Shown: positions 1-64,000 of the stretch, in pieces | How the letters are laid out: every line of letters begins with the position of its first letter | How positions within the stretch are numbered: position 1 is the stretch's first letter | NCBI GenBank assembly: GCA_044350705.1 | Contig: JBILHA010000001.1 | Coordinates: 113,809 to 177,808 of the forward strand | Length of the DNA: 64,000 nt | Source of the DNA: Candidatus Kapaibacterium sp. | GTDB taxonomy: Bacteria > Patescibacteriota > Patescibacteriia > UBA9934 | Reading direction: 5' to 3' | Made by a program: the position numbers and the translations under genes | Notes under the pieces: model-generated | Databases searched by the model: none | The model's input: the letters and a program-made list of their open reading frames with translations, nothing else | Told to the model about the DNA's origin: nothing

Positions 1-1
1 T

Positions 2-271
2 TTGCGTGCACTTCTTGCGGCAGGGCATCCGGTTCTTGTTCCTGCGTATGGGAGAGCGTTAGGAAATCCCTTTTTCACGGGAGAGGGACCTCTTTATCAC
101 ATGCTCGTTTTGCGTGGATATACTCCCACCTCCTTTATTGCGAATGATCCAGGAACTCGTCACGGAGAAAATTATCAGTATCCCATTGAAACGCTTATGC
201 AGGCAATTGGAGATTGGGATGGCGATAGTCCTGATGGCGGATCGCGTGTGATGATTTTTGATCGTAAATAG
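2..271 (+). CDS. hypothetical protein, 5'-truncated at window edge
   Basis: Open frame entering from the window edge and ending at TAA 269-271. No motif recognised. Confidence 0.4.
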   Translation: MRALLAAGHPVLVPAYGRALGNPFFTGEGPLYHMLVLRGYTPTSFIANDPGTRHGENYQYPIETLMQAIGDWDGDSPDGGSRVMIFDRK

Positions 272-272
272 T

Positions 273-1484
273 ATGCCCCCGCTCTTGTCGGTGCAGCAGT
301 TTCTTACGCTTGTGAACGATACGCTCGGCATGATTCCGTGCGGAGCATTTATGATTGAGGGGGAGGTCGCTGAATACAAAGTAGCCCAAGGCAAGTGGAT
401 TAATTTTTATTTGAAAGATGAGGAGGCGGATGTGCGCATGCCTTGTTTTGCGACGGTTTTCAAAGGACTTCCCACGCTTACTGACGGTATGCGGGTGCGA
501 GTAACGGGATTCGCAACGGTGTTTGCGCGTTTTGGAAAATTTTCCCTTAACGTTGAAACTGCAGAGCCAGTCGGAGAAGGGGCGCTGCAGAAGGCGTATC
601 TTGCACTGAAGGCTAAATTAGAAGCAGAAGGTGTTTTTGATGGGGATAGAAAAAGAGTTTTACCCTCTTTCCCTCAACGTATTGGCATTATTACTTCCCG
701 TGAAGCCGCAGCTTTTGGAGATTTCTTGCGCGTTCTTCGAGATCGCATGGGTGGTCTGACGCTTATTCATGCCGATGTGCATGTGCAGGGGCAGTATGCG
801 GTTGATGAAATTGTTGAAGCGTTTCGTGCATTTAATGCCCTCCCTCAAGAAGAGCGTCCTGAAGTGCTTGTGCTTACTCGTGGAGGAGGAAGTTTTGAGG
901 AATTGCATGCGTTTAATGATGAGCGCGTGGTGCGTGCGGTATTTTCTTCTCGTATCCCTGTCATGGTAGGGGTGGGGCATGAGCGCGATGAAACGTTGTG
1001 TGATTTTGTCGCAGATGTTCGAGCTTCTACCCCTTCCAACGCCGCTGAACGCATTATCCCTCGTCGTGAAGATCTTTTGCAGGATATAGCGCACATGACG
1101 ACGACTATGGATACTCGTTTGTCTCGCATGCTTATGCATTGCAAGTCCCATATTGAGCGGAGTATCTTGGTATTTGATCATGCGTTTGTTGGTCTTCGCG
1201 AACGATTGGATTATTTGCGTGAACAGCTTTCCCGATCCTTGCTTGTAGCTCTTGAAAGAACACGTGCAATACTTACTTCTCATGCGCGTTTTTTGGAAGG
1301 TGTCAATCCTACTGCGGTGCTTGCACGTGGGTACGCTATTGTCCGAGGAGGTAAGGGCGATTTGGTCCGTACCTCTTCTGTAGTTGCAGTCGGAGAGACT
1401 CTTTCGGTACAATTTGCAAAAGATAGTATTCGCGTAGAGGTTTTAGAAGATTCCCGAAAAATTGGTCAAAAACGTCTTTGGTAA
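273..1484 (+). CDS. xseA: exodeoxyribonuclease VII large subunit
   Basis: OB-fold N-terminus followed by the catalytic core (RGGGSxEEL...GHERD), typical of XseA. The ORF-track start at 258 is TTG; the ATG at 273 (MPPLLSVQQF) is the preferred start. xseB follows immediately. Confidence 0.8.
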   Translation: MPPLLSVQQFLTLVNDTLGMIPCGAFMIEGEVAEYKVAQGKWINFYLKDEEADVRMPCFATVFKGLPTLTDGMRVRVTGFATVFARFGKFSLNVETAEPVGEGALQKAYLALKAKLEAEGVFDGDRKRVLPSFPQRIGIITSREAAAFGDFLRVLRDRMGGLTLIHADVHVQGQYAVDEIVEAFRAFNALPQEERPEVLVLTRGGGSFEELHAFNDERVVRAVFSSRIPVMVGVGHERDETLCDFVADVRASTPSNAAERIIPRREDLLQDIAHMTTTMDTRLSRMLMHCKSHIERSILVFDHAFVGLRERLDYLREQLSRSLLVALERTRAILTSHARFLEGVNPTAVLARGYAIVRGGKGDLVRTSSVVAVGETLSVQFAKDSIRVEVLEDSRKIGQKRLW

Positions 1485-1487
1485 TGT

Positions 1488-1721
1488 ATGGCATCAAAAA
1501 AACAAGCCCCTTTTGCAGAGCAATTTTCAGAGCTTGAAGAGATTACTCGGTGGTTTGAACGCGGAGATGTAGATTTGGACGAGGGTCTCAAGAAATATGA
1601 GCGCGGTTTAGCGCTCGCAGCTTTATGTAAAGATCGTTTGCGAGAGATCGAAAATACCGTCGTTGCCCTTAAGAAGCAATATTCTGCTGAGCCTTCGGAA
1701 GATTCTGGTACACTTCTGTAA
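1488..1721 (+). CDS. xseB: exodeoxyribonuclease VII small subunit
   Basis: 77-aa helical protein directly downstream of xseA (FEQxxxELEEIxxxLExGxxxLDE...YxxGxxL), the conserved XseB pattern. Confidence 0.8.
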   Translation: MASKKQAPFAEQFSELEEITRWFERGDVDLDEGLKKYERGLALAALCKDRLREIENTVVALKKQYSAEPSEDSGTLL

Positions 1722-1740
1722 ACTCTTTCCCGAACCCTTT

Positions 1741-2100
1741 ATGAAGCTTCTTCTTCGCTGGTTCATCAATGCGGTTGCTCTTCTTGCGGCGACGCAAATT
1801 ATTTCAGGATTCCAGGTTGATTCTTTTTATGCAGCACTGATCGCTGCGCTTGTTCTTGGACTTCTTAATGCGCTTGTTCGTCCGCTCCTTCTTTTGCTTA
1901 CTTTGCCACTTACGATTGTTACGCTCGGTCTCTTCACCTTTGTGATCAATGCGCTCATGGTGTGGTTTATGAGCTCGTTTGTGAAGGGTGTAGAGGTTGC
2001 CGGTTTCTGGCCGGCGCTTATGGTAAGTTTAATCTTGTGGGCAGTGGGTACTCTTACGAATGCAGCTCTTCATTCTCCTGATGAACAAGCTCCTCGATGA
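1741..2100 (+). CDS. phage-holin-family / DUF360-like small membrane protein
   Basis: About 120 aa with 3-4 TM helices (MKLLLRWFINAVALLAATQIISGF...). Start moved to the ATG at 1741, inside the ORF-track frame that begins at 1663. Confidence 0.5.
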   Translation: MKLLLRWFINAVALLAATQIISGFQVDSFYAALIAALVLGLLNALVRPLLLLLTLPLTIVTLGLFTFVINALMVWFMSSFVKGVEVAGFWPALMVSLILWAVGTLTNAALHSPDEQAPR

Positions 2101-2129
2101 TTCGAGGAGCTTTTCTTATCCTCTTTCTT

Positions 2130-2819
2130 ATGGCGTTACATGTGATTTCGGTAGGTGGCTCCCTCATTGTTCCTCAGGATAAGCCAAATGCGCAATTCCT
2201 CTCTTCTCTGCGGGATGTACTTTCGGGGTTTGTGATGCGAGGTGATAAATTTGTTTTGGTGACTGGGGGAGGAAAAACTGCTCGGGTTTATATTGATGCC
2301 GCACAAAGTGTTACTGAGCTTGTCAATGATGATTTGGATTGGTTGGGTATTCATGCGACGCGATTAAATGGACATTTGCTTCGGACTATTTTTCGCGACG
2401 TTGCTCATCCGGTAGTTATTAAACATCCTCCTGCTACCCCGTTTATGCAGGATTGGAAGGGAAGTGTGCTTGTTGCTGCAGGATGGAAGCCGGGAAGGAG
2501 TACGGATTACGTTGCTTGTCGTATTGCTAAGCGTTTAGGGGCGAAAACGGTCATCAATCTTTCAAATATTGCCAAGGTGTATACCGGTGATCCTAAAAAA
2601 GATCCTGCTGCAAAGCCGCGTGATAAAATGACCTGGAAAGAGTATCGAAAAATGGTTGGGAATACTTGGAGTCCTGGACTTTCTGCTCCTTTTGATCCGG
2701 TCGCTTCCCGTTTTTGTCAGAAGAATGGTATTCGAGCGGTCATTATGGGCGGAATGCGCATGGAACCGCTTCTTGAATATCTCACAACAGGGAAAGGCGA
2801 AGGAACTGTTCTTTACTAG
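2130..2819 (+). CDS. pyrH: amino-acid-kinase-family protein, archaeal-type UMP kinase-like
   Basis: ISVGGSLIV...VLVTGGGKTARVYIDAA fits the archaeal/short UMP kinase fold. Start placed at M12 (ATG 2130). Confidence 0.55.
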   Translation: MALHVISVGGSLIVPQDKPNAQFLSSLRDVLSGFVMRGDKFVLVTGGGKTARVYIDAAQSVTELVNDDLDWLGIHATRLNGHLLRTIFRDVAHPVVIKHPPATPFMQDWKGSVLVAAGWKPGRSTDYVACRIAKRLGAKTVINLSNIAKVYTGDPKKDPAAKPRDKMTWKEYRKMVGNTWSPGLSAPFDPVASRFCQKNGIRAVIMGGMRMEPLLEYLTTGKGEGTVLY

Positions 2820-2924
2820 CTATTTTTGTTTTTCTGTGGATAACATTTGCAGAGAAAAAGGTGCTATGTTACGTTGGAAATGTATCCCAGGGCCGAACTT
2901 TATTCACCCTTAACCACTACCTCT

Positions 2925-3185
2925 ATGATGAATATTCTTTTGTGGATCATTCTTGGAGCTGTTGCAGGTTGGGTTGCTTCCATCATCATGAAAACGGATG
3001 CACAACAGGGAGCGCTTGGAAATATCGTTGTCGGTATCGTTGGTGCAGTATTGGGCGGATGGGCGATGAGTATCTTTGGTGAGCCGGGAGTAACGGGCTT
3101 CAATCTTTACAGCTTCTTTGTTGCATTGCTTGGCGCGGTTATTCTCCTTGCTATCGTGCGTGCCTTTCGACGGGCCGCCGCATAA
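2925..3185 (+). CDS. GlsB/YeaQ/YmgE-family transglycosylase-associated membrane protein
   Basis: 86-aa protein with glycine-zipper TM helices (MNILLWIILGAVAGWVASIIM...GNIVVGIVGAVLGGW). Confidence 0.7.
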   Translation: MMNILLWIILGAVAGWVASIIMKTDAQQGALGNIVVGIVGAVLGGWAMSIFGEPGVTGFNLYSFFVALLGAVILLAIVRAFRRAAA

Positions 3186-3263
3186 GGAAAGTTCTTTTCA
3201 ACAATTCGCCTGGATACCAAAAAAGAGGGAAAACCCTCTTTTTTGTTTGTTCGGGGCAAATTA

Positions 3264-3292
3264 TTGACTTAAAGCGGGCTTTCGGCTATTCT
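3264..3292 (+). promoter_or_regulatory. sigma70-like promoter of the rplJ-rplL operon
   Basis: TTGACT-17 nt-TATTCT about 230 nt upstream of rplJ. Confidence 0.4.
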
Positions 3293-3518
3293 TTTGCTAC
3301 CATCGAAATTCGCAGACGCCGGGATGTGTAGAGAAAATACACGTAATACCCGCCGAGAATTCTCGATCCCTTCCTCTTCTTATCGTCGAGGTCGGGACGT
3401 GAAGGCGACCATTTCAGGTGGCCGTTTGTTTTTTAAAGGTCGATCCCCCTTCGCTCTTTATTGAGCTTCAGAGGGATAATATCCTGATGCACAACAGGTA
3501 AAAAGTGCATATTGCATT
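3293..3518 (+). promoter_or_regulatory. ribosomal protein L10 leader (autoregulatory 5'-UTR) with internal attenuator hairpin
   Basis: Long untranslated leader before rplJ. Contains the hairpin GGCGACC...GGTGGCC followed by GTTTGTTTTTT (3404-3434), consistent with L10(L12)4-mediated attenuation. Confidence 0.4.
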
Positions 3519-4043
3519 ATGGCAAAAACACGCGCACAAAAGACAGAGGTGGTTGCAAAGATCACTGATCGCTTGAAGCGTATGAAAGGCGCTGCATTCT
3601 CCCAGGCGGTGGGTTACACCATGGAAGATGCGGACAAGCTCCGTGCGAAGGCTGCAGAAAAGAATGTTGATGTATTCGTTGCGAAGAAGACTTTACTTGC
3701 TCTTGCTGCGAAAGAAGCAGGGGTAACAGGAGTTGATCGCGATGCGCTCGATGGTTCTGTGCTCGTCGCTGTTTCGTACAGTGATGAAGTAGCTGCGGCA
3801 AAACTTTTGAAAGATCTCTCAAAAGAAAAAGAGACGATCAAAATGTTGGCCGGTGTCCTTGAAGGAAAGTTTGTTGGAGAAAGTGAAGTAAAGCGTTTGG
3901 CTGATCTTCCTTCCAAAGAACAACTTCTCGGCCAGTTGGTTGGTACGATCAATGCTCCAGTTTCCGGCTTTGTTAATGTTTTGGCAGGAAACTTGCGAGG
4001 TCTTGTTACGGCTCTTAAGGCGGTACAAGAAAAGAAAGCTTAA
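3519..4043 (+). CDS. rplJ: 50S ribosomal protein L10
   Basis: 174 aa, conserved L10 N-terminus, directly followed by rplL. Confidence 0.9.
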   Translation: MAKTRAQKTEVVAKITDRLKRMKGAAFSQAVGYTMEDADKLRAKAAEKNVDVFVAKKTLLALAAKEAGVTGVDRDALDGSVLVAVSYSDEVAAAKLLKDLSKEKETIKMLAGVLEGKFVGESEVKRLADLPSKEQLLGQLVGTINAPVSGFVNVLAGNLRGLVTALKAVQEKKA

Positions 4044-4061
4044 TTATCTCTAAATACTCCT

Positions 4062-4469
4062 ATGTCTGAAGAAATGAAGAACGTCGAGGTACCTGCAAAG
4101 TTCCAGGCACTCGTCGAATCCATCGAAAAGATGTCCGTTCTTGATCTCGCAGAACTTGTAAAGGTTCTCGAAGATAAGTTCGGCGTATCCGCAGCAGCTC
4201 CTGCCATGATGATGGCAGCTCCTGCAGCAGGTGCAGCAGGTGCTGCGGCTGAAGAAAAGTCCTCTTTCACCGTTGAGATCACCTCCGCTGGTGAGAACAA
4301 GATCAACGTTATCAAGGCTGTTCGTGAGCTCACTGGCCTTGGTCTTAAGGAAGCAAAGGACATCGTTGATGCTGCTCCAAAGGCAGTAAAGGAAAATGCT
4401 CCTAAGGCAGAAGCAGAAGACATGAAGTCCAAGCTTGAAGCTGCAGGTGCAACGGTAACCTTGAAGTAA
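4062..4469 (+). CDS. rplL: 50S ribosomal protein L7/L12
   Basis: N-terminal dimerisation helix, Ala/Pro-rich hinge ([19 protein letters not shown]) and conserved C-terminal domain ([24 protein letters not shown]...). Confidence 0.92.
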
Positions 4470-4484
4470 TTCTTTGGTCCGTTG

Positions 4485-4521
4485 AAAAAATCCTCTCGGC
4501 ATATGCTGAGAGGATTTTTTT
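4485..4521. terminator. bidirectional rho-independent terminator
   Basis: AAAAAATCCTCTC-GGCATATGC-TGAGAGGATTTTTTT between convergent rplL and the 4520..6640(-) gene. Confidence 0.7.
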
Positions 4522-6640
4522 ATCGTACAAGGTGGTTTGGGGTAAATTGAAAGAGGGCATTTTTTGTGAGTACGGAAAGTGTATTTGTTGTTTCATCTAC
4601 GGAAAGAGCAATTCCTTGCGTGAAGTCTTTGCTGACATATTGCGCTATGATTGCTCCGTTTGTTTTATTCACGACGAGAATTCGATTATTTTGTGGATCC
4701 AGGATGGTGAGTTCTTCAGATTCGGGGGTGGTGAAGATATCTACCGGATTATTTAATGGCGTATTGAGTTGCCCGAGCGTCCAAGATTGTTCTTTTCCTG
4801 AGAAAAAGACCCGTACATTGTCTTTTGTTAATACATAGATGCTCCCATCGATCGCGAGTGCTTTTGCATCGGTGATGTCATTTGACCGTGCGGTAATCCA
4901 CGGTGTTCCTGCTTCATACCCGTCGCCCTGCGGGCGCATTCGTACGATTTGCTGGTCTGCCGCTACCAATACGTAGAGTGTTCCGTTGTAAAGGAAAAGG
5001 TCTTCCGCGCTTTTTAAGCCGTCCACTCCACTGACCAGGGGATTGAGTGTTTGCGTGGTGCTTGTATATCGTGCGAGACGGTTTGTGCTATCGATGATGA
5101 GGGCGGATGATTCATTTTCTGTAGCGGCAATTTTTGGCGCTGCGACTACACCGGCGGTTACGGGTTGTAACTCCCATGCTGCATTTAATCCGTTAAACCG
5201 GAAGACTTCTCGTTCAGGAGTAAAGAGATAGGCGCTTGTTGCTATTGCACCTGCTGCGCTTTCCTTGGTATCAGGAAGGGATCCTAAGCGAGTGGGTGAA
5301 ACTCTGGTAATTCCCTGCGATTTTTCTTGCAGCAGTACCATTTTTTCTTTTGTAAGATTATATATTTCTTCTTGTTCGGTGTTTTTTGCTGTAGTTTGCG
5401 TAAGGAGCGTTTCTGCAGCTTGTATGGCCTGGGTTGCACCTGCAGTGTTGTTATAGATGAGGCTTCCCTCTGCTTGCGCGATATATTCTTCTACTTTTTG
5501 AATATTTGTACTAAATTCTTGCATTTGGTTTTCTTGCGCTGCTGAGTTTCTATAGAGGTAAAGGCCGCCTCCTGTGGCGAGCATGAGTGTTCCTGTGAGT
5601 AAGATTAGGGCGAGAGGAGATGCGGTTGCTTGGGATAGTGCTTTTGTGAAAGCGTTGTTTTGGGAGGTGTTGCGACTCCCTCGACCTCCTTTCTTTGCAA
5701 AAGATTTTTTTATCAGTGCGACTAAATTTCCCAAGAGATACGCTGTTGTTTTTCCTATTTTTCTTATTCCCTTTCCTGTTATTTCCCCTGTTCTTGCAAG
5801 GAGCGCTTGAGCATCTGTGCGTCCCATCCAGGAAGGTTGCGCAGGAAGAGGAGCTTCTTTTTTTTGTACGGCTCTTTCTCCCAGGACCTCCGCAGTACGT
5901 TCTTGGGTTTTTTGCAGCATGTCCAGAGATCCGAGGGGGTTTACCCGGAGATTCGTAACTCTTTCCTTGCTGCTTACTTGGATTGCGACTCCTGCGAATG
6001 GCATTGCGGGTGGGATGAAGCCTTCTAGTCGTTCAAGCGCTCCTTTTGCGGGGAGCGTCACGAGAATATCTTGGAGGGTTGCTGCAGAAAGGAGATTGGG
6101 AGGGATGTGAGTTGCGACATAAAAAACGTCTCCTTCACTGAGTTCTCCGTCGAGTACTACGCTGCATGGCTTTTCCCATGTTCCGGTTTCTTCGCCCAGT
6201 TGTGTATGCAGTTCATAAATGCTAAAGCGGCGGTCTGCGGTTTTATGAAGAAAGAGTGCGAGGAGATTTCCGAATCCTGAGAGGAAGAGTTGATTTTTTG
6301 CGCAAACAGCGAAAATCGCATGGCACTTTTCTTTTTTAAGCTCTAACTCTGGACCAAGACGGGCGAAGTCATCGTTGAGACGGGCGAGCATGTGCTCAAA
6401 TGCCCGCGCAGGGTTTTGGTCATTTCGTACGGTGTGCGCAACGTGTTCTATATGCTGCGCGCACATGAGAAAAAGCTTTTCTCGAATCTCTTCATGCGGA
6501 GATTCTATGCCTACTACGCAAAAAACCGCACCATGATCTTGGTGAAGGCTTCGAAGGATACTTCGAGCTTCTGCATCGCTTCGACTTCTCCGGACGGTGA
6601 GGTCTGCGAGCTTGAGGGGGAAGGGGTTTGGGGTACGCAT
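4520..6640 (-). CDS. large hypothetical membrane protein (706 aa)
   Basis: Uninterrupted 706-aa frame. Central TM helix (LALILLTGTLMLATGGGLYLY) and a C-terminal repeat-rich region that may be a beta-propeller. Confidence 0.55.
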   Translation of the reverse strand: MRTPNPFPLKLADLTVRRSRSDAEARSILRSLHQDHGAVFCVVGIESPHEEIREKLFLMCAQHIEHVAHTVRNDQNPARAFEHMLARLNDDFARLGPELELKKEKCHAIFAVCAKNQLFLSGFGNLLALFLHKTADRRFSIYELHTQLGEETGTWEKPCSVVLDGELSEGDVFYVATHIPPNLLSAATLQDILVTLPAKGALERLEGFIPPAMPFAGVAIQVSSKERVTNLRVNPLGSLDMLQKTQERTAEVLGERAVQKKEAPLPAQPSWMGRTDAQALLARTGEITGKGIRKIGKTTAYLLGNLVALIKKSFAKKGGRGSRNTSQNNAFTKALSQATASPLALILLTGTLMLATGGGLYLYRNSAAQENQMQEFSTNIQKVEEYIAQAEGSLIYNNTAGATQAIQAAETLLTQTTAKNTEQEEIYNLTKEKMVLLQEKSQGITRVSPTRLGSLPDTKESAAGAIATSAYLFTPEREVFRFNGLNAAWELQPVTAGVVAAPKIAATENESSALIIDSTNRLARYTSTTQTLNPLVSGVDGLKSAEDLFLYNGTLYVLVAADQQIVRMRPQGDGYEAGTPWITARSNDITDAKALAIDGSIYVLTKDNVRVFFSGKEQSWTLGQLNTPLNNPVDIFTTPESEELTILDPQNNRILVVNKTNGAIIAQYVSKDFTQGIALSVDETTNTLSVLTKNALFQFTPNHLVR

Positions 6641-6692
6641 GTGGCGGTTTTTTGGTCTTTCACATACAGTATACTAAAATAAGGCAAACTTT

Positions 6693-7373
6693 TTGGAGAT
6701 TTCTTCTATGGAAGAGCGAGAACATTTCGAAGGTTCGCAAAAAAATGCAGAAGATACTGAGGAAATCCTTTTAGATGAAGGGAAAGATGGGCATTTTGAG
6801 ATTGAACAACTTTTTGGTTCACGTACCCGCGCCCGCCTTCTGGGTCTTTTTTTGGAGAACGCTGATCGTGCATTCTTTGTACGCGAAGTAGCGCGTCGTG
6901 TCGATGCCCAGTTAAATGCCGTACGTCGTGAGCTGAAGAATCTTTTAGATGTGGGCATTATTTTTGAGAGCGATGCGGCAGATGGGGAAAAAGGAGAAAA
7001 GAAAAAGTTTTATCAGGCTAATACCACCTTTCCCCTCTTTGAAGATCTCCGCAATGTCATGCGTAAGGTTGGCATTCTCATGAATAAATCATTAGTGGAA
7101 GGTCTTCAGAAAGAGGGTGAGCTTCATCTCGTGCTTCTTACCGGTCGTTTTGTCGATGCTCCTGCAATTCTTACGGACGTACTCATTGTCAGTACTTGTA
7201 CACCAGAAGTCGTCGCAGCTGCGATTGCTGATTTTGAACGAGACTTGGGAAGGGAAGTAAACTACACCTCTCTTACCCTCGATGAGTATCGTTATCGGCA
7301 AGATGTGGGTGATCGTTTTCTTCAGACTATTTTTCAGGAAAAGCATGCTTTCCTTTTTGGTGATTCTGTATGA
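6693..7373 (+). CDS. hypothetical protein with predicted winged-helix region
   Basis: 226-aa ORF. GSRTRARLLGLFLEN...FFVREVARRV resembles a wHTH. Confidence 0.45.
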   Translation: MEISSMEEREHFEGSQKNAEDTEEILLDEGKDGHFEIEQLFGSRTRARLLGLFLENADRAFFVREVARRVDAQLNAVRRELKNLLDVGIIFESDAADGEKGEKKKFYQANTTFPLFEDLRNVMRKVGILMNKSLVEGLQKEGELHLVLLTGRFVDAPAILTDVLIVSTCTPEVVAAAIADFERDLGREVNYTSLTLDEYRYRQDVGDRFLQTIFQEKHAFLFGDSV

Positions 7374-7780
7374 TGTTGTGTATCGATGGTTCGGAAATAT
7401 CCGCGCTCGTTCTTGCGCTTGGGTCGAGAGAGGGGGATGATCTTGTGGTTCATCAGGAAAAAGATTTTTCTCGTGTATTAGGAGATGAATTGAGCATTGT
7501 CCAGCAATTTTTAGTTGCTGCTGGGAAGGATCTTTCGGATATATTGGAGATTGGCGTCGTGCGAGAGGGGCGTTCCGCAGGGGCACTTCGGAGCGCGGTG
7601 AGTTTTGTTGATGCGTTTGCCATTGGGAGTGCGATGCAGGTATACGCGCTTCAGCGTCAGGAAGGCGTGTGGACTATTATTGATGGCCCCCGGCCTTATG
7701 TTCTTCCTTTGTATGATCGTCCAGCGCATACCACTCCTTCTCATAAAGATGCTTTAGGAAGATCGGGTCTAAAATTATGA
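7370..7780 (+). CDS. hypothetical protein
   Basis: 136-aa ORF with 4-nt overlaps at both ends (7370-7373 with 6693..7373; 7777-7780 with 7777..9282), which suggests translational coupling. Confidence 0.35.
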   Translation: MMLCIDGSEISALVLALGSREGDDLVVHQEKDFSRVLGDELSIVQQFLVAAGKDLSDILEIGVVREGRSAGALRSAVSFVDAFAIGSAMQVYALQRQEGVWTIIDGPRPYVLPLYDRPAHTTPSHKDALGRSGLKL

Positions 7781-9282
7781 CGAATGCTTTTGGTCAGTAT
7801 GGAAAGAATCGCTTTTGGGAGATTATTCCTGGCGCGCTTTCTTGGACCGTGATTCTCGGCACGCTCTTTCTTGCATTTTTCGCTCCTGAAGCGGCGATTG
7901 TTTTTATTATTTTGTTTGACCTCTACTGGATGCTCCGTGTTTTTTATTTTGTTATCCATGTAGGTGTTGCATATCGTCTTTATCGTAAAACTCTTGCAAC
8001 GGATTGGTGGAGTTTGGTGCAAAAGATGCCTGATCATGATCGTATTTATCATGTGGTCATGCTCCCTTTTTATCAAGAAGAGCTTCCTATTTTAGAAGAT
8101 GCCGTGAAGGCGCTTTTACAGAGTGCTTATCGTTCTGATCGCATGATCGTTGTTTTAGGAGGAGAGGCGCGTGCGGGAAATCATGCGGATGCCTGCGCTT
8201 CTGTGCTTATACAAAAATATGGAGATCGGTTTGCGGGTTTTTTTCATACCGTACATCCGGCCGATATTCCTGGGGAGATTGTTGGGAAGGGGTCGAATTT
8301 AAAATTCATGGCGGGTGCACTCAAACAGTGGATTGACGCGCGAGGTATCGCCTATGATGATATCGTTGTTTCTGCTTTTGACGTAGATACGGTGGCGCAC
8401 CCCCACTATTTCGCCAAACTCACCGAACTCTATTTAACCGTACCTGATCCCACCCGTACGTCATTCCAGCCTGTTACGGTTTTTAGTAATAACATTTGGA
8501 CTGCCAGTGCTCCCGTGCGTATTTCTGCTTTTGGAACCACGTTTTGGCTTCTTGGCGAACTTGTTCGTCCTGAGCGCATGTGGACCTTCTCTTCACACTC
8601 CATGCCTTGGCGGATGTTGGTAGATGTCGGCTTTTGGGAGCCTGATTTGGTGAGTGAAGACTCGCGCATTTTTATGCAAGGTTTTTTGCGATATGAAGGG
8701 AAATATCGTGTTACGCCTGTTTTTCTTCCCGCGGCAATGGATACCGTGGTAGGCGAGAGTTACTGGGAAGGTTTGCTCGCACTTTATAAGCAGCAACGTC
8801 GTTGGGCGTGGGGAGTTGAACATGTTCCTTATATGGTTGAGCAGTTTAAAAAGCATCCTCAAATTCCTTTTCGTACTAAGTTTAAATATCTTTTTAACCA
8901 CATTGAGGGCATGGTGACCTGGTCGACCGCTCCTATTATTATTTTTGTTCTCGGATATCTTCCTTTCCTTACTTTAGAAGGGCAGACCCAAAGTGCTCTT
9001 GTGGCGAATTCTCCTTTTACGCTCGAGTTCATGATGCGAGGAGCTACGCTCGGTGTTTTTCTTACGGGGGGGCTCAGTTTTATGTTCTTGCCCCCTCGTC
9101 CCGCGCATATCCGTCGTTCGCAATGGTTCATGATGTTTGCACAATGGCTTTTGCTCCCTGTAACCTTTATGCTCTTCGGGGCTTTTCCTGCGCTGGATGC
9201 CCAAACGCGCATGATGTTGGGAAAATATCTCGGCTTTAATGTTACGGCAAAATCGGCGGCTTCTCGTACTCACAATGTATGA
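7777..9282 (+). CDS. polytopic membrane protein, envelope biogenesis cluster
   Basis: 501 aa with multiple TM helices at both ends. First gene of an overlapping operon with two GT2 genes. Confidence 0.55.
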   Translation: MTNAFGQYGKNRFWEIIPGALSWTVILGTLFLAFFAPEAAIVFIILFDLYWMLRVFYFVIHVGVAYRLYRKTLATDWWSLVQKMPDHDRIYHVVMLPFYQEELPILEDAVKALLQSAYRSDRMIVVLGGEARAGNHADACASVLIQKYGDRFAGFFHTVHPADIPGEIVGKGSNLKFMAGALKQWIDARGIAYDDIVVSAFDVDTVAHPHYFAKLTELYLTVPDPTRTSFQPVTVFSNNIWTASAPVRISAFGTTFWLLGELVRPERMWTFSSHSMPWRMLVDVGFWEPDLVSEDSRIFMQGFLRYEGKYRVTPVFLPAAMDTVVGESYWEGLLALYKQQRRWAWGVEHVPYMVEQFKKHPQIPFRTKFKYLFNHIEGMVTWSTAPIIIFVLGYLPFLTLEGQTQSALVANSPFTLEFMMRGATLGVFLTGGLSFMFLPPRPAHIRRSQWFMMFAQWLLLPVTFMLFGAFPALDAQTRMMLGKYLGFNVTAKSAASRTHNV

Positions 9283-10316
9283 TGGATGTTTCTTTGCATG
9301 TTTTATCGTGGAATGGCGAGCGAGATCTTCCTGATCTCTTACGTTCTTTGCGCGCGCTTACGTATCCGCAGCTTGCCATTCGGTTTTTAGATAATGGAAG
9401 TATTGATGATTCGCGAAAGCATCTTCAGGAGCAAGCGCCTGAATGGTTGGTTGCTTGCAATCCTAAAAATGCGGGTTTTGCCGCAGGACATAACCAGCTT
9501 ATTTCTTATGCATTGCATCGATGGCAGGGTGAAGATTTGACGCAGAAAATCATTGTTCTCGTGAATCAAGATATGGTTCTTGATCCGGGGTGTATTGAGG
9601 AGATCGTAAAGGTTTTTGAAGAAGATTCCCGTATTGCTGTCGTGCAGCCGAAGATTTATCGGGCATTTCGTGCCAAGAGTGAGCATGACGAGCATGTTTT
9701 TTCTGATCTTCTTGACACCACAGGTCTTGTTCTCCGCTCGCATTGGCGTATGGAGGATCGAGGGGCGGGAGTAAGGGATGAGGGGCAATTTGATGCACGG
9801 CGTCGTCTTGTGGGGGCAAGCGGTGCATTTGTCGCTTATCGTGCAAGCGCTTTGCGCGATATTGCAGAGCATGGGCAGTTTTTTGATGAAGATTTTTTCT
9901 CTTATCGAGAAGATTGTGATATTGCCTTACGATTTCTTAAGAAGGGTTATCTTGCTTCTTTCGCTCCTCAGGCAAGGGCCTGGCATTATCGAGGTATGTT
10001 TGGCGCTGAGAAGAGGAGTTTTTTTCAGCGATTGCAGGATCGACGTGGTCAGCAATCTTTTCGTAATGCGTGGTCCATGCGTAATCAGCTCTTTTTTCTT
10101 GTGAAAGAGTGGCCATTCCAGGCCTGGCCTTCGCTTCCCGGCATTCTTTTTCATGAAGGAGGAAGGATCCTTTATAGTTTTTTCTTTGAGCCGGAAACCC
10201 GTACGTTGCTCCTTCGTGCCTTGCCAACTTTTCCGAAGATGTTTAAAAAGCGGAAAGAGATTTTAAAAAATACTCGTATTTCATGGGAGGAACTCCGAAC
10301 GTATGTCGAGCGTTAG
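9279..10316 (+). CDS. family 2 glycosyltransferase
   Basis: GT-A fold: LSWNGERDL...VNQDMVLDPG (DxD-like), C-terminal ED motif region. Confidence 0.7.
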   Translation: MMDVSLHVLSWNGERDLPDLLRSLRALTYPQLAIRFLDNGSIDDSRKHLQEQAPEWLVACNPKNAGFAAGHNQLISYALHRWQGEDLTQKIIVLVNQDMVLDPGCIEEIVKVFEEDSRIAVVQPKIYRAFRAKSEHDEHVFSDLLDTTGLVLRSHWRMEDRGAGVRDEGQFDARRRLVGASGAFVAYRASALRDIAEHGQFFDEDFFSYREDCDIALRFLKKGYLASFAPQARAWHYRGMFGAEKRSFFQRLQDRRGQQSFRNAWSMRNQLFFLVKEWPFQAWPSLPGILFHEGGRILYSFFFEPETRTLLLRALPTFPKMFKKRKEILKNTRISWEELRTYVER

Positions 10317-11124
10317 TTTAAGCATTCTTATTGTTTATATGAATGGTCCGCGTTTGGTGCGCCAAACGCTTCGGAATTTGCGTCGTATTGCTCCGCGAGA
10401 GAGTTTTGAAATTATTGTTATCGACAATAATGTAAAGGCGGGTTTTGTTCAGATTCTCAAGAAGGAATTTCCTGAGGTTCGTTATATTCCCATGGAGAGA
10501 AATGTGGGTTTTGGCGCTGCGATGAATAAGGGTATTCATGCCGCTCGAGGTGAGCTTGTTCTTGTTTTTAATCCTGATCTTGCCCCTGCGGCAGGGTCAT
10601 TGGATCGTATGGTGAAAAAGATGCGATCTGATGATTCCATCGGTATTCTTGCTCCTCAGCTTTTAAATCCTGACGGAAGTTTGCAGTATTCAATTTTTGC
10701 CTATCATACGCTTCTCATTCCCGCGTTGAGCCGAACATTTTTAGGAAAAACATCTTGGGGACGCAAGAGGTTAGCAGTTTTTCAGCTTCGTGATCGAGAT
10801 CATGATATTGAGCAAGAAGTGGATTGGGCGATGGGAAGTGCGCTGCTTGCCTGGAAGAAAGATCTTCTTGCGCTCAAAGGTTTTGACGAGCAATTTTTTA
10901 TGTATTACGAAGATGCGGATTTGTGTCGTCGTATGCATATGATGGGCAAGCGAGTTGTCTATTTCCCGGAGGCCCGCATGGTACACTACCATCGGAGAGC
11001 CTCTGCAGATGGTTCGCTTTTCCGGCAGCTGCTCAATCCTCTCACTTGGCAACACATTCGTAGTGCAGTGCTGTACGCAAAAAAATATCGTCATCATGGA
11101 GCACGAACAGAAGAGTCATCCTAA
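10303..11124 (+). CDS. family 2 glycosyltransferase
   Basis: SILIVYMNGPRL...IIVIDNN...FNPDL...YYEDADLCRRM, a classical GT2 pattern. Confidence 0.75.
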   Translation: MSSVSLSILIVYMNGPRLVRQTLRNLRRIAPRESFEIIVIDNNVKAGFVQILKKEFPEVRYIPMERNVGFGAAMNKGIHAARGELVLVFNPDLAPAAGSLDRMVKKMRSDDSIGILAPQLLNPDGSLQYSIFAYHTLLIPALSRTFLGKTSWGRKRLAVFQLRDRDHDIEQEVDWAMGSALLAWKKDLLALKGFDEQFFMYYEDADLCRRMHMMGKRVVYFPEARMVHYHRRASADGSLFRQLLNPLTWQHIRSAVLYAKKYRHHGARTEESS

Positions 11125-13042
11125 GCCTTCGTGGTCACGTAGGACGCGTGTCTTTTTTTGGATATTTTTTAGTGTTTTTTTCGTTTGTCTTTCCCTTCTT
11201 TTCGTGTGGGCAGGTATTTTAGGCACGCGCGTTTTTGCCCTCTACCAATCTACGCAAGCTCTTCAGCGATCCATGCAAGAGTATGATCTTTCTTCAGCTG
11301 AGATGGCACTTGAAGATGCGGGAGGGCATATTCAACGCATTGAACGTACGCTTTCTTGGACTCCTTTTTTCTCTGCGCTTCCGTATATCGGGGAAACATA
11401 TACTGCAACATTGCAAACGCTTCATGTGGTTGGTGACGGTATAGATATCGCTCAAGATGCGCTTCGTGTTGCTTCTTCGGTTACGGGAGCCATTGATCGT
11501 GCGAGTGTTGGAACCTCTTTTACTTTCCTGGAAGATCCTCGTCCGTATTCTGATTTTTCTTCTGCCGAACGCCGTGCTGCACTGAATGCTTTTGCGCAAA
11601 GCGCAACAGAACTTCGGGCGCTTCGTGTAGCCCTTGAGCTTGTGGGCCAAGATATCGCACGCATTGATGCTCAGGCGCTTCGTGTGCCAGAGGCGATTAC
11701 TTTGATGGAGCGTGCACAGGAAGAGATACCTCGTTTTATTACCGCGCTTGAGATTCTTGCACCGTTTGCTTCTGTTGCACGGGAGTTTTCTGGCGTTGAC
11801 GCAGAGACTCAATTTCTCATTCTTTATTTAAATAATGCCGAGCTTCGTCCTGGAGGAGGTTTTATTGGTGCATACAGTCTCATGAATATTCACGAAGGGG
11901 ATATTGTGAGTTTTACCACCGAAGATAGCTACACCCCTGATTTACTCGTGGAGGGAAGGGAAGATTATTATGTCGAGCCCCCCCTTCCCATCAAGCAATA
12001 CATCGGGATTCCTGAGTGGTATTTTAGGGATTCTTCTTGGTCTCCAAGTTTTGCGCAGACTGCCCAAGACGCCCGTCATCTTTTGCGGCAAGAGCTTGCG
12101 TTTGGCAGCCAGCCTGTTCCTGATATTCATCATGTTGTTGGCATCACTCCTGATTTTATTGAAGATGTTTTAGATCTTGTAGGGCCTATTTCTGCAAATA
12201 ACGTAACCTATACCTCCTCGAACATTTATGAATTGCTGCAGTATCAAGTGGAGCAGGGATTTGTGCATGAAGGTATTGCATACGAAGATCGGAAACAGGC
12301 GCTAAAAATTGTTTCTGAGACTATGGTTGATCGGCTCATGGAAATGTCCCCTTCATCGTTTCTTGATTTCTTCACGCTTTTTGAAGATGAATTGCAAGAA
12401 AAGCATGTTGTGCTTGCGAGCATGGATGAGTCCACCCAGGCTCGTCTTGAAGATGCGGGATGGTCAGGAACCGTACCGTACTCTTCTGTAGATGATTTTA
12501 TTTTCTTTGTTGATGCGAATTTGGGAGCTTTAAAAACGGACCCTGTCGTACGTCGTCATGTTATCTATCATCTCGAACCTGCGAATGGAGGATATCGCGC
12601 TACGACCACTATTACGTATACGCACACCGCGACCAAGACGGATTATAAAACAGGAAAATATCGTACCTATGCGCAGCTTTTTGTGCCGTTTGGGTCTTCT
12701 TTGGTGAGTACTTCGGGGGCTACGAGTGATATTGTGCGGGGTGACTCTCTTGGTATGACGAGTTTTGCTACGTTTTTAGAGGTTGATTTGGGAGAGCAGA
12801 AGACCATCTCTTTTACTTATGACCTTCCTTCTCCTACGGTAAATGCGGTGAAGCGGGGAGTCTATGCTTTCGGGGCATTTAAGCAGGTTGGTGCCGGGGA
12901 TAACCTTTTGACCCTTGACCTTGATTTTGGTACGAACCTGGTGGCTGCAGAGCCCCCAGAAGATCCGGATGATTACGGAGATACGTCTTTTGAATATACG
13001 TTAGAACTTATTACGGACAAGATTTTCCGGGTTATTTTGTAG
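11096..13042 (+). CDS. DUF4012-like extracytoplasmic protein (N-terminal TM anchor)
   Basis: Long ORF. Start moved to the ATG at 11096 (MEHEQKS...), which overlaps the GT2 stop by 29 nt. A TM helix follows (IFFSVFFVCLSLLFVWAGI). Resembles the DUF4012 proteins linked to glycan clusters. Confidence 0.5.
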   Translation: MEHEQKSHPKPSWSRRTRVFFWIFFSVFFVCLSLLFVWAGILGTRVFALYQSTQALQRSMQEYDLSSAEMALEDAGGHIQRIERTLSWTPFFSALPYIGETYTATLQTLHVVGDGIDIAQDALRVASSVTGAIDRASVGTSFTFLEDPRPYSDFSSAERRAALNAFAQSATELRALRVALELVGQDIARIDAQALRVPEAITLMERAQEEIPRFITALEILAPFASVAREFSGVDAETQFLILYLNNAELRPGGGFIGAYSLMNIHEGDIVSFTTEDSYTPDLLVEGREDYYVEPPLPIKQYIGIPEWYFRDSSWSPSFAQTAQDARHLLRQELAFGSQPVPDIHHVVGITPDFIEDVLDLVGPISANNVTYTSSNIYELLQYQVEQGFVHEGIAYEDRKQALKIVSETMVDRLMEMSPSSFLDFFTLFEDELQEKHVVLASMDESTQARLEDAGWSGTVPYSSVDDFIFFVDANLGALKTDPVVRRHVIYHLEPANGGYRATTTITYTHTATKTDYKTGKYRTYAQLFVPFGSSLVSTSGATSDIVRGDSLGMTSFATFLEVDLGEQKTISFTYDLPSPTVNAVKRGVYAFGAFKQVGAGDNLLTLDLDFGTNLVAAEPPEDPDDYGDTSFEYTLELITDKIFRVIL

Positions 13043-13051
13043 CCATATTCT

Positions 13052-14056
13052 ATGCTCGGAAAAAAGATCGGTATTGACCTTGGTACTACCACGGTTCTCG
13101 TCTATGTTCCTAAACGAGGCATCATTATCAATGAGCCATCTGTTGTTGCGATTTCAAAAAATGATCGAGTGGTATTGGCGGTGGGTAAAGAAGCGAAAGA
13201 TATGCTTGGCCGTACGCCTGATACCATTGTGGCGCGTCGGCCATTGCGTGATGGAGTGATTGCCGATTATCGTACGACGGAAGCCATGCTTCGCTATTTT
13301 ATCAACAAGGCACTCGGTGGTTTTCGTTTATTTAAACCTGAGGTCATGATTGCGGTTCCTGGCGGTATTACCTCTACCGAGCGGCGTGCAGTAGTTGATG
13401 CAGCACTGATGGCCGGCGCACGTGTTGCGTACGTTATTAAACAGCCGGTTGTTGCGGCAATTGGTGCGAATATTCCCATTGGAAGCCCAAATGGTCACAT
13501 GATTGTAGAGATTGGAGGAGGGACGTCAGAGATGGCGGTGCTCTCTTTGGGGGGTATTGTTGCTTCTTCCTCTGTGCGTATTGGAGGAGTGAAATTTGAT
13601 CATGCGATCATGGAGTTTGTACGCCGTACATATAACGTTGCTATTGGTGAGCGGACTGCTGAGGAGATTAAGATTGCGGTTGGGTCTGCGCTCTTTATGC
13701 CTGACAAGCTTCGTACAGAAGTGAAGGGCCGTGATATGATTACTGGTTTGCCAAAAATTATTGAAGTAACGAGTGATGACGTTACTGAGGCACTTCAGTC
13801 GCATTTGGAGGATCTCATCGTTGCCCTTAAGATTGTGCTTTCTCAGACCCCTCCCGAGCTTGCTGCTGATGTTATGGATAAAGGCATCGTCCTTTCCGGG
13901 GGAACGAGCCAGCTCCGTAATTTGGATCGCTTAATCGCCGATGCAACGGGAGTCCCTGCATATGTTGCAGATGAACCTCAGCTTTGCGTTGCGCGAGGAA
14001 CTGGTTTGGCTTTAGAAAATCTTGATGCCTATAAGCGGAGTTTGTTTTACACCTAA
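13052..14056 (+). CDS. mreB: rod-shape-determining actin homologue MreB
   Basis: MLGKKIGIDLGTT...GGGTSE...LSGGTSQLRNLD, the canonical MreB/actin-fold motifs. Confidence 0.9.
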   Translation: MLGKKIGIDLGTTTVLVYVPKRGIIINEPSVVAISKNDRVVLAVGKEAKDMLGRTPDTIVARRPLRDGVIADYRTTEAMLRYFINKALGGFRLFKPEVMIAVPGGITSTERRAVVDAALMAGARVAYVIKQPVVAAIGANIPIGSPNGHMIVEIGGGTSEMAVLSLGGIVASSSVRIGGVKFDHAIMEFVRRTYNVAIGERTAEEIKIAVGSALFMPDKLRTEVKGRDMITGLPKIIEVTSDDVTEALQSHLEDLIVALKIVLSQTPPELAADVMDKGIVLSGGTSQLRNLDRLIADATGVPAYVADEPQLCVARGTGLALENLDAYKRSLFYT

Positions 14057-14067
14057 GCTTCAGAAGC

Positions 14068-14781
14068 ATGTTCGAGCGTTTTTCCCATCATCTTGCTACT
14101 GTTCCTGACGGTGGCTCTTGGCTCTTTTTAGGTGCGCCCCGTGAAGAGGTGTTTGCCCGTGTTTTTGCTATTATACAAGGTCATTTGGGGGTTTCTGCCG
14201 AGGCCATTACTGTGCATCCGGATGTCCATGTAGTTCGTGCTCCAGAAGAGAAGACTGCTACCGGGAGACAGCGCGTGCTTTCAGTTGAGGATATTCGTGA
14301 TGTTCTTGAGCGTCTTTCGCTCACTGCTCTCACAGGAAAAAAGTATCTCTTTCTTCCTGACGCTGATTGGCTTAGTGAATCTGCTCAGAATGCGCTTTTG
14401 AAAATGATCGAAGATCCGGCTGGAAGTTTAGTTGCATGTTTTTTTGCAGAGGATATTTCGCGCATTGTTGCTCCTTTGCGTTCTCGTCTTTTTCTTTATC
14501 GTCTCGCGCCTTTAGCCCAGCCGGTTTGGCAGGGAAGTTCAGAGAATGATCCGGAGATTTTTCTTGCTTCATCGATCAGGAATCGGCTTTCGCTTATTGA
14601 GCGCTTGGTTAAAGAAGGTAAGGGAGATGTTGATTTGCTTTTGTCTTGGCTCATGGTTTTGCAGCGTATTGCAGCCGAAAGAGGAGAGGGGAAGCTTTTT
14701 CTTGCGTCTGTTACGGCCTGGGATGATATCCGAGCACAGGGGAATATTCACGCAGCTCTTACGCGTATGGTATTTGCGTAG
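14068..14781 (+). CDS. holB: DNA polymerase III delta'-like clamp-loader subunit (degenerate)
   Basis: Size, position and AAA+-like lid region fit delta', but no intact Walker A motif is visible. Confidence 0.4.
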   Translation: MFERFSHHLATVPDGGSWLFLGAPREEVFARVFAIIQGHLGVSAEAITVHPDVHVVRAPEEKTATGRQRVLSVEDIRDVLERLSLTALTGKKYLFLPDADWLSESAQNALLKMIEDPAGSLVACFFAEDISRIVAPLRSRLFLYRLAPLAQPVWQGSSENDPEIFLASSIRNRLSLIERLVKEGKGDVDLLLSWLMVLQRIAAERGEGKLFLASVTAWDDIRAQGNIHAALTRMVFA

Positions 14782-14834
14782 GCAGTGTAGCGTTTACCGT
14801 TCTTTGTTTTTTATACGGTATAATCTCTCCATCT

Positions 14835-15890
14835 ATGCGTTCTCTTCGTTTTTCTGCAGCACTTGCTGCGGCACTTGTACTTCTTGGGGCGGGATGCTTG
14901 GGGGGAGGTTCTTCGCCAAAATCTTCTACCGGTGGAATGTGGGTTTCTCAAAATGCGGGAGGGAGTTGGACGGCGATGCATGCTCTTCCAAGTGCTGCAG
15001 GAGTAGGAAGTATGGGGAATGTAGATATCCTCTCTTTTGCGGTTGATCCTTCGGATTCGTCAGCATTATATGCCGGTTCGAAGGGTTCCGGCCTCTTCGT
15101 TTCCTTAGATGGAGGCGCAACATGGACGCGGCCAGAGGAAAAAGAGGTTTCTTCGGGAACGATTCTTGATTTGGCGGTATCAAGTAATGATGTGTGTACG
15201 TATTATGTTTTGAAAGCGGACCGTCTCATGAAAACCACAAGCTGTGGCCGCGAATTTGATACGCAAACGTACGTAGAAGGCCGTACGAATGAGGCGCTTA
15301 CTACATTTGCGCTTGATTGGTATAACCCGAATATTCTTTATTTGGGCACGACCGCAGGGGAGATCTTAAAGTCTTCTGATGGTGGAGAAACCTGGACTGC
15401 GGCTTACTCGGTGAAAGATTCTATATCTGCGCTTGAGATAAGCAATGCGGATAGTCGTTTTGTCATTGCGGGAGGACAGCGTACCGGTTTGTATCGTTCA
15501 GAAGATGGGGGAGCAAATTGGATTTCTTTAGAAGATGCGCTTGATGATATGCGAGGTGCTGATCGGGTATATGCACTCGCTCAATCAGGAGATGGAACGC
15601 AGCTTGTTGCTTCAACGAAGTATGGACTCCTTACCTCAGGGGATAAGGGCCTTACGTGGAAAGGAGTTTCTCTTCTCACGGCATCAGGAGATGTGACTAT
15701 TAGTGCACTTGCTGTTGACCCTGATGAAAAAAATACGATTGTATACGGCACTCCTACTGCCCTTTACGTTACGACCGATGGCGGTTCCACGTGGTCAACT
15801 GAAGAATTGCCGACTTCTCGCGCAGCTTCGGTATTGCACGTCATGGAAGATGGCTCTTTTTGGCTCGGGGTACAAACCTTGGAAGATTAA
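14835..15890 (+). CDS. BNR/Asp-box repeat beta-propeller lipoprotein (Ycf48-like)
   Basis: Signal peptide with lipobox (LLGAGC). Six S-x-D-G-G-x-T-W Asp-box repeats. Confidence 0.65.
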   Translation: MRSLRFSAALAAALVLLGAGCLGGGSSPKSSTGGMWVSQNAGGSWTAMHALPSAAGVGSMGNVDILSFAVDPSDSSALYAGSKGSGLFVSLDGGATWTRPEEKEVSSGTILDLAVSSNDVCTYYVLKADRLMKTTSCGREFDTQTYVEGRTNEALTTFALDWYNPNILYLGTTAGEILKSSDGGETWTAAYSVKDSISALEISNADSRFVIAGGQRTGLYRSEDGGANWISLEDALDDMRGADRVYALAQSGDGTQLVASTKYGLLTSGDKGLTWKGVSLLTASGDVTISALAVDPDEKNTIVYGTPTALYVTTDGGSTWSTEELPTSRAASVLHVMEDGSFWLGVQTLED

Positions 15891-15947
15891 GGACATATTT
15901 GACGCAAAAAATCCTCCCTGTACACTAAGGGGAGGATTTTTTGTCTT

Positions 15948-16490
15948 ATGCCTCAACTCTCTGAAACTAAAAAGTTATTTACTCAAGCGGTAGATCATCT
16001 TGCGGCTGAACTTTCTACTCTTCGTACGGGACGTGCAACTCCTGCAATTCTTGATCACGTGCAGGTCGAAGCCTATGGAACCTATCAGCCTATTAAGGCG
16101 CTTGCTTCGCTTTCTACTCCTGATAGTAAAACGCTTCAGATTGATCCTTGGGATAATTCAGTAGTAAAAGCTATTGAATCTGCGATTGTTGCTTCTGACA
16201 TTGGGATTATGCCTATTGTGGATGGAAAGACCATTCGTTTGGTTATGCCGATGATGACTGAAGAGAATCGCAAGAGGCTTGTGAAGGTCGCTAGTGAAAA
16301 GCTGGAGGATGCGCGTGTTGCGGTTCGTCGTATACGCGAAGAAGTGCGAAAGGATATTGCGAAGCAGACCGGTGTGGGGGAGGATGCAATTCGTAAAGAG
16401 CAGGAGGATTTGGATAAAATGACGAAGGAATTTGTTGCTCAAATTGATGCTTTAGGGCAGAAGAAGGAGGAGGAAATTATGAAGGTATAA
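15948..16490 (+). CDS. frr: ribosome recycling factor
   Basis: 180 aa, conserved RRF sequence throughout (LRTGRATPAILDHVQVEAYG...). Confidence 0.9.
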   Translation: MPQLSETKKLFTQAVDHLAAELSTLRTGRATPAILDHVQVEAYGTYQPIKALASLSTPDSKTLQIDPWDNSVVKAIESAIVASDIGIMPIVDGKTIRLVMPMMTEENRKRLVKVASEKLEDARVAVRRIREEVRKDIAKQTGVGEDAIRKEQEDLDKMTKEFVAQIDALGQKKEEEIMKV

Positions 16491-16582
16491 AAAACCCGAA
16501 TTTTTGTTTTTTCTTCCACATGCTTTTCGTGACTTTTCTTGAATTTTGCTTATACTTCGTTTGATTTAGAAATTAATATTTT

Positions 16583-18178
16583 ATGGAAAAATCTTTTTAT
16601 TCTCGTGCGCGTTTCCTTTCCGCATCATTTTTCGTTGCGGCATTTTTTTTAGGTGGTTCATTTCTTATTTCTTCATTTGCACAAGCAGCCGTACCTTCGG
16701 GATTTATAATCGGATCTTATGGAGATGCTGATAATGACGGTACCGTCGATCACATCATTGTAGGTATTGATAGCGCTGGAGAAGATCTTACCACGTGCAA
16801 TGTTTCTGCTGGTGAAGTTGCATCTGATTGGACGTATAACGGAGGTGCTATTGGTGGAACTTTGGGAAGTGCTACGTGTGTTCTCATTGGAGAACCGGCT
16901 ATTACTTTTCAAATCGTTGGAGCGAATGAAGGGGTCACGGGTGCTGATCCTGGGCCGACCATTTCTTATGCAAACGGAGATGCCGATAACTCTATTGCTA
17001 ACGCAAGCGGAAGCCTTGCGGGTGGCGGACCGCTTGAATTAAATGATTATGCTGCACCGTTTCTTTTACAAACATCCATTAACGATAATGCAATTCTTGG
17101 TCGTTACGATGATGTTATGTTCCTTTTTTCTGAAAACGTAAGCCAACTCGATATTTCTCTTTATCTTGGCTCTACACTTCGATATACCGTTGATGATGCT
17201 TCTCCTTATGTTGTTTGGATGGATGAAAAATCTTTTAACCTTAACTTTCCTCCGCTTTCTGGGGGAAGCTATACGCTTCAGGATTTTGCCTTTGAAGATG
17301 GTATGGGAAATCCAGGAGTAGTAGCTATTAGCGATCCTCTTCCTTTTCGTGTTCGCTCTTTGGGCGATGATGATGCCGCTCCGGAGACTTCGACTCCAGA
17401 TTCTTCCGTTGCAGTTCTCACTCCTGCCGAAGGTGAATGGATTTCGAGCGGTTCGGTTGTAGATGTTACGTGGTCTTCTTCTGTGGAGAGTGCTTCTTAC
17501 GCAACACTTTCTTACTCACTTGATAACGGATCGACGTGGATGGAAATCGTTCGCAACACCTTGAACGACGGTGCATACGCATGGATGACTCCTTCGGTTG
17601 AAGCTGACGAAGCAATGGTGAAAGTAGTTCTTACCGATCTTGCTGACGAAATTGCCTCTGATACTTCCGAAGCATTTGTTCTTTCGTCTGCTGAAGCCTC
17701 CGATGATGTTCAGGCTAATATTGATGGCGTTGTTGCAGGATCCTTTATTAAGACTTCCGGATCTCCCACAATCTATTACGTCGACGAAGACATGAGCCGC
17801 CGTCCCTTCTTTGATGCTCAGACGTACTTTACCTACGAAGACGATTTTGATGCCGTGACCGAGGTTTCGAGTAATACGCTTGCAAAGTTCTCCATTGGCG
17901 CACCGATGATGCCAAAGCCAGGTGTGGTTTTGGTCAAGATCCAGTCAGTTGCAAAGGTGTATATGGTAGAAGAAGCTGCAGATGGCTCCTATGAACTTCG
18001 CTGGATTACGAGCGAAGAGGTCGCAGAAGATATGTTCGGTTCCCAGTGGTCTTCTTATGTGCTCGATGTAGACGCGACTCTTTTTACGCGCTACGAGATG
18101 GGTGATGATGTCACCGATGCGGATGACGAAAGTGTAGATCGTGACATGATGAAAATGCGCATGCATTTGCATGAGTAA
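16583..18178 (+). CDS. secreted repeat protein, paralogue A
   Basis: Signal peptide. N-terminal domain shared with paralogue B (ISYANGDADNSIANASG), a central ASYATLSYSxDxGSTW domain, and a C-terminal 136 aa identical to paralogue B. Confidence 0.7.
   Translation: MEKSFYSRARFLSASFFVAAFFLGGSFLISSFAQAAVPSGFIIGSYGDADNDGTVDHIIVGIDSAGEDLTTCNVSAGEVASDWTYNGGAIGGTLGSATCVLIGEPAITFQIVGANEGVTGADPGPTISYANGDADNSIANASGSLAGGGPLELNDYAAPFLLQTSINDNAILGRYDDVMFLFSENVSQLDISLYLGSTLRYTVDDASPYVVWMDEKSFNLNFPPLSGGSYTLQDFAFEDGMGNPGVVAISDPLPFRVRSLGDDDAAPETSTPDSSVAVLTPAEGEWISSGSVVDVTWSSSVESASYATLSYSLDNGSTWMEIVRNTLNDGAYAWMTPSVEADEAMVKVVLTDLADEIASDTSEAFVLSSAEASDDVQANIDGVVAGSFIKTSGSPTIYYVDEDMSRRPFFDAQTYFTYEDDFDAVTEVSSNTLAKFSIGAPMMPKPGVVLVKIQSVAKVYMVEEAADGSYELRWITSEEVAEDMFGSQWSSYVLDVDATLFTRYEMGDDVTDADDESVDRDMMKMRMHLHE
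17771..18178 (+). repeat. 408-bp perfect direct repeat, copy 1 (3' end of paralogue A)
   Basis: Identical nucleotide-for-nucleotide to 19526..19933 when read directly. Identity ends exactly at the stop codon. Confidence 0.9.
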
Positions 18179-18192
18179 GTGATACTGTAGGC

Positions 18193-18230
18193 AAAAAAGA
18201 CGCTTTTCTAAGCGTCTTTTTTCTTTTTCA
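18193..18230 (+). terminator. rho-independent terminator
   Basis: AAGACGCTT-TTCTA-AGCGTCTT followed by a T-run. Confidence 0.7.
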
Positions 18231-18304
18231 TCCACAGAAAATACAGGGAGGAAATTTCTCTTGGGTTATACTCAAGCAAATTCTTTGAGGATTGGTTTTT
18301 CTTT

Positions 18305-19933
18305 ATGGAACATATTTCACGCTATCCCTCGTTGAGCACGCTCTTTGCTGGCGGTCTCATTCTTGCGGCCACCGTATTTTTGGGAGCTTTGGTTTTTCAG
18401 CCCACGGCAGCACATGCGGTTGCTCCGAACGGGTTTACTTCCGTAGAATATCGAGATTCTAATGCTGATGCCGCTATTGATCAGATCGTGGTCGTTGTTA
18501 ATGGAGGAGAGGCGCTTACTGCATGCGTAGTTACTTCCGGTGAGCTTACCAGTGACTGGTCTTATACCGGAGGATCTTTTGGAGGATCCATTGCTTCCGC
18601 AACGTGTAATACGGGAACGGCTACGATTACTTTTACGTTAACCGGCACTACTGCAAATTTGACCGGCGGTGGCACGGCGCCAACCATCTCATATAATAAT
18701 GGAGATACTGATAATTCCATTGCGAATGCGAGTGGAAATTTGGGAGGTGCAGGACCTACAAGTGCGACTGACGATGCAGGCCCTGTTCTTATTTCCTCTT
18801 CTCCTTATAGCCTTCAGCAACGTGTGAATCGTTGGTCTACCATTACGCTTACTTTTTCTGAAACCATTTCTTCTTTTGGAGATACGGTCTCTCCCTCAAC
18901 GATCAATACTACCAATTCTCATGCTACAGGTGTTACTACGGTTCGCTCGCTTGGACCTTGGCCATCCGGACAGATTACTTATACTATAGGGACTGCTTCG
19001 GATGCCGCTGCAAATACTTTTGCGGGAGTTAAGACAGGGGCTTCTGGTCTTGCAAACCCGCTCGTTTTCTCTGTAGCCTCTCAAGATAGTGATTCCGTTG
19101 CAGCTGAGGAGACATCAGGATCGGTCAGTATTCTTTCCCCTGAGGCTGATGACTCTTTGGATGCTGATAGTGCGGTAGAAATTTCCTGGTCTTCAGATGC
19201 TGAGGGCGCTTCTTATGCAACGCTTTCCTATTCAGAAGACGGAGGTTCTACATGGGAAATCATCGCAAGCAACACGCTTAATGATGGTTCATACATGTGG
19301 ACCGTTCCACACCTTCAGTCCGATGAGGTTATGGTGAAAATTGCCCTTACCGATTTGGCGGAAGAGCTTGCTTCTGACACTTCTGGGGCATTCACGGTGT
19401 GGTATTACGATGAAGATAACTCAGATGACTGGGAGGATGAAGATGGAAATCCTGATGCATATCCTGAGCGTGAAATTGATGGCATTGTTTCCGGAGACTT
19501 CATCAAAGTAGCAGGATCCACGACGATCTATTACGTCGACGAAGACATGAGCCGCCGTCCCTTCTTTGATGCTCAGACGTACTTTACCTACGAAGACGAT
19601 TTTGATGCCGTGACCGAGGTTTCGAGTAATACGCTTGCAAAGTTCTCCATTGGCGCACCGATGATGCCAAAGCCAGGTGTGGTTTTGGTCAAGATCCAGT
19701 CAGTTGCAAAGGTGTATATGGTAGAAGAAGCTGCAGATGGCTCCTATGAACTTCGCTGGATTACGAGCGAAGAGGTCGCAGAAGATATGTTCGGTTCCCA
19801 GTGGTCTTCTTATGTGCTCGATGTAGACGCGACTCTTTTTACGCGCTACGAGATGGGTGATGATGTCACCGATGCGGATGACGAAAGTGTAGATCGTGAC
19901 ATGATGAAAATGCGCATGCATTTGCATGAGTAA
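18305..19933 (+). CDS. secreted repeat protein, paralogue B
   Basis: Signal peptide, same domain order as paralogue A, plus an acidic insert (YYDEDNSDDWEDEDGNPDAYPE). Confidence 0.7.
   Translation: MEHISRYPSLSTLFAGGLILAATVFLGALVFQPTAAHAVAPNGFTSVEYRDSNADAAIDQIVVVVNGGEALTACVVTSGELTSDWSYTGGSFGGSIASATCNTGTATITFTLTGTTANLTGGGTAPTISYNNGDTDNSIANASGNLGGAGPTSATDDAGPVLISSSPYSLQQRVNRWSTITLTFSETISSFGDTVSPSTINTTNSHATGVTTVRSLGPWPSGQITYTIGTASDAAANTFAGVKTGASGLANPLVFSVASQDSDSVAAEETSGSVSILSPEADDSLDADSAVEISWSSDAEGASYATLSYSEDGGSTWEIIASNTLNDGSYMWTVPHLQSDEVMVKIALTDLAEELASDTSGAFTVWYYDEDNSDDWEDEDGNPDAYPEREIDGIVSGDFIKVAGSTTIYYVDEDMSRRPFFDAQTYFTYEDDFDAVTEVSSNTLAKFSIGAPMMPKPGVVLVKIQSVAKVYMVEEAADGSYELRWITSEEVAEDMFGSQWSSYVLDVDATLFTRYEMGDDVTDADDESVDRDMMKMRMHLHE
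19526..19933 (+). repeat. 408-bp perfect direct repeat, copy 2 (3' end of paralogue B)
   Basis: Identical to 17771..18178. Confidence 0.9.
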
Positions 19934-19947
19934 CGAGGTTTATAAAG

Positions 19948-19988
19948 ACCCCTCATCGCCCCTGTGGAGCGATGAGGGGTTTTGTTTT
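19948..19988 (+). terminator. rho-independent terminator
   Basis: ACCCCTCATCGC-CCCTGTGGA-GCGATGAGGGGT followed by TTTGTTTT. Confidence 0.7.
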
Positions 19989-20022
19989 ACGGGTAAAAAA
20001 GAATGTGATAGCCTAGAGCGGT

Positions 20023-21414
20023 ATGTCGCTTACCATGGATAAGTTGGTTTCTTTCTGTAAAAGCCGCGGTTTTGTATTCCCGAGCTCAGAAATTTACGGT
20101 GGTTTTGCTGCCGTTTATGATTATGGTCAATTAGGTGTAGAACTTGCTCATAACATTAAAAAGGCATGGTGGAAAGCCATGGTGCAAATGCGTCCTGATA
20201 TTGTGGGGCTTGATTCGGCAATCTTCATGCATCCTAAAATTTGGCATGCAAGTGGACATGTTGGCGGCTTTTCTGATCCGCTTACCGAATGTAAATCGTG
20301 CCACACGCGTTCTCGCGTTGACCATCTTTTAGAAGATATTGGTGTTATCGCTGATGAGAAAATGAGTGAGGAGGAAATAAACGCGCTCTTCATGGAAAAC
20401 ATGAGGAAGATTTCTTGCCCAAAATGTGGAAAAAATGATTTTTCACCGGTAAAGAAGTTTAATCTTCTTGTGCAGTCAAATTTGGGAAATTTTACTGGTG
20501 ATGATAAAGAGCCGGTTTATCTTCGAGGAGAAACGTGTCAGGGTATTTATGTAAATTTTGAGAATGTTCTCAATTCTTCTCGTAAGAAATTGCCTTTTGG
20601 TATTGCGCAAATTGGTAAAGCTTTCCGCAATGAGATTACTGCGCGTCAATTTGTATTTCGTACTCGTGAATTTGAGCAGATGGAAATGCAGTATTTTACT
20701 CGTCCTGAGCAAGAGATGGAGGAATACGAGAAGCTTCGTCAGATGCGTTGGCAGTACTATCTTGATCTTGGTATCAAGAAAGAAAATTTGCAGTGGCACA
20801 AGCATGAAAATTTGGTGTTTTATGCCAAGGAGGCGTATGACATTGAATATAACTTTCCGTTTGGTTTTAAAGAACTTGAAGGTATTCATGCTCGGGGCAA
20901 CTATGATCTCACACAGCATTCTACCTTTTCGGGTCAGCGGCTTGAATATATTGATCCGGTTACCAATGAGAAGTTCATTCCTCATATCATCGAATCTTCT
21001 GTTGGCGTAGGGCGAACACTTTTAGCGGTTCTTACTGATGCGTACCATGAAGAAGAAGTCGATGGTGAAACGCGTATTGTCATGAAATTTCCTCCCAAGC
21101 TCGCACCTTATAAGGTTGCCGTTTTGCCGCTTTCTAAGAAAGAGAATCTTTCTTCAGTTGCGCAGGAAATCGCTCAGAAGCTCCGTGCTTCGTTTATGAC
21201 GGATTATGACGAGACCCAATCGATCGGGAAGCGCTACCGCCGTCAGGATGAGATTGGTACGCCGTTTTGCGTGACGGTTGACTTTGATACGTTGGGAGAA
21301 GGGGATGCATTGCTTAAGGATACGGTTACTGTTCGCGAACGAGACACGATGAAGCAGGAGCGCATTGCAATTACCGATCTTGTTTCTTATTTACGTGAAA
21401 GGATTGAATCCTAG
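20023..21414 (+). CDS. glyQS: glycine--tRNA ligase, dimeric class II type
   Basis: FPSSEIYGGFAAVYDYGQLG..., the conserved alpha2-type GlyRS N-terminus, with class II motifs and a C-terminal anticodon-binding domain. Confidence 0.88.
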   Translation: MSLTMDKLVSFCKSRGFVFPSSEIYGGFAAVYDYGQLGVELAHNIKKAWWKAMVQMRPDIVGLDSAIFMHPKIWHASGHVGGFSDPLTECKSCHTRSRVDHLLEDIGVIADEKMSEEEINALFMENMRKISCPKCGKNDFSPVKKFNLLVQSNLGNFTGDDKEPVYLRGETCQGIYVNFENVLNSSRKKLPFGIAQIGKAFRNEITARQFVFRTREFEQMEMQYFTRPEQEMEEYEKLRQMRWQYYLDLGIKKENLQWHKHENLVFYAKEAYDIEYNFPFGFKELEGIHARGNYDLTQHSTFSGQRLEYIDPVTNEKFIPHIIESSVGVGRTLLAVLTDAYHEEEVDGETRIVMKFPPKLAPYKVAVLPLSKKENLSSVAQEIAQKLRASFMTDYDETQSIGKRYRRQDEIGTPFCVTVDFDTLGEGDALLKDTVTVRERDTMKQERIAITDLVSYLRERIES

Positions 21415-21420
21415 TTCCTT

Positions 21421-22698
21421 TTGGTTATGACCATTCAAAAAACTCTTGCAAATGGTGCACGTGTCGTTTTAGCGCCTTTTTCGGGTACAGAGGCTGCGGC
21501 GATTCTTGTGCTCTTTAAGGTCGGTTCTCGCAATGAAGAACTTCCCGTGTGGGGAGCGTCTCATTTTATTGAGCATCTCATGTTTAAGGGTACTGAGCGC
21601 CGTCCGCGTACCGTGGATATTTCGCAAGAGCTTGATCGTTACGGGGCGCAGTACAATGCATATACGGGTAAGGATTTAACGGGATATTGGGTGAAGATTT
21701 CTTCTCAGCAGCTTCCTGTGGCGGTTGATTTACTTCATGACATGATCTTTCATTCCAAGTTTGATCCCGAGGAGCTGGAGCGTGAAAAGCGGGTTATCAT
21801 TGAAGAGATCAAAATGTATGAAGAAAATCCGATCATGCATATTGATGATCTTCTGGAAGAGGCGGTTTTTGATGGTCATGTATTGGGAAGAAATATTGCG
21901 GGAACGCCTGATTCTTTGCGTGCGATGACACGTGAGGATGTTCTTGCTTATCGAGATACTTTCTATCGTCCTGAGAACATGGTTATTGTTGCTGCGGGAA
22001 ACCTTGCCGAGTCTACTTTTTCACGTATTGAAGAAACCTTTGGATCTGTTCCTGCTCGCGAAGGAGAAATTCCTGCCGATATTCCTTTTTCTTCTGCATT
22101 TGAGCAAGGACGTATTCGTCGTCAGTATAAAGATGTTGAACAAGTTCAGGTTTCTCTTGGTTTTCCTACGGTAGGTAGAGGGCACGTGGATGAGATGCCG
22201 CTGCGATTGCTTAGCTCTATTTTAGGGGGGACCATGAGTTCTCGCTTGTTTGTAGAAGTGCGTGAACGACGAGGCTTATGTTATACCATTCGTTCGGGCG
22301 CTCAATCGTATCAGGATGCCGGTATGTTCACGATACGTGCTGGTTTGGATGCCGCTCGTCTTCCAGAGGCGTTACAGGTCATTTGTGATGAGCTGAAGAA
22401 GGTTGTTCAAGAAGGAGTATCTCCGGAAGAGCTTTCTATGGTGAAGGATCATGTTCGGGGAAGTCTTGCGCTTTCTTTGGAAGATTCTGCTGATCGTGCC
22501 GAGTTTTATGCACGCAAGCTGCTTTTCTTAGGAAAGATCGAAGAGCCTCTTGAGCGTTTAGCGCGATATGATGCGGTTACGCAGGAGGATATTGCGCGTG
22601 TTGCGCGCACCTATTTCTCGTTTGATAAACTTTCTCTTGCCGCAATCGGTCCCTTTTCTTCCGATGAAGAACTCGCTGCAATGCTCCCAAAGGTGTAG
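21421..22698 (+). CDS. M16-family zinc metallopeptidase (insulinase-like)
   Basis: Inverted zinc motif HFIEH...E and two M16 domains. Confidence 0.8.
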   Translation: MVMTIQKTLANGARVVLAPFSGTEAAAILVLFKVGSRNEELPVWGASHFIEHLMFKGTERRPRTVDISQELDRYGAQYNAYTGKDLTGYWVKISSQQLPVAVDLLHDMIFHSKFDPEELEREKRVIIEEIKMYEENPIMHIDDLLEEAVFDGHVLGRNIAGTPDSLRAMTREDVLAYRDTFYRPENMVIVAAGNLAESTFSRIEETFGSVPAREGEIPADIPFSSAFEQGRIRRQYKDVEQVQVSLGFPTVGRGHVDEMPLRLLSSILGGTMSSRLFVEVRERRGLCYTIRSGAQSYQDAGMFTIRAGLDAARLPEALQVICDELKKVVQEGVSPEELSMVKDHVRGSLALSLEDSADRAEFYARKLLFLGKIEEPLERLARYDAVTQEDIARVARTYFSFDKLSLAAIGPFSSDEELAAMLPKV

Positions 22699-22750
22699 AG
22701 TGGGATAAGAGGAGGCGGTGCCTGCGGAGAAGGTGATTAACGTATATCCT

Positions 22751-23533
22751 ATGGAGAAACTCGTCATTGCGAATTGGAAGATGAATCTGGGCATTCGCGA
22801 GTCTTTAGCACTTGCAAAGACCGTACTTTTAGCTCTCCAAGGGAAAGAAGTGGCTCCCAAGGTTGTGCTTTGCCCTTCTTTTTTGGCGCTCTCAGATGTG
22901 CATAAAATTATCGCTCGTTCTCGCATTGCCCTTGGTGCACAAAATGTTGGCCCAGAGCGTTTTGGTGCCTTTACGGGAGAGGTAGGCGTTGGGCATTTAG
23001 ATGATGTTGGATGTTCTTATGTGCTTCTTGGGCATTCTGAGCGAAGACAGTTTTTTAGTGAAACTGATGAACTATTGCGGAAGAAAATGCTTGCAGTGGT
23101 AAAAGGAAAGCGTATACAGCCGATCCTTTGCGTGGGGGAGTCTTTAGAGGAACGGGAATCGGGAGAGGCGATTCAAGCGGTTGTGCGAATGCTTCGTCGA
23201 TCTCTTGCGGCGGTAGAGATTCCTCAAGGGGCTCCCTTGCCTATTATTGCGTATGAGCCTGTATGGGCCATTGGAAGCGGGAAGCAGCCTCCTGTGGGGG
23301 ATGTTTTGGAGATTGTTCGCGCGCTTCGCCAGACCTTAGAGGAGCTTTTTCCTAAACGATCTGCGTATTCAGTGGTGTATGGAGGCTCGATTAGCGCCCA
23401 AAATGCGTACAGTTTTTTGCGAGAGCCGGAAATTGATGGAGTACTTGTGGGTGGAGCAAGTTTAAAAGTTCAAGAATTTCAAGGGATTCTTTCTGCGGCG
23501 TGTGAGGTCATGACATATCAATCTTCCTCTTAA
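22751..23533 (+). CDS. tpiA: triose-phosphate isomerase
   Basis: IANWKMN...GHSERR...CVGE...YEPVWAIGSG, the canonical TIM motifs. Start moved to M12 (ATG 22751). Confidence 0.88.
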   Translation: MEKLVIANWKMNLGIRESLALAKTVLLALQGKEVAPKVVLCPSFLALSDVHKIIARSRIALGAQNVGPERFGAFTGEVGVGHLDDVGCSYVLLGHSERRQFFSETDELLRKKMLAVVKGKRIQPILCVGESLEERESGEAIQAVVRMLRRSLAAVEIPQGAPLPIIAYEPVWAIGSGKQPPVGDVLEIVRALRQTLEELFPKRSAYSVVYGGSISAQNAYSFLREPEIDGVLVGGASLKVQEFQGILSAACEVMTYQSSS

Positions 23534-23535
23534 GT

Positions 23536-24378
23536 ATGAGTTTTTGGATTATTGCAGGTCTTGTTTGCGTAGCGGGAGGGCTGTTGTTGTGTGGTGTGCT
23601 TTTTTTTCGGAAGTTAAAAACGTTACGCATGTTAGATCCCGATACTTCCCAGACCATTCGAGAGAAGAAGTTGCGTAATCGTATTATGGAGGATCGTATG
23701 CAGCGTACGATGCAGACGCACGTTGGTAAGCTGGTATATCTTCTTCTTATCCCTTGGCGTGCTTTTCAGCATGCTTTTCGTCGGGCTGCAGGAAAGCTTG
23801 TTGCTATTGAGCGAAGATATCATCGAGAACGGGCGCGTGATGTGCAGATTTCTCCTGATGAGTTACAGTCCATGCTTGTCGAGGCGGAGCGTGCGCTTCG
23901 AGAAGAGCGTTATCAAGCTGCGGAGGAACGATTAGTGGAATTGATTAGCGCTGCGCCCAAATATGCGCATGCTTATGAAGTTCTTTCTCGGGTATACGCT
24001 GCAAAGCGTGAGTGGAAAGAGGCCTTAGAGTCACTTACTTGTTATGTAAAGCTTTCTCCAAAAGATGCGGAGGGGCGTTTTCTTCTCGGAAGTCTTTATG
24101 AAGATATGCACGAGAAAGAAAAGGCGTTCTTGGAGTATGAACGTGCGCTCGAGAAATCCCCGCATAATCCAAAATATCTTGATGCCTACATTTCACTTGC
24201 TCTTGTTCTTAAGCGACATGTCGAGGGTTTGAAGGCGTTGAAGACCTTGCGGGAGGTCAACCCTGAGAATGCAAAGATTACAGATTTTCTTCAGGCTTTA
24301 GGAGGAGAAAATCAGGATCCGGAAGAACCCCGGGTTTCACGTACAAGAAAAAAGAAAGAAACAGAAAAGAACCCATAA
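23536..24378 (+). CDS. TPR-repeat protein with N-terminal TM anchor
   Basis: TM helix followed by TPR-like helical repeats (AHAYEVLSRVYAAKREWKEALE..., KAFLEYERALEKSP). Confidence 0.55.
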   Translation: MSFWIIAGLVCVAGGLLLCGVLFFRKLKTLRMLDPDTSQTIREKKLRNRIMEDRMQRTMQTHVGKLVYLLLIPWRAFQHAFRRAAGKLVAIERRYHRERARDVQISPDELQSMLVEAERALREERYQAAEERLVELISAAPKYAHAYEVLSRVYAAKREWKEALESLTCYVKLSPKDAEGRFLLGSLYEDMHEKEKAFLEYERALEKSPHNPKYLDAYISLALVLKRHVEGLKALKTLREVNPENAKITDFLQALGGENQDPEEPRVSRTRKKKETEKNP

Positions 24379-24397
24379 GGGTTCTTTTCTTTTTTTT
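24367..24397. terminator. bidirectional terminator shared by TPR gene and rpmG
   Basis: AAGAACCC-ATAA-GGGTTCTT with an A-run on one side and a T-run on the other. It overlaps the TPR stop codon. Confidence 0.65.
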
Positions 24398-24551
24398 ACT
24401 TTGTTTCCTTGAACATTTGGTGATCTCCGCAAACCTTGCAGTGCTTTTTGATATTCAAGCGGTTCTTGAGAGTCTTTTTGTTTTTGTGGGTGCGGTAACC
24501 AATGCCTTTGCATTTTTCGCACTCCATTTTGATGGCGTTATCTTGAGACAT
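24396..24551 (-). CDS. rpmG: 50S ribosomal protein L33
   Basis: Hand-translated minus-strand frame MSQDNAIKMECEKCKGIGYRTHKNKKTLKNRLNIKKHCKVCGDHQMFKETK* with the L33 zinc ribbon (CxxC...CxxC). Absent from the ORF track because it is under 60 aa. Confidence 0.8.
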   Translation of the reverse strand: MSQDNAIKMECEKCKGIGYRTHKNKKTLKNRLNIKKHCKVCGDHQMFKETK

Positions 24552-24637
24552 ACGGGTTTAAAAAGGATTGGGCCTATTCTACGCCAATCCTCAAAAAAGC
24601 GCAAGTCTTACCCTCTTTTAGGGTATGATGGCTCTGT

Positions 24638-25735
24638 ATGAGATCTTTTTCTCGATTTTCTCCATTTTTGTTGTTTTTTCTCGTATTTTTTGGGGGTGTT
24701 TTCCTTATTATTTCACTCCCTCGGGAAACGGATACTATGCAGGGAATGGTTGAAAATACGGTTATTCACATGCCGGAAGAGCAGGTTGAGGAGCTCTTGT
24801 CTCCGGGATATTATGCTCTTTTTTCCTTGAATGCTCATGATTGGGCTCATTCTGAAGAGAGTATTGTGGTCATTGAGCGGGTTTTGGACCTTCATGAAAC
24901 CTATGGGGTTCCGGTAGATATTTATTTTACCGATCCGCTTTTCCGTTATGCGGTTGAGTTCAGTCCCGAGCTTATCGATCGCCTGAAAGGTTCTCAGGTA
25001 GCTACGGTTGCGTATCATATTCGACCGCCCGTGCCTTATTATCCGGGATTTGATTGGTTTTCCCTTTCTTCTTTCTCAGAAGAGGAGCTCTATCGTGTGT
25101 TATGGGAATATGAATCTCGTGCATTGGACTTGGAAAGCGGGAGTTCTACACAGGAATTGGGAGGGTATGCGTATGTAAAAGAGGTTATGGGGTATGCGCC
25201 TCCAGGCGTCGGAATATTGCCTGGTGGAAAGGTGGGAAGTGTATTAGGGGATGTTTATGCTGACATGGGGGCGACTTTTATGACTACTCATGAGCGAAGT
25301 ACCACTCTCGGAGAAGCGTATGGCTCGACGGGACTTTTTTATCGTCCTGAGGATGTTGATATAAAAATTTATGAATATGCTCGACAGACTCAGCAGGGCG
25401 GGGGAATTCTCGAGCAATATATGGGTCAGGAGGAGCTTATCTCCCCTTATTTTTTAGGCATTCACTATCATGATGATAACTTTTACTGGACAGGAGGAAC
25501 GCCGTGGTGGCCAGTGTTTTTTACTTCTTCCGAATCTGACAAGGATGATGAAGTTCTGACGCGGCGGGATCCTCCTTTTGATCCAGATGCTGCGGGAACG
25601 GTAGGTCGTTTTCAAACTGAAGAGGAGAATGGGCAGGATTGGGCCCTTTACGAATCTACCGTGCGGTATGTTGCTGAGCATCCTGAACAGGTGATGCCTA
25701 TGAATCTTTTTATGCTTCGCGAGTTTGTGCAATAA
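24638..25735 (+). CDS. hypothetical membrane-anchored extracytoplasmic protein
   Basis: 365-aa ORF with an N-terminal TM helix. Confidence 0.5.
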   Translation: MRSFSRFSPFLLFFLVFFGGVFLIISLPRETDTMQGMVENTVIHMPEEQVEELLSPGYYALFSLNAHDWAHSEESIVVIERVLDLHETYGVPVDIYFTDPLFRYAVEFSPELIDRLKGSQVATVAYHIRPPVPYYPGFDWFSLSSFSEEELYRVLWEYESRALDLESGSSTQELGGYAYVKEVMGYAPPGVGILPGGKVGSVLGDVYADMGATFMTTHERSTTLGEAYGSTGLFYRPEDVDIKIYEYARQTQQGGGILEQYMGQEELISPYFLGIHYHDDNFYWTGGTPWWPVFFTSSESDKDDEVLTRRDPPFDPDAAGTVGRFQTEEENGQDWALYESTVRYVAEHPEQVMPMNLFMLREFVQ

Positions 25736-25743
25736 AGAGAAAC

Positions 25744-25786
25744 AAAAAACCCCACTTTGCTTTTTTGAAGCTTGGTGGGGATTTTT
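25744..25786. terminator. bidirectional rho-independent terminator
   Basis: CCCCAC-(19 nt)-GTGGGG flanked by an A-run (left) and ATTTTT (right). It ends the + strand CDS and also lies just past the 3' CCA of the minus-strand tRNA-Thr 3' half. Confidence 0.6.
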
Positions 25787-25832
25787 GGAGCCACAGACCA
25801 GGATTGAACTGGTGACCTCGTCCTTACCATGG
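25786..25832 (-). other. displaced 3' half of the chromosomal tRNA-Thr(GGU) gene (anticodon loop to CCA), followed by the native terminator
   Basis: Minus strand reads (CC)ATGGTAA-GGACG-AGGTC-ACCAG-TTCAATC-CTGGT-CTGTGGC-T-CCA. Joined to the 5' half at 44521..44561 it makes a perfect intron-less 76-nt tRNA, with anticodon stem CGTCC/GGACG and acceptor GCCGCAG/CTGTGGC. Confidence 0.7.
25821..25832. repeat. 12-bp att core, left copy (TCCTTACCATGG)
   Basis: Identical to 44521..44532. It covers the anticodon loop (tRNA positions 30-41) of the split tRNA-Thr(GGU). Confidence 0.7.
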
Positions 25833-25997
25833 GAGGGGTCGAGTCCGAAAATCCAGATTCTTGGCTAGCTGTAGTAAAGAAACCGTGAAAATGAGGAGCT
25901 TCAGCAATCCATCTACTCGACCACTTCCACAATTAGTTACGCGGTAAATTATGCCGTGATTCAAAGCTACAGTCAAGCTTGATCAGGGCCGAAGGGA

Positions 25998-26399
25998 TTA
26001 CTTGAATGCGATCTCGAAATCGTACATGCCCATTCCACAGGTTCCTTCAAGTGTTCCTTGGGCTTTATTTGCGGCGATAGCAATCGTCTCTACACCCGTC
26101 GGCTCAAGAATACTGTCGTAGTCGAGTTCGAGGATAACTAGGCTAGCCGAGCAGTCAAAGGTGCCCTGTGTCGCTACACGCAACTCAGTGGCCACTCCGG
26201 CCTTTGCCTCAACAAATTTTGGGGTGTAACCGCCTTTGGCTGTGAGGTCGATCACCTGCACCCCGTCCTGCATGCTCACCGCGCTATTGTCGTCCGTGAC
26301 GACGGTGGCGGCATTGTTGCTCTTTAGGGCGAAGGAAAGAACGAGTAAGCCCACGATCGCACCACAGAATATCAACGCAACTTTCGAATCCTTTTGCAT
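25998..26399 (-). CDS. cupredoxin-like copper-binding protein (N-terminal TM anchor)
   Basis: 133 aa. TM helix and C-terminal Cys/Met cluster (TCGMGMYDF). Paralogue of 60509..60913, in the same operon position. Confidence 0.6.
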   Translation of the reverse strand: MQKDSKVALIFCGAIVGLLVLSFALKSNNAATVVTDDNSAVSMQDGVQVIDLTAKGGYTPKFVEAKAGVATELRVATQGTFDCSASLVILELDYDSILEPTGVETIAIAANKAQGTLEGTCGMGMYDFEIAFK

Positions 26400-26412
26400 A
26401 TTTCAATAAAGA

Positions 26413-27417
26413 TTATACGACCCCGAGTGCGCTGAGTGCATTCCACACATTGAAGAGGGCGAGAACGATGACCACGAGACCAGCCGCCTTGAAGAAGACG
26501 CCTTTCCACGGTTTGTTCGAGATCTCCAGCGCGCCGAAGGAAAGAAGCGCAAGCACAGGCAACGTACCAAGAGCGAAAAAGAACATCGTCATGGCACCAG
26601 AGAGGAAACTCCCCGTTGTGAGTGTGTAGACCTGCATCGACTGTGTGAAACCACATGGGAGGAAGAACGTGCCAATACCGACCAGCAGTGGCGCGAGCGC
26701 ATGCGAAGACTCAGCGGTGAGCTTTGTCTTCTTGGCAAAGAAGCTCGGGAGCTTCGGCTGAAGACGCTTGAATGCTGGGAACGTATCGAGCAGGTTCAAG
26801 CCGAGAATGAGCATGACGAGCGCAACCGCGATACTCAGGATCACGTTTCCGACGAGACCAAGCTGGAACAGCTTTCCGGCGCTACCAATAACGCCACCTA
26901 GCAAGAAGAATCCTCCCAAGCGTCCGACATGAAACATCGCCTGTGACGACCACCGTGCATTGTTCTTGGCGGCGCTCGCTGAGAGCGAAAGTACGAGACC
27001 TCCCACAACCGCGAGACACGTCGAGACCGAAGCAATAAGTCCGATGAGCAATGCTGTGCCATAAGTGACATCTCCGGTCGATACGAGGTTCACGATACCC
27101 AGCTGCTGTAACAGCATGAAGCCAATAATGGCCGTCGCTGCTGCTGGCACTGCAATGATGAAATCGCGATAGCTTGGCTTTGTCGCAGGCTTCTCAAGGG
27201 TAAGGCGGTAGCCACCACCGGACACGAATGCAGTGAGCTTCTGCGCAAGCGCGCTCGGGTCATCGGCGAAGTCGCCCGATACCACGACCGCACACACGTT
27301 CAAATCCGCCTTTACATGCGTAACGCCTTCTTTCCCGGGGAGCGTTTCCTCAAGGTAGAAGACGCACGAGGCACAGTGCATGCCTTCGACGTGGAATGTG
27401 TGTTTTGTATCGGCCAT
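26413..27417 (-). CDS. heavy-metal-associated domain fused to a TauE/SafE- or CcdA-like membrane domain
   Basis: N-terminal HMA motif GMHCASCV, then about 8 TM helices. Paralogue of 59493..60509. Confidence 0.65.
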   Translation of the reverse strand: MADTKHTFHVEGMHCASCVFYLEETLPGKEGVTHVKADLNVCAVVVSGDFADDPSALAQKLTAFVSGGGYRLTLEKPATKPSYRDFIIAVPAAATAIIGFMLLQQLGIVNLVSTGDVTYGTALLIGLIASVSTCLAVVGGLVLSLSASAAKNNARWSSQAMFHVGRLGGFFLLGGVIGSAGKLFQLGLVGNVILSIAVALVMLILGLNLLDTFPAFKRLQPKLPSFFAKKTKLTAESSHALAPLLVGIGTFFLPCGFTQSMQVYTLTTGSFLSGAMTMFFFALGTLPVLALLSFGALEISNKPWKGVFFKAAGLVVIVLALFNVWNALSALGVV

Positions 27418-27418
27418 A

Positions 27419-29674
27419 TTAGAGTTTCTTCATCTTGAGACGGAGCGAGTTGAGCACGACGGACACGCTCGACATCGCCATGGCGAAGCCTGCGAACACC
27501 GGGGAGAGCAGCCAGCCGAAGATCGGGAAGAAGATGCCGCTCGCCAAGGGGATGCCGATAATATTGTAGATAAACGCCCAGAACAGGTTCTGACGAATCG
27601 TACGCATCGTGGCCTTTGAAAGTTCGATGGCTTGGGCAATCTTGCGAATATCGCCCTTCAGGAGCGTAACGTCGCTCGTCTCAATCGAGACATCCGATCC
27701 TGTTGCCATCGCAATGCCGACATCGGCCTGCGCCAGTGCCGGAGCATCGTTCACGCCGTCGCCCGCCATCGTCACTACATCGCCCTTGGATTGCAGCTCT
27801 TTGATCAGGGCGAGCTTGTCTTGCGGCAGCACCTGCGCAACGTAACGATCGATACCGAGTTCCTTGGCAACTGACTTTGCTGCACCTTCGTGGTCGCCCG
27901 TTGCCATGATCATTTTGATGCCAAGGCGGTGAAGTTTTTCGATCGTTTCCTTGGCTTCCGGCTTGATTTGATCGCCGATTGCCGCGACTGCCAGCACTTC
28001 GTTCGCCGTGGCAAGAGCGATGAATGTTGCGCTCGTTGGGGCGTTCTTCATCGCGGGCATCTCAAGCTTGAGCGACTTGAGAAGCGCGGGGCCTCCAGCG
28101 TAGTAGGTCGTGCCGTTCAAGTCGCCCTGTATGCCGGTGCCGGGGAGGTTCTTAAAGCCCGTAACCTTACTTGTCTTTACGTTCTTCGATTGAGCATATG
28201 CGACAATCGCCCCAGCCAAGGGATGTTCCGATTGCGATTCAAGCGACGCAAGAATGCCAAGTGACTCCTCGCCGGAGAACGCAACAACTTCCGGCTTTCC
28301 TTTGGTCAGCGTTCCGGTCTTATCGACGACGAGTGCGGTCACCTTATGTAGCTTCTCCAATACTTCTGCATTCTTGATGAGGATGCCGTGTTCAGCGCCG
28401 CGTCTCACACCCACCATGATCGCCGTGGGAGTCGCCAAGCCAAGTGCGCACGGACAGGCGATGACGAGAATCGAGACGAATGAGGAAAGACCGAGGGAGA
28501 GCGTCTGCGCAAACGTCATCGATGATCCCCCGAGAACGAACCAGAGGATAAGTGTGATGACTGCGATAACCAATACGATGGGAACGAAGATTGATGAAAT
28601 CTTGTCCGCGAGTTTCTGAATTGGCGCTTTTGACCCTTGAGCATCCGAAACGAGCGTGATGATATGGGCGAGAAGCGTTTCAGAGCCGACACCGACAGCC
28701 TTCATCGTAAACGAGCCTGTCGTATTCATCGTGCCAGCCGCAACCTTGTCACCAAGTTTTTTCTCAACGGGGATAGGCTCTCCAGTGAGCATCGACTCAT
28801 CGATGAACGAGGAGCTTTCTTCAATCACGCCATCCACCGGCACTTTCATACCCGGCTTCACGAGAACCAGATCACCCTTTTGTACCTGATCAATTGAGAC
28901 AGTAAGCTCTTTGCCATTGCGAACGACAGTTGCGGTCTTCGCTTGTAGACCGAGGAGTTTCTTGATGGCGTCGCCTGTCCTTGCCTTGGCCCGTGCTTCA
29001 AAGTATTTACCAAGCGTAATGAGACCGATAACGACGATAGTTACGTCGTAGTACGTCGCCTTCACGTCGAGGTAGGGTTCAAGCGGCGCTTCAAATGCTG
29101 TGAGAATGAAGCTGTAGAGAAAAGCGGCCATCGTGCCGAGTCCTACCAAGGTATCCATGTCGGCGACGCCGCGGCGGAAGAACATCCAAAGGCCACGGAG
29201 GTACGGGGTACCCACCGTGAACATCATGTATGTCGCAAAAATGGGGAGGAGATGATGGAAGAACTCATAGATCGTTTCCGACATCTCGGGTAGCACGCCG
29301 TACTTTGAGAGGATCTCCCAAATCATCATGCCAGCGGCAAATATGACCATCGGCATCGAGATGACCACTTTCTTACGGAGCGCTTCGGTTTCTCCCGCCG
29401 AGACCTTTGCGTGGTCGTGCCCATCCGCATGCGATCCATGCTGTTCGTGGCTTACGGAAGCCTCTTTCGCATGCAGCTTGTAGCCCATTGGCTCAATCGC
29501 TTGGGAGAGAGCATGCAGGCTTGTCTGAGAGGGATCGAGCGTAATGCGGGCTTCTTCAGTCGCGAGGTTTACTGCCACCTCCTTTACGCCCGGCTGCTGG
29601 CCAAGTGTCTTCTCAATGCGCCCAACGCAGGAAGCGCAGTGCATCCCAGCGACATGTGCTTTTACCTTTTCCAT
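27419..29674 (-). CDS. copA: copper-translocating P1B-type ATPase
   Basis: N-terminal HMA ([12 protein letters not shown]), CPC ([11 protein letters not shown]), [13 protein letters not shown] and the HP motif. Confidence 0.9.
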   Translation of the reverse strand: MEKVKAHVAGMHCASCVGRIEKTLGQQPGVKEVAVNLATEEARITLDPSQTSLHALSQAIEPMGYKLHAKEASVSHEQHGSHADGHDHAKVSAGETEALRKKVVISMPMVIFAAGMMIWEILSKYGVLPEMSETIYEFFHHLLPIFATYMMFTVGTPYLRGLWMFFRRGVADMDTLVGLGTMAAFLYSFILTAFEAPLEPYLDVKATYYDVTIVVIGLITLGKYFEARAKARTGDAIKKLLGLQAKTATVVRNGKELTVSIDQVQKGDLVLVKPGMKVPVDGVIEESSSFIDESMLTGEPIPVEKKLGDKVAAGTMNTTGSFTMKAVGVGSETLLAHIITLVSDAQGSKAPIQKLADKISSIFVPIVLVIAVITLILWFVLGGSSMTFAQTLSLGLSSFVSILVIACPCALGLATPTAIMVGVRRGAEHGILIKNAEVLEKLHKVTALVVDKTGTLTKGKPEVVAFSGEESLGILASLESQSEHPLAGAIVAYAQSKNVKTSKVTGFKNLPGTGIQGDLNGTTYYAGGPALLKSLKLEMPAMKNAPTSATFIALATANEVLAVAAIGDQIKPEAKETIEKLHRLGIKMIMATGDHEGAAKSVAKELGIDRYVAQVLPQDKLALIKELQSKGDVVTMAGDGVNDAPALAQADVGIAMATGSDVSIETSDVTLLKGDIRKIAQAIELSKATMRTIRQNLFWAFIYNIIGIPLASGIFFPIFGWLLSPVFAGFAMAMSSVSVVLNSLRLKMKKL

Positions 29675-29677
29675 AGG

Positions 29678-29944
29678 CTACTTACGCTTGAGTTTGTACA
29701 CTTTAAGGATCTCTTCAATCGCCTTGCTTTCCTTGCCGCTCTTGATCTGGTTGATGGCGCAATGCCCAAGATGGCCTTCAAGCAACATGTCTTCAATATT
29801 GGAAAGACCCTGCTTCGCGGCAGAGGTCTGGGTGATGACATCGATGCAGTAGGTATCTTTCTCAATCATCTCGTGGAGGCCACGAATCTGCCCTTCGATG
29901 ATCTTGAGGCGACGAAGGAGACTCTTCTTATCGGTGTGCTGCAT
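29678..29944 (-). CDS. csoR: CsoR/RcnR-family copper-sensing repressor
   Basis: 89 aa. Conserved Cys...His...Cys ligand pattern (YCIDVITQ...HLGHCAIN). Start moved to the ATG at 29944, by alignment with the chromosomal copy at 56942. Confidence 0.8.
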   Translation of the reverse strand: MQHTDKKSLLRRLKIIEGQIRGLHEMIEKDTYCIDVITQTSAAKQGLSNIEDMLLEGHLGHCAINQIKSGKESKAIEEILKVYKLKRK

Positions 29945-29956
29945 ACGCCCCTCATA

Positions 29957-29974
29957 ATACCCCCTAGGGGGTAT
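29957..29974. promoter_or_regulatory. predicted CsoR operator (perfect 18-bp palindrome ATACCCCCTAGGGGGTAT)
   Basis: GC-tract inverted repeat of the ATACCC-N-GGGTAT type, 13 nt upstream of csoR. A near-identical site lies upstream of the chromosomal csoR. Confidence 0.6.
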
Positions 29975-30002
29975 ATGTAAAGTGTCTGAGGGGATAGCTA
30001 TG

Positions 30003-30803
30003 CTATCGCGAAAGTTTAAGGATTCGGTATGCGGCTTGGGTAACAAGTGCGAATGTGAGTGTACCGATAATGAGGTCAGGCAGCTTGGAATCAAAGATAA
30101 AGACCAGTACACCGGCGATTATGACTCCTACGTTCACGAGCACATCGTTCGCCGTAAAAATCCAGCTCGCCTTCATGTGTACGTCGCCGTGTCGGTGTCG
30201 TTGCAGCAGGTAAAGCGATGCGCTGTTACCAATAAGGGCAAGGATTGAGATGCCGATCATCATCTCGAATGCAGGAGTTTCACCAAAGCCCACGAATCGA
30301 CGAATAACTTCCATGAAGCCAAAGATGGCAAGTGCCACTTGGAGCACGCCACTGAGCCTCGCCACTTTCTTTTTTGTGGCAATAAGGCCGCCAACGGCAA
30401 GGAGGCTGAGGCCATAAACCGTGGCGTCAGCCAGCATGTCCAAGCTATCGGCAACAAGACCCATAGAGTGGGCAATGAAGCCAGTAACCAGCTCAATAAC
30501 AAACAGTCCAAGATTAATTCCAAGTACGGCAAGAAGAAGCTTTCGTTCGTCCTTAACATGTTCGACGGCCCCCTCCTCATACGAAGCGATTGTCTCGGAT
30601 GACAAGAACGAATCCCCAAGTGCTAGTGAAGCAACGTTTTTGGCGAGAACAGCATCGCCACCCTCATGAAAAACGGTTAGGAGACGGCTTTGGAGATCGA
30701 CCTCAACCCTTCTCACTCCATCCGTTTCTTTTAGCTTCATGCGAATCAAGCGTTCCTCCGAAGGGCAATCCATCTTAGATACCCGATAGATGGTTTTCTT
30801 CAT
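30003..30803 (-). CDS. cation-diffusion-facilitator (CDF) transporter TM domain with N-terminal HMA-like domain
   Basis: N-terminal ~70-aa ferredoxin-like domain (MDCPSEE). TM core with metal site (VADSLDMLADATVYGLSL). Paralogue of 33400..34017. Confidence 0.6.
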   Translation of the reverse strand: MKKTIYRVSKMDCPSEERLIRMKLKETDGVRRVEVDLQSRLLTVFHEGGDAVLAKNVASLALGDSFLSSETIASYEEGAVEHVKDERKLLLAVLGINLGLFVIELVTGFIAHSMGLVADSLDMLADATVYGLSLLAVGGLIATKKKVARLSGVLQVALAIFGFMEVIRRFVGFGETPAFEMMIGISILALIGNSASLYLLQRHRHGDVHMKASWIFTANDVLVNVGVIIAGVLVFIFDSKLPDLIIGTLTFALVTQAAYRILKLSR

Positions 30804-30811
30804 ATCGCGGG

Positions 30812-31048
30812 CTACTTTCTACCCCACGCATATCGTACGAGGAGAGCTGTGGCAATTGGCCAAAAGATGACGGCGAAGAGGTTGAGTGTTGGCGTGAGGG
30901 TGTAAAACCTGAAATCGATCGGCAAGTCGCTACTCAAAAGAAATGCCCAGTGAACAATAGTCTGGTTTACCGCGATACCCGCCAAAAGTTTTGCCACTTC
31001 TCTCTTGTTGATTTTCATATAGATATTAATAGTTTTTGCACTTATCAA
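30812..31048 (-). CDS. small hypothetical membrane protein
   Basis: 78 aa with two hydrophobic helices. Confidence 0.3.
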   Translation of the reverse strand: MISAKTINIYMKINKREVAKLLAGIAVNQTIVHWAFLLSSDLPIDFRFYTLTPTLNLFAVIFWPIATALLVRYAWGRK

Positions 31049-31340
31049 TCATGTCTCCCTGTTTATCGAGTATCTTTCCGGCCGCTCGAACAATGGCACC
31101 GACCTCCCGCTGAGACACGCGATAAAAAACCTGCCGTCCTTTCTTGGTTCTTTGGACAAGATGACACTCCAAAAGGCACGCGAGATGCGCCGATGTATTC
31201 GGCTGTGAGAGTTCCGTTTCTTTAACGATCTCCGAAACGGTCTTCGGGCCATCTATGAGAGCGTTCAAAATGGCGAGTCGTGACCGATCAGCAAACCCCT
31301 TCAGAAGCCGAGATGCGAGCGTTAATTGTTGTGCGTTCAT
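31026..31340 (-). CDS. ArsR/SmtB-family metalloregulator
   Basis: wHTH LAILNALIDGPKTVSEIVKETELSQPNTSAHLACLLECHLV, including the metal-sensing Cys pair. Confidence 0.8.
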   Translation of the reverse strand: MNAQQLTLASRLLKGFADRSRLAILNALIDGPKTVSEIVKETELSQPNTSAHLACLLECHLVQRTKKGRQVFYRVSQREVGAIVRAAGKILDKQGDMIDKCKNY

Positions 31341-31456
31341 AATTATATAACTATCTACTTATATAATATCACGACACGAACCCGATCACGCACCAAAAAT
31401 ATTGGCTGGAATAAAGTTAATTTGTGATGGAAGAGTAATTCGCTTACACTGGGGCC

Positions 31457-31876
31457 ATGAATTTGGGGTTTACTCAACAGAATTTCTTGTCCGCCTTTGG
31501 TCGACGCATGGCCACCGCGCTCTTCTTTTGCGTGATGTTCCTTTTGTTTGTCGTGACGTGCCATCCGCTGAGCAATGATGCGCGCTTCGAGCTTGCAGGC
31601 ACTGTAGACGATTGCTGTACCGAGCACGTCACAGAAGCGAGAGATGCGCACGCATCGCCGTTGGCTGATATTGTGCTCCCGAATGGTACCGACTTCATCA
31701 CGACCCTTGCCGTCTTTGCTGCCGTTGTTTTCTTCACGTGGCTTGTCGTGGTGCCGATTACCAAAAGCACCGTACAGCTCCGTGATCGGCTTTTGCGATG
31801 GTTATGGGCGATGCCGTGGCCCTTTGCATGGAGCGGCGGCTATCTCCCGTACTTCAGTCCAATGCGCGATGCATAG
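31457..31876 (+). CDS. hypothetical small membrane protein with DDCC motif (uncertain)
   Basis: Two TM helices and a Cys pair. Competing ORFs exist on the opposite strand, so the region is unresolved. Confidence 0.25.
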   Translation: MNLGFTQQNFLSAFGRRMATALFFCVMFLLFVVTCHPLSNDARFELAGTVDDCCTEHVTEARDAHASPLADIVLPNGTDFITTLAVFAAVVFFTWLVVVPITKSTVQLRDRLLRWLWAMPWPFAWSGGYLPYFSPMRDA

Positions 31877-31917
31877 CATGAGATGAATCAGCTCACGCTT
31901 ATTCATTTTATTTTGCT

Positions 31918-32694
31918 ATGGAAAACGAACAGAAGAATTCGGGCATGCTCGATTCAATGAACCCTAAAGCCTCATTTGTTTTTGGCTTGGTAACTGGTAT
32001 TGCGGCAATCTCGATCCTGATGCAATTCGGTCTCTTGGGAAGCAACGTAAACGCTGCTGACGTCGCAGACTCGGGATCGGCGGTCGTCGCAAACACAAAG
32101 ACTGGTGGAACGAACACCGCGACGGCAAAAGCCCCTACCGGCAAGGTTCCTGAGGTTACTGACGAAGATCATATTCGCGGAGATAAAGATGCCCCCGTCA
32201 CGTTCATCGAGTACTCGGACTTTGAATGTCCTTTCTGCAAAAGGTTTGCGCCAACTGTCGAGCAGATCCTTGAGGAGTACGACGGCGAGGTGAAAGTCGT
32301 CTACCGTCACTATCCGTTGTCATTCCATGCGAACGCACAGAAGGAAGCCGAGGCTTCTGAATGTGCGAACGAACTTGGGGGTAATGATGCCTTCTGGGAG
32401 TACCACGACGCCATCTTTGAGCGTGGAGAAGCAGGAGGAACCGGATTCGCGCTTGATGATCTCGTTCCACTTGCCGAGGAACTTGGCTTGAACGGCGATA
32501 AGTTCCAAGACTGTCTCGATAGCGGCAAGTACGCCAGCCACGTTAAAGAAGACATGGCGGGAGGCGCGGCTGCGGGCGTGACAGGAACGCCGGGGTCGTT
32601 CATCATCGACGCCAAGGGCGACGCGCAGCTCGTTTCTGGTGCCCTCCCGTACGAATCAATCAAAACCATGCTCGATGAAGCGCTTGCAAAGTAG
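31918..32694 (+). CDS. DsbA-like thiol:disulfide oxidoreductase, membrane-anchored
   Basis: N-terminal TM helix. Thioredoxin fold with active site CPFC. Confidence 0.7.
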   Translation: MENEQKNSGMLDSMNPKASFVFGLVTGIAAISILMQFGLLGSNVNAADVADSGSAVVANTKTGGTNTATAKAPTGKVPEVTDEDHIRGDKDAPVTFIEYSDFECPFCKRFAPTVEQILEEYDGEVKVVYRHYPLSFHANAQKEAEASECANELGGNDAFWEYHDAIFERGEAGGTGFALDDLVPLAEELGLNGDKFQDCLDSGKYASHVKEDMAGGAAAGVTGTPGSFIIDAKGDAQLVSGALPYESIKTMLDEALAK

Positions 32695-32753
32695 CCTCAT
32701 GTTTCGGGAGGGCGCTTGTTCGCCCTCCCGGCAGCATATCTAACCTCCCCCAT

Positions 32754-33398
32754 ATGGAAGATCAGCTTACCCCACAGCCTGCAACGGAGCAGTCGCGACC
32801 GCGTCCGGCACGTTTTACGGCAAAGCAAAAGAAGATGATGGTGCTTGCAGCGATGATCGTCATTCCGCTTGCACTCGCGTTTTATTTCAAGAGCCACTTC
32901 ATCGCCGCGACGGTGGACGGCAGCCCGATCAGCCGTTTGACCGTCATCCGTGAATTGGAACGGCAAGGGGGTGAAACGGTGCTTAATGCACTCATTACGG
33001 ATAAACTCGTCGATGCCGAGGCGGCCCGAAAAGGTATCGTTCTTTCGGATGAAGAACTCAATGAAGAGATCGATAAACTCAAAAAAGGGGTTACCGATAT
33101 GGGAGGCTCGTTTGAAGAGGCACTCGCTGAACGAGGCTTTACCGAAGAGAGCCTGCGACGAAACATCGCAACGCAGTTAAAGATCCGCAAACTGCTTGCT
33201 GATGTTATTTCGGTAACCGAGGAAGAGATCGATAGCTACATTACCGAAAGCGGGATCGAGATTCCGGCAGGTAATGAAGCTGAACTTCGAGAGCAAGTCC
33301 GCACCGAACTTGAAGACGGTAAATTTACCCAAGAGGCTGAAGGGTTCATCGAGGGGCTGAAAGCGCAGGCGGATATTACGTATTACGTGAACTACTAG
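32754..33398 (+). CDS. SurA-N-terminal-domain-like periplasmic chaperone, membrane-anchored
   Basis: TM anchor followed by the helical chaperone domain typical of the SurA/PrsA N-terminus. No PPIase domain. Confidence 0.5.
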   Translation: MEDQLTPQPATEQSRPRPARFTAKQKKMMVLAAMIVIPLALAFYFKSHFIAATVDGSPISRLTVIRELERQGGETVLNALITDKLVDAEAARKGIVLSDEELNEEIDKLKKGVTDMGGSFEEALAERGFTEESLRRNIATQLKIRKLLADVISVTEEEIDSYITESGIEIPAGNEAELREQVRTELEDGKFTQEAEGFIEGLKAQADITYYVNY

Positions 33399-33399
33399 T

Positions 33400-34017
33400 A
33401 TGTCCGATTGTTGCGCCATCCCTTCAAAGGCAGACGTCGCGAAGCAGAGAACGATGCTCTGGATCGTCCTCACGCTCAACGCTGTTATGTTTTTCGTAGA
33501 AGTCTACGCCGGCTTTGTCGCCCGTTCGAGCGCCGTTCTTGCCGATTCGCTCGATATGCTTGGCGACGCATTGGTCTACAGCCTGAGCATTTGGTCGCTT
33601 CAGAAAACGGTGCTCTGGAAAGGCCGAGTCTCCCAAGTAAAAGGCTACCTCATGGCGCTGCTCGCGCTTGGCGTCATCGGCGAGGCGATCTGGAAAATCT
33701 TCGCTTCGGTGGAAATTGAAGGTTCGGTCATGATGGGCATCGGCGTCCTCGCGCTGGTCGTAAATACCGTCTGCTTCACCCTACTGAACCGCCACAAGAA
33801 AGACGGTATCAATCTGCGTTCGGCGTGGATTTGCTCGCGCAATGATCTTCTCGCAAATACCGGCGTCTTGATTGGCGGCTTGCTCGTCCTGACCACGTCC
33901 TCGACGTGGCCGGACATCATCATCGCACTGGCAATTGGGTGCTACGTTCTCAAGAGTGCAATTGACGTGATCCGCGAGTCGAGAGAAGAAACGGAACACC
34001 ACGAAAAATGCGTATGA
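33400..34017 (+). CDS. cation-diffusion-facilitator transporter (TM domain only)
   Basis: LADSLDMLGDALVYSLSI and HxxxD-type sites in six TM helices. No cytoplasmic C-terminal domain. Confidence 0.65.
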   Translation: MSDCCAIPSKADVAKQRTMLWIVLTLNAVMFFVEVYAGFVARSSAVLADSLDMLGDALVYSLSIWSLQKTVLWKGRVSQVKGYLMALLALGVIGEAIWKIFASVEIEGSVMMGIGVLALVVNTVCFTLLNRHKKDGINLRSAWICSRNDLLANTGVLIGGLLVLTTSSTWPDIIIALAIGCYVLKSAIDVIRESREETEHHEKCV

Positions 34018-34445
34018 ACCTCAAGCGTTGGATACACTACATCCCTCATGCGGCATGGGCGATGGCGCTCATTGCCACCATGGGGAGCCTTTACTTCAGC
34101 GAGGTCATGCATTTGCCGCCGTGCGTGCTGTGCTGGTACCAACGCATCGCAATGTACCCGCTTGTCGCCATTCTTGCAGTGGGCATTCTCCGCAAGGATA
34201 AGGGGGTTGCCGTCTATGCGCTCCCGCCGGTACTTGTCGGACTTGGTATCTCTATTTACCACAATCTTCTCTACTGGAAGATCCTTCCCGAAAGCGTCGC
34301 GCCGTGCACGCTCGGCGTCTCCTGTACGACAAAGTTCTTCGAATGGTTTGGTTTTATCACCATCCCGTTCCTGTCACTAACAGCCTTTGTCGTACTCACG
34401 GCTCTCCTCATTACTTACCACCGACTTTCAAAGAAATATGATTAG
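34008..34445 (+). CDS. dsbB: disulfide bond formation protein B (DsbB/BdbC-like)
   Basis: Four TM helices. First loop CVLCWYQR, second loop APCTLGVSCT. Confidence 0.7.
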   Translation: MRMNLKRWIHYIPHAAWAMALIATMGSLYFSEVMHLPPCVLCWYQRIAMYPLVAILAVGILRKDKGVAVYALPPVLVGLGISIYHNLLYWKILPESVAPCTLGVSCTTKFFEWFGFITIPFLSLTAFVVLTALLITYHRLSKKYD

Positions 34446-35088
34446 CGATGATGCAAAAGTGCTCCTTGGTATCGGACTGGTGACGGGCATGATTTTTGCC
34501 GGGGTCATCATTACCGGAAATAAATCAGCTCAGCCTCCTGAGCCGGTAGCCGCAGAAATTCTCATCCGCGACGACAGCTGGCAGCAGGAGACGCCTAATG
34601 CAGCCATTACTCTCGTGGAGTTCCTCGACATGGAATGCGAGGCCTGCCGTGCGGCACATCCGCAAATCAAGCAGATTCTCGAAGACTACCAAGGACAGAT
34701 CACGTACGTCGTACGATATTTCCCGCTCCACAAAAACTCTGAGCTCGCCATGAAGACCGTGGAAGCAGCCGGAGAGCAGGGTAAGTACTGGGAGATGTTC
34801 GATCTGCTTTTCGAGCGCCAGACCGAATGGGGAGAAAAATCTGAGCCGCAAACTGTACTCTTTACAGCATATGCCGAAGAGCTTGGCCTTGATATGGCGA
34901 AGTTCAGTACAGCCCTTGAAAGTTCTACATACGAAGACAAGATCGAACGCGATCGACGTGACGGTATTACGGCAGGCGTAAGCGGCACCCCGACCGTCTT
35001 CATCAATGGCGAAGTCGTAGAGGCATTCCCGACGTACAACACGCTCAAGGGGCTCATCGATCAGGAGCTCGCAGAACAGGCGGAGTAG
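34438..35088 (+). CDS. DsbA-like thioredoxin-fold oxidoreductase
   Basis: TM anchor. Active site CEAC in a thioredoxin fold. Start moved to the ATG at 34438, which overlaps the dsbB stop by 8 nt. Confidence 0.7.
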   Translation: MISDDAKVLLGIGLVTGMIFAGVIITGNKSAQPPEPVAAEILIRDDSWQQETPNAAITLVEFLDMECEACRAAHPQIKQILEDYQGQITYVVRYFPLHKNSELAMKTVEAAGEQGKYWEMFDLLFERQTEWGEKSEPQTVLFTAYAEELGLDMAKFSTALESSTYEDKIERDRRDGITAGVSGTPTVFINGEVVEAFPTYNTLKGLIDQELAEQAE

Positions 35089-35091
35089 CTT

Positions 35092-35553
35092 GTGCTCGAA
35101 ACTCTCGCCATCTTCGCCGCTCGGGACCTCATCTTCTTGCTGATCATTGGCGCTGGGGTCGTATTTTTCGCTATTCATCGAAAGGATAGGCTTCGTTTCG
35201 CGGTGCTCGGCACAATTGGAGGCGGAATCTCTTTCGTACTTTCGAGGCTCGTGAAACTGGCGTACTTCAATCCGAGGCCATTTACACTCGACGGTATCCC
35301 GCCGATCATTCCTCATGAGGCTGATAATGGGTTTCCATCAGACCATGCACTCCTCGCATTTACCTTGGCGGCCATCGTCTACACGCGAAATCGGAAGGCT
35401 GGAATCGTTTTCTCCATCGTGGCCACCCTCATCGGCACTGCGCGAGTGTTTCTTCGCATTCATTCGCCGATAGATATCGTAGGAAGCCTCGCGATCTCGC
35501 TCGTCTCCGTGTTCGCTGTGCATCGTATACTTGCTCAACGAACGTCCAAGTAA
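35092..35553 (+). CDS. PAP2-family phosphatase (undecaprenyl-diphosphatase-like)
   Basis: PSDH...SRxxxxxHxxxD signature (PSDHALLAF...RIHSPIDIV). GTG start. Confidence 0.6.
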   Translation: MLETLAIFAARDLIFLLIIGAGVVFFAIHRKDRLRFAVLGTIGGGISFVLSRLVKLAYFNPRPFTLDGIPPIIPHEADNGFPSDHALLAFTLAAIVYTRNRKAGIVFSIVATLIGTARVFLRIHSPIDIVGSLAISLVSVFAVHRILAQRTSK

Positions 35554-35556
35554 ATT

Positions 35557-36408
35557 ATGAAACGCGCTAATAAGAAGAAGCGGAGCGGGCTGCTTTACCT
35601 TGCCGCCGTTTCAATGACAACTCTCGTCGTAACCGGATTCACATCCTCCTTCGTTCGATCGACCTATCCCGATGACGGGGCGGCTATTCCTGATGCAGAC
35701 GTCAATACGTCCTCGGACACGCCGAGCGGAGAGGAGACGTCTGAATCGTTTGCGAAGACGCGGACGTTTGGAGTATCCGAAAAAGGACGCGAGATCGAAG
35801 GTTATGAACTTGGAACCGGGAGTGAATGTCTACTCTTCTTCGGCGGTATCCATGGGAACGAAAAAGGCACCGTTGTGCTCCTTGAACAGTTGGCCGATGA
35901 GGTCATAGCGAAGCCTGAACTCGTCGCGCCGACCAAACGGGTTGTCATCATTCCGCTCTTGAACCCCGACGGATATTCCGAAGGAATCTATCGCGACAAC
36001 ACTAATGGCGTAAACCTTAATCGCAACTTCTTAACGACGGGATGGACAGCGAACCCGGACACAACGACATTTGCAGGGTTACAACCGTTCTCGGAAGCTG
36101 AAAGCAGCGTGCTTCGTGACGTCGTGGAGGAATGCCAACCGAGCCTCATGCTCGCTTTCCATTCACAAGGCGGTGTGGTTTCTCCGGAACTCGGGAAGGA
36201 TTCAATGGCGCTCGCCGAGTGGTATATCGCCAAAACTGGCTACGCGCACTATAACGACTGGGATTACCCCGGAACGGCAACAAAGTGGTTTACCGAGACC
36301 ACGGGCAAACCGGCACTTACCGTCGAGATCACCAATCACATGGAAAGCGATTGGGAGATCAACCAAGACGCATTGCTGCAGCTCATAAATAGCGAGCGAG
36401 GCTTCTAG
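35557..36408 (+). CDS. M14-family zinc carboxypeptidase-like protein
   Basis: Signal/TM anchor. HGNE zinc motif (FGGIHGNEKGT) and a downstream His/Glu. Confidence 0.55.
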   Translation: MKRANKKKRSGLLYLAAVSMTTLVVTGFTSSFVRSTYPDDGAAIPDADVNTSSDTPSGEETSESFAKTRTFGVSEKGREIEGYELGTGSECLLFFGGIHGNEKGTVVLLEQLADEVIAKPELVAPTKRVVIIPLLNPDGYSEGIYRDNTNGVNLNRNFLTTGWTANPDTTTFAGLQPFSEAESSVLRDVVEECQPSLMLAFHSQGGVVSPELGKDSMALAEWYIAKTGYAHYNDWDYPGTATKWFTETTGKPALTVEITNHMESDWEINQDALLQLINSERGF

Positions 36409-36755
36409 CCCAAGAGGCTCCGCAAGAGGCGAATCTCGTCCTTGTCGTACTCCCCACCATACCTCTCAGTCAGATGATCAAGCACGGCGAGAGAAATACG
36501 AAGTTTTTCAAGCGTATCGCGCATCGAGCAATACAGATGAACTGCGGTCGTGTCATCGAGTTCGATCTCTAGCAACCCATTTGTACCCTCCATGTGTACG
36601 GAGATCTTCTCGTCATCTCGAACTCGGCATTCAATCTGCGAGGCGAAGTCAGGAACCTTGGCCTCGACGGCATCTTGAACCTCTTGAAAGAGCGTCTTGG
36701 CATCAAACTCATGGTTAAGGTCGTAAATTGAGATAGAGACTGGCATAGATAACAA
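36405..36755 (-). CDS. hypothetical protein
   Basis: 116-aa acidic ORF upstream of the recombinase, overlapping it by 4 nt. Confidence 0.4.
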   Translation of the reverse strand: MLSMPVSISIYDLNHEFDAKTLFQEVQDAVEAKVPDFASQIECRVRDDEKISVHMEGTNGLLEIELDDTTAVHLYCSMRDTLEKLRISLAVLDHLTERYGGEYDKDEIRLLRSLLG

Positions 36756-36756
36756 G

Positions 36757-37662
36757 TTAGAAGATCGAATTAATAGGGTTCTTTTCGATACTGGCGTGCA
36801 CCTGCTTTTGATTTACTTGAGTGTAGATCATGGTAGTCGTAATCTCCTTGTGGCCGAGCGCTCGTTGGACGGAAACGATATCGTTGCTCCCCATATAGGT
36901 TTGCGTGGCGAACGTGTGCCGGAATTTGTGTGGCTTGATCCTGATGCCCGTCCGGTCACCAATGTGCCGAGTGAGATGCTTAAGGCCATTAGCCGTAAAT
37001 CGAGTCCGACCGTGGTAAGAAACCCACAGCCAGATCGACTCCACCTTTTGCTTCCCACGTTCTTGAAGGTATCGCTCCAGCAGTTCGCGAAGACGGAAGC
37101 ATAGCGGCACCGATCTTGCCATTCGGCTCTTTGAGGTTTCGGCCCGTACACGAATAACCCCGTTCTCCCAATCAAGATCCGTAACTCTGAGGTTGAGTAA
37201 CTCCCCCTTTCGCAGCCCGGCCATAGCCATCACACCGAACATTGCTACATTGCGGACGCGCTCAAAGTCGGTCTGTGCGCTCATGTTGACCTGATACATG
37301 ATCGATTCCATTTCCGCCTGCGTGTAGTACTCCGGCAAGTTTTTGACCAATGGAGGAGTCGGTATCGAAGCGAGTGGATTTACGCCGAGATGACCACGAT
37401 CAACGCACCACTTCAAGAAAGGCGAAAGGTTTTTTCGGTATGAGATAACCGTTGTCGCCTTCCATCCACGCTCTCGCTCTCCCCTGAGGAGGAACTGACG
37501 CAAGATACCTTCCGTCAGCTCGTCCGTCGTCTTCACGGGAAACATCTTCAAAAGCAGGCGAAAGCTCTCGTGATAGCTTTGCATCGTTGCATCCGAACGC
37601 CGTTTCAGGGTTCCATCCTGACACTCGTGGATGAATTGATTGTGCGCCTGCCGTACATCCAC
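36757..37662 (-). CDS. tyrosine-type site-specific recombinase (XerC/D-like)
   Basis: R...HxxR...Y catalytic constellation (HKFRHTFAT...LGHKEITTTMIYTQV). Confidence 0.8.
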   Translation of the reverse strand: MDVRQAHNQFIHECQDGTLKRRSDATMQSYHESFRLLLKMFPVKTTDELTEGILRQFLLRGERERGWKATTVISYRKNLSPFLKWCVDRGHLGVNPLASIPTPPLVKNLPEYYTQAEMESIMYQVNMSAQTDFERVRNVAMFGVMAMAGLRKGELLNLRVTDLDWENGVIRVRAETSKSRMARSVPLCFRLRELLERYLQERGKQKVESIWLWVSYHGRTRFTANGLKHLTRHIGDRTGIRIKPHKFRHTFATQTYMGSNDIVSVQRALGHKEITTTMIYTQVNQKQVHASIEKNPINSIF

Positions 37663-37665
37663 AAA

Positions 37666-38004
37666 TTATTTCATTTCCCACCCGCGCTTTTCCGCGAGAT
37701 TTTGACTTAAGTCGTAAACCATCTCGTACATTCGCCTGTCATCCGCGAGGGAGTCGATCAACTCCTGCATTTCCGCATCCCCGACTGATACGTGGTAATA
37801 GTCGCGGAAATGCATCCAAAACGCCTCAACGAAATCGTATGAGAAGAAAGTTTTGCGGTCCGGATGCTCAAGATAAAGCTCGCGGTCCCGCTTCTCGTCC
37901 TCATCAGCTTTGGCAAACATCTTTTCAACTTCGGGCCGCTCAAGGTACTCAAAGGCTTTTTGAGCATCTTTCCGCGTCCCGATCTCTACGTCACTCGTGT
38001 TCAT
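37666..38004 (-). CDS. hypothetical protein
   Basis: 112-aa ORF between two recombinase genes. Confidence 0.4.
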   Translation of the reverse strand: MNTSDVEIGTRKDAQKAFEYLERPEVEKMFAKADEDEKRDRELYLEHPDRKTFFSYDFVEAFWMHFRDYYHVSVGDAEMQELIDSLADDRRMYEMVYDLSQNLAEKRGWEMK

Positions 38005-38015
38005 AGCATGGGTTA

Positions 38016-39176
38016 TTAATTATTTTTCGAGGCCAATTTCACGATCTCTGCAATACGTTGAAGATCCTCCTCACCGAGCGTTGATCTCCCCGACGTAGCC
38101 TCGAAGTCAATCCCGGTGAGTAGCTCGATCTGCCTTTCTTCGTCGATCTTTCCATAACCGTACGAGCCAAAGGTCGTTGAAACATGCTCATGACCGAGAT
38201 TCTGGCTGATCGCTTTCTTTTGTTCCTCGGTCAACGGGACCTTCATAAATTCTTTGACGACAAGGTGACGAAAGGTGTGAGGGTGAAAATACGGGACGTC
38301 TGCCGCATTAAAGCGTTTCTCGAAAATCTTCCGAGCAGAACTGCTCTTCTCCCAGAACTCGTTCGAAACATCACCTGAGCTGTAGTAACTAATGTTTTCC
38401 TCCCCCTGTTCCAATTTTGTTGCCGGGAAAATGGGATCGTTCTGACCGCGGCCTTTTTCGTTCACCAGATAGTCGTACCAGTCGAGAAAATACTCTCTCG
38501 GCTTCTCGTATTTCAGGGGGAACAGGGCCGTTATGATCCGTTTTGCATACTTCGTTTTCACCCCCAGAGCGGGATTTTGATCAACAACGCAATCATTCCG
38601 ATCAAACGATCCGATCGGGAGACTTACAATTGCGGAGATGCGCGCCCCGGTCAGTAAGGCGAACGAGATGAGCGCCCGGTCTCGCCGATCCACCTCAGTT
38701 AGGGGTTCGATGGATTCAATGACCACTCGTACCTGCTCGATTGTAGGAGATTTCCGCCGTCCCGCCTGTCTCGCCTGCCGACTCTCTTTCTTGCCGAGGT
38801 TTAGGAAATCGACGTCCGTAATTTTGATGCTCTGTCGATATGCATCCTGTACCGCCAGCCACCTGAAGAAAGCCTTGAGCTTTCGCAGGGTGTGATACTG
38901 GTACGAGAGACTCAACGTTTCATCAGCCACGCCCGGTCGGCTCGCGAGCCAATCCTTGAATCGTTTTGCCCGGTCTTTATCGAAAAGGCGAAAGTCTTCG
39001 TTGTTGGTGAACTCTTGCCACCGGAGCAGTGCCTTCTCGTAGGTATCGACTGAATTTTCCGCGTACCCACCGGAGTCACGTTGATAGTCGAAAAAGCGCC
39101 GCTTCATCAACTCGTTTTGATAGCGAATTTCATCGCTCGTTTTGACCTTATTTTTCGCTTCATTCAATTCACTCAT
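38016..39176 (-). CDS. tyrosine-type integrase/recombinase
   Basis: HPHTFRHLVV...LGHEHVSTTFGSYGY in the C-terminal catalytic domain. SAM-like N-terminal domain. Confidence 0.75.
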   Translation of the reverse strand: MSELNEAKNKVKTSDEIRYQNELMKRRFFDYQRDSGGYAENSVDTYEKALLRWQEFTNNEDFRLFDKDRAKRFKDWLASRPGVADETLSLSYQYHTLRKLKAFFRWLAVQDAYRQSIKITDVDFLNLGKKESRQARQAGRRKSPTIEQVRVVIESIEPLTEVDRRDRALISFALLTGARISAIVSLPIGSFDRNDCVVDQNPALGVKTKYAKRIITALFPLKYEKPREYFLDWYDYLVNEKGRGQNDPIFPATKLEQGEENISYYSSGDVSNEFWEKSSSARKIFEKRFNAADVPYFHPHTFRHLVVKEFMKVPLTEEQKKAISQNLGHEHVSTTFGSYGYGKIDEERQIELLTGIDFEATSGRSTLGEEDLQRIAEIVKLASKNN

Positions 39177-39196
39177 ATAGTCGTCTGTGAGAGTGA

Positions 39197-39601
39197 TCAG
39201 TTAATCCTTTTAGGAGACGTCGGGATAAACCTGCGCATAATCGAGCCGCAGTCCCCACAATTTGCCACCTCTTGCAGTTGCTCGCGGTTGTCTTTGCCGA
39301 CGAGCTTTCCTGTCTTCTCCGTCCTGACACTTTCGAGATCAACGCGCTTCGCTTCGTGACATCTCAGGCAGTAGAACTCTCCCGGCTGGAGCTTCACTCT
39401 ATGATCCTGTCGGCGCTTGCTGAGAAATGCCTTAAGTTGATCGCCATAGAACAGGAGTGGATTGGTGTCTGAACGGATAGGTTTCAGCCCGTCATCTACC
39501 CAGCGGTAGATGCTCCCCCTTCTAACATCGAGCAGATCAGCGATCTCCTGCGGCGTATACGTTCGGCGATCTTTGATGATCCGAAGATTGTGATTACGCA
39601 T
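39197..39601 (-). CDS. HTH DNA-binding protein with C-terminal zinc ribbon (excisionase/regulator candidate)
   Basis: Excisionase-like HTH (QEIADLLDVRRGSIYRWV) plus CLRCH...CGDCG. Start moved to the internal ATG at 39601. Confidence 0.45.
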   Translation of the reverse strand: MRNHNLRIIKDRRTYTPQEIADLLDVRRGSIYRWVDDGLKPIRSDTNPLLFYGDQLKAFLSKRRQDHRVKLQPGEFYCLRCHEAKRVDLESVRTEKTGKLVGKDNREQLQEVANCGDCGSIMRRFIPTSPKRIN

Positions 39602-39611
39602 ATCAGGAGGA

Positions 39612-39884
39612 TTAATTCCACCAGCTTTGCCCAAGCGCCCCTCGAATACGACCTTTAATGTCTCGGACCGTCGACCAAAACCGAATCGGCTCGATGGCCA
39701 TCTCCCCGGCAAACAGCCGATTCTGTATCGCCTCCAGCTCTTTGGAGGAAACGAAAACCGCCACGGCTCGGCGTGGGTTAATGGGGTCAGACTCAAACGC
39801 CTTGATCGGGATCTCATGGTAGGCGAGAACGCAGATCAAAATGAATTCTGACGTCTTAAACAGATTCATCTTCTTGGATTTCAT
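39612..39884 (-). CDS. hypothetical small protein
   Basis: 90-aa ORF immediately upstream of the HTH gene. Confidence 0.3.
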   Translation of the reverse strand: MKSKKMNLFKTSEFILICVLAYHEIPIKAFESDPINPRRAVAVFVSSKELEAIQNRLFAGEMAIEPIRFWSTVRDIKGRIRGALGQSWWN

Positions 39885-40022
39885 AACATCTATTTCATCT
39901 TGATTACCGCCACATCACATCAAAATCTGCGTGCTTAAAGTACGCAGAACCTCCCCCGGTGGCATAACAAAAAAAGAGCCATATTATTGGCTCAAAAAAA
40001 GTTATGCACTTTTTAAGTGAAG

Positions 40023-40847
40023 TTAAGTGTCGACTTTATTCAGTCGGGTCTGATAGGCCTTCTCTGAAATAACCTCCATGCGAACCGTCGGAACGACTCG
40101 ACCATTTTCTATCTGAAGTACCCGCGTAAGACCGAGTCCACTTCGTGTGTAAAGCGAACAACGGTCGTTTGTATTGAAATAGTCGAGGAAACCGCGCATA
40201 TCATCTGGAACCACGTCTTCCTGCTCTGCAATGCGTACAAGAAATCCCCAATACTTACCTAAGCCATTCAGGAAGGCGCTTTCATAATTGCCATTAACGA
40301 TAACCCGAACCTTCGGTCGTCCCTCAAGCCGAACGAAAAGGATTTCGCGGATATTTGGGCTGGGTAGTAATTTTGGCTGCTCTTTCTTATTTGCCGCTAT
40401 GGCTAGACCACGTTCTTCGAGAATTTCCACCACCTTTAAGGCGATATCCTCCTTGTCTTCCTCAGTCAGTTTCCGATCTGGAATGAGGGCAGGGATCATC
40501 TCCTCCTCATCCTCCATGACCTCAACACAGAGATGACCGAACCTTAATGGTTCAATGGCCGGAAGTTGGGGAATTTCAAACGAAATTCTCGCCATCTCCG
40601 TCAGTTTTTGCATTTCATTGAATGAGTCGATGATTTGCTGTCCCGGCAGCGTTAATTTTCCCAGCTGCGCAGCCTTTTCGGCTACTCCGGTTAATGCGGC
40701 CGCCGCCATCTGAAAACTCGCCTCATGAGCGTCAAAAAAGCCCTGAATCCTCTTTTGTGACTCAAGAAACGGGGCGAGCGCCGTCTGCATTTCTTCTTCG
40801 ACGTGTTTGACGGCCGATAAACCCGTCAAATCTAAATACTTCGTCAT
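40023..40847 (-). CDS. hypothetical protein (274 aa)
   Basis: Clean ORF with no recognisable motif. Confidence 0.5.
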   Translation of the reverse strand: MTKYLDLTGLSAVKHVEEEMQTALAPFLESQKRIQGFFDAHEASFQMAAAALTGVAEKAAQLGKLTLPGQQIIDSFNEMQKLTEMARISFEIPQLPAIEPLRFGHLCVEVMEDEEEMIPALIPDRKLTEEDKEDIALKVVEILEERGLAIAANKKEQPKLLPSPNIREILFVRLEGRPKVRVIVNGNYESAFLNGLGKYWGFLVRIAEQEDVVPDDMRGFLDYFNTNDRCSLYTRSGLGLTRVLQIENGRVVPTVRMEVISEKAYQTRLNKVDT

Positions 40848-41147
40848 ATACTCATCTCATCTGGGACAAAATTACCAGAAAAAATCCCATTTCTCAATTT
40901 GAGGCAAGGATAAGTTCGGAGTTGCTTACCCTGAAAAAATAAGGTATTATTACCTCACAACACCTAAACCCGACCCCGTGGTTGGGCATGGTTAAACACC
41001 TACACGACTGAGACGGTCTTCCGACTGGCACTTATTCGTGTAGGGCCCTATTCCGCAAGGATAGGGGGTTGTTGCCGAAAGGCGCAGCCGTCAGCTCGGG
41101 AGACCTTTTGAGTTTCCCGACATTTATTAACCCCTACACGAATACCT

Positions 41148-41726
41148 ATGTCGCACGATACGACAGGGACCAAAAACTGGTTCGCCAGACACAAGATACT
41201 CAGCGCACTCGGAGGAATCATCCTCTTTTTCATTATCATCGGAGCAGCTTCAGACGGCTCATCTAGTACAAGCTCTTCAAGCAACCCTTCCGGCTCGAAT
41301 GCCGAGCAGCAGGAAGCGCCAGCGGCTTACACGCTGAACGACGAGGTGACCGTTGGCGACGTAAAGTGGATTGTGACCTCTGCTACATCGAAAACCTCGC
41401 TTGCTGGAGCATTTGGCGGCACAGAAACGACTCAAGGAAAATTTGTCGTTATTAACGTGACCGTCGAAAATTTGGGAAAGGACATGAAATCCATGTCGAA
41501 CCTAAAGCTGGTCGATAGCCAAGGTCGCGAGTTCACAAGCTCCTCCAAAAGCTATAAGAATCTTGGAGCAGAGCAGCTTTACATCCTTCAAAACCTGAAT
41601 CCCAACCTGCCGTATACCTTCGCGGACGTGTACGAGGTGCCTACTGGTGCGGAGGGCCTCTCGGTGGTGGTCGGAGATTTGGCACTTTTTGGAAGTGATG
41701 AAGCCAAGATTGGCCTCGGTTTCTAA
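41148..41726 (+). CDS. DUF4352-like secreted/anchored protein
   Basis: TM anchor, Ser-rich linker, then a beta-sandwich-like domain (KFVVINVTVENLGKD), typical of DUF4352. Confidence 0.55.
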   Translation: MSHDTTGTKNWFARHKILSALGGIILFFIIIGAASDGSSSTSSSSNPSGSNAEQQEAPAAYTLNDEVTVGDVKWIVTSATSKTSLAGAFGGTETTQGKFVVINVTVENLGKDMKSMSNLKLVDSQGREFTSSSKSYKNLGAEQLYILQNLNPNLPYTFADVYEVPTGAEGLSVVVGDLALFGSDEAKIGLGF

Positions 41727-41744
41727 AACCCGAAACACCCTCAT

Positions 41745-41772
41745 GAAAACCTCCCCTTCGGGGAGGTTTTCT
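41745..41772 (+). terminator. rho-independent terminator
   Basis: AAACCTCCCC-TTCG-GGGGAGGTTTT. Confidence 0.75.
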
Positions 41773-41786
41773 GATACATTGCGCGC

Positions 41787-43091
41787 ATGAACATCGAAGA
41801 TTTGCGATCATCAGTGACGGAGGAGATATGGAAAAAGTTGGAATCGGTAGCAAACAAATTTGTTACGGAAGCCATGCGATTCGAACTGGTCGATCAGTAC
41901 GGCCAAGAGCGGTATTTTCATTTGGATTTTTCTGAGTTCAGAAACACCAATCAGGATATCTACTCCCATTTCCATAAGCAGAAAACTGGCCTGAGCCCTG
42001 AAGACATCATCTATCCCTATTTTCAGGCTGGGGTGTATCTAGCCGTAGATCGTGATTGGAAGCAATACGAAAAACTCCGTTCGATGAGCTCGCTTCAACG
42101 CGATCCCTTCTATTTTCACAAAGACGCACCGCACGACGCCCTTGTGAACATGAAGATCATGGAGTCCATGGCGGAGGCCCAACAACGCCATGCTTTTATT
42201 GTGCCGATTTGGAACTTTACGAATTTCACCGAAGGACTCATTGAATTTGAAGAAAATCTGCAGAAGTTGTTACCGCCGGAAATTCAACTTATTTTGACAG
42301 AAGAATCAGCAAAACGAGAACACGCGGCGTTGATCGGAACCATATACGAGCAGCACATGCGCCTCACCGAGGTGAAGGAATTTTTCAGCTACCCGTCAGT
42401 AATGCTGTCGTGTGTAGGTACCAATTTCTTCGCCTTCCAAAAAGCGTGTTCGTCCTTACGTATAGTTTGCGATCTCTTCAGAATTTCAGGTTACCTTTTT
42501 CCGGGACAGCTCTCCTCTGACGTCGATGGCCTAAAGATATATACCGCAGCAATGGTTTCGCCCGGCTCGGTTGGGACCTGTTTCGATTGGGAAGACGAGA
42601 AACGAGGTATCAAAGAGCGCCGCCCTGATGGAAACCTCTTCCAATCGCACGGCCACAGAAGGGTTTCCAAAATGTTCATTGATACACGCAACTACGGCGG
42701 ATTCCTGCAGGTCTTTAAAGAATGGTCGCCGTGGATCCAGAAAGCAGTCGACGACCCATTCGACAAGAAGGTACTACATACACTCATTCCGATCCTGCAC
42801 TTGCTTTCGGAGGTCACGCAGGCACAGAGCGTGGGGTCGAAGATCCTTCTCTTGAACTGCTGCCTTGAAAGCATGTTCGTACCCAATGGAGCGCCGGGAC
42901 AACAGAAATACATCGTTGGTGCATTGAAAGTCATCAACGAGGATTTGGTCGATTGGTTTGAAAAGCGGCTCTACAAGCAAAGATGCGTATTCGCCCACGA
43001 AGGCTATCTGGTTGCGGATGAAAAATCGAGAGGACTCGTCACCGAATCGATGCGCAATATACTCACTTGTTTGAAGATGAAACTGGGCTGA
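41787..43091 (+). CDS. hypothetical protein (434 aa)
   Basis: Long clean ORF with its own terminator. No recognised domain. Confidence 0.55.
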   Translation: MNIEDLRSSVTEEIWKKLESVANKFVTEAMRFELVDQYGQERYFHLDFSEFRNTNQDIYSHFHKQKTGLSPEDIIYPYFQAGVYLAVDRDWKQYEKLRSMSSLQRDPFYFHKDAPHDALVNMKIMESMAEAQQRHAFIVPIWNFTNFTEGLIEFEENLQKLLPPEIQLILTEESAKREHAALIGTIYEQHMRLTEVKEFFSYPSVMLSCVGTNFFAFQKACSSLRIVCDLFRISGYLFPGQLSSDVDGLKIYTAAMVSPGSVGTCFDWEDEKRGIKERRPDGNLFQSHGHRRVSKMFIDTRNYGGFLQVFKEWSPWIQKAVDDPFDKKVLHTLIPILHLLSEVTQAQSVGSKILLLNCCLESMFVPNGAPGQQKYIVGALKVINEDLVDWFEKRLYKQRCVFAHEGYLVADEKSRGLVTESMRNILTCLKMKLG

Positions 43092-43103
43092 TCCTCTTAT
43101 CAT

Positions 43104-43130
43104 AAAACCACTCGCAAGAGTGGTTTTATT
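43104..43130. terminator. bidirectional rho-independent terminator
   Basis: AAAACCACTC-GCAA-GAGTGGTTTT between convergent genes. Confidence 0.75.
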
Positions 43131-43156
43131 CATAGCCTATATAGCGGGTCAAGTGA

Positions 43157-44107
43157 TCATGCGAAGTTCAGGGGGTGTTTCGTCATCTGGCTCCTCAAAT
43201 GCTCAACAGAAGCCGATAGGTAGATTGTCGTCGTTTTAATGTCGTTATGGCCCAGCATTTTAGAGAGCGAATAGATATCGCAGCCGCCCTCAATCATCAG
43301 GGTTGCGAACGTGTGCCGGAGCATGTGAATGTAGAAGTAAAGGCCCGAGGCCGCAATGATGCGCTCGACGAGCCGCTTCAGGCCTGAGTCCGTAAATCTC
43401 CCATCCCGATGCAATGAGACAAAGAAGTACAGGTTTGTTTTCTGCAGCTTCTCACGTTCGGTAAGGTATTTCTCAAGAATCGCAATAAGCTGAAATGGAA
43501 TGGGTACGACACGGTCTTTATTGCCCTTGCCCTGTCGGATGCAGATGACCATGTTCATCAAATCGACGTCCGTTATCTTGAGCTTGAGCAACTCATTCTT
43601 ACGAAGTCCGCAGTAAAGGAACATCGCAAATATTGCATGATTCCGATGGCGTAAGAATGCATGTGGGTACGGAAGGCATGCGGACGTTTCGATAATCGTG
43701 AGCGCCTCTTGTTTGGTGAGTCGTTTGGGCAAGTTCTTCTCAAGCCGAGGTTTTTCGATTTGCGCGAAAGGATTCTCACTCACGAAGTGCCGATCTTGTG
43801 CCCACTTGAAGAAGACATTGAGGCGTTTGTGATGGGTAATAAAGGTGCTTGCCGTCCATTTCTTTGTTGACCTCCCCCAGTAAAAGAATTTCTGGGCGAC
43901 TAAAAAAGACACCTCGTCAACACGCTCTACTTCAGGGCATGCCTGCAAGAACGTTCTGAGTGTCTCTCGATAACTTTTTACCGTCGTCGAACGGTAATTC
44001 CTGATTGTCTCCTGATACTGACAAAAAGACTCGTGCAGTTCTCCGATCCTCATATTCATCTCATTTAGAGCGGAATATGGATCGAGTATCCACTTCAGAT
44101 GTCTCAA
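43157..44107 (-). CDS. int: tyrosine-type integrase adjacent to tRNA gene
   Basis: HMLRHTFATLMIEGGCDIYSLSKMLGHNDIKTTTIYLS catalytic region. Its 3' end is 23 nt from the tRNA 3' end. Confidence 0.85.
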   Translation of the reverse strand: MRHLKWILDPYSALNEMNMRIGELHESFCQYQETIRNYRSTTVKSYRETLRTFLQACPEVERVDEVSFLVAQKFFYWGRSTKKWTASTFITHHKRLNVFFKWAQDRHFVSENPFAQIEKPRLEKNLPKRLTKQEALTIIETSACLPYPHAFLRHRNHAIFAMFLYCGLRKNELLKLKITDVDLMNMVICIRQGKGNKDRVVPIPFQLIAILEKYLTEREKLQKTNLYFFVSLHRDGRFTDSGLKRLVERIIAASGLYFYIHMLRHTFATLMIEGGCDIYSLSKMLGHNDIKTTTIYLSASVEHLRSQMTKHPLNFA

Positions 44108-44129
44108 TACGAGATTAAGCCATCTGAAG

Positions 44130-44406
44130 TGGAGCCACAGTCGGGATTTGAACCCGAGACCTCATCCTTCGTTTACACCCCTGTTTTCTTGGGCACTATC
44201 AGGGGGCTAGACTGTATCTTAGGCATGTCTTGCGACGAAGCCTCCCTTGTCAGTCGTTCGGGCGTACGCTTTCGCGTTGACGCCACGGTCTTGACCTTGC
44301 CGGGTCTTTAACCGTAATTCGGGGTTCAGTCCCGCATTTCTGCGAGAGGGGGCAGGAGACATTACGTCCCACCATGGATGCGCTCTACCAACTGAGCTAC
44401 TGCGGC
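44130..44406 (-). tRNA. tRNA-Thr(GGU) interrupted by a group I intron between positions 36/37
   Basis: 5' exon GCCGCAG-TA-GCTC-AGTTGGTA-GAGC-G-CATCC-ATGGU (44371..44406). 3' exon AA-GGATG-AGGTC-TCGGG-TTCAAAT-CCCGA-CTGTGGC-T-CCA (44130..44169). Acceptor and anticodon stems pair perfectly only when the exons are joined. The 5' exon ends in U and the intron ends in G. Confidence 0.6.
44170..44370 (-). ncRNA. group-I-like self-splicing intron (~201 nt) in tRNA-Thr(GGU)
   Basis: Contains GGTCAAGACCG (P4/P6-like), a P7 pair GACTG...CAGTC with the J8/7-like AAGATACAGTC (consensus AAGATATAGTC), and a terminal omega-G. Insertion after the anticodon matches the Azoarcus tRNA-Ile class. Confidence 0.5.
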
Positions 44407-44520
44407 ATGAATTGTTTCACTCCGACGACCGCCTCCACGGAGGATGTGGTCGTCCTATTTCTCTTTTCTTGATTTCTTCTTTTACATTGGCGTCAAACCT
44501 AGTTCTCAGGGTAGACCACC

Positions 44521-44532
44521 TCCTTACCATGG
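44521..44532. repeat. 12-bp att core, right copy (TCCTTACCATGG)
   Basis: Identical to 25821..25832. Confidence 0.7.
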
Positions 44533-44561
44533 ACGCGCTCTACCAACTGAGCTACTGCGGC
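44521..44561 (-). tRNA. 5' half of the split chromosomal tRNA-Thr(GGU) gene (positions 1-41)
   Basis: GCCGCAG-TA-GCTC-AGTTGGTA-GAGC-G-CGTCC-ATGGTAA-GGA, then unrelated sequence with no T-arm. Pairs perfectly with the 3' half at 25786..25830. Confidence 0.65.
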
Positions 44562-44702
44562 AGAAAGTATCCAAGTTTCGCCAGCTGCTTCGTCGTCGCT
44601 CCGGGCGGTCGACGGCGTACCATATAGGTACGCCTTGACGACCGTCCTCGCTCCGCCTTGCATCTGACGAAACTTAATACTTTCTGCATTTTATTTTTTG
44701 GC

Positions 44703-44787
44703 TGGTGGGTTGAGCCGGATTCGAACCGACGAAGGCGAAGCCAGGAGATTTACAGTCTCCCCTCGTTGACCGCTTGAGTATCAACCC
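44703..44787 (-). tRNA. tRNA-Tyr(GUA)
   Basis: 85 nt. Acceptor GGGTTGA/TCAACCC, anticodon loop CTGTAAA, long variable arm, T-loop TTCGAAT, encoded CCA. Confidence 0.85.
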
Positions 44788-44807
44788 TTAGTTAAAAAAG
44801 AACCATG

Positions 44808-44884
44808 TGGAGCCGATGATCGGATTCGAACCGATGACCTGCTGTTTACAAAACAGCTGCTCTAACCAGCTGAGCTACATCGGC
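44808..44884 (-). tRNA. tRNA-Thr(UGU)
   Basis: Acceptor GCCGATG/CATCGGC, D-arm GCTC-AGCTGGTTA-GAGC, anticodon loop TTTGTAA, T-arm ATCGG-TTCGAAT-CCGAT, encoded CCA. Confidence 0.85.
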
Positions 44885-45050
44885 CTAGGCTCGTATGCGA
44901 CCGAGAGCTCGGCCAGAATTTCCCCTAGGGAAATCGGGCAGGAGCGTACCATGATTTTTTTAGACCGGCAAGAGTCTTATCCGAGATAAAAAAGGCGTTT
45001 TTCCTTTTTGGGGAGTTTCCATCTTTTTATGTTTCGGCTATTCTTTTTGT

Positions 45051-45461
45051 ATGGAACGGGATTTTTCTTCTCTTTTGCGTGAAGCGGGGTTGCGGGTAAC
45101 GCGGCCTCGTTTGGCGTTTCTTGCCTATCTTTCTGCGCAGAAAAGACCGGTAGGGCTTCAGAGCATTGCAGCTCATCTCAAAGACGCAAATCTTACGACG
45201 ATTTATCGTATGATCGAGGCGTTTTTAGAAGCGGGGATTTTGCAGGGGTGTGATGTAGGGCATGGGCACATGGACTATGAGTTGGCGGATTTGCCACACC
45301 ATCATCATGTGATCTGTACTTCGTGTGGCCTTATTGAAGAAGTTGAAGAGTGTGCGAATGATCAGATGCTTCATCGACAGACCCTTCGTGCGTCAAAGAA
45401 GTTTTCTTCCATCGATGCACATCAAGCTACGTTTTACGGGGTGTGCAAATCGTGTAAATAA
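45051..45461 (+). CDS. Fur-family metalloregulator (Zur/Fur-like)
   Basis: wHTH N-terminus, HHHH and CxxC...CxxC metal sites (HHHHVICTSCG...GVCKSCK). Confidence 0.85.
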   Translation: MERDFSSLLREAGLRVTRPRLAFLAYLSAQKRPVGLQSIAAHLKDANLTTIYRMIEAFLEAGILQGCDVGHGHMDYELADLPHHHHVICTSCGLIEEVEECANDQMLHRQTLRASKKFSSIDAHQATFYGVCKSCK

Positions 45462-45463
45462 AT

Positions 45464-45496
45464 ATTCCCCCAGGCGAATGCCGAGGGGAATTTTTA
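45464..45496 (+). terminator. rho-independent terminator
   Basis: ATTCCCC-loop-GGGGAAT followed by TTTTT. Confidence 0.55.
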
Positions 45497-45506
45497 TACC
45501 TCTGTA

Positions 45507-46016
45507 TTATTTCTGTGGGTCCTGTCCATGAGAACCACGGGGGCTGAAGTGATGTCCGTGATTTTGATGGGGAAGAAATTCGCGAGGGATGTTGTTTTCT
45601 TGCGCCCAGGCTTTTACTTCTTCCATTTTTTCTTTTACCGCTTCATGGCGTTCGTCCGCGGAAAGATCTTTCAACGATTCTTTGAATCCTTCCATCTCTT
45701 CCCGGTGAGCGGCGATCGCGTCGGCTTGTTCTTGAGTTATTTTTCCGTCTTCTACGGCTTGAGCAAGGCGCTCGGCTTCATGTACTTCTCGTTCTTCTTG
45801 ACGTGCTTCGCGTTCCTCTTCAAACACTGCACGAACTTCATCGGCATTTATTCCGAAGCGTGTTGCAATGGCCTCTATGAGGCTTTCTCTTGCCTCTGCG
45901 CGAGGGTTGTTACCGCCGCTTGTGTGGGCAGCGAAAGCTGAAGAAATTCCCAAGCCTCCCGCGCCTACTGCAGCGATTGTTGCTGCAGCAATCACGCTCT
46001 TTTTTATGTTGAACAT
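45507..46016 (-). CDS. periplasmic Spy/CpxP/ZraP-like stress protein with His-rich C-terminus
   Basis: Signal peptide (MFNIKKSVIAAATIAAVGAGGLGISSAFA), helical acidic repeats, C-terminal HQNHGHHFSPRGSHG. Start moved to the ATG at 46016. Confidence 0.5.
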   Translation of the reverse strand: MFNIKKSVIAAATIAAVGAGGLGISSAFAAHTSGGNNPRAEARESLIEAIATRFGINADEVRAVFEEEREARQEEREVHEAERLAQAVEDGKITQEQADAIAAHREEMEGFKESLKDLSADERHEAVKEKMEEVKAWAQENNIPREFLPHQNHGHHFSPRGSHGQDPQK

Positions 46017-46170
46017 ACGTGCGTATCGAAAATAAAGGAATAAAGAGCGATGGCGTGGGTACGGGACTATTCCAGCAGGGCCAGAATATCCCGCAACCCG
46101 TCTTCGCCGTACAGACGCATGGAGGTGCATCTGCTCGCATCTTTACCTTAGAGGAAGGCTCATGAAGAAA

Positions 46171-47193
46171 TTATGAAGCCTTGTGGATAGGAAGAGTGAG
46201 GGTAACGGTTGTTCCTTTTCCGATCGCGCTTTTGATTGCAAGGCTTCCTTGGTGCAGTTTTACGATCTGTTCAACGATAGAAAGTCCAAGACCGCTTCCT
46301 CCATGGACTCGCGCTCTGCTTTTTTCTGCTCGATAGAATCGTTCTGTGCTGAGGGCGATATCTTCGTCGCTCATGCCTATCCCGGTATCCGTTACCATGA
46401 TTTGTATTTCTTGCGGAGTCCCTTGTGCGGATATTGTTACAGTTCCATGTTGTTGATTGTAGAGGATGGCGTTTTCTACAACATTCGCAAGCGCACGTTC
46501 GAGTAATTGTTTGTCTCCGGAAATTGCTTCTTTACTATCCACGTCTGCGACAATGATGGATCGCTGCTCTTTTTGTGCAAGAGGGGTGAGGCTTTTTACC
46601 ACTTGTTCAATGAGTGCATGCACCGGTACTGCCGTATGCGCGGGAGTGAGCCGTTCGGCTCGGGAGATGAGGAGGATATTTTGCAGGAGATGATGCATGC
46701 GATCTACTTCTTCAATTGCATCTTTTACATCTGTTTTGTGTTTTTCCCCCACGTTATTTTCAAGGTTTTCTAAGGAGGTACGGAGAATTGTAAGAGGGGT
46801 CCGCAATTCATGGGAAGCATCGCTTAAAAACTGTTGTTCTTTTTCGTAGCTTTTTTTGAGTGGTTCAAGGGTGAGCCCGGCAAGGAAATACCCCATGGCT
46901 CCTGCAAGGGTAAGAAGAACGCCGTTTGTGAGGAGCATGGCATCTCGAAGCTCTTCTCGTACGATTCCTGCTGCAGCAGCGGGTGTTCGTCTGTTTCCTT
47001 CAATCATTATGCGTTCTTCAAAATGAGGTGCGATTCTTCCTACAAAAATTGCTTTACTCATTTCGCTTGAAATGCCCAGCATGAGCACTGCAACGATAAA
47101 ATAAAAAATCGCGAGAGTAATTTGGGTGCGGAAGAGATGCTTACGAAATAAGTTGATAGCCTTTTCCCCAGACCGTGCGAAGACGTTTGCCAT
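46171..47193 (-). CDS. two-component sensor histidine kinase
   Basis: TM sensor, H-box SHELRTPL, N/G boxes (GGSGLGLSIV). Overlaps the upstream response-regulator gene by 53 nt. Confidence 0.85.
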   Translation of the reverse strand: MANVFARSGEKAINLFRKHLFRTQITLAIFYFIVAVLMLGISSEMSKAIFVGRIAPHFEERIMIEGNRRTPAAAAGIVREELRDAMLLTNGVLLTLAGAMGYFLAGLTLEPLKKSYEKEQQFLSDASHELRTPLTILRTSLENLENNVGEKHKTDVKDAIEEVDRMHHLLQNILLISRAERLTPAHTAVPVHALIEQVVKSLTPLAQKEQRSIIVADVDSKEAISGDKQLLERALANVVENAILYNQQHGTVTISAQGTPQEIQIMVTDTGIGMSDEDIALSTERFYRAEKSRARVHGGSGLGLSIVEQIVKLHQGSLAIKSAIGKGTTVTLTLPIHKAS

Positions 47194-47806
47194 ATGCGGG
47201 TGGAAGTTTTTTTCGGAGATTTTTTACGTGTACATCGACAACGTTACTGAAGGAATCGTAGAAGCGGTCCCATACATTGCTGAGCATGTCTTCTCGTGTG
47301 ATAACGGTTCCTTGATTTCTGAGAAGATATTCGAGAATACCGTATTCTCTGAGGGTAAGATCGAGTTTTTTATTTCCTACCGTGACGATTTGCGTACGCG
47401 TATCAAGAGTAAGGTCGTGATAGGTGAGGATATCGCTTTTTACGTCAGGTTGACGTCGCATGAGTACGCGAATACGCGCAACAAGTTCATCAAAGGAAAA
47501 GGGTTTTGTGAGATAGTCGTCTGCGCCAAGATTTAATCCTTGAATGCGGTCATTTACGGCGTCTCTTGCCGTGAGCATGATGATGGGTGTTTGAACTCCT
47601 TTTGCGCGCAGAGCTCGACATGTGGCAAAGCCATCTTGTCCGGGCATCATGATATCTAAGATAATGACGCTATAGGAGTTTTCGCGAGCTAGCCGTTCTC
47701 CTTCGTTTCCTTCTGGAGCGGTGTCGACGGTATATCCTCGTGAGGTTAGTCCCTCAGCTACATTTCTCCGTAGTTTTGGTTCATCCTCAATAAAAAGAAT
47801 GCGCAT
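47141..47806 (-). CDS. OmpR/PhoB-family response regulator
   Basis: Receiver domain (DxxxD...ILDIMMPG...K) and a winged-helix C-terminal domain. Confidence 0.9.
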   Translation of the reverse strand: MRILFIEDEPKLRRNVAEGLTSRGYTVDTAPEGNEGERLARENSYSVIILDIMMPGQDGFATCRALRAKGVQTPIIMLTARDAVNDRIQGLNLGADDYLTKPFSFDELVARIRVLMRRQPDVKSDILTYHDLTLDTRTQIVTVGNKKLDLTLREYGILEYLLRNQGTVITREDMLSNVWDRFYDSFSNVVDVHVKNLRKKLPPAYGKRLRTVWGKGYQLIS

Positions 47807-47991
47807 ATCCGTATGAATATACGCTTCTTTGTATGAAGAATCAATGAAGAGTGGATCGCCTAGGCGTCTTTTCCGTTGTAGGCGAAAGGGGTGAGCATGT
47901 GGGGGTTTACCCCCTCTAAGCAGAGGACATTGATGGATATTATTTCCATCCTTCCATAGCGGTGTTCAAGCTGCAAGAGAAATGGGGATCA

Positions 47992-48807
47992 TTACCAGAG
48001 AGAAACTTGCCCTCCTCCTTTGGCTTTTTTGAGATTACTCGTTGTGATATTAGCTGCAATACTTACGGGACAGTGATCCGAGCCGCCTACTTCGTGATGG
48101 ATTTTTTGATCGGTTATCCATGTTTGAAAGGTTTTTTGGAGCAGGATGTAGTCATAGCGAAATCCGTTGTTCATGCTGCGAAGGGCAGGGGAGAGTGCCC
48201 ACCAGGAGCTCAGGAGTGAGCTGCCCGCTGCGTTTCTCATAGGATCGTATAACTCATGCTCTTTCATTATTGTTTCTAGCGCCCCGCGCTCTTCTTTCGT
48301 GCATCCGTTCATGCCGCGAGGATGGGGAATGTTTTGACTATCAAGGATGGCTGGTGCGACATTGAAGTCTCCGCAAAGAAAGAAGGGCTTCCCTTTTTTT
48401 GTTGCGAGATGATTTGTGAATTCTTCCATCCATCTGAGTTTCTTGGCGATTTTTTCCGTGCCAGGAATAGCATTGGGAGCATAAAATGATCCGACGAGGA
48501 ATTCCCCAAAATCAGCGGTAATGCTCCGTCCTTCGGGATCAGGATTTCCTGCCAGGCCTGTTTCAAAAGAAAGTGGTTCAAAACGTGACAGGATGGCGGT
48601 GCCTGCATAGCCAGATTTTTCTGCAGGGTTCCAGAGGATTTTGTATTCGGGGAAAAGCGGTTCGATTGCATGAAGTTTATCAAGACTTGCTCGAACTTCT
48701 TGTAAACATACGATGTCTGGTTTTTCTTCCGATATCCACTCTTTAAATCCTTTTTCAAGAGCTGAGCGCAAGCTATTTACATTCCAGCTAAATATGCGCA
48801 TCTCCAT
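47992..48807 (-). CDS. xth: exodeoxyribonuclease III (AP endonuclease)
   Basis: MRIFSWNVNSLR...CLQE...SDHCPV, the EEP-fold motifs. Confidence 0.9.
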   Translation of the reverse strand: MEMRIFSWNVNSLRSALEKGFKEWISEEKPDIVCLQEVRASLDKLHAIEPLFPEYKILWNPAEKSGYAGTAILSRFEPLSFETGLAGNPDPEGRSITADFGEFLVGSFYAPNAIPGTEKIAKKLRWMEEFTNHLATKKGKPFFLCGDFNVAPAILDSQNIPHPRGMNGCTKEERGALETIMKEHELYDPMRNAAGSSLLSSWWALSPALRSMNNGFRYDYILLQKTFQTWITDQKIHHEVGGSDHCPVSIAANITTSNLKKAKGGGQVSLW

Positions 48808-48813
48808 AGGGAG

Positions 48814-49833
48814 CTACTTTACGTACCTTTGATAAACACGCTCATATCCCCGTGTCATTTTTTCGATACTGAACAGTTTTTCAGCGCGTTCACGAGTAGC
48901 ATTGCGGCTGATCTTTTTGATCTTCTTGATTGCTGCGGTCATCTGTTTTTCTGTGCGTACGACGTACCCGGTTTCTCCGTCTTGCACCACTTCTGATACC
49001 GCCCCGTTATCGAAAGCGATAACGGGGGTGCCGCAAGACATGGATTCAATCATCACCATGCCGAAAGTTTCTTGGGCGAGCGTGGGGAAGAGCAGGGCTT
49101 TTGCATTCCCCATGAGCTGTATTTTTTGATCGATGTTTGCGCGACCTACGTAGCGAATGTTTCTACCGTCTACATGAGGCTCGATCATGTGTGACCAATA
49201 TGTTTCTTGAGGATTGCTAACCCCAGCGATAATCAGAGGGGTATTTGTTGCCTTAGCTACTGCAATTGCGTGATGTACTCCCTTTTCTTCGGTAATTCTT
49301 CCTAGGTAAAGAAGATAATCTTGAGGTTCGCTAGTAAACGTATAGCGCTTGGTATCAACGCCATGATAGATGTTTGCAACCCAGTTGAGTTCTGGATATT
49401 GTGCACGTTGGGCAAGGCTAAAGCTTACAAATTTTTCTTTTTTATAGCGTAACACGTGAGCAAGCGCATCTTTATTTAGTGGAATGTGTACGGAGTGTAA
49501 TGTGGGAGTTTTTACGATTTGAGAAAAATAACAACCCAGGAGAGAGAAGTGATCATGAATAAGATCAAAGCGTTCCGCTTGGCTATAGCACAAAGAGGCG
49601 GTTGCCAAGTTTTCTCGCATGATTTCTGCGTCATTTAGACGACGTTCGGCGGCGTTTATGGAAGTAATGGATTGTAGCCTTGCAAGCGTCTGTGAATCGC
49701 CAGAGCCAAAAAGGTCTACCTGATGCTCTCGACGCACAAGGGCATTGCAGAGGTTTCCAACCAGGTTATGTACTCCATAGGGAGATTCCTCATTCGCAGG
49801 GCGATATACTGAACAAAGTTGAGCGATCTTCAT
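48814..49833 (-). CDS. family 1 (GT-B) glycosyltransferase
   Basis: E-x7-E motif (QETFGMVMIESMSCGTPVIAF). Confidence 0.8.
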   Translation of the reverse strand: MKIAQLCSVYRPANEESPYGVHNLVGNLCNALVRREHQVDLFGSGDSQTLARLQSITSINAAERRLNDAEIMRENLATASLCYSQAERFDLIHDHFSLLGCYFSQIVKTPTLHSVHIPLNKDALAHVLRYKKEKFVSFSLAQRAQYPELNWVANIYHGVDTKRYTFTSEPQDYLLYLGRITEEKGVHHAIAVAKATNTPLIIAGVSNPQETYWSHMIEPHVDGRNIRYVGRANIDQKIQLMGNAKALLFPTLAQETFGMVMIESMSCGTPVIAFDNGAVSEVVQDGETGYVVRTEKQMTAAIKKIKKISRNATRERAEKLFSIEKMTRGYERVYQRYVK

Positions 49834-50052
49834 ACGTGAGCAGGAGTGAAAAATCTTTGTTCCAAGCTAGGACGAAGTGTATAGAATATTCCCTCTTTTT
49901 TCAAAAAAATCTCCTTCTGGTAGCATGGCTGTATGCAAAATCTTGGAACTGCTATTTATACCTCAAAAGATAAGGAAAAGGCAAGAATATTCTGCAAAAA
50001 GATTTTTTCTTCCCATGCTCGTCAGCTAGGCCCTCTCTCCCCGCATTGCCAA

Positions 50053-51288
50053 ATGAGTATTGTGATTCCTGTCTTTTCCGAAAGGATTGATCGTCTGAAG
50101 AGGCAGATTGAGTCATTGAGAAAACAGAAGGGTTTTTTGGAGCATTTTGAAGTTATTTATATTGTTAATAATGATATTTCTGATGGTAGTCGAACGTGGA
50201 AAGAATCTTTTCGTAGGAATCAGGAGGCTATTGCCTTCCTTCGTAAAGATCACGGAATATCTCTTCATGTTATTGATCGGAGTTCCCTGGGAAAAGAAAT
50301 AAAAAACTGTAGCGTAGGTAAGGCCCGTAATATCGGTATTGCTGAGGCAAGTGTGCGATATTTTGAGCAGAATAAAGATGGCATTCTTTTTCAAAGCGAT
50401 GCTGACGTTCGTTTGTCTTGTATTCGACATTTACAAAGGATACGAAATGCCTTTTTAAAAAATCCTCGTATTTTTGGAATATCCGGAGGTGTTATTTATG
50501 AATTTAGTACGGATAATTTTGAGATGATCCCTCAATCAAAACAGCGCGATTTTTATCGTTCCCTCGTCCTTCATTTTCGTTGGCATGCATTGGTATATAT
50601 CTTAAGATCAGATACCTTAACTCTTCCGAAAGAAGCCACGCAGTTTTCGGGAGCACATATGATTTCGCGTGCATGGGCTTCTGCTTGTGTTGAAGGAGTG
50701 CCGGATCTTCCTAAAGGTGAAGATATTGCTTTTGGTGAAAATTTGGAAAAGTTTGCCTTGCACAAACATGGTCTCATATTACCCATGCGAGAAAAGTGGT
50801 ATGTAAGAACTGCTTTGCGAGAATCGTCTCGTACAGCAGCTTCTTTTGGAATGATATTTGATCGTATTTTGGAAGAAGGAGATCTGCATGCTCCTTCTCC
50901 AGATGCGCCCTTTTTTAAAGATTTTGCTAAAAAGGTATTGGGAGAAGTTGTTCGAATAAAAGATGTTTCCGGTTTGCGTGCTTTCTTGCATGATGAAGAA
51001 AGACCTTTTGCATTTTCAGATGATGATCTTCGCGCTTTTCTGAAGATCGCTCATGGTCATAAAACAAATGATCAGCGTTTTGATGCATATGAAATGTGGA
51101 GACGGAGGGATGAAAATAAACATAAGAGAGTCTTGGGTCATTTGTATAACATACGCTATCCACGGCAACGAATAACCTATTCTCGTTATTTACAACTGAG
51201 AGCAAAAGTAATAAAGGACAAGAAGAAAAAAGAATATCTCAAATACTTTACAAAGCATTATCACAATTTTAGATTTTCTTCTTCCTGA
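50053..51288 (+). CDS. glycosyltransferase-family-2-like protein
   Basis: MSIVIPVFSE...VIYIVNND resembles a GT-A N-terminus. An alternative upstream ATG exists at 49933. Confidence 0.45.
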   Translation: MSIVIPVFSERIDRLKRQIESLRKQKGFLEHFEVIYIVNNDISDGSRTWKESFRRNQEAIAFLRKDHGISLHVIDRSSLGKEIKNCSVGKARNIGIAEASVRYFEQNKDGILFQSDADVRLSCIRHLQRIRNAFLKNPRIFGISGGVIYEFSTDNFEMIPQSKQRDFYRSLVLHFRWHALVYILRSDTLTLPKEATQFSGAHMISRAWASACVEGVPDLPKGEDIAFGENLEKFALHKHGLILPMREKWYVRTALRESSRTAASFGMIFDRILEEGDLHAPSPDAPFFKDFAKKVLGEVVRIKDVSGLRAFLHDEERPFAFSDDDLRAFLKIAHGHKTNDQRFDAYEMWRRRDENKHKRVLGHLYNIRYPRQRITYSRYLQLRAKVIKDKKKKEYLKYFTKHYHNFRFSSS

Positions 51289-51310
51289 TTTTTGAAGATT
51301 AAAAAGAGGA

Positions 51311-51338
51311 AGGGGCGCGCCATGCGTGGCGCGCCCCT
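51311..51338. terminator. all-GC perfect palindrome, likely bidirectional terminator
   Basis: AGGGGCGCGCCA-TGCG-TGGCGCGCCCCT between convergent genes. No U-tract. Confidence 0.4.
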
Positions 51339-51344
51339 ACGGGT

Positions 51345-52079
51345 TTATCCCGACAGCACGATGACGAGATCGTCGTGGGGAATGACGACCTCGGCTTGGT
51401 GAGCCGAGAAGTCAATGGGAAGGTTCCGGGGAAACGGCGACCCAAGCCGTTCCCAGGTTTCTTTCGTCACTCGGACGAAGCAGAGCGTCTCTCGCATTTT
51501 GCAATGCGGGACGTTGAGCGCTCGCTCCACGCCGGTTTTGGATGTTGGGCAACAGCACGTCGCTTCCCAGACGTGCCTGGGGAGCTGGCTGTAGGTGAGC
51601 GCCACCATGCCCACTCTCCAGCCTACGATCATCGCTGCGCGATTGACCGTAGTCGCAAGAATGTTCTTCTCGCGGTGCCGAGCGAGGATGGCTTGGTAGA
51701 GTCGCAGACCTACGTGTTGGTGTAGGCCGTCGACTTTGCCCCGGACGTCCTCGCGCGTCCACACCGCTCCGAGCTCGAACCAGTTGCCTTCGGCGAGCGG
51801 TTCGATGGCGGCGTGTGCCACGATCTCGCCGTTCTTGAGGGCGATTGCGGACAGCCCCTGTCTCCAGAACTCGTAGAGATCATCTTCGGATTTGGTAAGG
51901 AGGGGAGAGAGGAGAGCGCCGTTCACGAGAACCCGCTCTGAAGCGGTGGCCGCGGCAACTACCGCGAGATGACGACGGATGTCCTGTTCACTCATGGCCA
52001 TGGCGGACTCCTGAAGATGGGACCGTAGAGTACAAACAAAAAGCGACCAAGGGAAGAGCCCCCTGGACTTCTTTGCCAT
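51345..52079 (-). CDS. hypothetical protein, conspicuously GC-rich (possible GNAT-like)
   Basis: 244-aa ORF. Local GC is clearly above its neighbours. Confidence 0.45.
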   Translation of the reverse strand: MAKKSRGLFPWSLFVCTLRSHLQESAMAMSEQDIRRHLAVVAAATASERVLVNGALLSPLLTKSEDDLYEFWRQGLSAIALKNGEIVAHAAIEPLAEGNWFELGAVWTREDVRGKVDGLHQHVGLRLYQAILARHREKNILATTVNRAAMIVGWRVGMVALTYSQLPRHVWEATCCCPTSKTGVERALNVPHCKMRETLCFVRVTKETWERLGSPFPRNLPIDFSAHQAEVVIPHDDLVIVLSG

Positions 52080-52124
52080 GTGAAAAGTCTTGTGTCAAGA
52101 AATGCTTTACGTTACTGTCTCTCT

Positions 52125-53024
52125 ATGCTTTCTCATGTTGATCAGGATATCGTGCGCTTTACCGGATCGGTACCTGGGCCATCCATTCTTATTATTGGAG
52201 GTATACATGGGAATGAACGTACGGGTATTGCGGTCGTTCGACAGCTTCAAGAAGAGCTTTTGTCGGGAAAACGCTTCGTTGTTTCGGGGACTCTCACGAT
52301 TGCTTTGGGTAATCCCTTGGCTATCGCGAAAGATGTTCGGTGCATTGAAAGCCGTGATCTTAATCGATATTTTTCTGCTCATGCGCTTTCCCATGATGAT
52401 GGGAGTTATGAGTTTATTCGTGCCAATATTTTAGCGAAATGCATTTTAGAGGCAGATGTGACCCTTGATATTCATGCGACAAATAAGCCCTCGGTTCCTT
52501 TTGTTGCTTCCAAGCACGATGAGGCGCATCAAGCCGTGTATCGTTGGTTCCAGCCGGAACATGTGCTTGTTGATCCCGCATATATTTTTGGAGGAGGAAA
52601 GCCGGTAACTACTGAGGAATATGCGGATGTACAGGGAAAAGTGGGTTTGTGTCTTGAAACAGGTTGGGCGCAAGATGAATCGGTGACGCCGAAGACTTTT
52701 TCTTCGGTTGTTGCGTATTTAACGCATGCGGGAGTATTTGGGGGAGAGAAGGCATCTCCACCTGAAGATCGCCCAGGTGTTTATCAGCTTACGCATGCCA
52801 TCCTTCGCGAAGAGCGGCCTTTTTCGTTTGCAAATGGAAGAGGAATGCGTTCATTTGAGCCTCTTTTGTCTGGACAAGTTTTGGGTTATCACGGAGACGA
52901 GCCGGTGTATGTTCGGGAGGAAGGGGTGCTTATTTTTCCCAAGCTCCCTGAGCATCAGCAGATAGGAAAGCCTGTTTGCTATCTTGCGAAGAAAATAGAG
53001 GTAGCTGGTTTTGGCCGTGTATGA
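52125..53024 (+). CDS. succinylglutamate desuccinylase/aspartoacylase-family zinc hydrolase
   Basis: IIGGIHGNERTG zinc-binding motif. Start moved to the internal ATG at 52125. Confidence 0.6.
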   Translation: MLSHVDQDIVRFTGSVPGPSILIIGGIHGNERTGIAVVRQLQEELLSGKRFVVSGTLTIALGNPLAIAKDVRCIESRDLNRYFSAHALSHDDGSYEFIRANILAKCILEADVTLDIHATNKPSVPFVASKHDEAHQAVYRWFQPEHVLVDPAYIFGGGKPVTTEEYADVQGKVGLCLETGWAQDESVTPKTFSSVVAYLTHAGVFGGEKASPPEDRPGVYQLTHAILREERPFSFANGRGMRSFEPLLSGQVLGYHGDEPVYVREEGVLIFPKLPEHQQIGKPVCYLAKKIEVAGFGRV

Positions 53025-53619
53025 TTCATGGCGTAGAAAAGGCGAGATCTTTCTTTTTATTATTTACGTAGCAGTTATGCCCGAATGGTTCATATCTTTT
53101 TTCGCACTTCATGCTCGAGAGATAGGTGTTATTGCCGGTATTTATTTTGTGGGAAGAATTGGCATGAGGATTTTGAAAAGCATTTTTCTTAAGCGTTGTG
53201 CAAAGGGTGCATCTGCGGGGCAAGTAAAACGTCTTAAAACGATCGCTCGTTTATTGAATGTTGTGCTTCATGCCGTTCTTCTTGTCATGATTGGCATGTG
53301 GGTTCTTCGTATTTTTGGCGTTGACCCCACGCCGCTTTTTGCGAGCGCTGGAGTCGTGGGACTTGCAATTGGTTTCGGAGCACAAACCCTGGTAAAAGAT
53401 TTTCTCTCAGGAATGTTTATTATCGTTGAAAATCAGTACGGAGTAGGTGACTGGGTTCGTATTAATGGACAGGAGGGTGAGGTGAAGATATTGAGCATTC
53501 GTCATACGCTCCTTCACGATAAAGATGGTAATGCGATTTATATTCCCAATGGAACCATCTCTTTAGTTGTTAATCTTAAGCATCCTCCTATTGATAAGGC
53601 TGCTCAAGATGAGAAATAG
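53011..53619 (+). CDS. small-conductance mechanosensitive channel (MscS-like)
   Basis: TM helices followed by the MscS beta-domain (FIIVENQYGVGDWVRINGQEGEVKILSIRHT). Confidence 0.7.
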   Translation: MAVYDSWRRKGEIFLFIIYVAVMPEWFISFFALHAREIGVIAGIYFVGRIGMRILKSIFLKRCAKGASAGQVKRLKTIARLLNVVLHAVLLVMIGMWVLRIFGVDPTPLFASAGVVGLAIGFGAQTLVKDFLSGMFIIVENQYGVGDWVRINGQEGEVKILSIRHTLLHDKDGNAIYIPNGTISLVVNLKHPPIDKAAQDEK

Positions 53620-53694
53620 CTCTTTTCCGCTTTACGTTTTTGCTGATTTTCTCTTTGGGGGCGCTCTACAAGAAGACAGCAAGAAAGTGAAGGT

Positions 53695-53853
53695 TTATGA
53701 TTCCTCCTCCTCTTTTTCGGGGATCCATTGCTCTACCCAGACGTTATCGTAGCTGCAATGAAATTTTGTCCAATCATAGGTTATTCCATCGCTTCCTCGC
53801 GTAGAGGATGATGTTTTTTTAGACATGGCGCGATCGCATTCAGGACAGTTCAT
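53695..53853 (-). CDS. small zinc-ribbon-like protein (uncertain)
   Basis: Hand-translated MNCPECDRAMSKK...FHCSYDNVWVEQWIPEKEEEES. Below the ORF-track cutoff. Confidence 0.2.
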   Translation of the reverse strand: MNCPECDRAMSKKTSSSTRGSDGITYDWTKFHCSYDNVWVEQWIPEKEEEES

Positions 53854-53956
53854 ATGAAGTCAGCATAAAACTCATCTTTCTTTTTCGCAAGCAATTCTTT
53901 TTGTTTAAAAAGAAAACAGGCGGTCAAGCCGCCTGCATCCATTCTTGAGCGATGGT

Positions 53957-54125
53957 GTTATTCGTTGCGGTTCCCGCTGCGGCTGCTTTGACCACCTTTG
54001 CGGCCAATTTCTGCCATATGATTACGGTCTTGGCTTACTGCTTCTCCTCCCTTGCGAGCTACTTCTTTGCGAGTTTCCTCGTCTGCACTTGCGAGTCCGC
54101 GATTACTGCCTTCTTGATACGTCAT
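53957..54125 (-). CDS. KGG-repeat general stress protein (Con-10/GsiB-like)
   Basis: Hand-translated MTYQEGSNRGLASADEETRKEVARKGGEAVSQDRNHMAEIGRKGGQSSRSGNRNE with two RKGG motifs. Below the ORF-track cutoff. Confidence 0.5.
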
Positions 54126-54381
54126 AGGATTTTAGTATTAAGAGTCAGTGTGGCGTGTTTTCCGTTTTTGCATCTCTCGGGCCCGAGAAACTGCAAGAGA
54201 CAGATTGCAACGCCAGGAAAATCAAGATTTACGGTTTCTTGTATTCTCCTCGCGCTGTAATGCGTATCTCTTTCTACTATAGGTGTTGGGTAAAGGGGGT
54301 CAAGCGGCCTTTCTGTGTATAACGAAGGATTATTATGCTGAGATTCTATTAAACATTTCTTGGTTAGCAACAGTTGAGTTT

Positions 54382-55110
54382 TTAATCGTCATATTTTGGC
54401 GATATCATAGGAACTTCTATTGCTAAAAGATGGCAAGGTTTCTCGATTTTTCCCTCGATTTTTTCTTCGTTCCATATGGCGATGGCATCTCCTCTGCGCA
54501 GTTCTTGATGTTGTATTTTCATTTCCCCTTTTATGACAAAAAGAAAGATGCCATGTTCTTTTTTGTGGGGAATAAACGTAAAACTTTGAGCTTTATCAAA
54601 CTCTGCTAATGAGAACCAGCATTCTTGGAAAATGCGAAGCTGATGTTTTTCCGGGGTAGGTGAAATGAGGGTGAGGAATGTATTTCGGGGAAAAGGATGC
54701 GGAAGAGCGAGCTGCTCGTACCGAGGAAGGATATTTTTTTCTTGGGGAATGATCCAAATTTGGAGAAGGTGCACATCTTCATCTGTTGATGCGTTTACTT
54801 CGCTATGCGTAATGCCTGTTCCGGCGGACATGATTTGCACTTCTCCTGAGGAGATTGTTGCGCTATTTCCCATGCTGTCTTGATGTTTTAGCGCGCCTGC
54901 AAGAGGAATGGTGACTATTTCCATGTTGTCATGCGAATGTGCCCCAAAACCCATTCCTCCTGCAATGGCATCCTCATTCAGCACGAGGAGTGCGCCAAAG
55001 TGCATTCTGTTTGGATTGTAATAACGCGCAAAGCTGAAAGAATGTGATGAGGTAAGCCATCCGTGCTTTACGTGGCCTCGTTCATGATTTGGATGGAATT
55101 CGTAGGGCAT
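54382..55110 (-). CDS. pirin-family cupin protein
   Basis: His-rich metal sites (HSHDNMEIVT...) and bicupin layout. Confidence 0.8.
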   Translation of the reverse strand: MPYEFHPNHERGHVKHGWLTSSHSFSFARYYNPNRMHFGALLVLNEDAIAGGMGFGAHSHDNMEIVTIPLAGALKHQDSMGNSATISSGEVQIMSAGTGITHSEVNASTDEDVHLLQIWIIPQEKNILPRYEQLALPHPFPRNTFLTLISPTPEKHQLRIFQECWFSLAEFDKAQSFTFIPHKKEHGIFLFVIKGEMKIQHQELRRGDAIAIWNEEKIEGKIEKPCHLLAIEVPMISPKYDD

Positions 55111-55206
55111 ATATCTTTATCTTACTTTTCTTTCGCAAAATGAAAAGCCCGGAGTATTGATCTTGACCTCTTTTTTTTGTGAGCATTTTTTTGTTACACT
55201 CGTGCT

Positions 55207-56211
55207 ATGCGTCTTCGTTATGTTCATGATGATATTCCGGGATTTACCCGCAAGAAAAAGTGGGGATCTTTTTCTTATTTTGATGAAGAGGGAAGAAAGA
55301 TCCGCGATAGAGAGATCGTGAAGCGCATTTCCTCTCTGGGCATCCCTCCTGCGTATACCGATGTATGGATTTGTCCATTTGCGCATGGGCATCTGCAAGC
55401 GACGGGACGAGATGCGCGTGGAAGAAAGCAATATGTGTATCACGCTGATTGGATGGCGCAACGAGATGAGACGAAATTTCATCGGATGCTTCTTTTTGCG
55501 CGAGCACTTTCTCCTCTGCGTCGTCGTGTAGCCAAAGATATGCGTCGTCGTGGTATGCCAAGAGAAAAGGTTATTGCGGCAATTGTTCGGCTTTTAGATA
55601 CCACCTATGTGCGTATTGGAAATGAGGAGTATGCAAAAGAGCATGGTTCATTTGGACTCACTACATTGCGAAATCGGCATGTAAAGGGCGCGGGAATGAC
55701 TATGAAATTGGTGTTTCGAGGGAAGCATGGCATCGTTCACGAGGTTCCTTTAGAAGACGATCGTCTGCGTGCAATTGTGCGCACGTGCCATGACATTCCT
55801 GGGCATGAATTATTTGCTTATCTTGATGAGGAGGGACGTGCCAAGGATGTGAAATCTGAAGATGTGAATGCGTATCTCCAGGAAATTTCCGGAGAAGAGA
55901 TTACCGCTAAAGATTTTCGCACCTGGCATGGAACGGTTTTGGCGGCTGCTTGCTTGTGGCAGCATGCTTTTTCTCTGAAAAAACATGAGCGACGGATGCG
56001 TATCAAGCAAGCGGTCACCCAAGCTTCCCAGGCGCTCGGGAATACTGCGGCAATTTGTAAAAAGTGTTACATTCACCCTTTGATATTTACGCTTTATGAG
56101 CACGGGACACTTCAGGAGCCGAAAGGTCTCGAAGCGACAAAAAAGCGATTTCCTTTTCTCATAAAACGAGAATTGCAAGTTGTGAAGGTGTTGGAAAAGG
56201 TTTCCTCTTAG
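55207..56211 (+). CDS. type IB DNA topoisomerase (poxvirus/bacterial TopIB)
   Basis: N-terminal YVHDDIPGFTRKK...GRKQYVYH and the C-terminal catalytic region with the RxxK...R...H...Y pattern (CKKCYIHP). Confidence 0.75.
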   Translation: MRLRYVHDDIPGFTRKKKWGSFSYFDEEGRKIRDREIVKRISSLGIPPAYTDVWICPFAHGHLQATGRDARGRKQYVYHADWMAQRDETKFHRMLLFARALSPLRRRVAKDMRRRGMPREKVIAAIVRLLDTTYVRIGNEEYAKEHGSFGLTTLRNRHVKGAGMTMKLVFRGKHGIVHEVPLEDDRLRAIVRTCHDIPGHELFAYLDEEGRAKDVKSEDVNAYLQEISGEEITAKDFRTWHGTVLAAACLWQHAFSLKKHERRMRIKQAVTQASQALGNTAAICKKCYIHPLIFTLYEHGTLQEPKGLEATKKRFPFLIKRELQVVKVLEKVSS

Positions 56212-56290
56212 CTTTTTTTTTACTTTTTCTCTTGCCAGCTTCGCTGCGTTCACTATAATCCCTTTAAGGCCTTATTCTTAGCGCATTCTT

Positions 56291-56854
56291 ATGGCAAACC
56301 AGCAAACAAATACACTTCTTACCATTCTCATTGTTGTTCTCTTGCTTTTAGGTTTTATGCTTTTTGCGAATTCCATGAGGGGAGATGGGGATGTCGTGAA
56401 TGAAGTACCTCAGAATGGTCAGCAACAGGACTGGGATAGTGAGGGGGGCGTAAATGATGAAGATAATGGTTCAGAAGGAGAGGATGACGAAGCAGATGGG
56501 GATCAGGCAGGTGAAGAGATTGCCGGACAAGGTATCGTGGTTACCTCTCCGACTTCAGGACGGTCCGTTTCTTCCCCTCTTATGATTACTGGTCGTGCGC
56601 AAGGGGGATGGTATTTTGAGGCAACCTTCCCAGTACAGCTTTTTTCTTCCACGGGTGCACTTATTGCATCGGGATATGCAACTGCGCAAGGTGATTGGAT
56701 GACTGAAGAATACGTTCCTTTCTCTGCGTCACTTTCCTTTGCCGCTCCAGAGAACGTTACGTCTGGTAAATTAGTGATTACGAATGCAAACCCTTCCGGA
56801 CTGCCTGAGCATGAGCGGCGTATTGAGGTTCCTGTAACTTTCGTTGCTGAGTAA
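56291..56854 (+). CDS. secreted/anchored protein with acidic low-complexity linker
   Basis: TM/signal, D/E/G-rich linker, C-terminal beta-rich domain. Confidence 0.5.
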   Translation: MANQQTNTLLTILIVVLLLLGFMLFANSMRGDGDVVNEVPQNGQQQDWDSEGGVNDEDNGSEGEDDEADGDQAGEEIAGQGIVVTSPTSGRSVSSPLMITGRAQGGWYFEATFPVQLFSSTGALIASGYATAQGDWMTEEYVPFSASLSFAAPENVTSGKLVITNANPSGLPEHERRIEVPVTFVAE

Positions 56855-56856
56855 AT

Positions 56857-56892
56857 AAAAAAATCGTCGAGAATATCTCGACGATTTTTTTA
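56857..56892 (+). terminator. rho-independent terminator
   Basis: ATCGTCGAG-AATAT-CTCGACGAT followed by TTTTTTT. Confidence 0.8.
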
Positions 56893-56912
56893 TCCCCAAG
56901 TTCTTTACATAT

Positions 56913-56930
56913 ATACCCCCCTGGGGGTAT
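56913..56930. promoter_or_regulatory. predicted CsoR operator (ATACCCCC-CT-GGGGGTAT)
   Basis: 8-bp perfect inverted arms, 12 nt upstream of the chromosomal csoR start. Confidence 0.6.
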
Positions 56931-56941
56931 TATGTTTTTGT

Positions 56942-57208
56942 ATGAAGATAGAAAATAAAAAAAACATCCTTCGGCGACTCAAAATTATGGAGGGGCAGTT
57001 GCGAGGTTTGCAAGACATGATTGAGCAGGATGTCTACTGTATTGATGTGATTACACAGACTTCTGCAGTGAAACAGGGGCTTTCAAATATTGAAGATATG
57101 TTATTAGAGGGTCACTTGGGGCACTGTGCGATTAATCAGATTAAGAACGGAAAGGAAGAAAAAGCGGTGGAGGAGATTTTGAAGGTATACAAGCTGAAGA
57201 GAAAGTAA
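56942..57208 (+). CDS. csoR: CsoR-family copper-sensing repressor
   Basis: 88 aa with the conserved C/H/C ligand set. About 80% identical to the island copy. Confidence 0.85.
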   Translation: MKIENKKNILRRLKIMEGQLRGLQDMIEQDVYCIDVITQTSAVKQGLSNIEDMLLEGHLGHCAINQIKNGKEEKAVEEILKVYKLKRK

Positions 57209-57217
57209 TTTTTTTCT

Positions 57218-59491
57218 ATGAAAACCATTCGCGCGCATGTTGCAGGCATGCATTGTGCCTCCTGTGTGGGTCGTATTGAAAAGACGCTTGGAAAACAACC
57301 TGGAGTAGAGCGAGTATCGGTTAATTTAGCAACTGAAGAGGCTCGTTTGGAAATTGATGACGCGCAAACTGACGTTCATCGCTTGTCGCAAGCGCTTGAG
57401 TCGATGGGATATCAACTTCATGTAAAAGAACACGCTTCCCATGGGGAGTTTCAGGAAGAAGGCGGACGTCATGATCATGCTCGGACTTCCGCTGCTGAAG
57501 TGGAGGCTTTGCGAAAGAAGGTATTCATTTCTCTTCCGCTGGTGGTGTTTGCTGCGGGGATGATGTTATGGGAGGTGCTTTCTGAAAATGTTGGTCTTCT
57601 TCCTGAGATGCCCCGTGTTATTGATGTTTTCCTTCATCACCTTCTTCCTTTATTTGCTACGTATATTCTTTTTGTTACCGGGACCTCTTATTTGCAAGGG
57701 CTTTGGAGATTTATTCGTCGCGGGGTCGCAGATATGGATACGCTTGTTGGATTGGGAACGGTTGCTGCGTATGTATATAGCTTCATACTTTCTGCATTTG
57801 AAGAGGTGCTCGCGCCTTATGTTGACGTTACGGCAACGTACTACGATGTGACCATTGTGGTTATCGGACTTATTACGCTTGGAAAATATTTGGAAGTTCG
57901 TGCAAAACAAAAAACAGGAGCAGCGATTAAAAAACTTCTTGGCTTGCAGGTAAAGACTGCGGTCGTGGTTCGGGGAGGAAAAGAAGAAACCTTGCCAATT
58001 GACCAGGTGCAAAAGGGAGATGTGGTTCTGGTAAAACCTGGCATGAAGGTGCCGGTTGATGGGGAGATTACCGAAGGATCGTCTTTTGTGGATGAATCCA
58101 TGCTTACGGGTGAGCCAGTTCCTGTAGAAAAGAAGATAGGTGCGAAGGTTTCTGCAGGAACGATGAATACGATGGGTTCGTTTTATCTTCGTGCGACGGG
58201 GGTAGGATCTGAAACTTTGCTTTCTCATATTATTCAGCTCGTTCAAGATGCGCAGGGTTCAAAAGCGCCTATTCAGCGCCTTGCGGATAAGATTTCGAGC
58301 ATTTTTGTTCCGATTGTTCTGGTGGTTGCGGTGATTGCTCTCATCGTTTGGCTTGTGGTAGGTGGACAATACCTACCCCTTTCTCAAACGCTTTCTTATG
58401 GTCTCGTTGCGTTTGTCAGCGTGCTTGTTATTGCATGTCCTTGTGCGCTTGGGCTTGCGACTCCTACGGCAATTATGGTGGGCGTTGGTCGCGGAGCATC
58501 GCAAGGTATTCTCATTAAGAATGCTGAGGTATTAGAAAAACTTCATAAAGTTACCACGGTTGTGGTTGATAAAACGGGAACACTTACTGAAGGAAAGCCA
58601 AAGGTTCTCGCACTCTCCACGTTAGGATCTCTTTCTGAAAAAGAAGCGCTCACGCTTCTTGCAAGTTTAGAGACTCACTCTGAGCATCCGCTTGCAGAGG
58701 CTCTTCTTTCGTACGCAGATGCAAAGGGAATAAAAAAGCAGAAGGTTTCCGGATACGAGGCTCTTCCAGGAAAAGGGCTTCAGGGAATTATTGAGGGGAA
58801 GACGTACTTTGTCGGAGGTCCAGCACTTCTTTCCTCACTTCATCTTTCTCACCCTGGGGATGTGGAAATGCCTGCAGGTGCAACGCTTATTTCTCTAGCT
58901 ACCGAAGAAGAGGTTCTCCTTACCGTCGCTCTTGGGGATCAGGTGAAGTCCGGAGCAAAAGCAGCGGTGCAACAGCTACGTGATCGTGGTATTCAGGTAG
59001 TCATGGCAACGGGAGATAACGCTGAGGCGGCGCGTATTGTCGCGCGAGAGTTGGGTATCGAACAGGTTCTTGCAGGGGTGCTTCCGCAGGATAAGCTCCA
59101 GAAAATTAAAGAATTACAAAAGAGAGGCGAAGTTGTTGCCATGGCGGGAGATGGTGTGAATGATGCCCCCGCACTTGCGCAAGCAGATGTGGGGATAGCG
59201 ATGGCGACAGGGTCTGATGTTTCTATTGAGACGAGTGATGTGACGCTTCTTCAGGGGGATATTGGCAAGATTGCTCAAGCTATTCAGCTTTCACAAGGTA
59301 CGCTTCGCGCTATAAAGCAGAATCTCTTCTGGGCATTTATCTACAACGTTGTAGGTATTCCGCTCGCTTCCGGAATATTCTTCCCGATTTTTGGCTGGCT
59401 ATTGTCCCCGGTATTTGCAGGATTCGCTATGGCGATGTCGAGTGTATCGGTCGTACTTAATTCACTTCGTTTACGTTTAAAAAAGCTCTAG
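57218..59491 (+). CDS. copA: copper-translocating P1B-type ATPase (chromosomal copy)
   Basis: [27 protein letters not shown]. Confidence 0.9.
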
Positions 59492-59492
59492 T

Positions 59493-60509
59493 ATGTCAGA
59501 ACAAAAAGAGTATGTTTTTCATGTCGAAGGCATGCATTGTGATTCTTGTGTCTTCTTTATTGAAGAGGCACTTTCTGAAAAAGAGGGAGTAGCCCGTGTA
59601 AAGGTGGATTTGAAAACATGCACTGCGAGAGTAGTTGGAGATTTTGCGGGTACTCCGGAAGAAATTGCGCAGAAGCTCACGCCATACATTGCAGAGAATG
59701 GGTATGTGTTGAGGGAAGAAGAGGGGAAGAAGGGAATGATGGGATCAAGGGGGTGGAAGGATTTTTCCATTGCTATTCCTGCAGCGCTTGGTTTTATCGG
59801 ACTTTTTCTTCTTCTTCAAGAAATCGATCTCGTGAATATTGTTGGTTCTGGTGCGATGACGTATGGTACCGCGCTTCTTTTGGGAGGCGTTGCATCACTT
59901 TCTACCTGTTTGGCAGTGGTAGGAGGGCTGGTGTTGTCTTTTTCTGCGAATGCCGCAAAGGAACAGCGTACCTGGCGCTCTCCTGCGCTTTTTCACGTGG
60001 GTCGTTTACTCGGATTCTTTATCTTGGGAGGAGTGATCGGAGTAGTGGGGAATTTCTTTCAGCTGGGAATAGGGGGGACTGCGGTGCTAGGAATACTCGT
60101 TGCGTTGGTTATGTTCGTACTTGGTGTAAACCTCCTTGAGATTTTTCCTGGTATCAGTCGTTTTCTTCCGAAGATGCCTCGTTTCCTTTCTCGACATGCG
60201 ACTCGTGCGGGTGCGTCTTCGCATCTCTTGGCACCTTTTTTGGGAGGGGTCGCAACGTTTTTTCTTCCGTGCGGCTTTACGCAGTCCATGCAGGTGTATA
60301 CCCTGACAACCGGAAGTTTTCTTTCGGGCGGATTGACGATGTTTTTCTTCGCTCTTGGCACGCTTCCTGTTCTTGCTGCGCTTTCATTTGGCGCGTTTGA
60401 GATCGCGCATAAGCCTTGGAAGGGAGTCTTCTTTAAAACTGCGGGCATTGTGGTTATTATTCTTGCAGCGTTTAATTTCTGGAACGCGCTTAACCTCTTG
60501 GGCTTTTAA
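59493..60509 (+). CDS. HMA domain fused to TauE/SafE- or CcdA-like membrane domain
   Basis: GMHCDSCV HMA motif followed by about 8 TM helices. Paralogue of 26413..27417. Confidence 0.65.
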   Translation: MSEQKEYVFHVEGMHCDSCVFFIEEALSEKEGVARVKVDLKTCTARVVGDFAGTPEEIAQKLTPYIAENGYVLREEEGKKGMMGSRGWKDFSIAIPAALGFIGLFLLLQEIDLVNIVGSGAMTYGTALLLGGVASLSTCLAVVGGLVLSFSANAAKEQRTWRSPALFHVGRLLGFFILGGVIGVVGNFFQLGIGGTAVLGILVALVMFVLGVNLLEIFPGISRFLPKMPRFLSRHATRAGASSHLLAPFLGGVATFFLPCGFTQSMQVYTLTTGSFLSGGLTMFFFALGTLPVLAALSFGAFEIAHKPWKGVFFKTAGIVVIILAAFNFWNALNLLGF

Positions 60510-60913
60510 TGGGTATGCAAAAAGATACAAAAATTGCTTTAGGTTTTTGCGGATTTTTTCTTGGCCTTCTTGTACTCTCTGCCGTTGTGAATTCAGGAAG
60601 ACAGGAAGCTCTTGCGGTTCCAGGGGAAGGAGTTACGGTCGTCGATGGCGTTCAGCGTATTGAAATTCTTGCAAGAGGCGGATATAGCCCCGAGCGTGTG
60701 GTTGCAACGGCGGGGATGCCCACGGAAATTCTCTTGGTTACCGATGGTACATATGATTGTTCATCGAGTGTCGTTATTCCTTCCCTGAAGTTTAGAAAGT
60801 TTCTTCAACCTTCAGGTACTGAAATTGTTTCGCTTTCCGCTGAACAGGCAACGGGTACGCTCAAGGGTGGCTGTAGTATGGGAATGTACAATTTTCAGAT
60901 TGCCTTTGAATAA
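60509..60913 (+). CDS. cupredoxin-like copper-binding protein
   Basis: TM anchor, C-terminal GGCSMGMYNF. Paralogue of 25998..26399. Confidence 0.6.
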   Translation: MGMQKDTKIALGFCGFFLGLLVLSAVVNSGRQEALAVPGEGVTVVDGVQRIEILARGGYSPERVVATAGMPTEILLVTDGTYDCSSSVVIPSLKFRKFLQPSGTEIVSLSAEQATGTLKGGCSMGMYNFQIAFE

Positions 60914-60941
60914 AAAAACGAGCCCATAAGGCTCGTTTTTT
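60912..60941 (+). terminator. rho-independent terminator
   Basis: ACGAGCC-CATAA-GGCTCGT followed by TTTTT. Confidence 0.8.
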
Positions 60942-60993
60942 AGTGAACAAAGGAAGTGGTGTTTTTGCTCCATAAGGTATAATTCTCAAGAAT

Positions 60994-61971
60994 ATGGCTG
61001 AGACTTCTCTGCGCCTTAATTTGGAAGCAATTTCAAAAATCATGCACCATGATTTTATTCGTGTAGAGAAGCAGGATACCTTTGCGGTTGTCGGAAAAGA
61101 GTACCGTGCCTATGAGAAAGAGACCGGAAGAGCACCTGCAGTTTTGATTTTTAAAGAAAATAAACTTGTTGGCGCTCTTCCTAACTCCGCACTTATTCTT
61201 CGGCGTTCTTCAGAGAAGATATCTCGACATATTCATCCTATTGCGACGATCAGCGTCACTGCTCATCGTCGAGCTGTTTTGCGTACCTTTCGTGAGCATC
61301 CCCATGACAAAGTAGCGGTTGTGGATGAGTTTGGAGAAGTGGTGGGAATTATTTACTCCGATGATGTTCTGCACCTTTTACAGGAGCATAATGCTTCCGC
61401 TCTTTTTGATTTTGCCGGCGTACAGGATGAGGAGAAAGTTGATGATCCTATTTTTACTAAAGTTGGTCATAGATATAAATGGCTTGTCATCAACCTCGGT
61501 ACCGCTTTTCTTGCAGCATTTGTCGTAAGTCAATTTGAAGAGACCATTGCACGGCATGTGCTTTTGGCGGTATATATGCCTATTGTTGCAGGAATGGGCG
61601 GCAATGCGGCCACGCAAACGCTTGCCGTACTTGTGCGGGGTATTGCATTGCATGAAATTGACCTTAAGACGTATTCAAAGGCTCTTTGGCGTGAATTAGG
61701 GTCCGGTTTAGTAAACGGATTTTTGAATGGTATTTTTGTTGCCGGTATCGTTTTTTTCCTTCATGGAGATCTTCTTCTCGCTCTGGTTCTTTCCTGCGCT
61801 ATGATGATTAATCTTGCGGTTGCGGCATTTTTTGGCACGTTGGTTCCGTTAGTAATGCAACGTCTTGGAAAAGATCCTGCTGCTTCTGCGACGATTTTTA
61901 TCACGACGGCAACGGATGTGCTTGGATTTTTGGCTTTTCTTGGACTTGCCACGTGGTTACTATCTTCATAG
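60994..61971 (+). CDS. mgtE: magnesium transporter MgtE (short form: CBS pair + TM domain)
   Basis: CBS region then the MgtE TM domain (PIVAGMGGNAATQT...). Confidence 0.8.
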   Translation: MAETSLRLNLEAISKIMHHDFIRVEKQDTFAVVGKEYRAYEKETGRAPAVLIFKENKLVGALPNSALILRRSSEKISRHIHPIATISVTAHRRAVLRTFREHPHDKVAVVDEFGEVVGIIYSDDVLHLLQEHNASALFDFAGVQDEEKVDDPIFTKVGHRYKWLVINLGTAFLAAFVVSQFEETIARHVLLAVYMPIVAGMGGNAATQTLAVLVRGIALHEIDLKTYSKALWRELGSGLVNGFLNGIFVAGIVFFLHGDLLLALVLSCAMMINLAVAAFFGTLVPLVMQRLGKDPAASATIFITTATDVLGFLAFLGLATWLLSS

Positions 61972-62056
61972 GAGCTGTGCACGTTTTTATTGAGCAGGAG
62001 GTTTCTTCTTGCTAAGGTGCGAGAGGCTCGTATTTTAGTTTCTCAATCACCATTTT

Positions 62057-63694
62057 ATGCATGCAGCCGAATTGTTTGTGCGTTCACTCGAGGCAGAGGG
62101 AGTGAAATATGTCTTCGGAGTTCCTGGAGAAGAAAATTTGCATGTTTTAGAAGCGCTTCGATCATCATCGATTACGTTCATTTCTACTCGTCACGAACAG
62201 TCGGCGGGATTTATGGCTGCAACGATTGGACGTTTAACGGGAAAGGCCGGAGTTGCACTTTCAACTCTAGGTCCTGGTGCCACGAATTTTGTGACTTCAG
62301 CGGCGTATGCGCAGCTTGCGGGTATTCCCATGCTCATGATTACGGGACAGAAGCCAATCCGACGCAGTAAACAAGGGGCATTCCAGATGTTAAATACCGT
62401 AGAAATCATGCGGCCTGTTACAAAGTTTGCAAAGCAAATCGTCAATGGAGAATCGGTGGCTGCGTCGGTACGTGAGGCATTTCGACAAGCCGAAGAAGAG
62501 CGTCCAGGTGCGGTGCATTTAGAGCTTCCTGAAGATGTCGCAACGGATGTCGTAGATGATGAGCCTTTTGAAGTGCACCGTGTACGCCGTCCGGTTGCTG
62601 AAGAAAAAGCTCTTGCTGCTGCGGTGCGAATGATCCAAGAAGCAAGGCGACCCCTTTTGCTTATTGGTGCAGGCGCAAATCGAAAGCTTACCGCAAAAAT
62701 GCTTCGCGCGTTTGTTGATAAAACAGGCATTCCTTTTTTTAATACCCAAATGGGAAAGGGGGTTATTGATGAACGTCACCCTTCGTTTATTGGTACTGCA
62801 GCACTCTCGGCGAGTGATTATGTGCACTGTGCAGTGGAAGTTGCGGATCTCATTATCAACGTTGGACATGATGTTGTTGAAAAGCCGCCGTTCATTATGA
62901 AACGCGGCGGGCAAAAAGTGATTCATATCAATTTTTACTCGGCAAAGGTAGATCAGATTTATTTTCCTCAGCTTGAAGTGGTAGGAGATATTGCGAATGC
63001 CCTTTGGCAAATGACCGAGCGACTTCAGCAGCAGTCAAACTGGGATCTTGTGCCGTTTATGAAGGTACGTGACCGCATGCGGCAGTCTTTTGAAGAAGCC
63101 AAAGGTGATGCTTCTTTTCCGGTGAAGCCTCAATGTGTTGTTGCGGCTGTACGTGCTTCGCTGCCGTCAGATGGTATGGTGTGTTTGGATAATGGGATGT
63201 ATAAGTTGTGGTTTGCGCGTCAGTATGATGTGCATGAGCCAAACACCCTTCTTCTTGATAATGCGCTTGCAACGATGGGCGCAGGACTTCCTTCGGCAAT
63301 TGCTGCCGCACTTCTTTATCCCGAGAAGAAGATCCTTGCGGTATGTGGAGATGGGGGATTTATGATGAATTCTCAGGAAATGGAAACGGCGATTCGATTG
63401 AACCTGAATATCACGGTTCTTCTGTTGAATGACAACGGATACGGCATGATTAAATGGAAGCAGGAGGGTATGGAGCTTCCTTCGTTTGGGCTTGATTTTG
63501 GGAATCCTGATTTTGTGAAATATGCGGAAGCGTATGGGGCTACGGGAAGGCGCATTGAACGGACGGAGGATTTAGAAAAAATAATTCAAGAATCGCTTGA
63601 AACGCCCGGCGTGCATCTTGTTGAGGTGCCTGTTGACTATCGGGAAAATGATCGCGTTTTCAATAAGGAACTCAAGAATATTATTTGTCCTTAA
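62057..63694 (+). CDS. thiamine-diphosphate enzyme, acetolactate-synthase-like
   Basis: ThDP-binding GDG...NN motif (CGDGGFMMNSQEMETAIRLNLNITVLLLNDNGYG) with N-terminal Pyr and central domains. Confidence 0.75.
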   Translation: MHAAELFVRSLEAEGVKYVFGVPGEENLHVLEALRSSSITFISTRHEQSAGFMAATIGRLTGKAGVALSTLGPGATNFVTSAAYAQLAGIPMLMITGQKPIRRSKQGAFQMLNTVEIMRPVTKFAKQIVNGESVAASVREAFRQAEEERPGAVHLELPEDVATDVVDDEPFEVHRVRRPVAEEKALAAAVRMIQEARRPLLLIGAGANRKLTAKMLRAFVDKTGIPFFNTQMGKGVIDERHPSFIGTAALSASDYVHCAVEVADLIINVGHDVVEKPPFIMKRGGQKVIHINFYSAKVDQIYFPQLEVVGDIANALWQMTERLQQQSNWDLVPFMKVRDRMRQSFEEAKGDASFPVKPQCVVAAVRASLPSDGMVCLDNGMYKLWFARQYDVHEPNTLLLDNALATMGAGLPSAIAAALLYPEKKILAVCGDGGFMMNSQEMETAIRLNLNITVLLLNDNGYGMIKWKQEGMELPSFGLDFGNPDFVKYAEAYGATGRRIERTEDLEKIIQESLETPGVHLVEVPVDYRENDRVFNKELKNIICP

Positions 63695-63697
63695 CCT

Positions 63698-64000
63698 ATG
63701 GCATTACGTGCAATTAATCCTGCCACAGAAGAGTTGCTCTTGGAGGTGCCTGAGCTTCTTGATGAACAGTTGGCGGAGAAACTGGGTCTTGCTGAGCGGA
63801 TGTTTGCTGTCTGGCGAGAAACATCGTTTGAAGAACGTGCAAAGCTTTTTAAGAATCTCGGAGAGCTTTTTAGAAAGAAAGGAAAAGCACTTGGGAAGCT
63901 TGCAAGTCTGGAGATGGGCAAGCCTTTTGCGCAAGCCATTGCTGAGGTAGAGAAGTGTGCGACGGTATGTGATTATTACGCAGAAAACGCAAAAGAGTTT
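63698..64000 (+). CDS. NAD(P)-dependent aldehyde dehydrogenase, 3'-truncated at window edge
   Basis: ALRAINPATEELL...EMGKPFAQAIAEVEKCA, a typical ALDH (SSADH-like) N-terminus. Confidence 0.7.
   Translation, partial: MALRAINPATEELLLEVPELLDEQLAEKLGLAERMFAVWRETSFEERAKLFKNLGELFRKKGKALGKLASLEMGKPFAQAIAEVEKCATVCDYYAENAKEF

Follow-up and report, generated by a model that had tools for sequence, protein, structure and literature searches.

Two tandem paralogous genes, A and B, lying between frr and glyS in the tiny genome of an Uhrbacteria-like member of the Patescibacteria, end in 408 nt that are identical to the base, and recent gene conversion that homogenised their 3' module is the best-supported reading of this identity. 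We consider it likely that A and B are old paralogs, each encoding an exposed Ig stalk and a putative anchor, that one 3' end was converted very recently, after the split from the nearest sampled relative, and that the resulting repeats are now prone to loss. Gene conversion between tandem paralogs is a well-known mechanism and the event is ordinary in kind; the locus nevertheless provides a clean, datable case of recombination shaping surface proteins in an uncultured ultra-small bacterium; little is understood of the surface biology of this group or of how its members attach as episymbionts.

Architecture of the two genes and extent of the identical tract

The product of A consists of a signal peptide, three beta-sandwich domains, a linker and a C-terminal double-repeat module, and B has the same architecture, the beta-sandwiches being Ig-like and the linker acidic in both proteins. 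Sequence searches and an AF2 model agree with the domain order given in the preliminary description. The model of B has a helix (residues 10-30), beta-sandwiches at 40-155, 157-258 and 272-368, a disordered linker (371-387) and the C-domain (390-520), and the Foldseek matches obtained with it are tandem Ig/FnIII proteins. Each product would be secreted via Sec, with three Ig-like beta-sandwiches forming a variable exposed stalk that an acidic linker joins to a conserved C-terminal module. The two proteins are 54% identical over their whole length and 43% identical (164/382) upstream of the tract. The two terminators, described earlier as divergent, are indeed both strong hairpins unrelated in sequence (Table 1). 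An Rfam scan returned no RNA family in or near A and B, nor in the inter-paralog spacer of a sister strain (L002), and a functional RNA within the tract is therefore not indicated.

Table 1. Coordinates of the features of the A/B locus, numbered from the first nucleotide of the window (the whole 64-kb stretch of DNA analysed).
Feature	Position	Strand	Evidence or remark
Promoter-like site 5' of A	16529..16556	+	Consensus scan 9/12; weak, consensus match only
Gene A, 531-aa secreted protein	16583..18178	+	ORF; public assemblies hold the same protein (P0007)
Gene B, 542-aa paralog sharing the architecture of A	18305..19933	+	ORF; identical to exact protein P0001
A-B spacer, with A terminator and promoter-like region for B	18179..18304	+
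A terminator hairpin, within the A-B spacer	18193-18222		RNA fold, z = -4.8
B terminator, sequence unrelated to that of A	19945..19988	+	RNA fold -29.4 kcal/mol, z = -6.4, then U-run
C-terminal double-repeat (EccB-repeat-like) module of A	17720..18175	+	hmmsearch, A2 profile, 232 bits
C-terminal double-repeat (EccB-repeat-like) module of B	19472..19930	+	AF2 model, pLDDT 94.6
Identical tract, A copy (probable conversion recipient)	17771..18178	+	408/408 against 19526-19933
Identical tract, B copy (probable donor)	19526..19933	+	Contiguous with strain-conserved downstream flank
Strain-variable segment	16487..19550	+	No colinear high-identity match in L002 (blastn, sliding identity, breakpoint alignment)

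Counting back from the TAA stop codons of both genes, the first mismatch falls at nt 409, which reproduces the base-perfect 3' identity noticed originally; its length stands, and its count of 136 codons becomes 135 coding codons plus the stop. Identity just upstream of the tract is about 67%, and only 57 of the 200 nt past the two stops match, which is the random level, so the identity ends at the stops as had been claimed. The two copies are direct repeats 1755 nt apart and are the only pair of direct repeats of at least 40 nt in the window. In A the tract starts 51 nt into the C-terminal module; relative to the structural domain it opens about 18 codons in and not at the edge. Within the tract dS is 0 (81.7 synonymous sites) compared with 1.69 upstream, where dN is 0.56 and synonymous sites between A and B are saturated. 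Because only 48% of the upstream codon pairs encoding the same amino acid are identical, the identity of 135/135 codons by chance is excluded (P ~1e-43).

Strains and relatives

The sister strain L002 matches the window at 98.3% and about 96-99% in the two flanks, and its own paralogs are not homogenised: its two C-domains are 76% identical over 315 nt by blastn and 71% identical (284/402) across the tract region. The positional ortholog of B in this strain (L002-B) is identical to the B tract at 396 of 408 positions (97.1%), and the 12 sites at which it departs from the B copy also set it apart from the A copy; the homogenisation therefore postdates the split of the strains. Eight of these 12 differences are concentrated within the leading 60 nt of the tract, so that two or more recombination events may overlie one another. 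The C-domains of L002 also have one 66-nt exact patch in common (chance about 3e-6, from 0.76^66 and approximately 250 start positions), which suggests an older and shorter conversion. An open reading frame between the L002 paralogs gave a DDE-transposase hint (E 0.019) that was below the cutoff, and a mobile element was not accepted.

A second case is found in the more distant relative L004, in which the upstream paralog matches the downstream gene at 100% over its 3' end; the match extends for at least 564 nt and stops about 10 nt past the stop codon. This tract is only about 72% identical to that of the window, and L004 is an independent instance of homogenisation. Nucleotide comparison of 11 tandem pairs from other genomes revealed no long identical tract (by blastn, seven align at 66-82% and four give no match), and in the three tandem pairs of the sister clade the C-domains are about 60% identical. 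In an NJ tree of the C-domains, the copies of the window and of L004 pair by genome, whereas those of L047, L049, L050 and L005 group by position. Because these other relatives keep pairs that are 65-82% identical and group by position, conversion is episodic, and the sustained concerted evolution of the C-terminal module contemplated in the preliminary description finds no support in the tandem pairs of other genomes. The classic cases of concerted evolution in bacteria come from ectopic (non-allelic) gene conversion between tandem paralogs. A and B resemble these in having a sharp tract of identity within otherwise saturated paralogs, which ends where homology ends, and in grouping by genome in the tract only, but differ in that the process is episodic and most relatives retain diverged copies. 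No prior description of such conversion in Patescibacteria was found in the literature searched. A scan of metagenomes returned four loci only, not enough to build a population series from.

In the sister-clade genome L047 the spacer between the paralogs is homologous to the A-B spacer (local alignment, z = 13.4), and relatives show synteny at the locus, so the tandem arrangement is ancestral, A and B being old paralogs. N-terminal domain types have been swapped between species at this locus.

We propose that, after the split from the nearest sampled relative, homologous recombination at the C-domain, presumably of the RecA type, copied one 3' end over the other. The copying would probably have run from B to A, the one indication of direction being that the B tract is contiguous with the conserved flank. 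The tract opens within the domain's conserved core and ends at the stop codon, where homology between the paralogs ceases, and the same conserved block would have served as the right-hand crossover for the replacement of the remaining locus from strain to strain. The recent gene conversion first suggested from the sequence is thus borne out by the synonymous sites (dS 0 against about 1.7), by the unhomogenised copies of L002 and by the grouping of the tract by genome.

A structural event that left one 3' end as a fresh duplicate is an unlikely alternative, whether it was unequal crossing-over or duplication through the C-domain, or the import of a foreign segment made up of A, the spacer and B's 5' portion, with its right-hand crossover in the C-domain of B. 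In its favour, the strain-variable segment, which spans frr to the middle of the C-domain of B, has been wholly replaced between strains from 16487 to about 19550, and its right breakpoint against L002 falls within the tract, a mere 25-60 nt or so from the start; L004 has another gene order, with an A-like gene adjoining glyS; and another assembly (L051) shows that one unit can be lost via the repeat, or at least that assemblers produce such a loss. The spacer and the two-gene layout are ancestral, however, so that no new duplication is required, and an imported segment would have had two 3' ends of its own that already matched. The outcome would be indistinguishable from conversion on present data, and the enzymology would be the same.

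Disagreement between assemblies

The locus comes out in three different ways in three assemblies of one population. The window contig carries A and B; L051, with flanks that are 100% identical, has A without B and is short by exactly one 1755-nt repeat unit; and an independent 190-kb JGI contig starts within the repeat, 98 nt before the stop of A, and runs via the spacer into B. The hazard of assembly collapse foreseen for this locus is therefore real, and contigs of the relatives L001, L003, L004 and L043 also begin or end within it. As the same strain appears with two genes, with one gene or with a contig break, comparisons of MAG gene content at this locus would mislead.

These discrepancies could be taken to mean that the identity itself is an artefact, similar copies or copies from different strains having been merged into a chimeric or consensus 3' end or into a false tandem. 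We regard this as quite improbable. The junction of tract, spacer and B is present in the independent assembly, where the start of the contig at 98 nt would be expected of a real graph branch at k = 99; B-specific sequence occurs in at least three contigs; in relatives, tandem pairs separated by a homologous spacer represent the ancestral condition; and L004 repeats the phenomenon with another sequence and another tract length. Consensus smoothing of two near-identical copies could explain in part why the identity is exactly 100%.

Under the conversion reading, the 408-nt repeats would now make it easy for a unit to be lost, whether within the cell or during assembly. A bolder extension, which we hold to be doubtful, is that the repeats act as a natural on/off switch, cells with A and B coexisting in the living population with cells that have lost B scarlessly through recombination at the repeats (the L051 haplotype), that the C-domain block is a handle for the gain, loss and swapping of surface cassettes, and that the module is a general envelope anchor of Patescibacteria. 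If the switch were real, the conserved block would let Patescibacteria gain, lose and swap exposed cassettes between strains.

Programmed variation is very improbable, be it by a silent-cassette or inversion switch of the Lactobacillus slpA/slpB kind, by a shufflon or by a diversity-generating retroelement. It would suit surface proteins whose exposed portions are hypervariable and whose ends are conserved, and the swapping of N-terminal domain types between species, but A and B are complete and co-oriented with promoter-like regions and terminators of their own, no inverted repeats flank them, and no recombinase or reverse transcriptase is found among the listed neighbouring genes, which are of the housekeeping type. 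In the Lactobacillus acidophilus group, active and silent S-layer genes in opposite orientation are exchanged by inversion (PMC3666127), whereas A and B lie on the same strand, with no inversion segment or silent copy, and their C-terminal region has no SLAP-domain match in Pfam or NCBIfam. The repeat has no mismatches (0/408), unlike the template and variable repeats of a diversity-generating retroelement, which differ at adenines. Purifying selection acting strongly on an essential C-terminal domain has practically no claim to be the cause of the identity. No part of the family is better conserved than this domain (L047 and L049, for instance, are 90.7% identical in it compared with 82% in the flanks), but selection on the protein cannot erase synonymous differences, of which the tract has none, and this refutes it; the sister-strain ortholog already differs at 12 nt in the tract and other tandem pairs are 65-82% identical.

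The C-terminal module

The structure prediction proposed at the outset for the shared C-terminal domain yielded a confident double-repeat model for B, with two beta-beta-beta-alpha-beta-alpha units of about 60 aa each. In a Foldseek search of the PDB with the C-domain, the top matches were all EccB, and were weak (E 0.04, TM ~0.3). The repeats of EccB, from mycobacterial type VII secretion, are PlyCB-like, and binding to the cell wall has only been proposed for them (PMC4769845). The module may resemble these repeats in its unit of about 55-60 aa, its predicted four-stranded sheet with two helices, its tandem arrangement and its presumed location in the cell envelope, but A and B differ from EccB in having no EccB core domain, no N-terminal transmembrane or ESX context and no T7SS neighbours.

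At the level of sequence, no Pfam or NCBIfam model matches the module, and at E values up to 1 neither PF05108 nor TIGR03919 matched A, B or the C-domain taken alone. A relative with 11 repeats in the family of the module (P0048) does match PF05108/TIGR03919 (~1e-10, 39-40 bits). Searches of PDB sequences with the C-domain profile, a single-repeat profile and P0048 returned nothing significant, the best E value for the single repeat being about 0.2; matches of the single-repeat profile to designed beta-propellers and PQQ repeats were judged spurious, reflecting only the short motif G-x-VY-x-I-x-x-G. A scan of viral contigs found no relative of the C-domain, and a wall-binding domain of the phage-lysin type is consequently unsupported.

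The module is present in more than 6000 protein clusters, and its partner domains are adhesin-like. Its predicted fold, its position and these partners suggest a non-covalent anchor to the cell envelope, and we flag this widespread module as a candidate for that role.

The identical 3' ends of genes A and B

Genes A and B, tandem paralogs encoding secreted proteins between frr and glyS, share a tract of 135 codons plus the stop at their 3' ends, with the first mismatch at position 409 counted backwards from the TAA stops. Identity is ~67% immediately 5' of this tract, and directly 3' of it 57 of 200 positions match, which is the random level; each gene has its own strong hairpin-plus-U terminator, and the two are mutually unrelated. 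The proteins are 54% identical over their whole length and 43% 5' of the tract, and no further direct repeats of ≥40 nt were found across the 64-kb window. The preliminary description of the tandem genes and their common end was correct in all its facts (ORFs, tract edges, protein identity and unrelated terminators were checked).

Coordinates of the two genes, the tract copies (window, nt) and the domains of protein B (residues)
Feature	Position	Strand	Basis and remarks
Gene A	16583-18178	+	ORF, 531 aa
Gene B	18305-19933	+	ORF, 542 aa; co-oriented with A
Tract copy in A	17771-18178	+	Base-by-base comparison, 408 nt identical
Tract copy in B	19526-19933	+	Base-by-base comparison, 408 nt identical
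Hydrophobic N-terminal helix of B	10-30		AlphaFold model; then A-x-A site
Three beta-sandwich domains of B	40-155, 157-258, 272-368		AlphaFold model
Acidic disordered linker of B	371-387		AlphaFold model
C-terminal module of B	390-520		AlphaFold model

It is very improbable that the perfect identity of the tract is a product of assembly. Public data resolve the locus of this strain in three ways. The 509-kb contig of the window holds both A and B. A second contig (JGI 3300042340, Ga0453917_0000001, 462 kb; locus L051 at 346241-355836) matches window 12583-18178 at 100% and passes from there straight into 19934 onward, with A only, directly before glyS, and exactly one 1755-nt repeat unit missing; it reflects either a collapse during assembly or a real scarless deletion via direct-repeat recombination. 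A third JGI contig (190 kb) begins at window 18081, 98 nt ahead of the stop of A, and continues through the spacer, B and glyS. We infer that it starts where the de Bruijn graph (k = 99) broke, at the right-hand end of a true repeat, and the contig does show that the tract-spacer-B junction exists in independent reads. The two-gene state is probably real, because relatives carry two genes with a homologous spacer.

Substitution rates between A and B were estimated by the Nei-Gojobori method on a codon alignment guided by the protein. The 382 aligned codons 5' of the tract gave a pS of 0.67, a dS of 1.69 and a dN of 0.56, and the tract itself contains no difference over 81.7 synonymous and 323 non-synonymous sites. 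Since just 48% of the same-amino-acid codon pairs 5' of the tract use the identical codon, the probability of 135 identical codons out of 135 is ~1e-43, and these synonymous-site data rule out purifying selection on the protein as the cause. The most likely mechanism is the well-known one of ectopic conversion, here between tandem paralogs.

Timing, direction and recurrence of the probable conversion

L002 is a public scaffold of a sister strain, derived from the sample underlying GCA_009925725.1. It aligns colinearly with the window, with 98.3% identity until frr ends (window 16486) and with 96% identity from a point within gene B; a sliding comparison places the true restart of high identity at ~19550-19590, ~25-60 nt into the tract. 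The left breakpoint lies directly after frr and the right one in the most conserved block of the B C-domain. In L002 the stretch between them, covering A entirely, the spacer and roughly three quarters of B, is replaced: one gene there encodes at least 738 aa and has extra repeats, the spacer measures 630 nt, and the B' gene has other N-terminal domains. The exposed part of both proteins is wholly replaced. The two C-domains of L002 are not homogenised (blastn 76% over 315 nt; 284/402, or 71%, over the tract region) and have in common one exact patch of 66 nt (chance ~3e-6), which resembles the trace of an earlier and shorter conversion. Of the 408 tract sites, 12 differ between L002-B and the window, and at each of these the two window copies agree, so homogenisation is later than the split of the two strains. 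B was probably the donor, because its tract copy runs on without a break into the downstream flank that is conserved between the strains. The finding is real and, given a dS of 0 against 1.69 and the unhomogenised state of L002, its earlier reading as recent gene conversion was judged correct. The L002 spacer (9177-9806) also carries a 169-aa minus-strand ORF; searches of it returned only a sub-threshold hint of a DDE transposase (E 0.019) and no Rfam match.

In a more distant relative (L004; GCA_964459775.1), the contig begins with the 3' end of an upstream paralog, which is 100% identical to that of the next gene over all 564 available nt and ~10 nt past the stop, after which the 3' regions split into different terminators. 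This homogenisation is an independent event, since the L004 tract is only ~72% identical to that of the window and is longer. The A-like gene of L004 adjoins glyS rather than occupying the first position.

Scanning species-representative genomes gave 38 loci, of which most carry the label Candidatus Uhrbacteria or Patescibacteria and 12 hold two C-domain copies. None of the 11 tandem pairs from other genomes compared at the nucleotide level, L002 included, has a long identical tract (by blastn seven align at 66-82% and four give no alignment), and in a sister clade (L047, L049, L050, L005), ordered frr, short paralog (285 aa), long paralog, glyS, the C-domains cluster by position rather than by genome. 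Conversion is therefore episodic, and a sustained regime of concerted evolution is not supported. The tandem layout itself is ancestral, since homology links the window A-B spacer to the spacer between the sister-clade paralogs (z = 13.4). The upstream sister-clade paralog (L047 6040-6897, L049 7009-7866, L050 3068-3904; 278-285 aa) consists of a signal peptide, one Ig-like domain and the C-domain, and lacks the two N-terminal beta-sandwiches. Many TPA MAGs with this Patescibacteria-type locus (L006-L009 and others) are titled 'uncultured Gammaproteobacteria bacterium', which looks like record mislabelling.

In the long sister-clade paralog the signal peptide, the later domains and the C-domain are conserved at ~80-82% identity, and the first beta-sandwich (the 5' third) has been exchanged between L047, L049 and L050 among at least three unrelated types within colinear flanks of ~80-82%. 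Because the exposed parts are replaced in L002, the first beta-sandwich is swapped in the sister clade and the A-like gene has a different position in L004, homologous recombination through conserved ends seems to be the general mode of change at the locus, of which the 408-nt tract would be one recent outcome.

Protein architecture and known systems

Pfam and NCBIfam gave only sub-threshold Ig-like matches for A and B (Big_5, Kre9_KNH) and none for the last ~150 aa. The AlphaFold model of full-length B (mean pLDDT 75) matched generic tandem Ig/FnIII adhesion proteins in Foldseek. Modelled separately, with very high confidence (pLDDT 94.6), the C-terminal module contains a ~60-aa beta-beta-beta-alpha-beta-alpha unit twice, through internal duplication. 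In a set of 1.84 billion proteins its profile matched 6080 cluster representatives, of which 2059 had E ≤1e-30; the module lies mostly at the C-terminus, sometimes at the N-terminus, and is present in as many as 11 copies. In 79 members that were sampled, the accompanying domains (Ig-like, FG-GAP, TSP3, laminin-G, beta-propellers) make up an adhesin-like extracellular architecture.

The best ten PDB fold matches of the module were all type VII secretion EccB, and weak (E 0.04-0.8, TM ~0.3); an 11-repeat family member matched the EccB models PF05108 and TIGR03919 at ~1e-10, and the profile matched PDB EccB1 marginally (E ~0.2). The EccB repeat is a ~55-aa unit of four strands and two helices, for which peptidoglycan binding has been suggested, without experimental support, from likeness to the wall-binding phage protein PlyCB (PMC4769845). 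On these grounds the modelled module is described as EccB-repeat-like, with no assignment to the EccB family, and may anchor the protein to the envelope. The tract (residues 408-542 of B) begins ~18 residues into the module and the L004 tract well ahead of it, so tract edges are recombination edges and not functional domain edges.

The nearest functional analogue is found in Lactobacillus S-layer gene pairs, in which the N-terminal region is variable and the ~125-aa C-terminal region, which binds the wall and comprises two ~65-aa repeats, is conserved (PMC3666127). Unlike those pairs, A and B have no SLAP domain, inversion switch or silent copy, and nothing at the locus or among the neighbouring genes listed points to a DGR, a shufflon or a linked recombinase. 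Conversion of one tandem paralog by another is already well known, and A/B is probably a further case; our literature search found no paper on the module family or on such conversion in Patescibacteria. The locus adds a widespread unannotated anchor-like module, a strain-variable locus structure and a documented inconsistency between assemblies.

Both proteins contain an Asp-box-like S-x-D-x-G-x-T-W motif (SYSLDNGSTW in A, window 17480-17530; SYSEDGGSTW in B, 19190-19240) in the third beta-sandwich, a Kre9/KNH-like Ig domain, and the product of the adjacent conserved gene (14835-15890) is of the BNR/Asp-box type (an F510_1955-like match at 102 bits, under the cutoff). Each paralog is preceded by a TATA(C/A)T box with a conserved motif, TTC(A/T)TCCACA(G/T), 17-29 nt 5' of it; the pair lies at 16510-16556 and 18225-18271 in the window and recurs in the L047 and L002 spacers. 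The motif may be a promoter or operator element common to the paralogs. Elsewhere in the window, a LOOT RNA (Rfam RF03000) was matched at 40961-41089 on the plus strand (52.3 bits; gathering score 46.4).

What the first reader, a model, noticed from the sequence alone, without database searches (positions are those of the whole stretch)
25786..44561. A tRNA-Thr(GGU) gene split into two halves 18.7 kb apart by an integrative element inserted in its anticodon loop
Minus strand 44561 to 44521 is a perfect tRNA 5' half: acceptor, D-arm, anticodon stem CGTCC and loop ATGGTAA, after which tRNA homology stops. Minus strand 25832 to 25786 is the matching 3' half: loop ATGGTAA, stem GGACG, variable loop, T-arm, acceptor, encoded CCA, then the native terminator. 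Joined, the halves give a flawless intron-less 76-nt tRNA-Thr(GGU). The halves share a 12-bp direct repeat (TCCTTACCATGG on the + strand, tRNA positions 30-41). The reconstructed attP has inverted arms around CATGGTAA (GACCCCTCC / GGAGGTGGTC), mirroring the anticodon stem of attB. A tyrosine integrase sits at the right end. The inserted DNA does not reconstitute a tRNA from the half-gene, unlike classical tRNA-integrating islands, so the target gene is inactivated.
Basis: seen in the sequence. Interest (0 to 1): 0.85.

Follow-up and report, generated by a model that had tools for sequence, protein, structure and literature searches.

The report
Island splits tRNA-Thr, brings intron-bearing replacement

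Summary
Minus strand 44561-44521 and 25832-25786 are the two halves of one tRNA-Thr(GGU) gene. They share a 12-bp repeat and are separated by an 18.7-kb island.

114 bp inside the left junction the island carries its own tRNA-Thr(GGU) gene (44406-44130, minus strand). ARAGORN's default run misses it because a 201-nt group I intron follows anticodon nucleotide 36.

Twenty homologous introns support the group I fold: 97% of cells paired, 24 compensatory pairs, a U·G pair at every 5' splice site, and a 3'-terminal G.

The same layout recurs in Patescibacteria and other phyla: host 5' half, spacer, island tRNA with or without the intron, then a Xer-like integrase. Seven further elements are delimited at both ends. 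A related genome has an intact tRNA at the syntenic site.

Disrupting a host tRNA and supplying a replacement is already known as "tRNA-dependent lysogeny" (actinophages, 2024). tRNA-Thr introns at 36/37 are already catalogued.

I found no report of three things:
- the link between the two;
- a non-phage metal-resistance island built this way;
- the intron lying inside the 7-nt crossover core.

Splicing, complementation and current mobility are inferred, not shown.

The parts
25744..25780 (-). Native terminator-like hairpin (CCCCAC...GTGGGG plus T-run) after the host tRNA 3' half
   Evidence: Read from the sequence.
25786..25832 (-). Host tRNA-Thr(GGU) 3' half: anticodon loop, 3' strand of the anticodon stem, variable loop, T-arm, acceptor, CCA. 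This is attR.
   Evidence: Joined to the 5' half it gives a 76-nt tRNA-Thr(ggt).
25821..25832 (.). attR copy of the 12-bp common core TCCTTACCATGG
   Evidence: 2 matches in the window, 0 expected by chance.
25833..36404 (.). Cargo module for metal and disulfide handling: cupredoxin, DsbD_2+HMA, P-type ATPase, CsoR-like and ArsR-like regulators, two CDF transporters, DsbA x2, DsbB, SurA_N, PAP2, M14 peptidase
   Evidence: Pfam hits. GC is 49-55% (53-55% in four of the five 2-kb windows) against 44-48% in the flanks, and GC skew collapses. The attR-proximal 4 kb recurs at 93% identity next to a different host flank (L094).
36757..37662 (-). Second Xer-like tyrosine recombinase (301 aa), at the backbone end distal to Int
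   Evidence: Pfam PF00589, 3.7e-34. A paralogue sits near the attR end in all 7 other delimited elements.
38016..39176 (-). Third, divergent tyrosine recombinase (386 aa); conserved in L008, L009, L013 and L014
39197..39817 (-). HTH_17 / excisionase-like DNA-binding protein; candidate directionality factor
   Evidence: Pfam HTH_17 2.2e-6; weak hits to phrog_66 and TIGR01764.
40023..43091 (.). Backbone genes of unknown function (274 aa, DUF4352, 434 aa)
   Evidence: The 274-aa and DUF4352 genes are conserved in L008, L009, L013 and L014; the 434-aa ORF gave no match in any related element searched.
43157..44059 (-). Integrase: 300-aa Xer-like tyrosine recombinase with no separate arm-binding domain
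   Evidence: Pfam PF00589 3.5e-33. Scores fall below the XerA/C/D equivalog cut-offs. Homologues were found.
44130..44169 (-). 3' exon of the island-borne tRNA-Thr(GGU): AAGGATG...CTGTGGCTCCA
   Evidence: The spliced product is called tRNA-Thr(ggt).
44170..44370 (-). 201-nt group I intron, between tRNA nucleotides 36 and 37; it starts after U and ends in G
   Evidence: P1-P9 plus the P3 pseudoknot, 97.4% of cells paired, 24 pairs with compensatory change.
44371..44406 (-). 5' exon of the island-borne tRNA-Thr(GGU): GCCGCAG...CATCCATGGT
   Evidence: ARAGORN with its intron option calls a tRNA-Thr(ggt) spanning 44406..44130.
44407..44520 (-). 114-nt spacer. It holds the right arm of attP (GGAGGTGGTC at the junction) and a second palindromic copy of the arm motif (GACCACATCCTCC GTG GAGGCGGTC, 44451..44427).
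   Evidence: The spacer is conserved in L008, L013 and L014.
44521..44561 (-). Host tRNA-Thr(GGU) 5' half (tRNA nucleotides 1-41). This is attL; the core copy is 44521-44532.
44703..44884 (-). Host tRNA-Thr(UGU) and tRNA-Tyr(GUA), upstream of and co-oriented with the split gene and the island tRNA

Best explanation
An 18.7-kb integrative island (25833-44520) entered the anticodon loop of the host's tRNA-Thr(GGU) gene by tyrosine-recombinase site-specific recombination. The host is a Patescibacteria (CPR) bacterium.

attP is a small palindromic mimic of the anticodon stem-loop: GACCCCTCC-CATGGTAA-GGAGGTGGTC. It shares only 12 bp with attB, so the host gene is left as two dead halves.

The island compensates with its own tRNA-Thr(GGU) gene. 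That gene lies 114 bp inside attL, on the same strand as the host tRNA-Thr(UGU)-tRNA-Tyr operon and just upstream of int. It is interrupted after anticodon nucleotide 36 by a 201-nt group I intron, which must splice itself out to give the working tRNA.

The island has two parts. One is an ~8-kb backbone: the tRNA, the Xer-like Int, an excisionase-like HTH protein and two further tyrosine recombinases. The other is ~10.6 kb of metal and disulfide-handling cargo.

Shown here: the anatomy, the recurrence of the module, the intron fold, and a syntenic intact site in a relative. Inferred: splicing, complementation of the lost gene, co-transcription with the host operon, and present-day mobility.
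For: Split gene and core.

Island tRNA with intron. ARAGORN with its intron option calls tRNA-Thr(ggt) at 44406..44130, and all 20 spliced homologues are called tRNA-Thr(ggt).

Intron fold: RNAalifold on its own recovers P1, P2 and P4-P9, with exon GGU paired to GCC and a U·G pair at the splice site in 20 of 20 sequences. With P3 added, 97.4% of cells pair and 24 of 47 pairs show compensatory change. None of 500 shuffles reaches this, and slid controls give 29-47%.

Same architecture elsewhere: intron-less island tRNAs in L009 and L010. About 27 loci have a host 5' half ending ...TGGTAA, followed by a spacer, the island tRNA and int. Seven further elements of 5.6-9.2 kb have matching 5' and 3' halves.

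Mobility: 93%-identical cargo and attR lie beside a different host flank (L094). The int end is conserved beside different flanks (L013, L014).

Empty site: in L191 (GlyRS 83% identical) an intact intron-less tRNA-Thr(GGU) sits directly after TPR-rpmG.

Foreign composition of the island.

Need for the tRNA: ACC plus ACU make up 52% of Thr codons in the flanking host genes.

Precedent for the mechanism: PMC10865867. Precedent for tRNA-Thr(GGU) 36/37 group I introns that RF00028 misses: PMC13011429.
Against: - No transcript or splicing data are available.
- Rfam RF00028 gives no hit, even in a permissive scan of the 301-nt region. The published work reports the same miss for this intron class.
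- No empty site and no circular attP junction was found for this exact population.
- The closest strain (98.5% identity) diverges at 24621, and its contigs end before the site.
- I could not check the rest of the genome for a second tRNA-Thr(GGU).
- No sigma-70-like promoter was detected near the tRNA cluster.
Confidence: 0.8

Rival explanations
1. One reading: the target tRNA is simply inactivated and nothing replaces it. On this view the intron-bearing gene is a non-functional relic, and the cell gets by on tRNA-Thr(UGU) or another copy.
For: The default ARAGORN run and Rfam see no tRNA or intron there. Splicing is untested. tRNA-Thr(UGU) lies next door.
Against: Both exons are intact, and 20 of 20 spliced homologues are called tRNA-Thr(ggt) by ARAGORN. 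The intron helices are held by 24 compensatory pairs across 20 loci from several phyla, which indicates purifying selection on the fold. Intron-less relatives carry a complete tRNA at the same position. In L185 the intron-bearing copy persists even though int has decayed.
Confidence: 0.07
2. The island is now a fixed, immobile fossil. The anatomy records a past integration, but excision and transfer no longer occur in this population.
For: Every contig that spans the site in several independent metagenome samples is 100% identical and carries the island. No attB or attP junction from this population turned up in the metagenome scan. L185 shows that such elements do decay in place.
Against: The 12-bp cores are perfect. 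All three recombinase ORFs and the HTH protein are full length. The arm motifs are intact. A 93%-identical copy sits in another host context (L094).
Confidence: 0.3
3. The two halves are a functional split tRNA of the Nanoarchaeum type. They would be transcribed separately and joined in trans through the complementary trailer (GGAGGUGGUC) and leader (GACCCCUCC).
For: The trailer after the 5' half and the leader before the 3' half are complementary over 9-10 nt.
Against: The halves overlap by 12 nt instead of abutting. The complementary arms are what inverted recombinase-binding sites would look like. In distant relatives they are replaced by another palindrome, GACCTNGTTA / TAAACAGGTC, whatever the tRNA sequence. 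A complete replacement gene is present. From general knowledge, bacteria are not known to have the bulge-helix-bulge splicing endonuclease.
Confidence: 0.02

Closest known systems
tRNA-dependent lysogeny of actinobacteriophages (Fionnbharth K4, Cluster L, Gaia X, BrutonGaster, Mollymur; also prophage Lj965 of Lactobacillus johnsonii). Guerrero-Bustamante & Hatfull 2024, PMC10865867.
   Same: A tyrosine integrase acts on an attB inside a host tRNA gene. The common core is short (8-17 bp there, 12 bp here), so no tRNA is rebuilt at a junction. The element carries a tRNA with the same anticodon that can make up the loss.
   Different: - Those elements are temperate phages of Actinobacteria with lambda-like, arm-binding integrases. 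Their targets are tRNA-Lys, Ile2 and Leu.
- Here the element is a non-phage metal-resistance island in a CPR bacterium.
- The recombinase is a 300-aa Xer-like protein, paired with a second Xer-like paralogue at the other end of the backbone.
- The target is tRNA-Thr(GGU).
- The replacement tRNA lies directly between attP and int.
- The replacement tRNA carries a group I intron.
- Dependence on the replacement tRNA is not tested here.
[quoted passage not shown]
   Same: Same tRNA and same insertion point (36/37), with U at -1 and a terminal G. The introns are about 200 nt with no endonuclease gene. Rfam RF00028 misses them.
   Different: The Patescibacteria paper treats these introns as features of chromosomal tRNA genes, infers limited horizontal transfer, and never uses the word 'integrase'. 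Here the intron-bearing gene is part of a mobile integrase module and replaces an intron-less host allele.
Classical tRNA-targeting islands and prophages of the anticodon-loop class (Islander database, PMC4383910; the sublocation classes of Williams 2002 are recalled from memory).
   Same: The crossover lies in the anticodon loop, and the anticodon stem provides the dyad symmetry for the recombinase. int lies next to attL, and a displaced 3' fragment marks attR.
   Different: In classical elements attP contains the whole 3' part of the tRNA, so an intact hybrid gene is regenerated at attL and no 5' half is left over. Here similarity to the tRNA stops about 10 nt past the loop, and a 5' half remains.
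The Randau-Söll hypothesis that introns and splits protect tRNA genes from integrating elements (as summarised in PMC4390854).
   Same: An intron lies exactly in the sequence that an integrase uses as its target.
   Different: That idea concerns host genes in Archaea with protein-spliced introns. Here the intron is a ribozyme in the element's own tRNA, in Bacteria. A protective role is only a hypothesis.

Membership tests
Disrupt-and-replace integration (tRNA-dependent lysogeny) | A tyrosine integrase is encoded next to attP | tested here: met
   PF00589, 3.5e-33, at 43157-44059.
Disrupt-and-replace integration (tRNA-dependent lysogeny) | attB lies within a host tRNA gene and the common core is too short to rebuild the tRNA | tested here: met
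   The core is 12 bp. No tRNA is called at either junction.
Disrupt-and-replace integration (tRNA-dependent lysogeny) | The element encodes a tRNA with the same isotype and anticodon as the disrupted one | tested here: met
   tRNA-Thr(GGU) at 44406..44130, with an intron.
Disrupt-and-replace integration (tRNA-dependent lysogeny) | The element tRNA is needed for integrants to survive, and the host has no other copy | not testable with these tools
   Only 64 kb of the genome is available and no genetics is possible. Indirect support: ACC plus ACU are 52% of host Thr codons, and CPR genomes are small.
Disrupt-and-replace integration (tRNA-dependent lysogeny) | The element is a temperate phage | tested here: not met
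   No virion or terminase genes among the island proteins scanned. Pfam covered nearly all candidate ORFs; PHROGs covered the nine backbone proteins. The cargo is metal resistance. The relative L010 does carry a terminase.
Group I intron | U at -1 forms a U·G pair in P1 with an internal guide sequence, and the intron ends in G | tested here: met
   Columns 7/29 are U·G in 20 of 20 sequences. All 20 introns end in G before AAGG or AATG.
Group I intron | Helix order P1-P2-P3-P4-P5-P6-P7-P3'-P8-P7'-P9 with the P3/P7 pseudoknot, supported by covariation | tested here: met
   P2, P5, P6, P8 and P9 covary. P4 and P7 are essentially invariant, so they say nothing either way. P3 has 2 compensatory pairs but rests on only 3 bp.
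Group I intron | Match to the curated covariance model (Rfam RF00028) | tested here: not met
   No hit at E<=10, even on the 301-nt region alone. PMC13011429 reports the same miss for tRNA-Thr 36/37 introns, which the gpI_bact_tRNA model does detect. That model was not available here.
Group I intron | Self-splicing with a guanosine cofactor | not testable with these tools
   Needs an in vitro transcript.
Classical tRNA-regenerating genomic island | attP carries the 3' part of the tRNA, so an intact gene is restored at a junction | tested here: not met
   After the core the island reads GGTGGTCTACCCTGAG..., which has no T-arm or acceptor. The covariance model gives only a 16-bit partial hit.
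XerC/XerD/XerA chromosome-dimer resolvases | Score above the NCBIfam equivalog cut-off | tested here: not met
   Best scores are 182 bits against a cut-off of 220 (XerA), 178 against 335 (XerC) and 167 against 330 (XerD). The protein is Xer-like in size and domains only.
Nanoarchaeum-type split tRNA | Abutting halves with a complementary leader and trailer, processed by a splicing endonuclease | tested here: not met
   The halves overlap by 12 nt. The complementary arms behave as recombinase sites across the family. The presence of an endonuclease could not be tested.

The most novel reading that the evidence does not exclude
The recombinase module and the group I intron may be partners.

(1) The integrase would act as a 'homing' vehicle for an intron that has no homing endonuclease. 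Each integration destroys the intron-less host allele and installs the intron-bearing one, and that allele can then be domesticated, as in L185. This could account for the patchy tRNA-Thr(GGU) 36/37 introns seen in Patescibacteria and other phyla.

(2) In return the intron, lying inside the 7-nt crossover core ATGGT^AA, would erase the attachment site from the replacement gene. The island then could not recombine with its own tRNA, and no rival element could enter afterwards (site exclusion). That would be a bacterial, ribozyme-based test case of the Randau-Söll idea that introns shield tRNA genes from integrases.

Indications so far:
- Intron-less island tRNAs always differ from their host target in the anticodon stem (0 of 15 identical). 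Intron-bearing ones are mostly identical (8 of 13; Fisher p = 4e-4, not corrected for relatedness).
- In L049 an intron-less island tRNA has itself been split by a second element.
Probability: 0.35. Interest if true: 0.85.

Novelty: new variant of a known kind. Interest (0 to 1): 0.72.

Why it matters
- Integration that destroys an essential tRNA gene and supplies a substitute is not confined to actinophages. It occurs across the Candidate Phyla Radiation and in other phyla, and in cargo-carrying islands as well as phages.
- It offers a concrete route by which an endonuclease-less group I intron can spread and replace intron-less tRNA alleles.
- Standard annotation would report this genome as lacking tRNA-Thr(GGU), or as having a "split" one. 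The same trap probably affects many CPR genome annotations.
- If the intron also masks the attachment site, this would be the first natural case where the long-standing idea that introns protect tRNA genes from integrases can be tested. The test needs only defined DNA substrates and a small Xer-like recombinase.
- Cultured carriers exist: Niastella populi CCTCC AB 208238 (L068, intron-bearing) and Ruegeria atlantica HKCCD9103 (L041, intron-less).

Tried and rejected
- Rfam at permissive thresholds over 43900-45000 and over 44120-44420 gave no group I hit, only weak chance matches.
- An exact-sequence look-up of the 316-aa ORF found nothing, because the true start gives 300 aa.
- Empty site in the same organism: not found. 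All contigs with the identical Fur gene carry the island or stop short of it. Contigs of the 98.5%-identical strain diverge at 24621 and end before the tRNA. L184 and L189 also end early.
- One degenerate pattern covering attB, attP, attL and attR, scanned against JGI metagenomes, returned no attP circle junction.
- IMG/VR, GenBank phages and PLSDB plasmids hold no close relative of the integrase. The best identity is 33%, 32% and 32%. I therefore found no annotated or cultured relative of the integrase in these collections.
- Co-divergence of intron and integrase is visible within the window's own subfamily. Across all 20 loci it is weak (Spearman 0.16), so I do not rely on it.
- The sigma-70 promoter scan found nothing near the tRNAs, so co-transcription with the host operon rests on orientation only.
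- 31 of the 80 genome loci have no tRNA upstream of int, even with ARAGORN's intron option. That branch of the family presumably uses other targets.
- I considered that the complete tRNA might be the host's own gene and the 5' half a duplication. I rejected this for two reasons. The spacer, tRNA and int travel as a block beside different upstream flanks (WIN, L013, L014). The 3' half at attR has a different T-arm and is followed by the host terminator.

Full report
**1.

On the minus strand, 44561..44521 reads as the first 41 nucleotides of a tRNA: acceptor, D-arm, anticodon stem CGTCC, loop ATGGTAA, then GGA. Minus strand 25832..25786 reads as the rest: CC, loop, GGACG, variable loop, T-arm, acceptor and CCA. 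It is followed by a hairpin and T-run.

Joined through the shared 12-mer, ARAGORN calls a regular 76-nt tRNA-Thr(ggt). The 12-mer TCCTTACCATGG occurs only at 25821 and 44521, with none expected by chance. A metagenome contig carries this same tRNA uninterrupted, apart from the encoded CCA (L095). ARAGORN's default run finds only tRNA-Tyr and tRNA-Thr(UGU) in the window.

**2. What lies between the halves**

The 18.7 kb between the halves (25833-44520) has two parts.

The first part, from 25833 to about 36404, is cargo:
- a cupredoxin, a DsbD-like protein with an HMA domain, and a P-type ATPase;
- CsoR-like and ArsR-like regulators and two CDF transporters;
- DsbA (two copies), DsbB, a SurA_N protein, PAP2 and an M14 peptidase.

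Its GC content is 49-55% (53-55% in four of the five 2-kb windows) against 44-48% in the flanks, and the GC skew of the flanks disappears.

The second part, about 36405-44520, is the backbone:
- a 300-aa Xer-like tyrosine recombinase (Int, 43157-44059) at the right end;
- two further tyrosine recombinases (301 aa and 386 aa);
- an excisionase-like HTH_17 protein;
- several proteins with no family match.

Int scores below the curated XerA, XerC and XerD cut-offs, so it is Xer-like rather than a Xer orthologue. None of the island proteins scanned looks like a virion protein: Pfam covered nearly all candidate ORFs and PHROGs covered the nine backbone proteins.

**3. The twist: the island brings its own tRNA**

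Relatives of Int at 72% and 69% identity lie in the same host neighbourhood, RRF-GlyRS-M16-TIM-TPR. In those loci a host 5' half ends ...CCATGGTAAGGA. About 110 bp further on comes a complete tRNA-Thr(GGU), and then int (L009, L010).

The window has the same gene at the same place, but interrupted:
- 5' exon, 44406..44371: GCCGCAGTAGCTCAGTTGGTAGAGCGCATCCATGGT;
- a 201-nt insert, 44370..44170;
- 3' exon, 44169..44130: AAGGATGAGGTCTCGGGTTCAAATCCCGACTGTGGCTCCA.

With its intron option ARAGORN calls this a tRNA-Thr(ggt) spanning 44406..44130, and the spliced sequence is a regular tRNA. But the island supplies a substitute, on the same strand as the upstream host tRNA genes.

**4. The insert is a group I intron**

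It follows a U and ends in G. Homologous inserts sit at the same tRNA position, directly upstream of int, in 18 other loci; L036 has one 3.6 kb upstream.

I aligned the 20 sequences. RNAalifold, with no guidance, recovers P1, P2, P4, P5, P6, P7, P8 and P9 in the canonical order. In P1 the exon GGU pairs with GCC, and the splice site is a U·G pair in all 20.

Adding the 3-bp P3 pseudoknot gives these counts:
- 97.4% of cells are paired;
- 24 of 47 pairs carry compensatory changes;
- none of 500 shuffles reaches these values;
- sliding the 3' partners drops pairing to 29-47%.

P4 and P7 do not vary, so they neither support nor contradict the fold.

Rfam's RF00028 does not detect the intron. [quoted passage not shown] Self-splicing itself is inferred, not shown.

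**5. The architecture is a family trait**

I scanned one genome per species with an integrase alignment and kept 80 loci. They come from Patescibacteria, Bacteroidota, Myxococcota, Simkania, a Ruegeria isolate and others.
- 32 loci have a complete tRNA 30-120 bp upstream of int on the same strand. Most are Thr-GGU; some are Lys, Ala, Phe, Pro or Thr-UGU/CGU.
- 17 more have the intron-bearing tRNA-Thr there.
- 31 have none.
- About 27 loci show a host 5' half that stops right after ...TGGTAA, 110-150 bp upstream of the island tRNA.

In seven loci the matching host 3' half lies 5.6-9.2 kb downstream. That gives fully delimited elements (L029, L037, L051, L056, L062, L080, L089). In these distant relatives attP is a near-perfect palindrome around the 7-nt anticodon loop, GACCTNGTTA-ATGGTAA-TAAACAGGTC. 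In the window's subfamily it is GACCCCTCC-CATGGTAA-GGAGGTGGTC. A second copy of the arm motif lies in the spacer.

Every delimited element has a second Xer-like recombinase near its attR end. In the window that gene (36757-37662) marks the border between backbone and cargo. This suggests that the cargo was added to an ~8-kb basic element.

**6. Mobility and the empty site**

L094 carries the cargo end and the attR junction at 93% identity over 4 kb, followed by a different host flank and terminator. The int end, made of spacer, intron-bearing tRNA and int, is conserved at 88% Int identity beside different upstream flanks in L013 and L014.

The host is a Patescibacteria bacterium, judged from the source names attached to GlyRS homologues. 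In L191 (GlyRS 83% identical) the syntenic position directly after TPR and rpmG holds an intact, intron-less tRNA-Thr(GGU). In L185 (GlyRS 92% identical) the site shows a decayed element:
- a fossil 3' half;
- an internally deleted int;
- an intron-bearing tRNA with no host 5' half left. The island copy has become the resident gene.

I did not find an empty site or a circular form for the window's own population. Present-day mobility is therefore open.

**7. Comparison with what is known**

The mechanism matches "tRNA-dependent lysogeny" (Guerrero-Bustamante & Hatfull 2024, PMC10865867). That system has a short core of 8-17 bp, no reconstruction of the tRNA, and a phage-encoded cognate tRNA that complements the loss. 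The authors expected it to occur beyond actinophages.

The present element meets the structural criteria. It differs in these respects:
- it is not a phage;
- it uses small Xer-like recombinases, apparently as a pair, rather than lambda-like arm-binding integrases;
- it targets tRNA-Thr(GGU);
- it places the replacement gene directly between attP and int;
- it carries an intron in that gene.

The intron class is itself already catalogued. In the searchable literature I found no paper that links intron-bearing tRNAs with integrase modules. The Patescibacteria intron paper never mentions an integrase and infers limited horizontal transfer. No close relative of Int exists in IMG/VR, GenBank phages or PLSDB.

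**8. What the intron might be doing**

Two facts are shown. The intron lies inside the 7-nt sequence bounded by the inverted arms (ATGGT^AA). And integration replaces an intron-less allele with an intron-bearing one. The rest is inference.

- Intron-less island tRNAs always differ from their host target in the 5' strand of the anticodon stem (0 of 15 identical). Intron-bearing ones are identical in 8 of 13 (Fisher p = 4e-4). Across the 5' part the median difference is 4 nt against 1 nt (Mann-Whitney p = 5e-4). The loci are not phylogenetically independent.
- In L049 an intron-less island tRNA has itself been split by a second element.

Both points fit the idea that an intact anticodon stem-loop in the island tRNA is a liability, and that the intron removes it. 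This echoes the Randau-Söll proposal for archaeal tRNA genes (summarised in PMC4390854). A neutral hitch-hiking intron explains the data nearly as well. I put the masking and vehicle reading at about 0.35.

**9. Verdict**

Its interpretation is partly right and misses the key component. The element is a new variant of a known kind: disrupt-and-replace integration, combined with a known intron class in a combination I found no report of.

Noticed in passing
window 44562-44685 (minus strand), between tRNA-Tyr and the host 5' half: A ~124-nt near-perfect long hairpin. Folding energy is -69.7 kcal/mol against -37 for shuffles (z = -9.4). Two independent metagenome contigs (L004, L005) break at its centre, at about 44620. 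Its function is unknown.
   Followed up: partly
window 36405-39817; L008, L009, L013, L014; L029, L037, L051, L056, L062, L080, L089: Every delimited element has a second Xer-like recombinase near its attR end. The window's subfamily adds a third, 386-aa recombinase and small conserved ORFs. This suggests a heteromeric, XerC/D-style recombinase pair acting on the palindromic att core.
   Followed up: partly
L185 16243-18430: A related species (GlyRS 92% identical) has a decayed element at the same site: a fossil host 3' half, an internally deleted int, and an intron-bearing tRNA-Thr(GGU) with no host 5' half. The island tRNA has apparently been domesticated as the resident gene.
   Followed up: partly
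L049 9361-9720 (also L059): Two successive 5' halves lie upstream of one int. The host half is joined to a TAAACAGGTC-type spacer. An intron-less island tRNA half is then joined to an AGAAGTGGTC-type spacer. This looks like serial integration of a second element into the first element's tRNA.
   Followed up: partly
L029 9690-9960 compared with window 44561..44521 and 25832..25786: The exons of the intron-bearing island tRNA in L029 are identical to the window's host tRNA-Thr(GGU). In several loci the island 5' exon equals the adjacent host 5' half exactly. Possible causes are capture from closely related hosts or exchange of halves. Unexplained.
   Followed up: partly
L024 9740-9761, L025 9500-9521, L040 588-610: In relatives whose int is preceded by a complete tRNA-Lys, the upstream leftover is only tRNA nucleotides 1-12, followed by GTTTTGGTAG. 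This hints at a sub-branch that crosses over in the D-loop instead of the anticodon loop.
   Followed up: no
L019 (NZ_JMIY01000006.1, labelled Candidatus Methanoperedens nitroreducens): The same int plus intron-bearing, bacterial-type tRNA-Thr(GGU) module, with an attP-like site (..TGATGGTAACGAACAGGTC) and no host 5' half, sits on a contig assigned to an archaeon. It could be a mis-binned contig, an unintegrated element, or a cross-domain occurrence.
   Followed up: no
window 24621-25735 compared with L186-L188: A strain 98.5% identical in DNA diverges abruptly at 24621, just after rpmG. The window's 365-aa gene with no family match is replaced there by unrelated DNA, so there is a second variable spot next to the tRNA site.
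   Followed up: partly
window 16583-18178 and 18305-19933: Two adjacent paralogous secreted proteins (531 and 542 aa) share a nearly identical C-terminal ~140 residues. This points to recent duplication or gene conversion.
   Followed up: no
L099, L100, L102 (about 1378-1422, 7162-7206, 6049-6093): A tRNA-Thr(GGU) fragment that starts in the D-loop (TTGGTAGAGCGCGTCC...) follows palindromic repeats (CCCGATCCCGACCGAGTCGGGATCGAGGATCCTCGA). A complete tRNA-Thr(GGU) lies within about 130 bp. This is a different kind of junction in the same tRNA.
   Followed up: no

Follow-up and report, generated by a model that had tools for sequence, protein, structure and literature searches.

The window, by which is meant the whole stretch of DNA analysed (64,000 nucleotides), comes from the genome of an ultra-small bacterium (Patescibacteria) and contains an integrative element at 25833-44521 (18,689 bp, or 18.7 kb). 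Positions 25998-36408 are its cargo end. Pfam and NCBIfam profile matches place every cargo gene claimed by the first-pass annotation where it had been reported, and the catalytic and ligand motifs are intact in all 13 listed cargo proteins. The cargo also includes two small conserved ORFs that were absent from the earlier list, orf68 and orf139.

One part of the cargo is a copper operon on the minus strand. A membrane-anchored, cupredoxin-like protein (25998..26399; Pfam Cupredoxin_1, 34.4 bits) is a candidate CupA-like Cu(I) chaperone. It has an N-terminal TM segment, C83 and C121-G-M-G-M. In the PDB it matches only CupA of Streptococcus pneumoniae (4F2E) and the N-domain of CopA (4F2F), and the alignments include the Cys and CxMxM motifs. 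It is accompanied by a CopZ-like HMA domain fused to a six-TM DsbD_2 membrane domain (26413..27417; Pfam DsbD_2 1e-30, HMA 1.4e-8), which has a CASC motif and conserved TM cysteines C134 and C255, and for which PDB matches are limited to the HMA domain. The P1B-1 Cu(I)-exporting ATPase CopA follows (27419..29674; Pfam E1-E2_ATPase, Hydrolase and HMA), with the motifs MHCASC, CPC, DKTGT, SEHP, GDGVND, YN(x4)P and MxxSS. The Cu(I)-sensing repressor CsoR (29678..29944; Pfam Trns_repr_metal 4.7e-24) has C33, H58 and C62. A promoter-like site (TTTACA-16-TATTAT, 29954..29981, minus strand) encloses the 18-bp palindrome ATACCCCCTAGGGGGTAT (29957-29974), a candidate CsoR operator. The chromosomal csoR (palindrome at 56913-56930) and the csoR genes of two other loci (L007 and L108) are preceded by a near-identical palindrome.

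The chromosomal cop operon (56913..60913, plus strand) serves as the comparator and consists of the operator palindrome followed by CsoR, CopA, HMA-DsbD_2 and cupredoxin genes. The two operons had been described as having the same gene order (chromosomal genes at 56942-60913), and they do, as mirror images. The accompanying figure of roughly 70-80% protein identity does not hold, as identity is not uniform: 82% for CsoR, 71% for CopA, 61% for HMA-DsbD_2 and 47% for the cupredoxin. Because the operators are nearly identical and the CsoR proteins 82% identical, the two operons probably cross-regulate.

The second part of the cargo is organised around a metalloregulator gene. This ArsR/SmtB protein with CmtR-type cysteines (31026..31340, minus strand; NF033788, 77.5 bits, above cut-off) aligns with CmtR (PDB 2JSC), with C55-x3-C59 conserved and C101 near the C-terminus. 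On the same strand are orf68 (30812..31018), a small membrane protein between arsR and CDF1 that is called in public contigs and is 81% identical in L108 but has no family match, and CDF transporter 1 (30003..30803; Pfam Cation_efflux 1.1e-17, HMA 3.3e-6), which has a degenerate HMA-like N-domain and lacks the C-terminal cytoplasmic domain. The best NCBIfam equivalog of CDF1 is ZitB-like, below cut-off (63 bits vs 408). The intergenic region between arsR and the divergent orf139 contains the repeat TTATATAA-N8-TTATATAA (31343..31366), a candidate operator. Its half-sites are kept in L108 with one mismatch (TTATATGA), although the spacer differs.

The divergent Dsb operon lies on the plus strand and begins with orf139 (31457..31876), a two-TM membrane protein for which Pfam and PHROG give no match. 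This gene is kept at the same position in L108 (85%) and L105 (41%); in L007 a 33% homologue is located elsewhere, adjoining no Dsb gene. Two DsbA-like oxidoreductases with N-terminal membrane anchors are encoded. DsbA1 (CPFC; 31918..32694; Pfam Thioredoxin_4 2e-26, DSBA 1e-20) has a TM segment at 16-42, and its PDB relatives include BdbD and copper-tolerance ScsC proteins. DsbA2 (CEAC; 34438..35088; Thioredoxin_4 8e-29) has a TM segment at 5-28, and public gene calls use a 216-aa start. Between them are three genes. One encodes a membrane-anchored SurA_N/PrsA-N-like chaperone domain without a PPIase domain (32754..33398; Pfam SurA_N_3 9.5e-13), which has partial NCBIfam PrsA/PPIase matches in its N-terminal part only. 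CDF transporter 2 (33400..34017; TIGR01297, 98.1 bits, above cut-off), a 205-aa protein with an N-terminal CC and no C-terminal domain, sits inside the Dsb operon: it starts 1 nt past the upstream stop and overlaps dsbB. DsbB itself (34008..34445; Pfam DsbB; NF002849, 139.9 bits, above cut-off) is a BdbC-type, quinone-linked membrane oxidase with the cysteine pairs C39xxC42 and C100/C106. The operon ends with an undecaprenyl-diphosphatase-like PAP2 phosphatase (35092..35553; Pfam PAP2 5.6e-16) and an MpaA-like (murein peptide amidase-like) M14 zinc peptidase (35557..36408; Pfam Peptidase_M14 5e-18). The best NCBIfam match of the former is undecaprenyl-diphosphate phosphatase, below cut-off, and its Kx6RP, PSDH and Rx5Hx3D motifs are intact; the latter matches NCBIfam MpaA (3e-13, below cut-off) and has the HxxE motif. 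Neither has an established role in metal tolerance. Within the operon, intergenic distances lie between -10 and +59 nt, and at four of its seven junctions the genes overlap or are at most 3 nt apart. The first-pass annotation saw a complete oxidative-folding set here, PAP2 and M14 included, but according to NCBIfam these two are cell-wall enzymes and do not belong to such a set.

The remainder of the element is its backbone. A minus-strand block at 36405..39817 (Pfam/PHROG integrase and HTH_17 matches) comprises p116, the tyrosine recombinase int1 (36757-37662), p112, a second tyrosine recombinase, int2 (38016-39176), and an excisionase-like HTH_17 protein (39197-39817). The block is also present, with its order kept, in L115 and L110. 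It is followed at 40023..43091 by p274 (minus strand) and, on the plus strand, a LOOT RNA (40961-41089), a DUF4352 protein (41148-41726) and p434; homologues of p274, LOOT and DUF4352 occur in L115, again with the order kept. A third tyrosine recombinase, int3 (43157..44107, minus strand, probable start 44053; Pfam Phage_integrase 3.5e-33), has homologues in L115 and L116/L117 (82% and 69% identity), which likewise adjoin a split tRNA-Thr junction. In view of its position next to the junction in three loci, int3 is a candidate for the enzyme that acts at tRNA-Thr. Pfam and PHROG reveal no recognisable conjugation or virion genes, and hence no transfer machinery, in this copy of the element, which may therefore have lost the ability to move on its own.

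The suggestion that the element is integrated at a tRNA stands, in that the insertion splits a tRNA gene; the target, however, is a tRNA-Thr(GGU) gene split in the anticodon loop, and none of the annotated tRNAs. The displaced 3' half of the host gene is at 25786..25832 (minus strand), and its last 11 nt are the attL-side copy of a repeated core (25822-25832, CCTTACCATGG on the plus strand). The 5' half, at 44522..44561 (minus strand), ends in the attR-side copy (44522-44532). Element sequence does not complete the tRNA at the attR-side half, where ARAGORN calls none and the Rfam tRNA score is 16.3 bits, under the 29-bit gathering score. When the two host halves are rejoined, ARAGORN finds a canonical 76-nt tRNA-Thr(ggt). 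The rejoined sequence is intact in 12 GTDB genomes, in three of which (L019, L022 and L024) it comes after tRNA-Thr(UGU) and tRNA-Tyr, the order of the window, and TIM and TPR adjoin the tRNA cluster in L019 and L017. Beside its integrase gene int3 the element also has its own complete tRNA-Thr(GGU) with an intron (44130..44406, minus strand; ARAGORN intron mode), which differs from the host tRNA by a compensatory change in the anticodon stem. The 201-nt intron (44170-44370) lies after anticodon-loop position 5 and is group-I-like. The RNAalifold prediction made with L115 includes a P1 whose U.G pair marks the 5' splice site, as well as a 7-bp GAAA hairpin in which 4 pairs are compensatory; the Rfam Intron_gpI model is not matched. 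In the attP core, the inverted repeat GACC(C/A)CCTCC flanks CATGGTAA.

The cargo stands apart in composition. GC is 0.529 for the cargo and 0.513 for the whole island vs 0.462 for the chromosomal backbone, and median GC3 is 0.60 in 18 island ORFs vs 0.40 in 40 backbone ORFs (Mann-Whitney p=1.3e-8). The claim that the island cop genes use GC-rich codons is borne out as well. Where the paralogues have the same residue, GC3 is 0.58-0.65 on the island vs 0.28-0.45 on the chromosome, GGC and GCC are enriched in the island copies, and synonymous differences are saturated. In a CopA tree, the second check that had been proposed beside composition, the island protein groups with P0001-P0006 (bootstrap 0.86), with P0007 as next neighbour, and the chromosomal protein groups with P0029 (bootstrap 1.0). 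The paralogues are thus not sisters. Together with the precise split of the tRNA and the presence of the element end and tRNA half beside a different flank in another assembly (L012), these results uphold the proposed acquisition from a higher-GC donor. A donor from a distant phylum was rejected: the package came from a different Patescibacterium, one of higher GC, and related Patescibacteria with GC3 of about 0.6 do exist.

What if the second cop operon is instead an in-genome duplication that then diverged, with its composition due to local mutation bias or selection? The four cop genes, their relative order and the type of operator are alike, and both CopA proteins fall in a Patescibacteria-specific CopA clade. 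However, only 20-38% of codons are shared at identical residues, and the island copy is inside a tRNA-splitting element that also occurs elsewhere beside a different flank. None of the bootstraps (0/100) makes the two CopA proteins sisters, other Patescibacteria have closer relatives of each, and more than 20 cluster representatives from other contigs are nearer to the island CopA than the chromosomal copy is. This rules out duplication, to which we would attach almost no weight. Hardly more credible is an assembly or binning chimera, in which DNA of a higher-GC organism was joined to this contig where a tRNA sequence is repeated. The window does come from a metagenome assembly, its composition shifts abruptly at 25.8 kb, and the junctions are in tRNA sequence that is conserved among relatives. 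Nevertheless, the junctions and flanks of the window recur in five contigs from several samples and different assemblers (including JGI, 462 kb; JGI and NCBI, 190 kb; two Logan runs). Two junctions that hold matching halves of a single tRNA, together with a repeated core of 11 nt and an inverted repeat resembling attP, are not what a chimera would yield. The same architecture is found in L115 and L116; L115 has the same backbone and attR/tRNA/int3 arrangement in a contig of lower GC (0.42) from another sample. No excised circle or empty site was found in the same population, the island being present in all five contigs with the island CopA.

The package of cop, CDF and Dsb genes recurs on four other mobile backbones at 41-80% protein identity. 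It occurs with a serine recombinase, TerL and tRNA-Gln in a serine-recombinase prophage (L105-107), with TraC/TraG-like conjugation genes (L111/112), beside phage tail genes (L113), and with a different right-hand flank and no integrase (L108). Thus the package circulates among different mobile backbones of Patescibacteria, prophages included. Perhaps, then, the element is itself the remnant of a temperate phage, and the cargo a phage 'moron' or auxiliary block and not the load of a non-viral island. In L105 the related cargo is between the serine recombinase and a large terminase (phrog_38, 9e-73), CsoR-CopA is present on an IMG/VR contig that also has terminase, portal and head genes, the element to which the int3 relative of L116 (69% identity) belongs includes a terminase, and the DUF4352 protein matches phrog_806. 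However, no capsid, portal, terminase, tail or lysis genes are recognisable at 36.4-44.1 kb, there are no virion genes in the L115 backbone relative either (11 kb available), and the backbone proteins have no homologue in the phage-like loci. A phage origin is therefore unlikely. A slightly stronger contender, but still a doubtful one, is that the Dsb, PrsA-like, PAP2 and M14 genes are general envelope-maintenance cargo whose adjacency to metal exporters is incidental hitch-hiking. PAP2 and M14 act on the cell wall, Dsb genes are widespread in Patescibacteria, and they are adjacent in only 3 of 36 longer loci with more distant CDF2 relatives. Against this, one of the CDF genes belongs to the Dsb operon by translational coupling, a metal-sensor gene is transcribed away from that operon on the other side of a conserved repeat, and the combination is kept on unrelated backbones. 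Moreover, dsbA mutants are hypersensitive to Cd and Zn because cadmium binds free thiols (PMC7089426, PMC12041740). The claim that Dsb and metal-export genes travel together is therefore sustained, although the 3 of 36 count makes the link lineage-specific and no general rule.

The reading that we favour, with considerable confidence, is an integrated Patescibacteria element at tRNA-Thr with a copper unit and a divalent-metal/Dsb unit, acquired from a higher-GC Patescibacterium. A tyrosine recombinase, most likely int3, would have brought about recombination between the attP core and the anticodon stem-loop of tRNA-Thr(GGU) in the host. The host tRNA is left in two halves with the junction not regenerated, and the element supplies its own intron-bearing tRNA-Thr(GGU). 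Unit 1, judging from its genes and motifs, would carry out CsoR-controlled Cu(I) efflux. CsoR may bind the palindrome inside its own promoter, and its release by Cu(I) would switch on the CopA pump, the CopZ-domain/DsbD_2 membrane protein and the CupA-like chaperone. Unit 2 is probably a response to thiophilic divalent metals. Its CmtR-like repressor would sense metals of the Cd/Pb/Zn type and control two divergent transcripts, arsR-orf68-CDF1 and orf139-DsbA1-PrsA-N-like-CDF2-DsbB-DsbA2-PAP2-M14. The suggested metal specificity is based on motifs and on equivalog matches that stay below threshold (CmtR 59 bits vs 150; ZitB 63 vs 408). The CDFs, as zinc/cadmium-type exporters, would export metal, while DsbB and the two DsbAs might maintain exported cysteines in the oxidised state, where thiophilic metals cannot bind them, and limit copper-induced mis-oxidation. 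PAP2 and M14 could support turnover of the lipid carrier and of peptidoglycan peptides. Protection of the envelope under metal stress is thus the function that we would propose for the island. As other mobile elements and phages of Patescibacteria carry this package too, the metal-resistance island, though real, is of a rather ordinary kind and unusual in a few details.

The island can be compared with several known systems. The CsoR-CopZ/CopA operons of Bacillus subtilis and Mycobacterium tuberculosis have a Cys-His-Cys CsoR, an operator that is a GC-rich palindrome and overlaps the promoter, and a P1B-1 ATPase with CPC/YN/MxxSS, and the island is alike in each respect. It differs in that a free CopZ is absent, the CopZ-like domain is fused to DsbD_2 and a cupredoxin-type protein is added. 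In the CopY-CupA-CopA system of S. pneumoniae (CupA 4F2E/2MRY, CopA N-domain 4F2F) a membrane-anchored cupredoxin with Cys...Cys-x-Met-x-Met is likewise found next to CopA. The match of the island cupredoxin to the pneumococcal CupA and CopA N-domain is weak (E 5.6e-5 and 0.02), the island regulator is CsoR and not CopY, and the island CopA N-domain is a classical HMA and not a cupredoxin. The island ArsR resembles the M. tuberculosis Cd(II)/Pb(II) sensor CmtR in its ArsR/SmtB fold, Cys-x3-Cys in the recognition helix and C-terminal Cys; scoring 59 bits on an equivalog model with a cut-off of 150, it is a relative with the same ligand layout and not a demonstrated orthologue.

For the Dsb genes a close counterpart is BdbC/BdbD of B. 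subtilis. The island DsbB is above cut-off on the BdbC-type NCBIfam model, DsbA1 matches BdbD (PDB 3EU3), and membrane anchoring of the DsbA-like proteins is expected in a cell without a periplasm. In contrast to BdbC/BdbD, the island has two DsbA paralogues in the same operon as CDF, PrsA-N-like, PAP2 and M14 genes, on a mobile element. DsbA-family (Thioredoxin_4) proteins are also tied genetically to copper tolerance in the ScsABCD systems of Salmonella, Proteus and Caulobacter, and ScsC structures 4GXZ, 4XVW and 6NEN are among the PDB relatives of DsbA1. However, Scs proteins work with the DsbD-like reductant ScsB, whereas the partner on the island is an oxidant of the DsbB type, and homologues of ScsB or ScsD were not found. 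Finally, the element has the hallmarks of Islander-type tRNA islands (PMC4383910): a tyrosine recombinase, a tRNA target, a short core repeated at both ends, a far end marked by a displaced tRNA fragment, foreign composition and accessory cargo. According to PMC4383910, a canonical island restores the split gene at the junction with sequence of its own. Here the junction is no tRNA and a separate intron-bearing tRNA-Thr(GGU) about 115 nt away replaces it, and the element is further set apart by its three recombinases.

The genes that the first-pass annotation had listed for the cargo of the element (25998-36408) are each found by Pfam and NCBIfam profile searches. On the minus strand these are Cupredoxin_1, an HMA+DsbD_2 membrane protein, CopA, CsoR, an HMA-like+CDF protein and ArsR/SmtB. 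The plus strand carries DsbA (CPFC), SurA_N_3, a second CDF, DsbB, DsbA (CEAC), PAP2 and an M14 peptidase. The same block includes orf68 (30812-31018, minus strand) and orf139 (31457-31876, plus strand), both of them small membrane ORFs that are conserved. The minus-strand genes run in the order arsR-orf68-CDF1 and then, after a 58-nt gap, csoR-copA-HMA/DsbD_2-cupredoxin, with gaps of 1-13 nt within the cop block.

CopA has E1-E2 ATPase and HAD domains (Pfam, 2.5e-58 and 1.7e-34), and its motifs are intact (MHCASC, CPC, DKTGT at residue 451, YN(x4)P and MxxSS). The metal-site signature is present in both the island copy and the copy in the chromosomal cop operon: CPC in TM6 (407), YNIIGIP in TM7 (703) and MAMSS in TM8 (732). 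These features predict that the island CopA is a P1B-1 Cu(I)-exporting ATPase. CsoR has the Trns_repr_metal fold (Pfam, 85 bits) with the Cys-His-Cys ligands C33, H58 and C62. The cupredoxin (Pfam Cupredoxin_1, 34.4 bits against a cut-off of 27) has a transmembrane segment at 3-28 and a CGMGM motif. Its only PDB matches are pneumococcal CupA (4F2E) and the CopA N-domain (4F2F), with the Cys and CxMxM aligned. Sequence similarity to CupA is weak (E 0.02), but the anchor and the motif suggest a membrane-anchored, CupA-like Cu(I) chaperone.

The best promoter-like site of the region, TTTACA-16-TATTAT at 29981-29954, encloses a perfect GC-rich palindrome, ATACCCCCTAGGGGGTAT. This is the candidate CsoR operator at the csoR promoter. 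An identical palindrome lies upstream of csoR in two loci from other contigs (L007 and L108), and the chromosomal csoR is preceded by a one-base variant in the same promoter context; in all, the operator is kept in three other loci and the chromosomal operon. Because near-identical operators stand before both csoR genes, it is likely that the two cop operons are cross-regulated.

What is the relationship between these two operons? The island operon mirrors the chromosomal one (56942-60913) in gene order, as had been observed. However, the protein identity of 70-80% that was claimed for the pair applies to CsoR (82%) and CopA (71%) but not to HMA-DsbD_2 (61%) or the cupredoxin (47%), so that identity declines along the operon. 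A recent duplication within this genome would account for the shared gene order, but it predicts that the CopA copies branch together and that the island resembles the backbone in composition. Neither is the case. The island copies show a strong enrichment of GGC and GCC, in keeping with the GC-rich codon use first noticed there, and GC3 at residues identical between the paralogues is 0.58-0.65 in the island compared with 0.28-0.45 in the chromosome. Only 20-38% of codons at such residues are alike, and synonymous sites are therefore saturated. The difference extends to the element as a whole, with a median GC3 of 0.60 for 18 island ORFs and 0.40 for the 40 backbone ORFs of the window (Mann-Whitney p=1.3e-8), and a GC content of 0.529 in the cargo, 0.513 in the island and 0.462 in the backbone. 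In a neighbour-joining tree of 63 CopA sequences (742 alignment columns retained, 100 bootstraps), the two copies fall in separate clades. The island copy groups with the cluster representatives P0001-P0006 (bootstrap 0.86) and the chromosomal copy with P0029 (1.0), whereas the two group together in 0/100 bootstraps. The island CopA is closer to more than 20 cluster representatives of other contigs than it is to the chromosomal CopA, which has relatives of its own (P0029 at 97.6%, then P0024, P0030 and P0031). With a distinct composition and CopA copies that are not sisters, the duplication reading fails on both counts, and horizontal acquisition of the island operon from a higher-GC source, as originally proposed, is supported by composition and tree alike.

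The donor is another Patescibacterium, as all named relatives of the CopA proteins in the window are Patescibacteria, Parcubacteria or Paceibacterota. Higher-GC lineages of a suitable kind exist, since L116, a locus that shares the synteny of the host flank genes TIM and TPR at the left flank of the window, has a housekeeping GC3 of 0.56-0.63. Among non-island relatives of the island cop operon, the closest ones are likewise next to mobility genes. The neighbour is a serine recombinase in L007 (2630-9619), where a beta-propeller gene separates csoR from copA, and an IS200-type Y1 transposase in L009/L010.

Composition also varies within the backbone. Two 1-kb windows (20001-21000 and 50001-51000) have a GC content of ~0.40, clearly lower than the backbone mean of 0.46. 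An ORF at 51345-52079 (minus strand) is well above its surroundings (GC3 0.71; 1-kb window GC 0.53). It has only a weak GNAT acetyltransferase match (E 3.7e-4), and may be a small foreign insertion or a spurious antisense ORF. Directly upstream of a Gmad2 protein gene and the chromosomal cop operon is a gene for a bacterial type IB topoisomerase (55207-56211, plus strand; Top1B_N_bact and Topoisom_I in public gene calls).

The other half of the cargo joins metal export to disulfide bond formation. The plus-strand genes run orf139-DsbA1-SurA_N-CDF2-DsbB-DsbA2-PAP2-M14, with gaps of 41, 59, 1, -10, -8, 3 and 3 nt, and are most simply read as one operon. Between it and the divergent arsR are 116 nt, which contain TTATATAA-N8-TTATATAA. 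In L108 the TTATATAA half-sites are kept with one mismatch and the spacer is different. ArsR has the winged-helix fold of its family (NF033788, 77.5 bits against a cut-off of 55). Aligned to CmtR (2JSC), it keeps the Cys-x3-Cys of the alpha4 recognition helix and has a C-terminal Cys, but its score against the CmtR equivalog model (59 bits) is far under the cut-off of 150. CDF1 (30003-30803, minus strand) and CDF2 (33400-34017, plus strand) both have the six-TM Cation_efflux domain (Pfam, 1.1e-17 and 9.6e-22), with CDF2 above (98.1) and CDF1 below (73.1) the TIGR01297 cut-off of 82.35. The best equivalog for both is ZitB-like, under cut-off. No match to ZT_dimer, the C-terminal cytoplasmic dimerisation domain, was found by Pfam in CDF1 (266 aa) or CDF2 (205 aa), which makes both of them short CDFs that lack the CTD. 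In contrast, the extra CDFs of two related loci, L105 and L111, do carry ZT_dimer.

The oxidative-folding set that had been recognized among these genes is partly what it was said to be. Two DsbA-like proteins, DsbB and SurA_N_3 are present, whereas PAP2 and the M14 peptidase are envelope enzymes and not folding factors. DsbA1 (31918-32694, plus strand) matches Pfam Thioredoxin_4 and DSBA, with a CPFC active site and the T-P of the cis-Pro loop at 224, and BdbD and the ScsC proteins of copper tolerance are among its PDB relatives. DsbA2 (34438-35088, plus strand) has a thioredoxin-like fold (Pfam), a CEAC active site and the T-P at 184. Both are predicted to be thiol oxidases of the DsbA/BdbD kind. 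DsbB scores 139.9 bits against the BdbC-type model NF002849 (curated cut-off 124), and its cysteine pairs, C39xxC42 and C100/C106, would be the two extracytoplasmic pairs of a DsbB/BdbC membrane oxidase. PAP2 is undecaprenyl-diphosphatase-like, under cut-off, with intact Kx6RP, PSDH and Rx5Hx3D motifs. The M14 protein is MpaA-like, also under cut-off, and has the HxxE motif.

Do Dsb and metal-export genes travel together, as had been suggested? Within one clade of modules they do (L105-107, L108, L111/112 and L113). One further locus, L110, is 99-100% identical to the window and is the same island. L108 is 77-97% identical, with the same arsR-orf68-CDF1 and Dsb operon, csoR at the contig edge and a different right flank. 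L105-107 have, in this order, tRNA-Gln, a large serine recombinase, CopA (56%), DsbD_2, a cupredoxin and orf139. They continue with DsbA (72%), SurA_N, CDF2 (75%), DsbB (80%), DsbA (75%), a further CDF, PAP2 and M14 (60%), after which come a large terminase (phrog_38, 9e-73) and a ParB-methylase. L111/112 have two CDFs, ArsR, a cupredoxin, DsbD_2, CopA and CsoR, divergent from a DsbA...DsbB-DsbA block that lies near TraC/TraG-like genes. L113 has phage tail genes and, after them, DsbB-DsbA, DUF1775, a cupredoxin, ArsR, a CDF and other metal transporters. Copper genes are found in a viral sequence as well. L114 (IMGVR_UViG_3300048073_000092, 226-8412) has genes for a ParB-methylase, a large terminase, a portal protein and a minor head protein with CsoR-CopA immediately after them. 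Its CopA is 58% identical to the island copy, and this looks like a case of phage-borne copper efflux genes. The backbone genes of our element (its recombinases and the ORFs p116, p112, p274 and p434, among others) have no homologues in the other cargo-bearing loci, and therefore it is the cargo that is shared, not the vehicle. A general linkage of short CDFs to Dsb genes was also considered. CDF2 has relatives at 40-51% identity in 80 metagenome loci, but only 3 of the 36 loci of at least 5 kb have Dsb neighbours. That idea was rejected; the coupling is not universal but specific to this clade of modules.

The vehicle itself has clear borders. A tRNA had been named as its integration site, and a tyrosine integrase, a split tRNA target and a repeated core are indeed there. 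However, the target is not one of the tRNAs that default scans detect (only tRNA-Tyr and tRNA-Thr(UGU), at 44.7-44.9 kb). It is tRNA-Thr(GGU), of which a repeat search located the 3' half at 25786-25832 and the 5' half at 44522-44561. Both halves end in an identical 11-nt core, CCATGGTAAGG on the tRNA strand, and rejoined they make a canonical 76-nt tRNA-Thr(ggt). A 40-nt string spanning the rejoined junction is intact and exact in 12 GTDB species genomes. In three of these genomes (L019, L022 and L024) the intact tRNA follows tRNA-Thr(UGU) and tRNA-Tyr, the order of the window, and in L019 and L017 TIM and TPR are beside the tRNA cluster. No same-species empty site was seen; the uninterrupted target was found in relatives. 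The split tRNA, the repeated core and the intact relatives together define an 18,689-bp insertion (25833-44521) in the anticodon loop. On the element side, the arms form an inverted repeat, GACC(C/A)CCTCC, around CATGGTAA, and joining the ends in silico gives a circular attP junction of ...GACCCCTCC CATGGTAA GGAGGTGGTC... We read this layout as that expected for a tyrosine-recombinase core site mimicking an anticodon stem-loop. A third att-like core, which would indicate a nested element, was sought and discarded. With one mismatch allowed, CCTTACCATGG occurs only at both ends and at an unrelated site, 20028, and no other convincing candidate came out of the repeat scan. A good promoter-like site (25948-25976, minus strand; TTGACT-17-CATAAT, 10/12 matches) at the outermost edge of the island points outward, to the tRNA half that was displaced and to the adjacent host gene.

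In one published account, the target tRNA is normally regenerated by sequence within the island (PMC4383910). Here, in contrast to such islands, the host tRNA-Thr(GGU) is left split. At the attR junction (44488-44562) ARAGORN finds no tRNA, and the Rfam tRNA score is 16.3 bits against a gathering score of 29. Instead, the element brings a complete tRNA-Thr(GGU) of its own at 44130-44406 (minus strand), ~115 nt inward of the attR junction and 22 nt from int3, one of its recombinase genes. This is the only other tRNA-Thr(GGU) within the 64-kb window. Its anticodon stem is CAUCC/GGAUG where that of the host tRNA is CGUCC/GGACG, and this compensated pair makes the element tRNA distinct and coherent.

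In its intron mode, ARAGORN places an insert of ~201 nt behind position 5 of the anticodon loop of the replacement tRNA, the same insertion point as in the classical Arg and Ile2 tRNA group I introns. The insert starts after U (-1) and ends in G. RNAalifold, with the homologue from another sample (L115), predicts a P1 in which exon GGU pairs with intron GCC and a U.G lies at the splice site, and a 7-bp GAAA-capped hairpin with four compensatory pairs. What stands against a group I intron is that the insert (44170-44370) has no match to Rfam Intron_gpI, at the gathering threshold or at E up to 10, in two window sizes; the only Rfam match in this search was a chance-level BjrC68. However, the Intron_gpI model was built without bacterial seed sequences, and genomes from unnamed phyla frequently have group I introns in their tRNAs (Williams, 10.1101/2020.01.27.920355). 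One proposed group I P element, AAAUGCGGGA, was dropped, being one arm of the covarying GAAA hairpin in the L115 comparison. The insert is thus a probable, rather than a proven, group I intron. L115 has an equivalent tRNA-Thr(GGU) at 142-418, likewise with a ~201-nt group-I-like intron, and the replacement tRNA of L116 (7029-7104) is intron-free.

Besides the cargo, the element has three tyrosine recombinases, namely int1 (36757-37662), int2 (38016-39176) and int3 (43157-44107), an excisionase-like HTH_17, a DUF4352 protein, a LOOT RNA and four ORFs without a family match (p116, p112, p274 and p434). The only PHROG or Pfam matches of the backbone are to integrases, the excisionase-like HTH and phrog_806 (unknown function). 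These searches found no virion, packaging or lysis genes among the backbone ORFs and no relaxase, coupling protein or type IV secretion genes in 36.4-44.1 kb. A block at 36405-39817 (minus strand), composed of HTH_17, a 386-aa recombinase, a small ORF, a 301-aa recombinase and another small ORF, lies between the cargo and the remainder of the element and is conserved in L115 (8269-11387) and L110 (6644-8947). int1 and int3 are 37% identical. Could int3 be a host housekeeping XerC/D? It is 52-57% identical to many XerD-annotated proteins, but this was rejected as the main reading because three different genomes have the closest relatives of int3 at this same split-tRNA junction.

Comparison with other loci gives evidence that the element moves. 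L115, at a GC of 0.42, has the backbone order and junction architecture of the window, with int3 at 82% identity, DUF4352 83%, p274 38%, HTH 51%, int2 73% and int1 82%, and LOOT and p112 as well. In L116/L117 an int3 relative (69%) lies beside TIM-TPR, after a tRNA 5'-half fragment and core, in an element that contains a terminase. The window belongs to a Patescibacteria metagenome contig (JGI 3300042340, 462 kb), and its sequence is also found in other assemblies, both JGI/NCBI and Logan. L012 comes from a different assembly and has 93% identity across the cop genes, the end of the island and the half tRNA, and then passes into unrelated sequence with a different gene. IMG/VR scans gave no close relatives of DsbA2 or int3, and a profile of 22 int3 relatives recovered only generic integrases there (25-38% identical). 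The LOOT RNA (Rfam RF03000, function unknown; 40961-41089, plus strand, 52.3 bits) has a counterpart in L115 (6794-6922, minus strand, 48.2 bits), placed as in the window between the DUF4352 and p274 homologues, and another in the prophage-like L105 (18089-18211, plus strand, 82.8 bits). LOOT may be a non-coding RNA that belongs to the mobile elements of Patescibacteria.

How might the cargo work? Gene content, motifs, operon packing, operator-like repeats, the insertion and the recurrence can be read directly, and from there a mechanism can be proposed. Copper would release CsoR, inducing the pump and the chaperone. Thiophilic divalent metals would release the CmtR-like repressor, inducing the two CDF exporters and the Dsb oxidation system, which in turn would hold exported cysteines as disulfides, out of reach of these metals. 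This last step is proposed because of published cadmium and dsbA genetics. Cadmium binds free thiols, and cells deficient in disulfide formation are very cadmium-sensitive (PMC7089426). Cadmium tolerance of P. putida requires dsbA (essential), and mutation of dsbA makes E. coli and B. cepacia sensitive to Cd/Zn (PMC12041740).

A joint reading is possible, though we would stop a little short of calling it probable. The element would represent an undescribed family of Patescibacterial integrative elements, with relatives that include a prophage. Its integrase would target the anticodon loop of tRNA-Thr(GGU), permanently splitting the host gene, and a complete replacement tRNA, here with a self-splicing group-I-type intron, would be carried beside the integrase. 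The cargo would be a portable "thiophilic-metal defence" cassette that passes between the phages, the loci with conjugation genes and the islands of this phylum. Disulfide bond formation would be co-transcribed with a CDF exporter under a CmtR-like sensor, making oxidative folding a metal-induced resistance function.

Why does this matter? The genomes of Patescibacteria (CPR) are very small, and these bacteria rely on other cells. To our knowledge, their ways of gaining accessory traits have been little described, and a literature search found no directly relevant paper on Patescibacteria metal islands or CPR tRNA-integrated elements. Here a complete and apparently functional package for metal tolerance and envelope maintenance lies on a precisely delimited mobile element. 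Backbones that are unrelated to one another, some of them phage-like, bear the same package. This points to active exchange of genes among Patescibacteria, and also to copper and cadmium/zinc-type selection in the groundwater or sediment habitats of these contigs. An exporter inside a Dsb operon behind a metal sensor offers a testable hypothesis, that of disulfide formation as metal defence. There is a practical side as well, in that island finders relying on a regenerated target would miss elements like this one.

As a kind, tRNA-integrated metal-resistance islands are well known. Three things are new here: the phylum of the host, a conserved cassette of cop, CDF and Dsb genes that is mobile between islands and loci of a phage-like kind or with conjugation genes, and a target tRNA that is replaced by an intron-bearing copy rather than regenerated.
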